56,109 nt of DNA, filler included, from Sphacelaria rigidula (GCA_964200075.2; 5 parts of 5 records of this genome joined end to end with filler, not necessarily neighbours in it); one strand, 5' to 3'. Positions 1 to 56,109 are shown, numbered from the whole stretch's first letter. Translations and numbers: made by a program. The notes: generated from the letters alone by a model not told the origin.

Positions 1-538
1 AGTGTCTCAAACGCCATAAAAGTGAACAATCCGTGGGCCAAAAGTCTGTGTGCCATAACATCCGGCCTTATGGACGACTTTCGCACGACGGGATAGTCTG
101 TCATATTGAATCCGTGGTCGTCGTTTACCGTGTTTTGGAGAATATCGGTCGCTACTGTTGGTCGTTTGTTGCTTTACTTCTTCCATTTCTCTTATATATC
201 CACTGATTTGCGGGTGTTGCCTGCTTCGTTGTTGCCCACGAAGGAGGGGGAATGAATATTTATGCCTTTTCAGTTGCTGTTTCTGGACCCTGTTCTGTAC
301 GATGGCCGTTTCTGCTGTGCAATAGTTCTGGACTCATGGTTGCGAACAATCGTGTGTGTCCGTCGCAAGTCTTTGTGTCCCCGGGTATCGTGCTCCTATT
401 CGTTGCTGTGGGTGGAAGTAGTAAATGAGTGTCTTCGTATCTGTTCTTCGACGGTGGGGGTAGTCTTTTGCCCGTTCTAGCGGATCGGTACAGTTGTCAA
501 AACGTTATTAAGCCTCTTCTTCATACCCTGCCCCCAGG

Positions 539-688
539 ACACGGGTCTCCACATGCACACAGCGCAATATATTGCACTTGAAGCTATGACCTGTTCCGTC
601 ACCTAATGCGAGCAACGATGACCGGTCCCCACGTATCTTGGCTATCGATCTCATTGAGCGTGGCGGCGGAAGCCGCCGAACCCCTTGT
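539..688 (+). mobile_element. Helitron-like non-autonomous element, 3' end
   Basis: GC-rich hairpin GGCGGC-GGAA-GCCGCC at ~662-677, followed ~6 nt later by CTTGT and an AT run. The upstream ~45 nt resemble 6815-6855. Confidence 0.4.
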
Positions 689-1342
689 ATATATATACAT
701 ACAAAGTCCGGCAGCGGTCCCTTTTTAGTGGGTCACGTCTGACGCGTTATAAACAGCCAAGCTCTCGTGTTTTGTCGTAGTTGGTGTTTTTGTAGGGCTG
801 TGAACTGGACCAGTTTGTACTGGCGATTAAACTGGAACTGGAGTCTAACTGGAACTAGTGATGCGGACTCCAGTTTATCCACTTTATTTGAAGTTTGCTG
901 TTACCAGCTGTGTTCATACCAATTTTAGTATAGCGATTTTATAACAAAGATGCTTACATTATTACTTACGAAATGACAGTAGAATCGGGGTCTGCCCCTG
1001 ACAGCAATACAAGTACAGACAGTACTTGTGGTACGAGCCGGGCCAGCCTAGAAGCAGATTTGAAGTTTGCAGGCCCATTCGCAATGTAGCAGTCGAGATT
1101 GGACTTGAAAATTTGATATGGACAATCAATAGGGTATAATAAAAAAAATTATGCAACATATATATATATATTTTTTTTCGTGACTCAACAGAATTTTACT
1201 GGAAGCTGAAAACTGATTATTACCTTTAACTCATGAAAAACAAAATGACTTTTAGACCCACTTTTATGGCGAGCACGAATCTCGATTGTTTCAAAATCGG
1301 GAACCGCATTGTATGGACACGGATTTGGATGAAATCGGGAGC

Positions 1343-1436
1343 GAAAAAATCGGGGGGTCACGATCTTGGAACGGTTTCCCCCGACGAAAAATTCGGGGGA
1401 AATCGTTCCGAGATCATGACTCCCCCCGATTTTTTT
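1343..1436. repeat. ~42-bp-arm inverted repeat (hairpin) in a probable TE subterminal region
   Basis: aaaaaatcggggggtcacgatcttggaacggtttcccccga pairs with tcgggggaaatcgttccgagatcatgactccccccgatttttt with few mismatches. Related motifs recur at 2030-2130. Confidence 0.75.
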
Positions 1437-2902
1437 AGGTGATGTACTGCATTGACGTACACTGCCAGAGTACGAGGCTTTTGATATATTTGCAACGGCA
1501 GCAGAAGACAGTCTCGTGACAGCATAGCGCATGCCTACCGCCCGCTGCAGCTGCTGAAGCAACTTTGCACGGGGTTTGACAAGCGGATCATGAGTGCTGA
1601 TGACGTGCCCTGCGACGGTAGTAATATTTTATGCTGCGCTGCGCTGCCATATGTATCACTCTAACGAACGCTACTGTACTCTCCTAGCTGTCGTCGGTGT
1701 GCTTGAGGGGTGGGTGATGTACAGCATTGCACTACTGAACTCTGCTCGCGCACTTTGTTCTCTGTTCTCGCAATGCCGACTGTGTCATGATGTAGAACCA
1801 CACGGCATTTTCATGTTCTGTACTGATGAAGTGTCCTGCACTGTATTTTACCCTAGGGTACCAAGGTACGACACTGTACTCGAAGGATTGTTTACCGCCT
1901 GCCTGCCCTTCGGCTTCATGCACGGGAACGCAGTAACACACTCATGCAAAAAATGACCGTCTGTGTTCAGAACCGATTCACAAATCTGTGATACTGTTGT
2001 ACTGTTGTACTGTTGTACTGTTGCCTGTGCCAAAAAATGGTCCCCCCGATTTTGAGCTCACGAATTTGACTCCCCTCAATTTTTTCAAAATCGGGATCCC
2101 AAAAAATCGAGATTCGTTTGCCGTAAAATTGGGTCTTCGTCCACGCATAATGCTTTCTATTATGCACTATTGCTCGTCCACACCAAAATTTAGGGGCCAA
2201 CTCCAAAGGTATTAAATTGCGAATGGGTCATTTAAAACCCGGATCGGTAAAATTTTGGAACAGTATTTTGCAGGCCACTTACCGTCCCATGTTTGGTATT
2301 TGTATATTGAAATTTTGCGTCGGACCTCGCTAGAGCATCGTGAAACGAAAAAGTGGTTCAGGTTCTCTTCTTGTTTTTTTTTCACTGGTTTAGGGTGTTT
2401 TATTATGTTGACCGTTTTTTTACGAAAACGCCCAAGCCTCCCCCCCACTAAAAAATTAAGGCCTTCATATTTTTTTACTGAGGATACCGTGTCCCTGCGT
2501 GCTGCCAGCCTTGGCTTGCTTGCATCCTCTCCTCACGGAGAGTCTGCTGCTGCATATTACAGATGAATAATGTTCTAATCGCTCATCGCTTTGAATTGGA
2601 TATGAATGTCATCTCTAAGACGTTTAGCTCCTCAACGTGAGAGGTCACATTTTCTACAGTTTTTAGTATTTTTGAAGGAAAAACAAGCCAAATAACGCAT
2701 TTTTTCTCGCCTCCGGCGGTGCTACCGCGGGGTCCCCTCACCAGCAGGGGGGGGGCCGCGGATGTTTTTCCAGAGCCGATTCACTGGGAAAACATCGATG
2801 TACTGACCGCTGGCGCGGCCAATATAAACTTAACCGGCCAAAGCAGCCAATTCACAGGTTTATGTTTTTTGTGTTGATGCGGAGGATGAGAAGATGATAA
2901 TT

Positions 2903-3900
2903 ATTAGACTTGGAACGAAAATTGGGGACGCAGGGGAAGGAGTTCATGTCTCGAGTGCAGGACTCAAGTACTACAAGTGATAGAGTTTGCGTTCGGACCG
3001 AGACTTTTCACATATGTTCATCGTCAGCGTCTTTTGTCCTCATGTTTCATTGCCGTCGATACCCCATTGATATCGTCAGCTCACATCGAAATGATGAAGC
3101 AAGTGGTTCAGCGAGGGCACGGGCAGTAACGAGCAACGAATCCGCGGATTGGACCCTCAGCATGAGGATGTTTTCGCTTTTTCCGCGGGGACGCGCGGGC
3201 AGCATTTCAGTGCGTATCTGCTCAGCCGAATTCATCACATTTTGAAGAACCTCAAGCACACAGTAGTATGGGTGATGGTCACATGTTTTTGTCTGTGTCC
3301 CCGCTGGCGTAAACCACCTCTACTGTTTTTGTCATGTGGTTGATACACGACATCACCCGACGGGAAACGAAATGAATCTGCTGAGGTTCAAGCTCACCTC
3401 AACATATCGCACCTCCAACGAGAAACACAAAACGTGTTCTGCCCGGATTTTGTACTGCGCTTAGTGTTGTGTCGTGCAATCCATCACCGGGCGGCTCACA
3501 GGGCCCGTCCCCTCACGCGGACACCCGCTCTATTACATCGGTGCTGAAAGCATACACGGTGTGAGTGGCGCGTCGTGATCAAATAGACTTGAACTAAAGG
3601 TGGGGGCGCCGGGGAAGGAGCTCATGTCTCGAGTGCAGGACTCAAGTACTCAGAGTCATAGACTGTGTCCTCGGATCGAGAATTTCTACGTACGTTCATC
3701 GTCAGCGTGTTTTGCCCACGTGTTTCGTTGCCGCCGTAACTCATTGACATCGTCAGCGCACATCGAAATGGTGAAGCGTTCGTTCGAACGGTCGCGAACG
3801 CAAGTGTAAGTGCACACCCACACAACATGTGGCACAAATCCGCGCACTGGACCTCTATCATTGGCACTCACCCGAACAGTCATTGCGGCCCGATCTGCAC
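2903..3900 (+). repeat. Diverged direct duplication (~2903-3240 and ~3583-3900)
   Basis: Both copies begin tagacttg...ggggaaggagYtcatgtctcgagtgcaggactcaagtact and stay alignable for ~300 bp. Confidence 0.8.
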
Positions 3901-3972
3901 ACTCATTCCAGCATAAATCGCATGGACGCCCCCTCACGATAATCGCTGCGCGCTCGTTCACCCTAAAGATCT

Positions 3973-4445
3973 TACATATGTACCTGGATCATTTCACATT
4001 TTTCACCACGTTTGCCGAGTTTTATCTGGCAGCAAGGCACTTTATCCCGCGCTTCCTTTTGCAGTGCACGAAGAAGGCGCAGCGGTACATTACCGTTCAG
4101 GTTTGGGCGCCATATGATACCTGTGGCGCGTGTTCTTGCCACCGAAGGTCGGTCATACTGGCTCTTTTTCGCGGGATGTCGATCCTGAACCACAAAAGCC
4201 TCTACAAGATGATCGAAAACTTCAAACAGGAACCCGAACCACAAAAGCCTGTTCATGGCGGGGGATTTTTCCACCATGATTTTGTTTGCGTTCTCGTCGA
4301 TTCGGGAGCACGAAGACGGCAGGTATGCAGCGAATGTCACGAAACCATGAAAGCGAAGCAGTTGAAAACAATTGAACATTGGCTTCGCCTTAGTCAGCAG
4401 CAAACACAAGACCATGCAATGAGCCGTTGGCGAGTTAACAAGGCA
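3973..4445 (+). repeat. Repeat copy 1; homologous to the inverted copy at 7290-7802
   Basis: Both nucleotide sequence and translation align (HFTFFTTFA...NHKSL...QEPEPQKPV...KQLKTIEH). Confidence 0.8.
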
Positions 4446-4629
4446 CACACGTGGGCAAACGTCCCCACTGTGGATCGCCTGTTGTGGAGGACCAGCGCAG
4501 GGGGTACCGAAATGCCTGTGATCATACAATCGTAAGATAGAGTTTCCTCACAGGATGCACCTGTGAAGTACCGGCGCAGGGATGTCCTTGTGACAGGGAT
4601 GCATCCCTACGCAGGTACTTCACAGGGGG

Positions 4630-4956
4630 GACCGAAAGAAATGCACGTAAACAATGGTACTTTGGAGATGCCGCCAACCCTAACGCTAACCCTAACACGA
4701 ACACCGACCAAAGCATACCGAGAGCCCTCGGGCAAGGGGGGTGTAGAGTATTTCTTGAGTAAAGCGTGCGTTGCGTGAGCTCAAATCGACGCCTTTGAGC
4801 CAATTTTGGACCAAAACACGTTCTGGACGAGCTAGGTCTACCTACTGCTCACCACTGCTCACCTGTCCCAATTCATGAATTTTCTCAGAACTTTCTTTAC
4901 CCTGAAATCAAGTAAAATCGAGTACCAATTATTGTATACGTACATCTATTTAGGTC
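4630..4956. mobile_element. MITE family A with ~28-bp TIRs and internal telomere-like repeats
   Basis: TIRs gaccgaaagaaatgcacgtaaacaatggt / attattgtatacgtacatctatttaggtc. The whole element is homologous, in reverse orientation, to 47192-47511. Confidence 0.75.
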
Positions 4957-5744
4957 TACCAAGTGTGATTTGAAATCCGTGCGCGCGGGGTGGGGCCGGC
5001 ATGTAGAGAACCTTGCACAAGTTCGCCGTGTACTACCGGGACGCGACCTTTTTTCAGTAGCAATCACTTGCAATGTGTGCTGTGACGGGTATCGTGCGTG
5101 ATGGAGCTTTTTCCACCTCCGCACACCGCCCGCGAAGCGAGCTGTTCATGCTGGAAGTGCCCACCTCTATTCCCGCGATGATCTCCACTCTTGGTCTAAG
5201 ACAAATGAAACTGCGGAATATGACAGTATCTACTGGACGGTACATATTCTCCCACACCAATGCCTCCATAATATGGAAAATGAATAACACTGATATATTT
5301 TCGACTTGCGTCACCCCCGGGAGGCCAGTACCAACCTCCCGAAGGGGAGCCTTGTATAACTATGTAACTATACTGTGAACGAATTTGGAGTCATTAATAT
5401 ATGTATATATATGTAAATATTTACGAATTATGAACGTAGTCGCGGGTATATACGGTACTGCTATAAGAGGTGATGAAAAAGACATGATAGCACGATTCAC
5501 TTACCATCTGAGAGAGGGAGTCATTCTACGGTACGGAATGAGTATTTCGGGCCATTTATTTCACAAAATTCCACTTCGAATCGTCGTTGAAAGCAGCAAC
5601 GGTTGTTCGAACGCGCTTGTTACCGATAAATAACGCTCATTCATACTGCTCGACACCGTTGTCACAGACGCGTCAGATGAGCCCCTGTTTTTCGTGGAAT
5701 CGCCCCCCCCCCCCCATCCTCTCTACCCTTTATGCGATTGGCGT

Positions 5745-6240
5745 CGGTTGGCCACGACGCCGTAAAACACGCCACTCACTGCGTAAGCTAGGCAACCAGG
5801 TTGCCGATTTATTGTGCCCGCTTGCGTTTCATTTTTTTTTCGCCGTTACCATGATGGTGGTCGAGCTAGATCATGTTGTGCCGCGTGAGATAACCCAAAC
5901 TCCGCACAAAGGAAGTGATCGTACTTCGTCGTGTTTCAATGGTGAGACACCCATGAGGCAGTGTATCAGCCGTGGCTATTTGTGGAAGTGGCGATACCAG
6001 AAAATGAAGCAACTCATTGGTGGCCGTCACTCTAATGCGAGGTAATCAGTAGACTTCGGACCGAACAATCTTCGCAGGATGCAGCTCACCCTTCATGCGA
6101 CTCGCCGAACACATCACGGCGCTTGATTGCGAGCCTGGTCCAGCGAAAACCTAGCGTGCTTCTTCCCGGCCTTGTAGGGGTGCGAGGCCAATGGTCAGAT
6201 TACTACGGCATGCATGATCATGAGTACACCCCCCTCCCCT
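5745..6240 (+). repeat. Dispersed repeat shared with 23385-23870
   Basis: Shared blocks aaacacgccactca, cccatgaggcagtgta, cttcggaccgaacaat and gcgagcctggtcc occur in the same order on two different scaffolds. Confidence 0.75.
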
Positions 6241-6719
6241 ATCGGAGCATCACCCGAGACTGGATGTACAGATTGATCGATTGATCCTCGCGCAAACTGA
6301 GTGACCCCCGAAGGAGCCAGCCGAGATCGCAACACGAAACGTACCCCAAGGTACTTGATGCGAGGTGGAAGCACTCGTTGAAGAAGAAAAATGGAGAAAG
6401 GAGGAATAGAATAAAAGGAAAATAAAACACACGTAGTACGGAATGACAACTAGAGACGGCAAAAATAATTAGAGAGAGACGAGACGAAGAAATATGAGAG
6501 ACAGAAGAAGTATTTTCGGACCGAAAACGAAACAAAATAAGTGTTTTGTCGAATCGGTATTGATTTTACATGAAAATCGAACCGATATTATGCTCATAAA
6601 ACATTCAGAAGACACGACAAAATTTTCCCGCCGCTCTCCATCAACCCTTTGACGGCGAGAAAAGTAGGTCATCTGTTGAAGTAGCATCAATTTCACTCAA
6701 TAAAGGTATCCATGATCCC

Positions 6720-6871
6720 GATTGACTACCGTGCTCAGCCCATGAGCTGCTGCGGCTTCTTCTTCAAACTATGGCCTTTGCCATTACGCAACGCACACAG
6801 CTATCACCGGTGCTCATGTACCTTGGCTGTCGATCCACTGATCGTGGCGGCGAAGTGGCAATAAGTCTGGT
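6720..6871 (+). mobile_element. Helitron-like non-autonomous element, 3' end (related to 539-688)
   Basis: cttggctgtcgatccactgatcgtggcggcgaag matches ~637-672. Ends CTGG before an AT run. Confidence 0.35.
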
Positions 6872-7289
6872 ATATGTTTATACAAGGTTCCCCTTCAGAA
6901 GGGTGGTACCGGCCTCCCGGGGGTGATACAAGTCGAAAATATATGGTCGAGACAGGCTGTTGTGTCTCAGTGTACAGTATAGCGGTCGTGGCTGTACGAA
7001 ACATCGCATGTGTTATCGGATGTCGTTCTGAAATATAGAGGATCTCGGACGGAGGCCGACGGCGGAACCGCCGGCGTAGGACATGTGTGGTATTCCCGAG
7101 GTGCCAGGGTGCAAAATAGCTCCCCTGCCACAAAGACATGACAGCGGGAGGCAGTTCCCGAAAAAATGGAATGTGTGGATTATTCCTGGCATATTCTTTG
7201 TACATCATTGTAGCTTCCACATCACCGGGCCCTTTTTCAAAACAGGGTGATTGCTTTCTGCGGTAAAACATTCCTGTGCTGCCGTGCTG

Positions 7290-7802
7290 CTGTGCCTTGC
7301 TGAACTCGCCAACGGCCCATTGCACGGTTTCGTGTTTGCTGCTGATCAAGGCCAAGGTAATGTTCAATTGTTTTCAACTGCTTTGCTCTCATGTTCTCGT
7401 GACATTGGCGGCATAAGCGGTGTGTCTGTGCTCCCACACGAACGAGAACGCGACAAAGAAAAACGCGGGGGAAAAATACCCCGCCAAAAGTAATCCTGTT
7501 TGAAGTTTTGCACGATCTTCAACAGGCTTTTGTGGTTCGGGTTCTTGTTCCAAGCTTTCCATGATCTTGAAAAGGCTTTTGTGGTTCGGGATCGACACGC
7601 CGCGAAAGGGGGCCAGTTTGAGCGACTTCTGGTGGCCAGAGCACGCGCCACGGGTATCAGATGACGCCCAAACCTGAAAGGTATTGTACCGCTGAGCCTT
7701 CTCAGTGCGCTGCAAAAAACAAGCGCGGGAAAAAATGCCTTGCCGCCAGAAATGATTGGCAAAAGTGGTGAAAAATGCGAAATGATACATGTACATATGT
7801 AC
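7290..7802 (-). repeat. Repeat copy 2; inverted homologue of 3973-4445
   Basis: The reverse complement aligns with 3973-4445. ORFs 7389-7796 and 7237-7437 reproduce the same peptide in two frames. Confidence 0.8.
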
Positions 7803-7824
7803 CTATATTGTCGCACTTCGGACC

Positions 7825-8090
7825 CATTCAAGGGTCGGACAAATCAACCACTTGTCTGGAAATGACTTGGTTTTAGTGTAAATGATTCGAATCGTACGAA
7901 TCAATCCTTAGGCTTTGTTTTCAGCGTTGCAACCCAGGTATACGCAGCCCAGTCACGTGGAATGGCGCAAGAGTTGCGTGGATACGCCTTGGGCCAGCGG
8001 TCAACTTTTTTTTTTCCTTTTGGGCAACCAGGCCGAAGGAATCGTGGATTCGGTGATTCGAACCCGTGATGATTCGTCCTAACCGTGAAC
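7825..8090. mobile_element. MITE family B (~265 bp)
   Basis: Imperfect TIRs ttcaagggtcggacaaatca / tgattcgtcctaaccgtgaa. Homologues at 9220-9487 (inverted) and 25891-26148. Confidence 0.75.
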
Positions 8091-8378
8091 CCATTCCCTT
8101 CCTCGGGCTGAGTCCGTGGTCTCAAGGGATCAACCCATTTCTCCCCGGTACACGCAAGCTTGCATTTTGGTCTCGCGGAATTGGTTCAGCACTCCTGCAC
8201 CCCGTCAACTCACGTCAATCAAAGTCAGTCGACTACTTTGTTTTACTCACGTTCTTCCGCTTCCCACGGTAGAAATCAGATATCACGACGAATAAAAAGT
8301 CTAACGCATCGGGAATCGAACCCTCGTTCTCTGCACCCTGATGGCGACAGTCGGACCATTACACCACTGGGGCGCGGC
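8088..8378 (-). mobile_element. tRNA-derived SINE family A, copy 1
   Basis: Minus-strand head (8303-8378) has Pol III box A TGGTGTAATGG and box B GGTTCGATTCC. The body is shared with 13893-14140, 48037-48432 and 33419-33481. Confidence 0.8.
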
Positions 8379-8910
8379 GGCATATTTATGAAACGGTATA
8401 GTTCTTGAATACGATACCCAAGCGATCGACGGGCCTTTTGCTGCTCCGGGATCCGTGGAAGGTAACGAACACTGAAACATGTGGTAGGCGCACTCCCCAA
8501 AGACTGGATGGGTTGCAGTGGGGCAAAGCACACCGCGCCCCAGCGGGTAAGTAATGGGCCAGGCGCTCATATACCTTGCAAATGCCATTTTTTCTCTCGG
8601 CAGTGTTGCTGTCTTTGCCTCGCCTAGGACGAGGGCAAGCAAGCGCTCATGCCGCGTGCTCCCATAGATTGAGACGCTGGAAACGGGTAATTTCCACTAT
8701 TAATAGTGCTCCCAAGCAGACCTTCGCTGCCAAAAGCTTGGCCAACGATTCCACAAGGTTTTGTACCGCTGTGGCATCTATCCTCCAAGATCTCAAGATA
8801 TGCTCTTCTTGGCCATGTGACCGGCTGTTGGCAGGGTGTTTGTTTCGTGTGTTCATTCTGAAGGTCTGGATGTTTTCGTCGGGCATCATCCACCCCTTCC
8901 CTTCATTGTG

Positions 8911-9050
8911 TGCTCCGTCTCGAAAGGGATGCGTGGTCAATGGTCAAACGACTAAGGCAAGCAACAAATGAATAACCCCACACCCCCCACCCCCCCCCCC
9001 CCCCCCCCCCCCCACCCCCCCCCCCCCCCCCCCTCCCTCCCGTCCTACCT
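8911..9050 (+). mobile_element. ~70-bp poly-C-tailed element, copy 1
   Basis: tgctccgtctcgaaagggatgcgtggtcaatggtcaaacgactaaggcaagcaacaaatga followed by a long C tract. Confidence 0.75.
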
Positions 9051-9219
9051 NNNNNNNNNNGGGATGTGTTGTCAATTGTTAAACGTTTAATTCATGTAAC
9101 AAATTAATAACCCCCCCCCCCCACCCCCCCCTTCCCTTCATTTGACACCTGTACACCTGATGTCGGGGATTCTAGGATAATGTCTGGCCAGATTTCCACC
9201 GCCAGATGCAAATCGGTGA

Positions 9220-9487
9220 AGGTTTCACGGCTAGGACGAATCATGACGGGTTCGAATCGCCAAATCCACGATTCCTTCGGCCTGACTGCCCAAGAGGGAG
9301 AAAAAGTTGACCGCTGGTCCAAGGGGTATCCGCGCAACTTTCGCGCCATTCCACGTGTCTGGGCTGTGTGTACCTGGATTGCAACGCTGAAAACAAAGCG
9401 TAGGGATTGATTCGTACGATTCGAGTCATTTACACTAAAACCAAGTCATTTCCAGACGAATCATTGGATTTGTCCGACCCTTGAAAG
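9220..9487. mobile_element. MITE family B, inverted copy
   Basis: Reverse complement of 7825-8090. Ends tgtccgacccttgaaa. Confidence 0.75.
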
Positions 9488-9499
9488 GTTTCACACCCT

Positions 9500-9755
9500 G
9501 TACAACTACGACTAACAACTAACTTAGTTAGCTGTTTTTCAACCGACAACCGGCCAGTTGTTCCCAAACAACTAGTTGCGCACGATTCTGAGAGATTAGT
9601 CGTTAGGAAACAACTAGCTGCACACGATTCTGAAGGAGCAGTTGTTTGGAAGCACCTAATTGCGCCCAATTCTGAACAGTTACTTGTTCGGAGACAAATA
9701 GTTGCACACGATTCTGAACAAGTAGTTGTTTTGTGGCACGGGTAGTTGTCAACAT
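9500..9755 (+). repeat. Tandem ~41-bp units (aaacaactagttgcacacgattctgaa...) related to the foldback at 10214-10420
   Basis: Four diverged units are visible between ~9567 and ~9730. Confidence 0.7.
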
Positions 9756-10213
9756 CGTGGAACACTTACAAATAGACCGTTGGCTGAGGTCGAGCTGACG
9801 AATGAACATGTGAGCACCCCTCGCACTCACACACAAACACACACGAGAGACTAAGCGCAGCAAATAGCAGCTGTGCCACTAGCCGCCACTACACCAGCAC
9901 CAGCTGCTCTTACACCATCACCAGCAGCAGATGGTGACCGGCAAACGTATTTGTGTTTCGCTGCCGGAGGGGAACCGTGGTTGATCAAGCCAGTTGGAGG
10001 TGATGCATACATGAAATAGCAGTAAAGCCTAACCTTGAACGTGTAATGCTCGCGCCCCGAATGACGTATGCCTTTGCTTTGCATCGCACCGCATACCTCT
10101 GTATTTCCCTTTTCAGGAACAGGCCGGTCTGATCTTTCTGGCCTACTCCCTGTCCTGCATAGATACGAGTTCACACCACTACTGTACAGCGTTTTCATGT
10201 TTCCAACTATAAC

Positions 10214-10420
10214 CAACTAAAGTTAGTTCTTTGTCGACCAACTACCGGGTTGTTGTTTGGAAACAACTAGTCGCGAACGATTCTGAACAGATAGTTGCTA
10301 ACTGTTCAGAATCGTGTGCAACTAGTTGTTTCCAAAGAAAAAACTGTTCAAAATCGTGCGTAACTAGTTGTTTCGAAACAACTACCAGGTAGTTGGTCGA
10401 CAAAAAACTAACTTTAGTCG
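10214..10420. mobile_element. Foldback element / MITE, almost entirely palindromic
   Basis: caactaaagttagttctttgtcgaccaactacc pairs with ggtagttggtcgacaaaaaactaactttagtcg. Internal arms are built from the same unit as 9500-9755. Confidence 0.8.
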
Positions 10421-10429
10421 ATGGTGGTG

Positions 10430-11143
10430 GTTGTTGTTGTTGTTGTTGTTGTTGTTGCTGTTGTTGTTGTTGTTGTTGTCTTCACATTAAAAATCGTTCC
10501 GATATCTGCGCGGTACATTCGTACTGGGCATCTGATGCCGACGCCTTCCGTGGTCACAGGCTAGCAAAAAAACAAAAAACAAATTAGTCCGAGATTAAAA
10601 CTCACAAAACGCGATACCCCCAAACAGGGATAAATAACAAAGAAGAAAGATAGTACAAATGACTAACCTCAGAAGATCCGGTGCCGCAGGTGGCCATTCG
10701 GACTTGAGGGGGTGGCACCCGACTTTCCAACTCGACGCGCGATCCCAAGTAGAAATGAACACAGGGTCCGACTACGGGCGAGACTCAAGGCCCCAAATAC
10801 CTCCAACCAAAAAACTAAGAATCGCAAGGTTCCATCTTTCCGTCTCTCGAGAGACAGCCATACGTACAAGCATACCAGGTGTATCAAGGCAAGCACTGCA
10901 TGACATAACGACACCCCTCATCGGGGGGGTTCATCCCCCAACCCTCCTTCTCTGGACCGTCGCCATTGCTGTGCTATTTGGGCTTCGTTAGTCTCCCGTC
11001 TAATCGTACGCAGTCGGCTGGCCTCCTCTTCATTTCTGTGCCATGAGGTCATGAACCTCTCCGCTCCCTGCAGCACTCCCGCGTGCCACGGCAACCCCCC
11101 CTCCTTATTTGCTGCTGAGGTCCATAGGGCGCGGTCAGTTCCG
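10430..11143 (-). mobile_element. RTE-like LINE 3' end with (CAA)n tail, cut by the scaffold end
   Basis: Reverse complement aligns with ~39570-40289. The (TTG)n tract at 10430-10478 is the tail. Confidence 0.85.
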
Positions 11144-11243
11144 NNNNNNNNNNNNNNNNNNNNNNNNNNNNNNNNNNNNNNNNNNNNTTAATTAATTAAN
11201 NNNNNNNNNNNNNNNNNNNNNNNNNNNNNNNNNNNNNNNNNNN
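11144..11243. other. Artificial scaffold spacer (44 N + TTAATTAATTAA + 44 N)
   Basis: Identical 100-bp spacer at four positions ~11242 bp apart. The linker has stops in all six frames. Confidence 0.97.
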
Positions 11244-11350
11244 GGGGGGCGTACTCATTTGTTGCTTGCCTTAGTCATTTGACCATTGACCACGCATCCC
11301 TTTCGAGACGGAGCATTCGTTGCTCGCCTCAGTCGTTTGACCATTGACCA
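11244..11350 (-). mobile_element. Poly-C-tailed element, copy 2, with a partial tandem copy at its 5' side
   Basis: Reverse complement of the 70-bp unit (11244-11316), preceded on the minus strand by ggtcaatggtcaaacgactgaggcgagcaacgaa (11317-11350). Confidence 0.75.
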
Positions 11351-24387: not shown

Positions 24388-27300
24388 CTCTCTAACCTCG
24401 ATCTTGCGGCGGGCGAAGAACCCATGAACCGGAAAACGGGGGTCCGCATTGTTTGCTACCAGCTTACGCACTTCCACGTTCGCGTTACAGCAGGTATGGT
24501 TGAACAGTGCGGCTACGCCCCGGTACCTGAGTTCAGCAGCAGCAAGCAGCGAGCAGAAACGATGCGATTTTCGGTCATGTCGGGGAAAATGGCGTTACGA
24601 TTGGTTTTGCATTTCCCGCCCAAAGTACGAATATCGAACTTCCTCATACGGTACAAGTCATTGTCTATTTCGGTGCTAGTATTTCCATCCACAGACCCAA
24701 GAAAACCAGTACAGGTCACGCCGTCATTGTCCACTTTCCATCGCATGGTTCAAATAGTGGCCATAAGATTCAGATCCTTTGAGTGCTTCACAGTCTCAAG
24801 TGCTGCCAGCGTGTGCGCAGCACGCCTCTTTCGCTCTGGATTGGCGCTCTAGGGCGCCGATTTGGGAGCTCTGTCACACGCACACTTCGCCAAGCACCGT
24901 GTGCACCACCTCCCTTGCCCGAGGGTTTATGCCTCGTGTGTCAAGGGTAGCGTTAGGGTTAGCTTAAGGGTTGGGGTTGGGGCAAGGGTTGAGGATAGGG
25001 TCAGGGTTAAGTTCCAGGTTACAGTTTAAAGTTAGGGTTAAGGTGGAGGTTCTGATTCTGATTCTGGTTCTGGTTCGGGTCAACAATATCCAGAAGAGGA
25101 TAGTCAACTATGGATATTTGATCATCTATTCGCATGCGCTACTGTTTCTGCTACCTCTTCGTCACTTCGTTGGTAACCTTCATGGGTTTCGAACGTGCTT
25201 GAGACAAAAGTTGCTGTCTTCCGGGTAGAAGACTCCTGTGCCTTATGTCGAGGGCAAAACTCCAGCCTACGGTATTTATTCATTTTATGCGTCTGTACTT
25301 GCTTTGGGGGGGCAGGAGACGGACACTGTACGATACTACAGTGTTTATACTCTCCCACACAGTAATGAATCGGGACGCAACCATTTCTCAGTTTTTGCGT
25401 TGCTCAGTAGCCTCGTTGAGCTTCCACTGTAATACTGCCGGCCATGTGACTACTACAAAAACAATATTAGCCCACCTCATCAAGGCAGGAGCTTGCCAAA
25501 CATGTTCTTCTCCTCGAGGACACTTCGATGGAGTTCATCAGTGCACAGCGCATCAACATTTCCAGACATGTACACACACAGTCACTTTCCCGCACAAATA
25601 CTTCGCGACTTCGCCAACCTCTCTCCAACACGTGACTGTGATTTCAATCCTTGGTTTGCTTCACTCTTCTAGTCCTTAACCCCTATCCCGTGGGAGAAGG
25701 CAGGCACTGCGGGGGGGAAACCACTCTCGAGTGTGCGATGCAATACGGTGTACACGAAACCACGCGTACGTGTGGTAGTATATGACACACGAAAGCGGCC
25801 ACTACAGGGGGTAAGTGTCCCTGGTGCCATACACTATGACGTACACGATAAGATACCGCCCCTACGAATAACACCCGCGAGCAATAAAACTTTCAAGGGT
25901 CGGACGAATTAATGATTCGTCTGGAAATAACTTGATAGTGTAGTTGATTCGTACCGTACGAACCGATCTTTGGACTTTGTTTTCAGGGGTGCAACCCAGG
26001 TACGCGCAGCCCAGGCACGTGCAATGGCGCAAAAAATGCGTGGAGACCTTCTTGACCGGCGGTCGACTTTTTTTTCTCTTCCAAGTAATCAGGCCTACGA
26101 AATAGTGGATTTGGTGATTCGAGCTGGCGATAATTCGTCCGAACCGTGTCTATATTGCCCTCATATTCCTATCTACGGTACTGTATAGGGGTACGTCGGA
26201 TATAGTACCTCAAGTTCAAAGTAGCACGGATTGTTCTGTTTTTTTCCTCGCGTACTACTCTTCGATAGGACTCGAAAGTGCTACTAATAGCGTCGGTAAA
26301 TGTTGGTACAATAAACAGATCGTCCTCAAAACATAGTGCCCAAGTGAGGGTTGATTGGTGTAAGCGGGCGATACGAGTAGATACCCCGTATATCAGGAGG
26401 GTGTTATCGATCGTGAATCCCAATTTCTCGGCTCTGGTGCAATGAATAGGTGGAATTGAAAAAAAAACCAGGTGTTTTTCACTTCTTCACATATACGATC
26501 CGGACAGGCTCGATCGACCGAAAATACCGAAGAGCGAGAATCTGGGGCTGAAAAGTGGTAGGACCCCCGATGACTGGTCAGTTCGTAAGCCACTTATTAT
26601 TGAACACACATGATTTTTTTTCTCAGAATGTGGAGCGGATATTAGTATATTCAGATTCCCAATCTGATGAGCGGTGGCTAGCAAAAGAACCTAAAAAATC
26701 GCCAATCATATTTTACGAAAAAATCACCACATATCCTACTTTGAAACTTGAGGTACTGTACCTCAATGACACCCATGAATAATGACTTCCGGGATCCCAA
26801 TATTTCATCACTCGGGGGTCATATACGCCACATTCTACAATGGGTGGCGGTCTACATCACCGATACGTAGCACATCCCCTACACCCCCCCGAAAATCTCC
26901 CTCGGGTGGCAAGATTTCGGCTGTCTTTGGCGCGATGCCGACATAGACAGCACTGTAAAGGGCCATGTGGATGTAGTGCAGCACCTACTCCCGTAAATAA
27001 CCCCGCCAGCTGATAATTTTGGCAGGGTTGTGTTCCCAAGAAAAAATATACGTCATCCTGCAATATTTATGCGGTCGACAGGTCTGCGTTTTGTAGTTGG
27101 CGTACTAGTGTGGCGTGTGGTCAGCTCTTCTGTTCCGGGGGACGGGACGGGGTCATCGGTCGGTTCGGTCCACTAGAGGTGACAATATATACTGAAACAA
27201 AAAAATCCCACCGTACAGTAGCAAACCTAAGAACTGTAAAACGGTAGTCACAGACACTTTTCAACACCCCTCTCTTTGACCCTCTGTCATTCGAACTACA

Positions 27301-30300
27301 TCCATATCCTCTCCGCATACCTGTCAGCATCCACAACCAAATTTTTGGTTTGATTTTTTTTGTCCGCGTAGACGTTGAAGCAGTAACACGCCGCTCCCGA
27401 CGCTCCCAACTTCCTGTCGCGCTCTTCGTACTCAGGCTCTCGTCGCTGGTACGTAGTCTCGGGAATCAGCTGATGAGACACAAATTAATGGGAGGGGGGG
27501 AGGGGGGGGAGGTACGATTTGGAAATGACTGTAATCATTTGAGCGTCTAGAAATGGTACAGCTAGTGTTGACAAGAGACTTGAGCAAGTGACGACGATTT
27601 CGATACGACAGACGGGGCACGCTGGGAGGTCATGAAGAAGTACGGATCACCGACTTTTGCAAGTCTCATCTCGGAGTAGTATTTTCCGCCACCAAATCAG
27701 TGCATTATCGTCGTGCGTAAGTGACCATAAGAACAAGTACGTACGGGAACAATGGTCCCCGATCTGAGCAAAAAAACGAGATAGTTGAATCTTTTGTCGA
27801 CATATTGTTTCCCGACGCTCATTGCAAAATATACTGAAAGTGTCTTTCATCTCAGCAATTTTCGCCTACAAATAGTCGTTGTCCACACGTCTCAATCCAG
27901 GGACCCCTATCAGCACATGGAATACGACACCCTTTTGGAGTCGGACCCCTTCGGATGGACCCGAGGAGAACCCTGAGAGAAATGACAAGAGCTGTTTGTT
28001 TCCGGTGAACAGAACTACGCGAGTCCGGCGCTGGGAACTGAGGAGGCACGTTGTCACTGGAGATAGTGATGGCGAACGGAGAGGATCTGCTTAGCGATAG
28101 CGCCAGGTATACACAGGCGTCAACCCTTCAAGCGCCCACAGAAGGGAAAAACGAGCCTGGCTGTCACACCCCGACTGAGCACTATGTCAGTTCAATAGAT
28201 GGGTATACACCTAGGCCGTCACCGGGCTGTAGTTCAGCAGGTGATACTATTGCGAAAGGAGGGCTGGTGTTCAACGGGTTAATGACCACACACTGGACAA
28301 TATAATCAACTGTAAAAAATTGTACTGTGTACAGTATCCACTATTGCGCCTATTGCAACAGACAATATATTCCATACTGCACGCAGTACACCATTTTAAA
28401 AATAGAATCTGTTGTCCATGGTGTGAAAACCGCAACAGATGCATGGATCATGAACGTCAGTGGAGGCGCGAGCTGATGATGACAAGAATGCAACGGACGA
28501 TGACGAGAATGCAATGGAGGATGACAACGATACGCCAGAGAATAACAACAGCGCAATGAAGATGACAACAACACACGCAACACAGAATAACAACAATGCG
28601 AAGCACATCACAAGATAACAACAGCACGCCATGGAGGGTGGTAACATCGCAATGGAGGGTGGTAACATCGCAATGGAAGATGACAGTAGCAATACAATGG
28701 AGGATGACGATAATCCAGTGGAAGACAACAACAGTACAACGAATGACAACAACAAAAGAGCGTACCTCCCCGGCGTAGGTGCATATATATGTGCCCTGTT
28801 CTATGGTTTTCGTAGCTCGCACCCCCCAGCCCTTGGTAGCTGTCTTGAACACTTCCAGCGGTGCCATTACTCCTCTCTGTGAAGAAATGCAACGGAGTGT
28901 ACGAAAGCAAGAAATCCAAAAAGCGAAAACCCAAGCGCGACGGCATGGGAAAAAGCACAGCAACAGACAAGGAATAATGGTTTGACCTTGGTGAAGCCAG
29001 TGGATGTGACACGTGCAGTGGGGCCCAACAACAACAATAACAACAACAACAACAACAACAACGTAAAACATTGTCGACAGATTGAGCGTTTAGGATTTGA
29101 TTAACAACGAAATTTTTAGCCGTTTGCGGAAGTGACATCATATTCACTTGAACAGTTACTGGGTTACCCTGAGTTGTAAACCTGAGGATCAAGGGGTCAA
29201 CATTCCGAGGGGCTAGTCGTTGGATGTATAATCCGAAAGCGAACAAACGCCGATATACGACTCTTTGGAATCGCGATGGGTCAATACCCTACGCTCGTAT
29301 TCATCGTATCAATCGGAAGAATATTTTTGGAAAGCATGGCACTATGCACGGTGGGCAATCATAACCTGCTCAACGTACGGCGGCGCATCATTAATCAGAG
29401 GAATGTTCCGATGGTTGGTATGCTCATAAACTCCCTTTTTTCATTGTTAGTTCAACAAAACGAACCGTTCCCCATTGTCACTCGTCAGCGTTTCATCCAT
29501 TCACAGAAACACATGCAAACATCGTGTTCCTACTAAAAACTAACTCTCAGTCAGAAGCTACACTCTCAACCTGGCGAACATTCAAACAGTAACCAAACAT
29601 AAATAACAACAACAGTAACACCAGCGGCAGCAGTAGTGGTGACAAGCAACAGGCAACGAGCAACAGGCAAACAGCAACAAGCGAAAAATTACACCCGAAC
29701 CCCTTCACCACTAGGGTAGGCGATCTCCTGAATCAGCATCACTCACACCTGAAAAAAAAAATGGTACATGATACCGATGCAATAGGTCGCCTACCCTATA
29801 GGCCAACGGGTTCACACCCTGGACGAAACATTCTATAGTAAAAAAATGTACTGCGCACAGCTTGGAATCTATTGTCTGTCGCAATAGGCGCAAATAGTCG
29901 ATACTGTACACAGTACACTGTTTGAGTGTGTATTCTATGGTCGTTATCCAGGATGTGAACGGGTTACCAGTCAACAGCCAAATGAAAGACACACAACTAG
30001 TCGATCGCGAACATACAAAGCCAAGGCAATAGTGGTTAACGACACCAGTGTAGCACATAGGTCAGGACCACAAAACAGGGCAGGGGGGTACGCAATGACC
30101 AATGACAAAACTCATACACAGCGACAACTAGTTCAAGTGGTATTCTTGCCTGAGACGCCCTTAATCCGCAGTCCTGGAAGCCTTTCAAAGACTTGCCGCC
30201 GCTAACCCTCAAACGCTCTGCGCAAGGGCATCGATAGTTGCACTCGTAGGCGCGACTGCATAGGCAAGAAACAGAAAAGAAAGAAAGAAAACGAACGTAT

Positions 30301-30479
30301 GATGAAATTCAGATTTCAATTTTTCACTTTACAGGGAAAAAAAAAATATATATATATATATATGTATGAACCAAAGAAAATAACGAATACCCGACAAAAG
30401 ATCAACCAGCTCTTTTCTTTCTATACGCGTCTACTCTATCGCCCAAGTCTCGTACAAAGTATTGTTACTACTAGTGTGG

Positions 30480-30510
<31 letters not shown>

Positions 30511-31516
30511 AATTTATTACTATTATTGCAATTATCACTGTTATTATTACCACTATCATCATCACTGTCATTATCACTATCATTTTAATCACCATCATCA
30601 TCATCATTTTCAGGGGTATACAACTTACACACGTGACGCATTTGAAAAAAATGGGAAAAAGGTAACTTCGGGTCATTTAACGCTACGTGAGGTTTGATTT
30701 TTTGGACGGGACAAATGTAACGTGACGTGTTGTAACGTGTGGACCTTGAAGCAGTGTCTCTTGGGATTTTCCAGGTGTAAAGGAAGGTTGTTTTTGCGAA
30801 ATCTTACCGTGACACGTGAAACGTTACAAATCCACGAGAACAAGCAGAGTTTTCGTCATATTTGGAAAGTAAAACGCTACGTGAGGGGTTAATTCGAAAA
30901 ACCACACGTTACATCACGTTACGTTACATTTGTGCCATCGAAAAAATCAAACCTTACGTAGCGTTAAATGACCCGAAGGTACGTTTTTTTCGAATGTGTC
31001 ACGTTGAAGCGTCACGTGTAACGTGTAGACCCCTGGTTATCATCATCACCATCATTATCATCATCATTATCGCTATCATCATCACTATTATAACAATAAT
31101 GATTATTAATCACCCTAACCTTAACCCTAACCCGAAAGCCTGAAACCCAAAAGAGAAGGAGGAGGATACGGACCCTTCGATAGCCAATAATATCGTCCCC
31201 TTCAAACCGTGTGTGAAAAAATTGGCTCCACCGTAACAGTATAACGTTCTGTATCTTCCTTTGTCTCCGTCTCTAAGCATCTCCATCATCGAAAAACCGC
31301 TCCTACTCTCCAAGATTGATCACCCCCAGACACGACGACTACACATCGCCCTCACCCATGCTCAGCGCCGCGCGTAACATGAGCGCACTTGACCACATCG
31401 CAGCCTCCCTTGTGTCCCCCGACCCCACCGATGTGAAACGCTAACGACGCCAGCGGAGTTCCCATGCTGCCACCGACTGCCGAGCCCCCGACGCCCCTCG
31501 CTCCAATCGGCGCTCC
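24388..31516 (-). CDS. Pre-SET/SET-domain histone lysine methyltransferase (Suv39/G9a/SETDB-like), partial; exons 31516-31356, 30255-30150, 28876-28766, 27469-27321, 24526-24388
   Basis: Phase-consistent splicing gives ...CDVVKCAHVTRGAEHG-RAYECNYRCPC...DCGLRASQ-RGVMAPLEVFKTATKGWGVRATKTIEQGTYICTYAGE-LIPETTY...CYCFNVY...LVVDADR-YRGVAALFNHTCCNANVEVRKLVANNADPRFPVHGFFARRKIEVRE. This contains the pre-SET YECNxxCxC motif and the SET motifs KGWGV, YxGE, VDA and NHxC. 5' exons and the ELxxDY/post-SET exon were not identified. Confidence 0.9.
24950..25045 (+). repeat. Degenerate telomere-like (TTAGGG) tract within a family-A-related repeat
   Basis: gttagggttagcttaagggttggggtt...gttagggttaagg, preceded by ccttgcccgagggt as in MITE A. 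Confidence 0.6.
25891..26148. mobile_element. MITE family B, copy 3 (intronic)
   Basis: Starts tttcaagggtcggacgaatt and aligns with 7825-8090. Confidence 0.7.
28272..28430. mobile_element. Small MITE; inverted homologue of 29805-29966
   Basis: Shared core ctattgcgcctattgcaacagacaata / tattgtctgtcgcaataggcgcaaatag, with termini of the cacaccctgga / tccaggatgtgaa type. Confidence 0.6.
28480..28755. repeat. Degenerate ~21-bp minisatellite (caatggaggatgacaacaata-like), intronic
   Basis: Repeated caatggagg(a/g)tg units next to the SET exon. Confidence 0.7.
29805..29966. mobile_element. Small MITE with TIRs
   Basis: gttcacaccctgga pairs with tccaggatgtgaac. Homologous to 28272-28430. Confidence 0.6.
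30611..31035. mobile_element. MITE with long imperfect TIRs (CAGGGG termini, hAT-like) inside an (ATC)n-rich tract
   Basis: caggggtataca / tgtagacccctg. Inner arms cttcgggtcatttaacgctacgtgaggtttgattttt / aaaaaatcaaaccttacgtagcgttaaatgacccgaag. Confidence 0.75.
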
Positions 31517-31985
31517 CTGCCGTGGGGAGTTTGATTCGCGGCATCGTCCCGAGCAACAAGCCGTGGACAGTCAAAAGTGCATCACTAGTTGGCAAAAAAA
31601 TAAAATAAGGATTAGTGCGTGTATGTGCGTTTACAATAAGGGACCTCTACTTCCATAATTTATGGTGTGTGTGTGCGCGTGCGTCTACAGTTCGGGCGTT
31701 GTGCTTCCATGATTTATCGTAGGTTTTACGCGTGAGTCAGACGGCATTATCGACGCCCCGTCGATGCCGTCCCTTGCAGGAAGAGGCTGTGTTGTGTGCG
31801 CAACGAGCTCAACCCCGGAGGAAGTCGTGATCGCGATCATAGGGTACGCACAGTAGTACTAAAGTGGAGCATAGATTTGCCATCGGGAAAAATGACAGCA
31901 GCACCGTTGTTCATCCGGCTGGATTTCTCGGAGCATTATCTTCATGTTCTTTTCTCTCTTTCCCCCCTCGTTTTTCCTTTTTCCA

Positions 31986-32022
<37 letters not shown>

Positions 32023-33418
32023 ATAAGTTGTAATGTTCTTCTTTATTTTTGCCGTGAAGTGCGACGCAGGTTGGTGATGGGTGTACGTGTGGGACGTTGC
32101 TCGGACCAGCTCGCACCGATTTCGGTATATCCCTCGCAGTCGACCTCTGTGGTCACACGCAGGAGCATAAATGAGAACATGCAGTCGAGGACTTTGGGAA
32201 TTGTCGCTGAGCTGCTTTTGTATCATCCAAACTACACAAAACAGTACAACAGTACGGGTGCACAAAAACCATCAACTCCTACCAAGCGTCCACTTCTACA
32301 TGTACATATAAGTATGTATATTGTGTCACAACAACTTGATCCCAGTACCCACCTTTGTTGGTCATGACAAATTGAACGCGATTTCATCGAAAGGCGGCAT
32401 TGAAAGGGACGAAGAGGACCATAGAGCAGAGACTCGACAGTAACTTTGGGATCTGGATACGTATGCGCCTGTCCTGCGTTCCTCAGCATTTTGAACCGGT
32501 CCTACTCGTTTGAAACATGTCACTTCGTAACACCGTGGACGAAAACCCACCATATCGGAAAGTATAAAATCGGATTACAATATGAAGGTAGATTTCGATG
32601 TTGACCTTGATCCTTGATTTCGTCAATACATCAAGACGCGCCCTGATTCTTCCGTGCAGTGCCTTATATGTAGCCGCTGATGAAAACAACAGTCCGAACG
32701 TAGGGTCAGAACACCAGCAAATGCAGACAACAGTGCAGAGCGGACGGTTCAAGACAACGTGGCATGCAGTCCTCACACACCCGACTCATGCTTACAAGCG
32801 TGCCCGCACTGCCCCTAAAGCATCGAGACTGTAAAAGTATAAACCGCCAAGACAGCACGTTCACGTACATCGAAGCAGTAGTATAAGTGGTAGCCTCCTA
32901 GCGTGCATCACTTGCACAGAGGGAGCAAGAAAAACACATTTACTGCCCCCCAAAATAAATGGACGCCTCTGCAAATACCGGTCAGGGGTTCTCCTGCACT
33001 CACTTCCATCAAGGACATCTCAACATCAATTTGTTCCTGTTCCTCTGAAGCCAAATGGACGATAGTTCATCTCACAGCAGAGAGTGTACGGGAACCTTCT
33101 TGCAGTCGAACGATTGGCCCTTTGACTGCACGTAGCTGCTGGGTACACCCACCGCATTGTCAGATACAACAGGGTACTCTGCGAGGCTCTTGTTTCCTGC
33201 GGTATTATTCGGCCCCAAATCACGCCCTTTTTTCGCGAGAGTTGGGGTACATGCTCTGCATGGGCTGTGGGCAAAAGCGGGGTTGTTTTCGAGTGCTTGA
33301 GCCTAGCACGGACAGCTCCAACTTGCGCCTTCACCTGTACCCACTAGTGGGCTGAAATAGGTGGTGATCTACTCACTTTGGACCTTTTTATTTTTATTTT
33401 ATTTATATTTGTCGCAAT

Positions 33419-33543
33419 TTGAACTCCTCCTCGTCCTCGGGACGAGTCCGTGGTCTCAAGGGATCAACCCATCTCTCCCCAGTATGCTCCGTTTCGAAAG
33501 GGATGCGTGGTCAATGGTCAAACGACTAGGGCAACAAATAAAT

Positions 33544-33587
<44 letters not shown>

Positions 33588-33590
33588 ACC
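33419..33590. mobile_element. SINE A 3' portion (minus) joined to poly-C-tailed element copy 3 (plus)
   Basis: SINE A body ...ggtctcaagggatcaacccatctctcccc, then agta, then tgctccgtttcgaaagggatgcg...aaatac(C)n. Confidence 0.75.
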
Positions 33591-33627
33591 CGACAGGACC
33601 CCCGACCACTCAGCACACCACCACCAC

Positions 33628-33727
33628 NNNNNNNNNNNNNNNNNNNNNNNNNNNNNNNNNNNNNNNNNNNNTTAATTAATTAANNNNNNNNNNNNNNNNN
33701 NNNNNNNNNNNNNNNNNNNNNNNNNNN
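33628..33727. other. Artificial scaffold spacer
   Basis: 44 N + TTAATTAATTAA + 44 N. Confidence 0.97.
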
Positions 33728-34046
33728 CTGCTCTTGTGAAAGCTCAACGACTCGGGACCGCAGCGCGTGTGGCTCCACACTTCGAGTTGATCACTGAGAC
33801 TACACTACAGCATTCAGACCTAGGTGAGAGCTGTTGGCGTGTACAAGGCATATTCCCAATACCACAACATCACGCCGGGAGCACGCAACATGCTCTCCAT
33901 ACTCTGCATCCAGAGCATAGAGCAGCCCCTGTCTATTGCTTACGGCTGTCCAAGCAGTGTTGCGTACCCTCCGCCCCGCACAGTATGAATACGCACCATC
34001 GCTGCCCCTTTTTCCTCATGAAACAACATGAGCGACAGAAGATCGA

Positions 34047-34373
34047 CCACGGGTGTCCATTTGCTAAATAATTCGATTGCAGCATTATTTTCTTGAAAAT
34101 CCCGATCAGGTTCACATATCGACTCGCGCGGGTGCTCAAAAGGCCAATATAGGAAATACGTGTAGAGTTCAAAGGGATCCGTGTTTCATGGCCTCGCTTA
34201 TCTTGTGTTTGGCTATACATATATATGCCTTTGAAACAGCGTCAAAATGAAGCTGCGAAAAGAGGCATACCCGAGAAAAATGAAACTACTGAAAAGGCGC
34301 ACCCGACGAAAATGAAGCTGCTGAGAAGGCATATACCCGAGGAAAATAGAATTGCTGAAGGGACACACCCGTG
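34047..34373. mobile_element. Probable MITE with four subterminal ~32-bp tandem repeats
   Basis: ccacgggtgt / acacccgtgg termini. aaaatgaagctgctgaaaaggcatacccgag-like units at 34245-34373. Confidence 0.5.
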
Positions 34374-34640
34374 GAGTTCACTCGCCTGCGAGACGCGCTC
34401 GCGGAGTAAATGTTGGTTTGTGTTTCCTTCTTCCGTCAAGAAAAAAACGAAAACGTAAAATTCCGACAAGCGACATCGATCCGTGCTCGAGTAACCTCGA
34501 GACGTTCTTTGTTTCTGCGTCCCTCGATCACCAAGGTGAGGCATTTACGTCCAGAGCCGCATCTCGAGTTCAACTCCCCATCCAACGAACCACCCGCCCT
34601 GCCAGGCAGCTCGAGAGATACTCCATCGATTGATTGCCTG

Positions 34641-34847
34641 TAATACGTGGGAAGATCGCGTGCCTAAGGGACCGCATCGGAATTCAAACATCCCCATGGT
34701 TGGAATTGGAGTAAGGGTTGGTGTTGGGATTAGGATTAGGGGTGTGGTCCTTGCATGGACTGGCCCAACTGGTGGTGAACAACGTCGATCATGACGTGGT
34801 TTCAACTACGATGCGACCCTGTAAGCACGCGGTCCTCCCGCGCATTA
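34641..34847. mobile_element. MITE with ~38-bp TIRs, TA ends and an internal telomere-like tract
   Basis: taatacgtgggaagatcgcgtgcctaagggaccgcatcg / cgatgcgaccctgtaagcacgcggtcctcccgcgcatta, with internal gggttggtgttgggattaggattaggg. Confidence 0.65.
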
Positions 34848-36007
34848 GTCTCTCCTACAGTTACGGGTCGGAGCGGAGAACCTTATGTTGTAAATATTGG
34901 TGGCTCGTGGCGTTTGGTACTGTTCTCGAAACAGACCGACTACTGTCGCGGAGACAGTAGTTTAGCAAAGGTTGCACAGTGGTAGTCAAACCACTTGCTT
35001 CTGCAGCAGACAGAAAGTCCGCAGACAAAAATGATGTTTGGAGCTCTTCACTTCGGCCGAACAAAATCAAGGCAGTCTCTTCTTAAAGCAGAGAGCTGAA
35101 GGTAGTGGAGGAGAGCTGGGTAAGCTTGGTAAGCTTGGGAGAGTGATTGCAAGGGCGATAGACCACCGCTTACAACCATGCTCCATCCTGGAAGAAGAAT
35201 CCAACACTCTACACGTACGTAAGGTCTAATCGTATCATTCAGTTCAACCTCGCTATTGCTGACGCGGTAGCCTTGCTAGCTTAGATTAACTGCGAAGTTG
35301 CACACAAGATATCCTGTAGCTTACGTGGCCTAAATACTCTGCTAGAGTATCTTTCCTTGACAAATCATGGCAACACGCCTACTGTAGCAGTGTCCTACCT
35401 GAAACGTCATTCACACAGGTATACTATAAATCAAAACAAAAGAGGTACTCTCTGTGAAAAGGACCCCAATGAAACGGTCTGACGTGGTTCGTTGTTTCCT
35501 TGAAACGCAACAGGTTGTACCGCTATCTTTTGTTGCAACAATTCTATTCAAACATAATGAATATAGACTACATCGTCTAGATTTTTCCAACACCTCCCCG
35601 TGAATGAGACATGTTGCTACCAAAAGTAGTAGTGTACTCAACGCACTAAGTATAGTAGTGAGTAATGCAGTCAGACGAAAAAATACAACGTACAAAACTG
35701 TTGTACCATTCCTCGTTTTATACGGTACTGTCATGTTTTCGACAAATGCCAGCAGTCCAAACAAATTAGACCTGAAAAATTCCACCCGCGTGCACACGTA
35801 TGTGTGTGCGATTTTCGCATAGGCATCAAATTTCATGAGCCCTGTAGAAACAAATTCCTTGAACGTGTTTTTAGAAAGAACGAAAAATAACAGTATGCAA
35901 CACATCATCCCGAAAATTTTGTGAACCGTACAGTCACATGCGGCATCAGATGCCCTATATTTTGTTCTGCTGTTGTTTGACTGTGTCCTCACGCTGTCGT
36001 TGATCAC

Positions 36008-36080
36008 GGCTGGTGTGCCCAAATATATATATACCGAAAAGCGTAGACCGGCGTCCAGAATTGATGGGACGACAACACAT
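36008..36080 (+). mobile_element. SINE family B 3' fragment
   Basis: ggctggtgtgccc...ataccgaaaagcgtagaccggcgtccagaattgatgggacgacaacac. Confidence 0.65.
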
Positions 36081-37299
36081 ACCCTTTGAAATTAACGAAT
36101 CGAACATCGTCCCCACAAAATATCAAGTCGCAAGGTTGCTACTTGACGCGAGAAGAGTTGAACCACAGAGGTCACTGCATGCACTTGTGTTTTATCCAGC
36201 TCATGTCCCCTGGAATTGGTTTGGCATATCACATATGCCCTCAATAAAGGCAAAATAAACCATGTACAGAAAACGTTTTACGCAACACATACATGCGGTT
36301 TACTGTACTGTCCTGCAATGCACGACAATCATACGGTGTGCACAGGTATTTATCACCTGATTACCCAAAACCAATCATGCCTACCAACATCTACGTAAAA
36401 TAGCAAGCAAAACAAAAACATATTACACACTTTACTGGTGTGTCCTCGCTGTGTTACATTTTTCTCTCCAACGCTTGTGGGCGGAATTGTGACATAGCTA
36501 CTGCATGCTCGACTTCAAAACATACGGGGGTAGTGCGGAATCGAAAACTTCTGTAAAAAGGTTGATGAACAAATTCACCCGTGTACGGTACAATACTCGC
36601 GGTAGACTATTTTCAAATAAGACAAGGTCCTGCATACAGACCAGTGCAGTAATATAAACACAGTACCCAAACTTCAAATCAATTACCACGCTTGCCAACG
36701 ATGCGCTACGCTGTACAGTACAACCGATCAATTTTTCCTCGAATAATTTTCTCGGAGAATTCCTGGTACTGGGTACAGTCAAATAAAGGATATACGTACC
36801 ACGTAATAGATAGCCTCATGCACCGGGTGCGTTGTCGGGGGAAGTTGTAGGCCTGTCGTGGCCAGTTGAGACCAGATATCTTTTATATAATTAGTGTACC
36901 CATATTTGCCTACTCTCATATATCACACATATGCTGAAACCACCATCGAATTAGATCCGACACATAATGCCGCACACCAACTCACGAACACATACCGAAA
37001 CCACTGAATGAAGTGGGGTACTAATACCTGGGAAAAACGCTCATACAATGACATGTCACAATCCCAGATTTTCGGCACGCGAAAAGGCGTGTGCCGCCCC
37101 AGCAGATATGCACTACAACCACTACATAGGGTATACCTTAAATAACAGAATGATCTCTTATTCGTATTTCCCCTGCACGTCATGATCCAATCTCCATATC
37201 TATTTCCTTCGTATCCAGGCAGATCCTGGAGCGTAAGTATGTCGATTACCCCGGTGACCGCCTGGTCCACAACCGCCCAGTACGAACCACATCGAAGTA

Positions 37300-40242
37300 G
37301 CGGCAATTCAGTCGACATCAGCTGCAGACCGAAATGGTAAAGTGGCACGTGACCGAGAGATTCCTACATAAGCTCGGCGAGCAACAATACTAGCCAATCA
37401 CCACTGCACCGGTGGCCGCGAAGGAGTTTACCGAAGCTATCCGCGAAGCAGCGCGGACAGTGCTCCCAGAAGAGGCACGTATACCACGTACGCCGGAATG
37501 GTGTGGAAACACCGACACGAGAACAACAGTGGACGCAGCGCTTGCCAAACGACGGGAGGCACGCCGACTGATGAAGGATTACCGGACCCCAGCATCGTGG
37601 AAAGCACTCAAAGCCGCGTGCAAGAGCGTGAGTACAGCAATAGCCGACGGCATCCATGCACATCTTGAGATCTATGTGGCAAGGCTAGAAGTGATCTACA
37701 AGGATCGCGACATGAGAGGCCTGTACAAACACCTCAAGAGATGGTGGGTCTTGGTGGAAGGCAATCCGGGGGGCAGCAGTTCATGAAGGACGAGAACGGC
37801 ATCCTACTGAGGAACACAATTGCCATCCTTGAACGATTGGCGAGGTTCTTCCGCACCCTGATCAACGCCAAATCGCTCACGCTGAACCGAGCCATCATCG
37901 AGGAGGTGAAGCAGCGACCGGCAGCTTCAACCACCGGTGATTCGGTACCGCTTGGGGCAGCACCAACACTGAAGGAAACCAGACGAGCAGCCCGGGGGAT
38001 GCACAACTGAGAAGCGCCAGGACACGACTCCCTTTCTGTGGAGCTGCTCAAGATCGACGGCCGCGCCGAACCCGTCGTCCTCGAACGCTTCCATACCATT
38101 CTCGTCGAGGTGTGGAACGGAGAGGAGGTCCCTCAGGGGTGGAAAGATGCAACGATCAAGGTGCTATACAAGAAATCGGACCGGTTTATCCGCAATAACT
38201 GCAGGGGGATTTCTCTGGCATCGCACGCAGGGAAAGTGCTCCTGAACATAGTGGTCAACCGTCTCAGCGACTACAGCAAAACGCACGGGATATTAGCGGA
38301 GGAAGAGTGCGGCTTCCGACATGACCGATCCACTGTCGACATGCTGTTCGTAGTGCGCCGACTCCAAGAGCTGGGACGGCGACGGAGAATACCGCTGTAC
38401 ATGTGCTTGGTCGAGCCCCAGAAGGCATATGACTCAGTCGACTGAAAGTTTCTGTGGCAGGTACTGGCCCAAGCTAGTATTTCGGATGAGATGATAGCAG
38501 TTTTCCGCCAATTCCACGACGGTATGCCGGCCCGCGTGCGCATGGACGACGGGGAGCTCTTGGAATGGTTTGAAGTCACACAGGGACTGCGACAAGGATG
38601 TGCGTTGTCTCCCCTGTTGTCCAACATCTTCTTCGCGACTGTGCTTGAGATAGTCCTCGTCCGATTCAGCGAGGACAGTATCATCATCAGGGACATGATA
38701 TATCTTGATGAGGGAGGGGGGCGGAGACACCGCTGGAACGTGTACACGGAGCGGTGTGGGGAATGTTGTATGCCGATGATGCCGGCGTCATCTCGAGATC
38801 CTCCGACGGACTGGCGAGAATGATGACCACCATAGTGGACGAATTCGGGGCCTTTGGACTGACCGTGTCGGAGGAGGATACGGATACTCTCTTGATGCGT
38901 GTACCGAGGGAAGCACCGTAGGAGGGGGAGTCACCAACACAATCTCCCCCGCCGCTGATGATCGAATCAACGGGCCAGAAATACGCCCAGAACGGTAGTT
39001 TCCAATACTTGGACCGGCTTGTCAACGAAGAGGGCGAACTTAAGCAAGGAATCAACAATCGGAGCAGAGCAGCGTCGGCGTGCATCAAGAAGTTCTCTCG
39101 GGAGCTCTTTGACCGACCGAAAGCATCGTGGAGACTCAAGGTCTGACTGTTGAAAGCGGAGGCGATGAAGGCCCTACTATACGGATGCATGACGCGAGCC
39201 CCGCGCCGCGAACGCTACGACTCGCTGAGAAAGGTACACAACCGGCTCCTCCTGCGAATCATCGGGTACCGTCAAGTGCGCGGCACATGCTGGCAGAATT
39301 CGTATGCTCAGACCCTCAAGAAGAATGGATGCCAAAGTGCCGAATCTATCATCCGGCAACGATGACTGCTGTTCGCGGGAGCCCTGACTAGACAACCGGA
39401 CGGACGACTACCGAAGCGAATGGAATTCGGAACACTAAACAGGGGGGGAAGATCCAGGATCAGGGTGTCCGGAGCAAAACTGGCTGAAGTGCCCGGGGGG
39501 CGATCTCCACGCTTTCGGAGCCACAGACGGATGTACGGACGGCAACCGCCAGACATTTGGGATTGACGGTGTCCTTTGGCCCTCAGCAGCGAACAAGGAG
39601 GGGGGTTGCCGTGGCACGCGGGAGTGCTGCAGGGAGCGGAGAGGGTCATGACCTCATGACACAGAAATGAAGAGGAGGCCAGCCGACTGCGTGCAATTGG
39701 ACGGGACACCAACGAAGCCAACACAGCAGTGATGACGATCCATAGAGGGGGGGGGGTGGGGGGTGAACCCCTCCCGATGAGGGGTGTCGTTATGTCATGC
39801 GGTGCTTGGCTTGATATGCCTGGTATGCTTGTACGTATGGCTGTCCCTCGAGAGGTCGAAAAAAAGAACCTTGCGATTGTTAGTTTTTTGGTTGGCGGTC
39901 TTCGGGCCTTGAGTTTCGCCCGTAGTTGGACCGTCTGTTCATTTCTACTTGGCCTCGCGCGTCGAGTTGGAAAGCCGTGCTCACCCTCTGAAGTCCGAAT
40001 GGCCACCTGCGGCACCGGGGTTTCTGAGGTTAGCTGTATTTTTCTCTTTATTTTTCAGTGTTTATTCCTGTTTTGCTTGTATCGCGCTTGTGAGCTTTCC
40101 TGAGTCTATTTTCGTTTATTCTGGTTTTGTTTGGTTTCCTCATCCCTTATTATGGGTAGCAAGCCTGTGACCACGGAAGGCGTCCACATCTGATGCCCAG
40201 TACGAATGTACTGCGCAGATATCGGAGCGGTTTTCTATATGA

Positions 40243-40289
<47 letters not shown>
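37300..40289 (+). mobile_element. Non-LTR retrotransposon (RTE-like LINE), 5'-truncated, with frameshifts and stops, (CAA)n tail
   Basis: RT motifs [68 protein letters not shown] and YADD (38769-38780). C-terminal LLYGC...LLRIIG. Tail at 40244-40289. Confidence 0.93.
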
Positions 40290-40339
40290 GGATGTCGACG
40301 TGTAGCGGTAAGCACACGGTAGTGATAGAGGCAAAGAAA

Positions 40340-40698
40340 AGCGCACACGGAATGAAAAAATGGCTAAGTTGAAGCAAATTATCAAAGGCACTCTCAATCA
40401 ACGTTCTACTCTCAATGTTACGAACACGTTGTTCAAAGCGGTATACGACAAGTCGTACATCGCCCTCGCCATCAAGGTTCGTCTCCAGAAAATTGAAGTG
40501 ATCGAGGTAAGGTTGTACGGCTGCGTGAGCTGGATGATCATTCGCGAGAAATTCGGCGTGTTACGGGAGCCCCAGCCAGGATTCCTGGTGAGGCGCGTCA
40601 AAAAAATAACTCAAGCCGCGGCGCCCCTGACTACCCTATGCTGCCATGCCATGAGGCCCTCGAACGAACTAGCTGCGAGTTCTGACGAAAGTACGGCG
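40340..40698 (+). mobile_element. Older, degraded RTE-like LINE C-terminal fragment
   Basis: KVRLQKIEVIEVRLYGCVSW...LRE resembles the LKAEAMKALLYGCMTR...LRK segment of the adjacent LINE. Confidence 0.55.
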
Positions 40699-41057
40699 TG
40701 ACGTTGAGTTGGTAGTGATGATCTGGATAATGACTGGGGTTAGGAGGATTCCGGAGGATTTTGGGAGGATTCTGGATAATGACCGGGACACGGGGATGAT
40801 ATCCGGCGTGTCTAGAAGGATGGTGCCTGGCAGAGCACTCCTGATAAGACGAGATGTTGTAAAGGCTGACAACTGAAACTGAGGCCAGTGAGACTGGGGA
40901 GTCCCTCAATAGCAGTGATCCACCAGTCCTTCTTCTGGCTGGCCTCAAAATATCGATATTAGTGCTAGTATCAATGCTAAAAATAGTACCTAGCAAAACC
41001 TTCTGGGAGGACTTCGGCGGAAGAGTTTTGCGGCTGGGGACAACCTGAAGCATCACA
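40699..41057 (+). repeat. Putative 5' LTR of the Gypsy element
   Basis: TG...CA-bounded non-coding segment directly upstream of gag. No second LTR is in view to confirm the boundaries. Confidence 0.4.
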
Positions 41058-41261
41058 GACGCGTGGAGAGGGTTCAAGCTGATGGTAGCTGCAAAAAGGC
41101 GACTAATCTGTGATTGATACAGACTAGAGACTTGCTGAGGCTGCGTGCAGCGGGAGTTTCGAGGCTCCTACGACTGTGTGGTGCGGCGACGAAGCAGGGA
41201 AGTGTGCGATTCGCGAAAGTCCGCTGGACTGTGAAACTTTCGCAGGTAGCCGGTTGCAGCT

Positions 41262-43440
41262 ATGGTGACCGGTTCGCGTAGTACGTCCAGCGTGACGCCC
41301 GTGGTTATGCGGGAAGAGTTGCGACCTCCCCAATACGGGTGTAGGTACTCAGAGAGTGCATCTCGCATTTTTTATACGAAGTACATGGAGTACAAAGAGC
41401 GTGTGGAGCACCCTAACGCAGGGGGTGCTGTGCGGCATCAGGTGGTGTCGATTGCCCAACAAGTGCCAACTCATGTGCAGAGAGTGTTTGCTCGTTTGGC
41501 ACAGGATGCGAACACAATTACCCCGCCGCAATTGGTTGCGGCGATCAAAAAGCATACTGGGCATGCGGCGGGCGCCGAGGTGGAGCTGGCCCAAGCGTCC
41601 GCGGGTGTGGCGAAAGCTGTCGCCATTGATTCTAGAGGAAAGACGATGTTGGAGCGGATGGAGCCCGTCCTGTCAATTTTGGAGAAGTACTTCGCAGAGA
41701 ATTCAAAGGTCGAACCGGTATTATCGTTCCCCCGATGGTGAGAACATTCCCGGCCCAGCTGCAGTTATCACTGAGGCTTTGGTGGAGGGGTTGGCGCCGG
41801 AAACATTCAAGCAAGCCGTGCTTGTCAAGTTGCAGCACGAAGATAATTGGAAGGCAGACCCATACCTGGTGTTGGACACTGCCGTGGCCGAGGCCAAGGA
41901 GTGGCGGAAAATAGAGGTGTTCAGCCAGTCGTCCACCTCCTCGCCGAAATCTTTGCACAACCACGGCTTGAAATCGGCCGGCCGCGCCGCGAGTATTACT
42001 TGCCACCGCTGTAGCCAGGTCAGCCATTACGCGCACGATTGCCCAACGTCTCCCGGTGGAGAGTCTGGTCAATCTTTTGCCGCGCACCATCAGCATCGTC
42101 AGCACAAGGACAAAGGACGAGGTAATCAGGTGGCGGCGGCAGATCCTCCGGTGGTGGAGGGTCGCTATCGAGTCCTCAGCAGCAGCAGCAGCAGGGGCAG
42201 CGGCGTCAGCATGGGTCTGGTTCTGGGTCCGGCGCCGCTGGAGGTGCTGCTGCTCCGCAAGGGGCGATGCAGGTGGGACCGACTTCTACAGTGTCGAACA
42301 CTGCGCCGGTGCCGGTGGTGGCGCCGGTGGCGACACCGGCAGCAGCTCCAGGGGCGACGCCTGCTGATGCGCTGGTCGGAAGTTCACCATATTCTTAGTC
42401 TGCTGGCTGCGGGTCATACCCGCCGGCGGTGCCGTTTGAACCTGCCGGGGCGTCTTCGCTTGCGCAGCCGTGGCATCAAATGGAATTAGCGACGCATCGG
42501 TCGACAGATGATCTGCCAGTGGAGTTTGCGGACAGAGACGTTCCTGCGGAGCTGCGTCTTCCAAATCAACGGGAGCGTAGAGCCATGGTGGTTCGGGCTG
42601 TATTGGATTCTGGCTCCCACTTCACGAGTCTGTCGGGGCAGAAGATGGTAGAGATGTTGGGGAGTCTTCTCCTGGGTGTGCAGCTGCGCATCTCGTTTCC
42701 GCTCGGGGCGGCCGACCGTCACCGCGTCGGGTCAGCATGTTTCCGTCACGGAGCGCACTGTTCCGCTGCAGCTGGCATTCACGACTACCTGGGGGCCGGC
42801 GCCGTTGCCTCCGATCTCGTTTGCGATCATGCCGGGATCGGATGGTGTTATCCCCCTGGGGTTAACGACGCTTCAGGATGTTGGAGTCGACCAGCATGAG
42901 CGGTTGAAGAACCCCATCAACACGCGGGTGTCGCCGCCTGGTTCGCACGTGGAGACGCCCGCCGTTTTGGGCAGTAGTCGCGTGGGATGCTTTTCAGGAG
43001 GTTGGGGGGCAGGTCACTGACGAGTGGGATGCGGCAGTGGATCGCTTGGTAGAGCGCGGCCCGGAGATGTTCATGGATCCGGCGGAAGAAGAGTCCGCTC
43101 GGAAGGTCGCGCTGGAGGAGAGCATGACAGATGTTGTGGCGACAGATCTCAGCGTCCCCACAGCGGGACGCCTGCGCACATTATTGCATCGCCGTGCCAA
43201 CGGATTTCGTCGTGCGGTGCGAGGTGATCCCCCTGCGCGTGTGGAGCCCATGCGTGTTCAGCTGAAACCTGGGGCGTTCGCGGCGAAGGCGAAGCCGCGG
43301 TGGTAAGACTCGGTGAAGTCGAGCTGGTTGGCGTCGTGCATGGCGGCTCTACTGGCGCTTGGGTTGGTAGAACCTGCAGGCGGTATGGTCCACTTCGGCG
43401 ATGGCGGTTCCCAAGAAAGACTCGTTTCGCCTGGTAAGCA
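41262..43440 (+). mobile_element. Ty3/Gypsy LTR retrotransposon gag-pro-(RT start), degenerate and 3'-truncated
   Basis: Gag from ATG 41262 with a frameshift at ~41730. Zinc knuckle CHRCSQVSHYAHDC (42001-42042). Aspartic protease AVLDSG (~42598-42614). Pre-RT/RT start GDPPARVEPMRVQLKPG...AMAVPKKDSFRLV follows protease directly (Gypsy order). Confidence 0.88.
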
Positions 43441-44868
43441 TGACAAAGTATGACAAATGGAACCCAGTCGACTGGAACATGACCAATAAATCTGTAACAT
43501 CCCCCTAGCCATATTTGTATGGCTACACACAAATTTATCGGAGGGCTGGAAGGGCCAGAACAAAAACAAAACCTGTGCATCATACGCCTGAAAGTAAAAC
43601 GAGAAAAACCTGCTGAATTACAGTACAGGGGAAAACTCGTTGCAGATCTAATGAATAGGTAAACCCTGATTAGCAGGGGAAAACTCCATCCGTTAGGAAA
43701 GGAAAAAAATCTATAACGCCCTTTCCAACGACAGAAACAACAGACAAGTACGGTCGCTGTCGTTTTCCCGAGATCTCAGTTAGACTGGAGAACGATCGGC
43801 TAGTTAGCGTGATCGCGCGTCGACACCCTGGATCAGTTACACTGGATTCTAGGGTAGTGCGGGGCTTAAACCCCGCTAAAAACAACCTTTCCGCGAACTG
43901 ATCAATAGTTACAGGAGTGCAGCTTTTCAGGGGTGCTCTTCTGTAACTACCGACACCTATTCTACTGGAAATAGAGCCCACGCGCCTTGGCTCACACATG
44001 TGCCCATATATTACCAAATAGGAAGCAATCGATAACAAAGCGGCACAAGAAAAAGACAAGGAACACTCGAAATTCATGACTGAAACGTGCGGTAGCAGCA
44101 TTGAATGGTTACATATTCCCTTATTTCACTACCGTATTCCTCTCGCAATGATATCGTATACCACATCACACAGCAGCCATTCGTACACGTCCATGGCTGC
44201 AGTCTATCTTTGGCTCCTCCGTTCTAGCTTGGGGCGCTCAACTTCCAAGCGAGATGGCTGTTTCCAGTCTCCATCTTCGTATCCTACTCGCCGAAAGAAA
44301 TTCCCATCATCATACAAGTGGTTCTTCAGCTCGGCACTGCTGTAGCCGTTCCAGGAGGTAGCACCTATGGCAAAAGCTTCAAGGCATCACTACGTGGGGA
44401 AGCGGGGTGCTTCGAGTGCTATGGCGGGGTCGAAGAAACTGTGGGGTGATACAGGTGCAAAAGGCTCATGACGCAGTATGGAGCAATGGGTTGTGGGAAA
44501 ATATATAAGGAACTGTGATTAAAGGAAAGGTGTGGACGACTAAGACGAAAGAAATGTGCCAAAAGTGCGACGGTGCTAGACAGGGAAATATCGAAATATT
44601 TTTGATATTTTGGAAGGAGTCGCACCAGGATGTACGTTATCACCCTCTCTAACCGAGGTATTCTTCGATGACCTGATACAAGCAACAATGTTTTCGTGAG
44701 ATTGAGAGTAGATGATACGATTGAGAGTAGGCTTTGGATGGCTATCAGCGGCGGGGAGTGTCTGCATCATTAATGGACAAAACGCTTACCTCGCACATTG
44801 GTGCAAAATCCTGCCGGTAAATCCAACAGTGTTTCCGTGAAATCGAGCGTTGAAAGTACGATCGAGAG

Positions 44869-44968
44869 NNNNNNNNNNNNNNNNNNNNNNNNNNNNNNNN
44901 NNNNNNNNNNNNTTAATTAATTAANNNNNNNNNNNNNNNNNNNNNNNNNNNNNNNNNNNNNNNNNNNN
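44869..44968. other. Artificial scaffold spacer
   Basis: 44 N + TTAATTAATTAA + 44 N. Confidence 0.97.
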
Positions 44969-45038
44969 GGGATGCGTGGTCAATGGTCAAACGACTAAGG
45001 CAAGCAACAAATGAGTACGCCCCCCCCCCCTCCCCCCC
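44969..45038 (+). mobile_element. Poly-C-tailed element, copy 4 (5' end cut by the scaffold start)
   Basis: ggatgcgtggtcaatggtcaaacgactaaggcaagcaacaaatgagtacg(C)n. Confidence 0.75.
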
Positions 45039-45325
45039 GTCCCAGTCGTCAAGCTGGTACCGTATATCATCGGCCAGCTTGGGTTGAGCAGTAATCGTGC
45101 AAAGGTGCGCTGGGTAACGTGTATGCCCAGGTGTTTTCCCTCCCGAATTTCGTGTTGCGATGGTCCGATCTCCAAACTCTACCTAATACTGGGTGAAGTT
45201 AGGTACGATAGTGATACTCTAACCGGATTCTTGGTGCTTAGAGTACGATTTTTCAAGATACCCTGATGTGGGCAAAACCCTACCCAAAATATTCTTGCAA
45301 TAGTGGATCCGAATCTCGATACTAT

Positions 45326-45685
45326 AGCCTGTCGCCCTCGTGGCTCATTTGGTAAACCTCGAAACCTTTCGACGGTTGTGTCGTGGGGTCGAATCTCGCT
45401 GCAGTCACACGATCTGTGATGTTTCTCACACACTGCCCAACAGTGGAGAGCGACTATGTCATGGGTACACAAAAGTTCGACTTCACGGTCGACGAGGAAA
45501 CGGGATAGCTGAACCCCTCTCGCGATCAAAAATAAACGCAAGCACCGCAAAAGGAAGGTGTAGTACTGAAACCATAGAAGAGAACTCCTGTGTTGGCCTT
45601 CTTCCTGTGTGACCCCGGCTGATGCGCCCACATATACCGAAAGGTGTAGACTGGCGTCCAGAATGGATGGGATGACAACACAAAA
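45326..45685 (+). mobile_element. tRNA-derived SINE family B, near full length
   Basis: Head with box A-like TGGCTCATTTGG and box B-like GGTCGAATCT. Three other copies or fragments occur in the window. Ends gacaacac. Confidence 0.8.
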
Positions 45686-47191
45686 AGAGTAAGTGTATTC
45701 TATTTCAGCCCGTTTCGTCAAGGAAAGCCTGCGAGAGCTTGGGTTTACGGAAAGAAAAATCGAAAGAAGAAAGGGTAAGAAGAAGCGGAAGGAGAAAGTC
45801 CACGGGGGTTGTGGCAGTGCGGATAGTCATCGTCCAATGCGGCTTGGCGATAAGTAGTTGTTCGAGGTGGGTGCGTTGCGAGTGAAGAAGACATGGAACG
45901 GTTGATTTCTCGAGACGACGGGCTCGTACCGAATCGTTCAGAGGGGGTAACAGGGGAGCAAAGCACAGATCTTGGGTTATCTGAACGATTTTTGGCCGCA
46001 CACTGCAACAGGCTGTACCGCAGTATAACCACCTGAATTTTCGACCGTGTGATTGGTCGATGCCTGCTGGTGAAGAAAAATGATTGGCAGCGTTTAGTAC
46101 TTGATTTTATAGTACACGCCGAGTTCGAGGTGTTTAGTGGGTGTTGACAGTACCACGTGCTTCTTAGCTTTTGCGCAAAACGCGTTTTTGTGTAAATTGG
46201 CGGCTGCAGCGACGATCTGAGGTCTGCCAGCGGACACTTCGCCCAGGGCACACTTCGCATCCCCGCTTGCCGTAGGGTCCTCGGAATACCTCGGGTTGGG
46301 GTTAGAGTTTGGTTATTCCGAAATAATACATTTCCGAGAAAGTTGTTCAACCATTGTTTATGTTCATTGTACGACAAACGCGTAAGCATGGCTCAGAAAA
46401 AAATGGCCGCGAGTGTACGCCAGTATTTTCTTCGTCTTCTCCGGAACCTTTTTTTTGTGAACGTGCTGATCGTGTACCTGTTTGGTGTGTGGCGCATTTC
46501 AAGGAACTGCAAAAGCGACTGTTTGAAAGCAACGATGGCCGTACACTTGCGAGCTCTTCCCAGAAGGGATATTCGTTTTGAACGTACATGCGCTGCGATC
46601 TCCAAACGAAGTCTGACTTGGGCGTGTGGAGGGCTCAGAATGAACGTACCCAGCGTGAGTAAAAGAAGACACGCACTTGAGACAAACTTGAGAAAGCGAG
46701 AAATAATCAGGGAATCAGAGAGCAAACAAAGCAAACTGGAGAAGAGGAAACACAACGAGAAAGGAGAAGGGCAGGGGAATATATATGTTCACGAACATCA
46801 TTCTATCACTATTATTCTCATGAACATTAGTCTCATCTCTCGAACCCGTGGTCACAGCACATTCATAATAATTAAAAAAAAAATGAAGATGAAAAGAGAT
46901 TATAGAATAAATGAATGGCAAGGAAAATTAAAAAGAAAAAAACGACGAAGAGATGATGAACGGAAGAATGATGTTCATATTTACAAGGATCGGACGGGGC
47001 CGCCGATAGGCGGCCCCGTCCTCCACGATAGGCGTGGAAAGGGATTGATTTAGTTGGGGAGATGGTAAAGGCAATGACTTCTACCAAGAGGTTCAGCCAA
47101 AGATTGGATATTACCTGTATCGGTTATGAAACCAGGTTATACGTCATACGTAGAAGATGGAAGATCCGGCACGGGCGTAATGTTTGCAGTA

Positions 47192-47511
47192 GACCTAAGG
47201 AAATGTACGTAAACAATGGTTAGTACTCGATTTTACTTGATTTCAGGCTCAAGAAAGTTCTGAGAATATTCATGGTCTGGGGCAGGTGAGCAGTGGTGAG
47301 TAGTAGACCCAGCTTGTCCAGAACGTGTCTTGGTCTAAAATTAGCTGGAAGGCGTCGATATCAGCTCTGGCAACGCGCACTTTGCCTAGGGAACACTCTG
47401 CACCCCCTTGCCTCAGGGTTCTCGGTATGCCTTGGTCGGGGTTAGGGTTAGCGTTAGAATTGGCGGCATCTCCATTGTACCAACCACTGTTTACGCACAT
47501 TTCCTCAGGTC
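47192..47511. mobile_element. MITE family A, copy 2
   Basis: TIRs gacctaaggaaatgtacgtaaacaatggt / accactgtttacgcacatttcctcaggtc. Internal ggggttagggttagcgttag. Confidence 0.8.
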
Positions 47512-47557
47512 GCCTCAAAGTCTGATCCGTTCGTTCGCGCATTTTTTTTCCCTTTTC

Positions 47558-49132
47558 AGGGCTTGTCTTAGTCAGGCCAACTGTAATGGTAGCCGTTCGA
47601 GAAACCTGTTTAAAACTGCCTTTTGGGCCCTTCTCCGTCGATTTACGCTCGAAAAAAGGGCTAGATGCATGTTGACGCCTTGGAATGACTTGCTCTACTC
47701 GTTGAGACCGTTTTAGGTCAACTTTGCATTTCCCGCTGGCCGCACTTCTATTTTTGGCCAAATGAGGCCACACACGGATCTTCAGTGAAAAACGGTCAGG
47801 TGATCAAATTTTTCCCCTGTTGGTTGATCGCTTGACCGTCTTTTGTTGAACATCCGTGTTTGGCCATTAATGAAAGTGCGACCAGCGGGAGATCCGAAGT
47901 TGCCCTGAAACGGCCTCAATGAGTAGAGCAAGTCATTCCAAGGCGTCAATATCCGCCTAGCCCTCTGTTCAGGCGAAAAACGACGGAGAAGGGCCAAATA
48001 GGCAGTTTTGAACAGAATTTTTGAACGGCTACCATTTTTTTCTTTTTCCTCATACTTTGAACCCCTCTCCTTCCTCGGGATGAGTCCGTGGTCTCAAGGA
48101 AATCAACCCGTCTCTCTATTAGGAGTAGGAACGGTGTTCCGTCTCGAAAGGGATGCGTGGTCAATGGTCAAATGACTAAGGCAAGCAACAAATGAGTACG
48201 CCCCCGGTACGCGCCTTTATTCATTTTGGCCTCGCGGATTGGGTCAGCACTCCCGCACCGCGTCGACTCAGGTCACACAAACCTAGTCGACTACTTTATT
48301 TTCTCACGGTCTCACGCTTTCCACGGTGGAAATCATACATGACGAAGAAAAAATGCAACGCATCGGAAATCGAACACCCGCTCTCTCCACCCCCGAGGCG
48401 ATAGTCGGACCATTACACCACCGGGGCGCGGCACCATTAGAGTCGGTCTTGGCCAAAAAGGCAGTTTAAAACAGGAATTTCGAACGGCGCCCATTAGAGT
48501 TGGTCTTAGACCGACTCTAGTAGAGCAAGGCATTCCAAGGCGTCAACATCCGCCAACTTTTCGGGCGTAAATCGACGGAGAAGGACCCAAAAGGCAGTTT
48601 TCCACAGAAATATTGAACGGCTCTCATTAGAGTTGGCCTAAGACCGACTCTAATGGGAGCCGTTCAAAATTCTTGATTAAAACTGCCTTTTTGGCCCTTC
48701 TCCGTCGTTTTTCGCCTGAAAGAGGGCTAGGCGGGTATTGAACCCTTGGAATGACCTGCTCTACTCATTGAAGCCGTTCCAGGGCAACTTTTGCATTTCC
48801 CGCTTGCCGCACTTTCATTTTTGGCCTAACACGGATTTTCAACGAAAAACGGTCGAGCGATCAATAAAAAGGGGGGAAATTTTGATCACCTGACCGTTTT
48901 ATACTGAAAATTCGTGTTTGGCCTGGTTTGGCCAAAAACAAAAAACGGCCAGCGGGGAATGGAAAAGTTGCCCTATAATAGAACGGTCTCGACGAGTAGA
49001 GCAAGTCATTCCAAAGTGTCAACATCCGCCTAGCCGTCTTTTCGGGCGTAAATCGACGGAGAAGGGCCCGAAAGGCAGTTTTAAACAGGAATTTTGAACG
49101 GCTTCCCGCAAAGTTGGTCTAAGACACGCCCT
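47558..49132. mobile_element. Compound foldback element, family C (two palindromic modules), interrupted by SINE A
   Basis: Termini agggcttgtcttag / ctaagacacgccct. Modules 47575-48036 and 48640-49120 are each ~220-bp-arm inverted repeats. Partial arms at 48433-48640. Confidence 0.75.
48037..48432 (-). mobile_element. SINE family A, full-length copy with A-rich tail and TSD, containing poly-C element copy 5
   Basis: TSD ACCATT at 48031-48036 and 48433-48438. T-rich run at ~48037-48047 is the A tail. tRNA-like head at 48358-48432. Insert at ~48118-48205. Confidence 0.85.
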
Positions 49133-51821
49133 CCGCACTTTATTTCTCGATCGAAAAAGTGTGGTCGAGTTTTTTTTCGCTGATCTGATACGTGCATCGC
49201 ATTATGTTCCCAGAAGGCTTCAACTCAAAATTATAATTAGGGGTGCGCCGAGAAGAATGCAATGAGGTTGAAAACAATCGTGTTCGATCGAGAACATGCG
49301 GTCGAAAGGCACGAAGCGGCACTTGCCTCCTATCTTACAGACCACCACGCCAGATAACACCTGTTCACAGGACCATGCAAACTAAACTCCATCCAACTCA
49401 TTCTCAGCATAGCGCACGAGTTGAGCCCAGGGATAGATACACTGCAGTAGAGTAGTTGGTTGTGATTTTTTTTTTATTGGCGAGAACTTGACTTTGCATC
49501 TTCTCTCATGGTAGGGATCAGCGACGGAACTGCGTGGTACGGTGCGCAACCGAGTTGCGTGCACGCTCATGGATAGTGCAGGCAGCACAAAGCTGCACGT
49601 TGCTGAAGTCCTCTTCACGTCGCATCGTAAGAAGAGAGAACTGATAGTCTTGGGCTGTATGCACTGCACGTTGCCCGCTTCTCTTCTATATCCTCCTGAA
49701 CGAAACACGCACACACGCACCCAAGACACTGCTTGCAGCAATGCAGACAGTACAGACAGAGACAAAAAAATCCGGCTCCACATTTCACCGAACCGCGGCA
49801 AATCGGCTTTTAAATTCACCGAACCCCGAACGCCGGGAAATCGTATTTTAGGAGCACAGAAAGGCCTGCAAACAGGCAACAACAAACACAGCGCCTATGG
49901 TTGTTATTCATTGAAATCAGATTGATATGACGCACGCATATGTCGCGCTTACACGATTCAGACGCCTATGGTGTAAGGAAATATAAATATACTCGCGTTA
50001 CCATTTAAACGTCACGTGTTGCATATATACAATAAAGGCTGCGATTGCCAAATAATAGACAACCCTTAGACAACCCAGAAAGAGACGAGGAAAAAACAAA
50101 AAACTGCGACACTAGAATTTATCGAAATCCAAGAAATCGTTCTGCAGTCTGGTGTCACCTGTATTCATCGCGTGTATGCATGTATACGTGAAATTTCCGT
50201 TTTTCAGAATAAAAGTGTCAGATCCACCATAAGGGCTCCGCGTATTGCCTATTACGCACACACTTTCAGGCCCTGACTGCTTGGGTCGGAGGTCGAATCT
50301 TGCCCTCGTCGAACGTGAACGATTATGGGAAAACATTGCACTATCTCATCAAGCTTTAAAAAAAAAAAAATGTCTTTCGAAAATGAAAAATGTCGCAGGG
50401 TGAAGTAGAGCTGAAGGGGTTTTTTAAGTGTAATGTGTCGAGAGTAGGTCTAATTGACCCCCTTGCACGGGAGCGTTCACACGTAATCTTGGTCAGACAT
50501 ATAGTGGATCGGATTCGTGACAGAAGTGACTTTGATCGCACTGTAGCGGATCCTCGCGCTTGAAAGGACCGACCGCACTGTGGCGGCACCACTACTGTAT
50601 GTCCAAGACCTGTGGCGCTGATGTAGTAGCTGTCAAGAGGAATCGGTACAACAGTGGGTTCGTGATGTGGTTGCTGCGTGGTGAGAAACATGCCGAAATC
50701 ATCGGTCATATTCTGGGTTGTCGCCAGTAGAAACTAGAACCTCTACAGAAGAAGAGAGTTTGACGAGCCGACAACACCCGTTTCATTACCGGTGCCCATT
50801 ATTTAGGTGCCGCCTCACCGCGGATCTCATGTGTCATGGCCGATTAAAGTATAGCCGTTTTTGAAAGTGTTTGCCTGGAGTAGTGTGAACGTTTTTTTCT
50901 GCGACTCTACCGTGTGTTGAAAGTGTGATACAGCAAACCGTCCTCATCTTTTTATTTTTTCACGGGCACGCCGTGGCAAGCGGTATGGTGCACTCGTTCG
51001 CCAATATAACCCACCGTTGTTCAACTGTGCGTGCTGTATGCAGACTTCATAACACCATGTACTTACGTCGATTGATCTTTGAGTTTGAAGTGTTCGTGAC
51101 ATAACAACTCGTCTGTGTTCATACACCTCAAAGATCAGGACACGGATGTGAAGGTTAACCCTTTTGGAACTCGCGAAAAACGGTACACACTCCCATATGC
51201 GAGCTTTCGTCACCGGGAAAACGTCACTACGAGTTCGGTGCACAAGTCTGCCACACTTGTATACTTGAAATTGGAGTGATGCACGGTTTTGATGGGCTGC
51301 ATTATGAACAGTCCCAAAAAGGATTAAGAGTCGACAAGTACATCCTAGGCGGGCCAGATTATCAGCAAAGCTAGGTAGACAGTAGCCGTCAGGTGAGCTG
51401 CCGGGCAAGTCTATTTATGTGGTTTTGGATGATGACTGAATGGTGTTATTATTCTGTGTTGTTTATTCGAATCGTGCCTGAAGCACTTTTGTGGAGGCAG
51501 GCGAGAGACCAGAGAACTCCCACATCATGTTGGCTGGCTTTATTGCGTGAGTTCATGTAATGGATGGTGAAAACGCGCGCGGAAGGTTGTGAAGCTTGAA
51601 AACACTCTTCGCTCCGAAGTATTGCCGTAAATCGATGACCATGATGGCAGTCTCTTTTTCCGTTTCAACGGTCACCCGCATTATGTAGAAGTTGGTCAGC
51701 AGAGGCAAGCACCCGACGATGGCTTCGACGAGTTCACAGCAGTATGGTCTAAAGAGGAAAGGGATGGGGAATGCAAATGCGTGTTTTTCGTCCGACATAG
51801 ACACAAACACACATACATACA

Positions 51822-51852
<31 letters not shown>

Positions 51853-52240
51853 TCGTCTCATAGAGTTACTGAACACGCATGTACGTACATGACACCAACG
51901 ACCTTCGTTCCCTGAAAGTGGCAGCGGTACCAGGGGATGAAGAAATTTCCTGAAAAGACGAAGACATTGCAGATGGGATAGAAAAAGGATCATACAGCAG
52001 GGCAAAGGCAACGGAATCTTGCTGAGCCGCCTCTGGCAAAGTATGAGATTGGCATTGGCCGTTGGCATTGGATTCATTTACAGCAGTGTTCTGCCTCCTC
52101 GAGGACACGTCGTCGATTGTCTGATAGCTGAGGGATACAAGATACACACCCGGAGTACGCCCCCCACGCCCCCCCCCTTCCCCTTTCGCCCCGGCGTGTA
52201 CGCACGAAACCCACTCGCTTATCTTAACCCCGTGCTCCAG

Positions 52241-55200
52241 CGCTCTGTGCACGGCGAAGGCCCTGTTATCTCGTGGAGGTACGGCCGAAGACCTGGTCGT
52301 GGATACCTCTCCCGATGTCGAAGCCCTCCTCACACCCTTCACCGAGCGACTCGCCCGCATGAACACGACACGCATGGCCTCGACAGTGTGGCGCGGACTG
52401 TATGGAAGCAGCGGTCGACCGGGTTGCTCGACAGCCGTCAACGGCGGGGATGAAGTAATGGCGATGGCGGGAGATGGGGTCGGTTGGTCGTCCGGCGGCG
52501 GCGGACGGGGAGGATCGTCAAGATCGCCGTTTGTGCGTAGGACGGCGAGCTATTCGCCGCCGGGGTCGGCGTTGTCGGCTGAAGTGTGGACGACAGCCGG
52601 TAAGGTCCACGGCGATCAAAATATTATTTAGTACAAACTGGACCAGCGTGCAGCATTTTGAGGGGCTTGACCAGCATTGCCCGGCCCGTTTTTCAAGGGC
52701 TAGAAGCTGAAAAGTTTTACGCAAGGTGTATATCATCAAAATGCACAAACCTGTTGAAGTAGCCAAGCACAAGGGAAAACAAGTAGTCGGTTAGTGTCGA
52801 TTCAAGATCCTGAAAAAATATTGCATGCCACAGTGAAAAATTGTGCTGTTCTCTTCGACAGACACGCTTTCGAGATAGTTCATTTGGGGGGCTGAATATT
52901 CCACACGATTGTGCGTGGTACGGTGGAGTGACACTGTAGACCGATATGCACAGCGATTTGCGGCAGCGGGCGAGCAGCGGAGAAGCAGCAATGGGGGGGA
53001 GCATTTAGGGTTGTACTTGTGTGGTATGCACTCAGGTGTTCAGGATGATGCTTACGATGGTTTATGATTGCCCGGTGGAGGCTGCTCTGTTCCAGTCTCG
53101 CAGCCACATTTTCACGCGCTGGCTGTGAGATAGGGGGAAGAATCGGCATAATGACTGACGTAGCAACATGAGTGTTCTATTTTCTTGTCTCTTCTTGTCG
53201 TCACCACGTTGCCTGTTGTTATCCGTCACATTTACTCGATTCTTGCTGCCAGAATGGACATATGCACACGTATGTATATGTACATATTCAGTCGTACTCC
53301 AATATTTCACGGCTTAAATAACGCAAGCTCCCGCCAACCCATGAGTACCTTCGCATTTTTATTTTTATTTTTAACGCATCTTACACCTCGCGTTTTTTCG
53401 CATTGCTCACGGAAGCCTTCACCCTTACCCCCTGCTCTCACCTCGTGGTTGTATACTGTGTACAACACCCGCCGGTGCCCGTAATCGCTCAGGTAAGACA
53501 TTTCCCCAGTGGGTGTGCGGGGTCACGTCGGCGCTGCTGTTAGAGTGCTATGCCGGCGTGGCTGCTCGATGCTTCCAGCGCGGCTCTAATAGCCGAAGCG
53601 AAGATCCGACGTTTCCTCCTCGACCGGCGCCTACACCGCCGGTGAGGCATGCACAACGCGAGCACGCTCCGGCAAACCTGCCTTTTTTTTCTTCTGTACT
53701 CCCGCACGTCAGCCTTTTGAATCGGCGTGTGGACAGTTTTTCCGAGAGACGTGTATCTACGTCGACGAAAAAAACACGTATTTGGCGATATTTCGTACAT
53801 TCTTCCTTTATGAAAAGTACACACAACGCCCCTTTCTCTTCATGTTCAGAGTGTGAAATTCCGAGTGTCAGTTATCCACCATGCACATGTCGTTCTGCCG
53901 CTAAGTGGTCCATCCCTCATGACTTGTACACGCTTGTGTTTGTTTACGTGATGCTCGGCTGAAAAGAGAGCCCTTGTTCCCCCGCTCCCGCTTTTCGTGT
54001 AGATTTCGCTGTTGACAGTCACCCAGAATCCAAGCCCCCTCCCCTTATCTCTCTCTGTACCCCGTTCACGATTTGTGTCTTGCGGTGCAGGGGGTGCCGC
54101 CTTCTCTCGAGGGCCAGGACGAGCTGTTGGCGCTGTGCTACGCGCTCTGCCGTAGAAAAGCTGAGCTCGCCGCGTGCCTCTTGCCGGCGGTAAGGACAAT
54201 GTAGCGTGCACGACATCAGATGAAACAAAGGATGATGCATCGTAGGTAGGACCACGTGCTTGGATACCCGATTAGATAAATCAAACAAGAACTGCACTGT
54301 GCTAAAATGAAGAAGAAATATGGTGTGAGAAGTTGGATACCTGATCCTGAAATGAACATGCAAGAGGAGTTGTGCTAGGAGGGGAGTACACACACTCGAT
54401 TGCAATTATGAAGAAAATAAAGGCGCTGTATTGGATAGAGGCGGAGCGCCAATCTCGGAAACTATTCTCCAACATTTTGCTCGTTTTTTGCCATTTGATG
54501 TTGTAAGCGGCGTGTAAAACATCAGCATTGACTCCGGCATGCAATACGATGAGTGTCCCCCCCCCCTCCCCCGCCCAGGCCTTGGTATTCATTGGATCAT
54601 GTCGAATGATCATGTCCAGACGAAGTGTTCCCGGAATAGTTGCACACGTGTCGACGTTTAATTCTATGTAGCACCAACGTGTGGAAACGAGATCCACCGA
54701 AGACCCCGGCCCTGACCCCTTATTCGCCCCACCTAATCCGCCGACGCGCATGTGCAACACCCAATGCCCTCGCCAGATCATCTACGACTTGGTCCGGTCG
54801 CACGACTATGATTTGAATGCTAGAGGCGGCGACGCCGCAGGTGCGGAAAGCGGTGGCGGCGATGGCGGCGGCGGTAGTGGCAGCACTAGAAAGTCCACAA
54901 ATCGCGCCGCTGCAGAGCTCTCGGTAGCGTTCCGCGACCACGTGTTTTGTCCCGATGGGCCTGAGGGACCGGCTCACGCGCAGGTCGTTGCGCTTGGGAT
55001 AGAAGTGCTCAACTTCCTTCGCGGCCGTCAGGTACGCCCTGTGTGCACTGTTTGAGCGCGTTCGCTGTTTCCCTTTACCGCTGAAGCCGGTAATATCCCG
55101 GGACGATCTCTGAAGCTTTTGCTTTCAGAATCTACAGTTGTTCTCTAATGCCGATTTGGATCGATTTCCCACGGTGCCGTGCCTCTGGCAACAACCGGAA

Positions 55201-55558
55201 CACGCAACCAATAACATCAATTAGACACCCCTCGTGCCTCCCCCGCCCGGCTCCCCCCCTCCCTTGGGTCCTCCCTCCTTTTCTGCCCCCTTTCGACTTG
55301 CGTACCCAGGTGGCCGCTTTCCTCCGCCATCACCAGGGAAACAAGTACCGCAAAGGGGGCGGCGCCGGCGCTGCCGGAGATGCCGACAACTCGGACAACC
55401 ACGATACCTATCGATGGCTAGGTTGGGCCGGGGAGGGGCGCGAGGGCGACGGCAGCGGCGGGCTTCCTTTCGGCTTCTACCTCGATCTCGACGCGCTGCA
55501 TGTCGCGCGCGCTGCTGCAAGATGCGGAGCGCACTGCTCAGCTCTATTTTACGCCGAG
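52241..55558 (+). CDS. ATM: ATM/Tel1 PI3K-like protein kinase, partial (region just before the FAT domain); exons 52241-52599, 53493-53641, 54091-54189, 54777-55031, 55310-55558
   Basis: Phase-consistent exons give ALCTAKALL...LLTPF...AEVWTTAG-KTFPQWVCGVTSALL...-ELLALCYALCRRKAELAACLLPA-IIYDLV...IEVLNFLRGRQ-...FYLDLDALHVARAAARCGAHCSALFYAE. This is collinear with human ATM motifs as recalled (YLQPF, [70 protein letters not shown]). Confidence 0.88.
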
Positions 55559-56109
55559 GCAAGTTACCATGGTTAACTTTTTCTCCCGTGTCTTTTTTTG
55601 TGTCCAGTACATACTGTATACCCTGATGCGACGCTTCGATAGCCGGGTTTTGGTAGTAGTGGAGAATCATGTTGGGATAGCAGGGGGAAGGGGAATGCAC
55701 CTTGGGTTTCTTTTTATTTTTTATTTCTCCGGGCGAAAGTCGATGTCTCAGCCTGCACTCACATGTTCTCGCGCTCTTGCCGGCGATGTTGAGTAGTACA
55801 CGGTCGGGACCCAGTGCGCCCTTCGCGGACTAGCCCAGGCGCGATGAGCATGGGCGTGTTTGCTCGTCCCCTGCTGCCCATCGTCACGCCCCATTCTTTT
55901 CCATTCCGTGGTACTCGTAATATTGCCCTTCACTCCACTTTTTTTTACGGCCTCACCTCCCCTACCTCCTTTCTTTCTCGTACATGCATACTTCCTCTGT
56001 CCCATAAGTGAAGGTACCTACATTTGTACGGGCCCTTAACCCTTTGGGAACCCTCCCCTCCCGTCCCCGGGCCAGACGCCTCATTATGAGAAGCCCTGAC
56101 AAAGAAGGA

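Follow-up and report, generated by a model that had tools for sequence, protein, structure and literature searches.

How a sequence of only ~70 bp, ending in a run of C, came to be scattered over a 56,109-nt stretch of Sphacelaria rigidula DNA (GCA_964200075.2; the whole stretch is referred to here as the window) is the question raised by this locus. Five close copies of the unit were all found where the first-pass annotation had placed them (blastn E values of 1e-36 to 3e-15; Table 1). A 23-nt core matches five window sites without mismatch (8926, 11278 on the minus strand, 33500, 44969 and 48150; 0.00 expected from 100 shuffles), and the 5′ motif TGYTCCGTYTCGAAAGGGATGCG occurs, as annotated, in four of the copies (8911, 11315 on the minus strand, 33485 and 48135; 0.00 expected). 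All five end in a C tract, likewise as annotated: C5 at 48201 in the 48112 copy, at least C6 and then the scaffold end in the 11244 copy (minus strand), C11-T-C7 at 45020 in the 44969 copy, C24-A-C19 at 8990 in the 8911 copy and C43 at 33545 in the 33485 copy, the exact tract lengths being uncertain. Further relatives comprise a degenerate unit at 9061–9131, a partial one at 11314–11350 (minus strand) and diverged tails homologous to the unit at 6176–6233 and 23801–23860. The sequence past long C runs seems unreliable (33588–33627 and 9034–9050).

Table 1 Features of the window, with L047 denoting a public contig that carries the full-length element and P0002–P0010 related proteins
Position	Strand	Feature	Description	Evidence
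5726..6239	+	~510-bp repeat	ends GAGTACA + C6-T-C4	
8086..8382	-	SINE A	empty at C5 site; tRNA-like head at right end	
8890..8907	+	TSD, 5′ copy (CCACCCC TTCCCTTCATT)	flanks two-unit array	3′-flank alignment and L047 paralog
8911..9050	+	unit	begins TGCTCCG; tail C24-A-C19; ends at N10 gap	
9061..9131	+	second, degenerate unit	tail C12-A-C8; 76–82% identity	
9121..9142	+	TSD, 3′ copy	C run fused with element tail	
11244..11316	-	unit	begins TGCTCCG; C tail into scaffold end; 100% to L047 over 72 nt	
11314..11350	-	partial unit	unit positions 24–60, 89% identity; abuts 11316 unit on upstream side	
13893..14141	-	SINE A	empty at C5 site; internal N8 gap	
23358..23864	+	~510-bp repeat, second copy	ends CAGTACA + C5-GT-C4; 71% identity to first copy	
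33420..33484	-	SINE A, 3′ part	as far as insertion site	
33485..33587	+	unit	begins TGCTCCG; internal deletion near end; C43; 87% over 79 nt to L047	
37669..38694	+	diverged LINE RT fragment	25–30% identity to P0002–P0010 family	tblastn E 3e-27 to 6e-31
44440..44684	+	LINE RT fragment	near scaffold end; 70% nucleotide identity to L047	tblastn
44969..45038	+	unit	5′ side cut by scaffold start; tail C11-T-C7; 98.4% to L047	
48058..48432	-	SINE A	interrupted at 48117–48201 by LINE tail	
48112..48205	+	LINE 3′ end copy	~94 nt; antisense in SINE A	

The sequence comparisons make it very probable that the unit, as the last 70–95 bases, is the 3′ terminus, with its (C)n tail, of an autonomous LINE, copied by target-primed reverse transcription. 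The unit was found at the 3′ end of a LINE in two public contigs, L001, the one locus returned by a scan of metagenomes, and L047, the one carrier among 64 genome_contigs loci; these independent assemblies agree at 96.5% over 1559 nt. In L047 it closes an intact ORF of 1359 residues comprising an AP-type endonuclease (Exo_endo_phos, residues 170–392, E = 7.9e-11; Exo_endo_phos_2, E = 1.4e-7) and a reverse transcriptase (RT; RVT_1, residues 740–989, E = 6.7e-32), and the element terminates in GAGTACG then C13; in L001 it closes a 514-residue open frame with RVT_1 (E = 7.7e-14). The unit comprises the final 19 codons (...APSRKGCVVNGQMTKASNK), the TGA stop, GTACG and (C)n, and reads in frame as the C terminus of the LINE ORF (tblastn). 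The absence of an ORF noted earlier thus holds for the unit by itself, yet the unit is coding sequence. The window copies are 87–100% identical to the L047 LINE, begin at LINE positions 5062, 5086–5087 or 5110, and all reach the tail.

Thirteen related proteins were found, the nearest named ones being three from Ectocarpus sp.; P0002 (1360 residues, 87%) and P0003 have a C-terminal peptide identical to that of the unit and the same endonuclease and RT families in precomputed annotation, and the nearest solved structure is that of human L1 ORF2p (8c8j, 8uw3 and 8sxt; E ~2e-21). An RT within a long ORF, an AP-type endonuclease, target-site duplications (TSDs) of variable length, a common 3′ end and 5′ truncation, with neither LTRs nor terminal inverted repeats, are the features of a LINE; around the full-length L047 copy a TSD was looked for and not found. 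That the unit is mobile but non-autonomous, as the first-pass annotation proposed, is borne out. The same annotation had considered the mode of transposition not assignable to a known class, a view superseded by the endonuclease- and RT-encoding LINE of which the unit is the 3′ terminus; the longer RT-encoding element with the same terminus, envisaged there as an alternative, is represented by both L001 and L047.

The junctions indicate how the copies were inserted. The 48112 copy, composed of ~23–25 nt of upstream LINE sequence, a 66-nt unit and C5, is 97.9% identical to L047 LINE positions 5062–5157, and its translation is 89% identical to the C-terminal 27 residues of P0002. The presumed filler tattaggagtaggaacgg at 48118 is therefore LINE sequence, and the copy, which begins at ~48112, is a longer one rather than the common 5′ end preceded by a filler. 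Its 5′ junction has a 4-nt microhomology (TCTC), and its tail is the C5 of the target itself. The SINE A site between CTCT and CCCCCGGTAC is empty in two of the four window copies (8086 and 13893, as first reported) and filled in the other two, both of which are broken exactly at this point, on the C5 run of SINE A, upholding the claim of a common site in two SINE A copies. The two filled copies have unlike junctions, tails and unit variants; at 33485 the unit lies antisense in SINE A at the C run, with four additional bases (AGTA) before it.

At the 8911 locus the two units stand head-to-tail, the 9061–9131 unit having lost its 5′ part into the N10 gap, and are bounded by a TSD of 18–22 bp that begins in a C run, as an uninterrupted paralog in L047 confirms; three additional bases (GTG, 8908–8910) separate the TSD from the 8911 unit. 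As this duplication is present at 8890–8907 and 9121–9142, the earlier statement that there was no clear TSD fails. The TSD at 33478 is ~4 C, and alignment of the 48117 junction to SINE A yielded none, so that lengths at the window loci range from 0 to ~20 bp.

Short 5′-truncated copies, with microhomology or a few additional bases at the 5′ junction, support target-primed reverse transcription. In such a process a bottom-strand nick made by the endonuclease at a G run would free a 3′ end that pairs, through its Gs, with the C tail of the RNA and primes cDNA synthesis, as the junction anatomy of three resolved loci suggests. Priming of this kind would explain the independent insertions into the C5 run of two SINE A copies and the fusion of element tails with target Cs. 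The original suggestion of targeting of, or priming at, G/C homopolymer tracts agrees with the insertions in C runs, for which priming there is the simplest reading.

Most copies consist of the terminal module of ~68 nt alone, with TGCTCCG as the strongly preferred 5′ end, and this module is probably the part of the RNA recognised by the RT. The ~510-bp repeat of the window, whose first copy (5726..6239) has no RT match by tblastn and no Rfam match, is homologous to the LINE tail in its last 64–75 nt only; blastn matches solely the last 64 nt, and the alignment places the start of homology at about CGGTG-CTCCG, within ~5 nt of the TGCTCCG boundary. As this boundary approximately coincides with the edge of a module common to the LINE and its ~510-bp partner, the unit is probably an RNA module recognised by the RT.

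The preferred 5′ end can be followed in public contigs from four runs of two studies (X1/X2/X4/X5, in this order below), which are on record as DNA or unknown. The C run goes on past 48205 in 1241/1222/901/268 contigs. Upstream, two classes of continuation recur across the four runs: the LINE continues beyond 48113 in 531/545/424/184 contigs, and the unit begins at TGC in 462/508/382/137. These counts are not copy numbers and give no ratio of unit-only to longer copies, because de Bruijn assembly merges LINE bodies of identical sequence. The weakest of the matches listed has 35 contigs in X4 and 49 in X5, and if matches not listed are weaker still, no rival 5′ end exceeds these values. With three of the four complete window copies also beginning there, the annotated fixed 5′ end stands as a preferred one.

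Tandem joints at which the sequence goes back by 68 nt are found in 48/60/26/11 contigs; they have the head-to-tail layout unit-(C)n-unit and cluster within ~3 nt of the 5′ end (48134, 48135, 48139 and 48141). Such arrays probably arise when a new copy enters an older C tail, when the RT jumps templates onto another C-tailed RNA, or in both ways. Hundreds of loose ends have a consensus with a C run directly upstream of TGC; the three window copies that begin at TGC have no C run directly upstream, and simple C/G microhomology therefore fails there. Processing by an HDV-like or hammerhead ribozyme was rejected as the cause of the 5′ end: Rfam gave no family match at the boundary, only two chance-level matches elsewhere in L001 at E ≤ 10, and none in the window at the gathering score; a ribozyme of a new type is conceivable. 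Folding of the 3′ region is no more stable than that of shuffled sequences (z = 0.13), and the consensus structure of four tails is weak (-4.4 kcal/mol).

A sharp 5′ end invites a second reading, which is possible, though we give it clearly less credence than the LINE-tail explanation itself: the unit may be a tail-only non-autonomous retroposon (a ‘mini-SINE’), a ~68-nt RNA with a C tail and the U of UGCUCCG at its 5′ end that master copies or arrays would supply and the LINE RT would copy in trans, its copies being full-length products of a short template and not abortive LINE copies. The preference for TGC in window copies and contigs, the tight clustering of array joints and the near coincidence with the module of the ~510-bp partner are as this reading would have it. 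So are the additional bases at 8908 and 33481 and the apparent jump into the interior of another unit at 11314–11350, a partial unit that bears no resemblance to LINE sequence upstream of the unit; at template ends, LINE RTs are seen to add junction bases and to jump between templates. Very short, abundant, LINE-dependent non-autonomous families are described in the accessible part of an Ectocarpus survey (PMC12477816). Against it, the DNA pattern would be identical if the RT were strongly arrested at the border of a protein-bound 3′ module, the 48112 copy attests that ordinary LINE truncation happens too, and the unit has no promoter and no tRNA, 5S or 7SL head. ARAGORN found no tRNA genes and Rfam no families in the window (0 each), consistent with the annotated lack of Pol III boxes; a SINE proper was rejected on the missing Pol III-type head and the coding nature of the unit, which has the LINE-type 3′ tail of a SINE in that it is itself such a tail. 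The reading refines the LINE-tail explanation without contradicting it.

The head-to-tail joints, in tens of contigs per run, the C runs upstream of TGC at hundreds of loose ends and the two-unit array at 8911–9131 could also belong mainly to a satellite or minisatellite whose monomer came from the LINE tail and which unequal exchange or slippage during replication would multiply at C tracts, scattering single units as a by-product. This is improbable: solitary units occupy unrelated loci with junctions of their own (two SINE A copies and a TSD-flanked site within a different repeat), the two members of the 8911 array are ~20% divergent yet have one common TSD, and DNA-level amplification leaves insertion at C runs unaccounted for. 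A MITE or other DNA transposon was rejected, as the ends TGCTCCG.../...GTACG(C)n are not inverted repeats and TSD length varies from 0 to ~20 bp. A new class of tiny element targeting G/C homopolymers, unrelated to known transposition machinery, might be read from the atypical poly-C and from a unit lacking a complete ORF, terminal inverted repeats and Pol III boxes, but is scarcely credible given its 87–100% identity to the 3′ end of an intact LINE ORF, its translation as the C terminus of that ORF and junctions typical of target-primed reverse transcription. Equally remote is an adapter, vector or chimeric read end with miscalled homopolymers, as the position of units at scaffold ends and gaps and the doubtful sequence past long C runs might suggest: unit and C tail belong to a coherent ORF in two independent assemblies, recur in four runs of two studies and have TSD and empty-site evidence, with uncertainty limited to exact C-tract lengths.

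The LINE with a (C)n-tailed terminus, the reading we favour, has its closest counterparts in the RTE-X and RTE LINEs of Ectocarpus and their non-autonomous partners (RTEX-1/2_Ec32 and RTEX-N1_Ec32), as far as described in the accessible part of PMC12477816. Alike are the brown-alga-like host, with the nearest named proteins from Ectocarpus sp., the endonuclease and RT, frequent 5′ truncation, recent near-identical copies and a ~510–600-bp non-autonomous repeat with the 3′ end alone in common; unlike that account, in which the same part mentions none of these, are the (C)n tail, C-run targeting, the 68-nt unit and its arrays. Membership of the RTE-X clade, on which the PDB, Pfam and Atlas searches do not discriminate, is suggested solely by resemblance to this published pairing of a LINE with a ~600-bp partner. 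A simple-repeat 3′ end in place of poly(A), an RTE-X trait though not exclusive to the clade, is present as (C)n in all copies. In the available portion of PMC3747384, green-algal RTEX tails include (CA)n, (CAA)n and (CCAT)n (Table 3 there), the I element has (TAA)n, and UnaL2 shows template slippage on 3′ repeats; the stringent LINE/SINE pairs treated there likewise have a conserved 3′ module of ~60–80 nt common to the LINE and its non-autonomous element, and a simple-repeat tail whose variable length RT slippage can explain. The S. rigidula element differs from these pairs in a repeat of the single base C, in a module that is coding up to 5 nt before the tail and in the want of a demonstrable stable stem-loop.

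Mammalian L1 also combines an AP-type endonuclease and RT with target-primed reverse transcription, 5′ truncation, microhomology at 5′ junctions and variable-length TSDs. Its poly(A) tail pairs with a T run at the nick, and a corresponding pairing of homopolymers may operate in S. rigidula, where the primer would be a G run and the (C)n tail is not one that cellular polyadenylation can supply. Unlike L1, which has two ORFs and recognises poly(A), the S. rigidula LINE has one ORF and a 3′ module in common with a partner (‘stringent’). Head-to-tail arrays of 5′-truncated copies, joined via their 3′ tails as successive copies insert into or onto the tail of one already present, are formed by Zepp of Chlorella and by HeT-A and TART at Drosophila telomeres, with poly(A) or oligo(A) tails and varying truncation points; the unit-(C)n-unit arrays are likewise head-to-tail, with (C)n tails and a single dominant 5′ end instead.

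C tails of the unit lie at or next to gaps and scaffold ends of the window (9051, 11243, 33628 and 44969), as the first-pass annotation foresaw for its poly-C runs, and in a second family one does so at 12527. Long C tails, which would grow through slippage of the RT and probably arose in this way, break short-read and Sanger assemblies. The LINE itself is of an ordinary type, peculiar solely in ending in poly-C rather than poly-A and in landing in C runs.

Closing a 514-aa open frame with a reverse-transcriptase domain is a copy of the unit in L001, the one locus found when its core was scanned against public metagenome contigs. The frame ends ...GAPSRKGCVVNGQMTKASNK, with the TGA stop within the unit, followed by five bases (GTACG) and then C8. 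Scanned likewise, genome contigs of bacteria and archaea yielded 64 loci; L047, a 5259-bp contig, alone carries a full-length element, with an intact 1359-aa ORF comprising an AP-type endonuclease (residues 170–392) and a reverse transcriptase (residues 740–989), and an end reading GAGTACG followed by C13; L001 and L047 agree at 96.5% across 1559 nt. When translated, the window copies read in frame into the C terminus of related proteins. Three of the thirteen related proteins are named Ectocarpus sp. CCAP 1310/34, and the closest of the thirteen, at 1328–1360 aa, have the same domains and C-terminal peptide; the nearest solved structure is the reverse transcriptase of human L1 ORF2p (E ~2e-21). 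Because the unit closes a reverse-transcriptase-bearing ORF in both L001 and L047, it is, on sequence grounds, the 3' terminus of an autonomous LINE. The tiny mobile element of unassignable class proposed by the first-pass annotation is thus not supported, the unit being the terminus of a longer element, and that candidate 'new class' is removed. Viral contigs gave 0 matches, and a cluster look-alike search returned generic endonuclease and reverse-transcriptase clusters only, which carry no information on clade or taxon.

At 62 of the 64 bacterial and archaeal loci (L002–L065 minus L042 and L047, in 62 genomes), the LINE core 20-mer coincides with GcpE/IspG codons for the motif MGC(V/A/E)VNGPGE, a nucleotide-level coincidence with the ...GCVVNG... 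of the LINE and not homology; GcpE/IspG identity was checked by Pfam on one of the 62 (L006). Locus L042 is unrelated to the unit. L047 is filed in a bacterial metagenome-assembled genome, yet its sequence is that of a eukaryotic LINE of brown-alga-like type together with the repeats that flank it; its placement is binning contamination of the public record.

All five copies described earlier in the window are real and lie where they had been placed (blastn E 1e-36 to 3e-15), and every one ends in a C tract, as claimed (C5, at least C6 at a scaffold end, C11-T-C7, C43 and C24-A-C19). Four occurrences of the proposed 5' motif compare with 0.00 expected, and five of a 23-nt core, all without mismatch, with 0.00 expected in 100 shuffles. 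The 56,109-base window is rich in repeats and poor in genes, and has three short N gaps within its scaffolds. Pfam assigned 0 families to the 17 ORFs submitted out of 42 of at least 150 aa, one 397-aa ORF has 6 unnamed protein homologues, and Rfam gave 0 matches in the window at gathering score and 0 in 5400–6500 at E up to 1. ARAGORN called 0 genes in the window, leaving the tRNA-like head of SINE A uncalled.

Features of the window, with identity of unit copies to the full-length LINE of L047
Feature	Position	Strand	Remark
Unit copy	8910-8988		92% identity (tail counted)
Unit copy	11244-11315		100% identity
Unit copy	33485-33559		87% identity
Unit copy	44969-45030		98% identity
Unit copy	48110-48205		98% identity
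Degenerate unit	9061-9131		immediately beyond the tail of the 8911 unit and an N10 gap
Partial unit	11314-11350	minus	joined to the 11316 unit
SINE A	8086-8382, 13893-14141, 33420-33484, 48058-48432	minus	tRNA-like head at right end
Dispersed repeat hosting the 8911 insertion	8704-8907, 9122-9233	minus	
Same family as the 8911 host repeat	7824-8092 vs 9488-9221; 25886-26148		
~510-bp non-autonomous repeat	5726-6239, 23358-23864	plus	diverged unit-homologous 3' ends, own C tail
~510-bp repeat, degenerate tail	~54500-54566		
Second short repeat (~95 nt)	12427-12524, 12575-12687, 17719-17790	minus	unrelated to the unit
Linkers N44-TTAATTAATTAA-N44	11144-11243, 22386-22485, 33628-33727, 44869-44968		between the five small scaffolds

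Over 9061–9110 the degenerate unit departs from the consensus almost exclusively by changes of G/C to T/A, G-to-T transversions included. It has the N10 gap and a long C run beside it, and could represent a subfamily that has diverged, an old copy or low-quality sequence following the homopolymer. The stretches at 33588–33627 (after C43) and 9034–9050 (after C24-A-C19), rich in C and A, align neither with SINE A nor with the flank expected there; they are probably unreliable base calls or a homopolymer mis-join. At 52153–52177, GGAGTACG is followed by C6-ACG-C9, possibly an extremely short (~8 nt) tail-only LINE remnant, or chance.

The ~510-bp repeat resembles the LINE tail over its last 64–75 nt, and its match by blastn is limited to the last 64 nt, which rules out an internally deleted LINE. 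In the alignment, homology starts at about CGGTG-CTCCG, within ~5 nt of the unit start, so the unit matches in extent the 3' module that LINE and partner share. This module is coding sequence and likely also a recognition signal; such a double role may be why the peptide ...VVNG... near the C terminus persists in relatives at just 32–36% identity. The second short repeat ends TTCCACG(G/A)T followed by a C tail (C12-T-C9, C37 and C8); two of its copies lie head to tail across an N10 gap, and in each of these one reading frame continues without a stop into the C run. It resembles the end of a further C-tailed LINE family, so that C tails belong to more than one element.

SINE A, confirmed as a repeat with four window copies, has at its left end a T run, that is, poly(A) on the minus strand, with at least 20 T before 48054 in contigs of four public runs; this genome thus harbours retroposons with A tails alongside those with C tails. 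These runs (X1, X2, X4 and X5, the order of all counts below) were mapped onto 47000–49500; in five public runs from two studies, all taken as contigs, 27–72% of the words of 45040–55000 are present. As had been reported, the SINE A copies at 8086 and 13893 are uninterrupted between CTCT and CCCCCGGTAC, precisely where those at 33420 and 48058 are interrupted, and the empty form is common in contigs, with 244, 264, 224 and 87 loose ends reading ...CTCTCCCCCGGTAC. The 'filler' tattaggagtaggaacgg noted earlier at 48118 proves to be the LINE sequence that precedes the unit, and the 48112 copy is therefore a 94–96-nt truncation; four nucleotides at its 5' junction (TCTC) are compatible with both SINE A and LINE, its 'tail' is the C5 of SINE A itself, and its junctions bear no TSD. 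Among the contigs listed none spans the 48117 insertion, and the joints skipping from 48098/9 to 48222 derive from paralogous SINE A copies. In the 33485 copy, four extra bases (AGTA) precede TGCTCCG, with four target Cs retained upstream and C43 downstream, beyond which the match to SINE A ceases. The 5' junction, the tail and the unit variant all differ between the two insertions, so the C5 run of SINE A was hit twice, independently. Flanking the SINE A at 48058 is a ~480-bp inverted repeat of 84% identity (47558–48036 vs 49132–48652), an unclassified family with further partial copies at 48451–48652 and 18697–19080.

The earlier statement that there is no clear TSD fails at the two-unit array at 8911, whose flanks read CCACCCC-TTCCCTTCATT (8890–8907) and CCA-C8-TTCCCTTCATT (9121–9142), a TSD of 18–22 bp that begins in the C run merging with the tail. 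In L047, ~440 nt separate the LINE ORF from an upstream paralog of the host repeat, which is uninterrupted and has the flank sequence once. At the full-length L047 copy itself no TSD was found, the best common word being 8 nt. With TSDs of 0, ~4 and ~20 bp, microhomology or extra bases at the 5' side and a tail merging with a complementary target run, the junctions show the anatomy of target-primed reverse transcription. In L1, T runs in the target pair with poly(A). Here a bottom-strand nick would expose a G run, and pairing of this run with the C tail of the RNA is what we infer as the simplest reading. The mechanistic intuition of the first-pass annotation, namely a non-autonomous unit, priming at G/C tracts and breakage of the assembly, is supported.

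Beyond the window sequence, the unit bin reaches a summed contig depth of 6.5, 5.4, 2.2 and 0.7 million, against 1e3–5e5 in most other bins, values that do not equal copy number. Contigs continue as C runs past 48205 in 1241, 1222, 901 and 268 cases and as LINE upstream of 48113 in 531, 545, 424 and 184, and read ...(C)n-TGC upstream of 48138 in 462, 508, 382 and 137. Such counts are not copies either, and the ratio of unit-only to longer copies is unreadable from them, because assemblies of this type merge LINE bodies of identical sequence. Almost every contig has C at position 48137, which gives the consensus start TGCTCCG. The weakest row among those listed holds 35 contigs in X4 and 49 in X5; if unlisted rows are weaker, no other 5' end exceeds these numbers, and TGCTCCG dominates in both runs. 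This start often lies immediately 3' of another C run, and back-joints from 48205 to 48138 (48, 60, 26 and 11 contigs; lesser variants lead to 48134, 48139 and 48141) indicate head-to-tail unit-(C)n-unit arrays.

A reverse transcriptase that runs off a short template and then jumps fits these observations: it would account for the extra bases at 8908–8910 and 33481–33484, the junction of the partial unit at 11314–11350 into an internal site of another unit, and the arrays, although a strong stop at a protein-bound module edge would give a like DNA pattern. That the unit is a discrete tail-only retroposon is a tentative proposal, to which we give somewhat less than even weight. Rfam found no ribozyme family at the unit 5' end in L001, with just 2 chance-level matches elsewhere, and the last 156 nt of the LINE have no stable RNA fold (z 0.13; 110 of 200 shuffles fold as well or better); a consensus fold of four tails is weak (-4.4 kcal/mol, 8 pairs), four sequences being too few to judge. 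A fossil second module upstream of TGCTCCG in the LINE was rejected: its local alignment scored 13 where shuffles averaged 13.2, and 1087 of 2000 of them did as well or better.

Non-poly(A) 3' repeats are known, in the accessible text of PMC3747384, from RTEX, RTE, I and L2 elements, and a repeat of the single base C is one variation on these; the same text describes a 3' module common to a LINE and its non-autonomous partner as the classical signature of 'stringent' 3'-end recognition. For Ectocarpus, the accessible part of a 2025 survey of transposable elements (PMC12477816) reports RTE-X, RTE and CRE LINEs numbering thousands of copies and a ~600-bp non-autonomous family with a 3' end common to autonomous RTE-X elements; C tails, C-run targeting and tail-only arrays go unmentioned in that part. 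Compared by description only, this LINE and its partner plausibly belong to the set covered there, the ~510-bp repeat may be the ~600-bp RTEX-N1 family, and the C-tailed LINE with its 68-nt unit may prove already known. Literature searches for poly-C-tailed LINEs or non-LTR retrotransposons returned nothing relevant.

Many gaps and scaffold ends in such assemblies are explained by C-tailed retroposons, and the tail-only unit therefore belongs in repeat libraries. The C-tailed LINE lends itself to a natural test of the model in which target-primed reverse transcription relies on complementarity between tail and primer: its tail cannot come from polyadenylation, so that the origin of the tail (encoded, slippage or untemplated addition) and G-run pairing can be studied directly, with the 68-nt unit as a minimal candidate substrate RNA for a LINE reverse transcriptase of the stringent type. 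The fullest reading, which we consider on balance unlikely, is that in a brown-algal LINE lineage a C tail and G-run priming replace poly(A) and T-run priming; that this lineage spawned a 68-nt tail-only retroposon, a bare reverse-transcriptase recognition module corresponding to the last 19 codons, multiplying as a discrete short RNA and forming unit-(C)n arrays by template jumping; and that one or more other families of this genome, among them one ending in TTCCACGGT plus (C)n, behave likewise. If true, C-tailing would be a lineage-wide alternative for 3'-end recognition in target-primed reverse transcription, and would generate long C/G homopolymers in these genomes.
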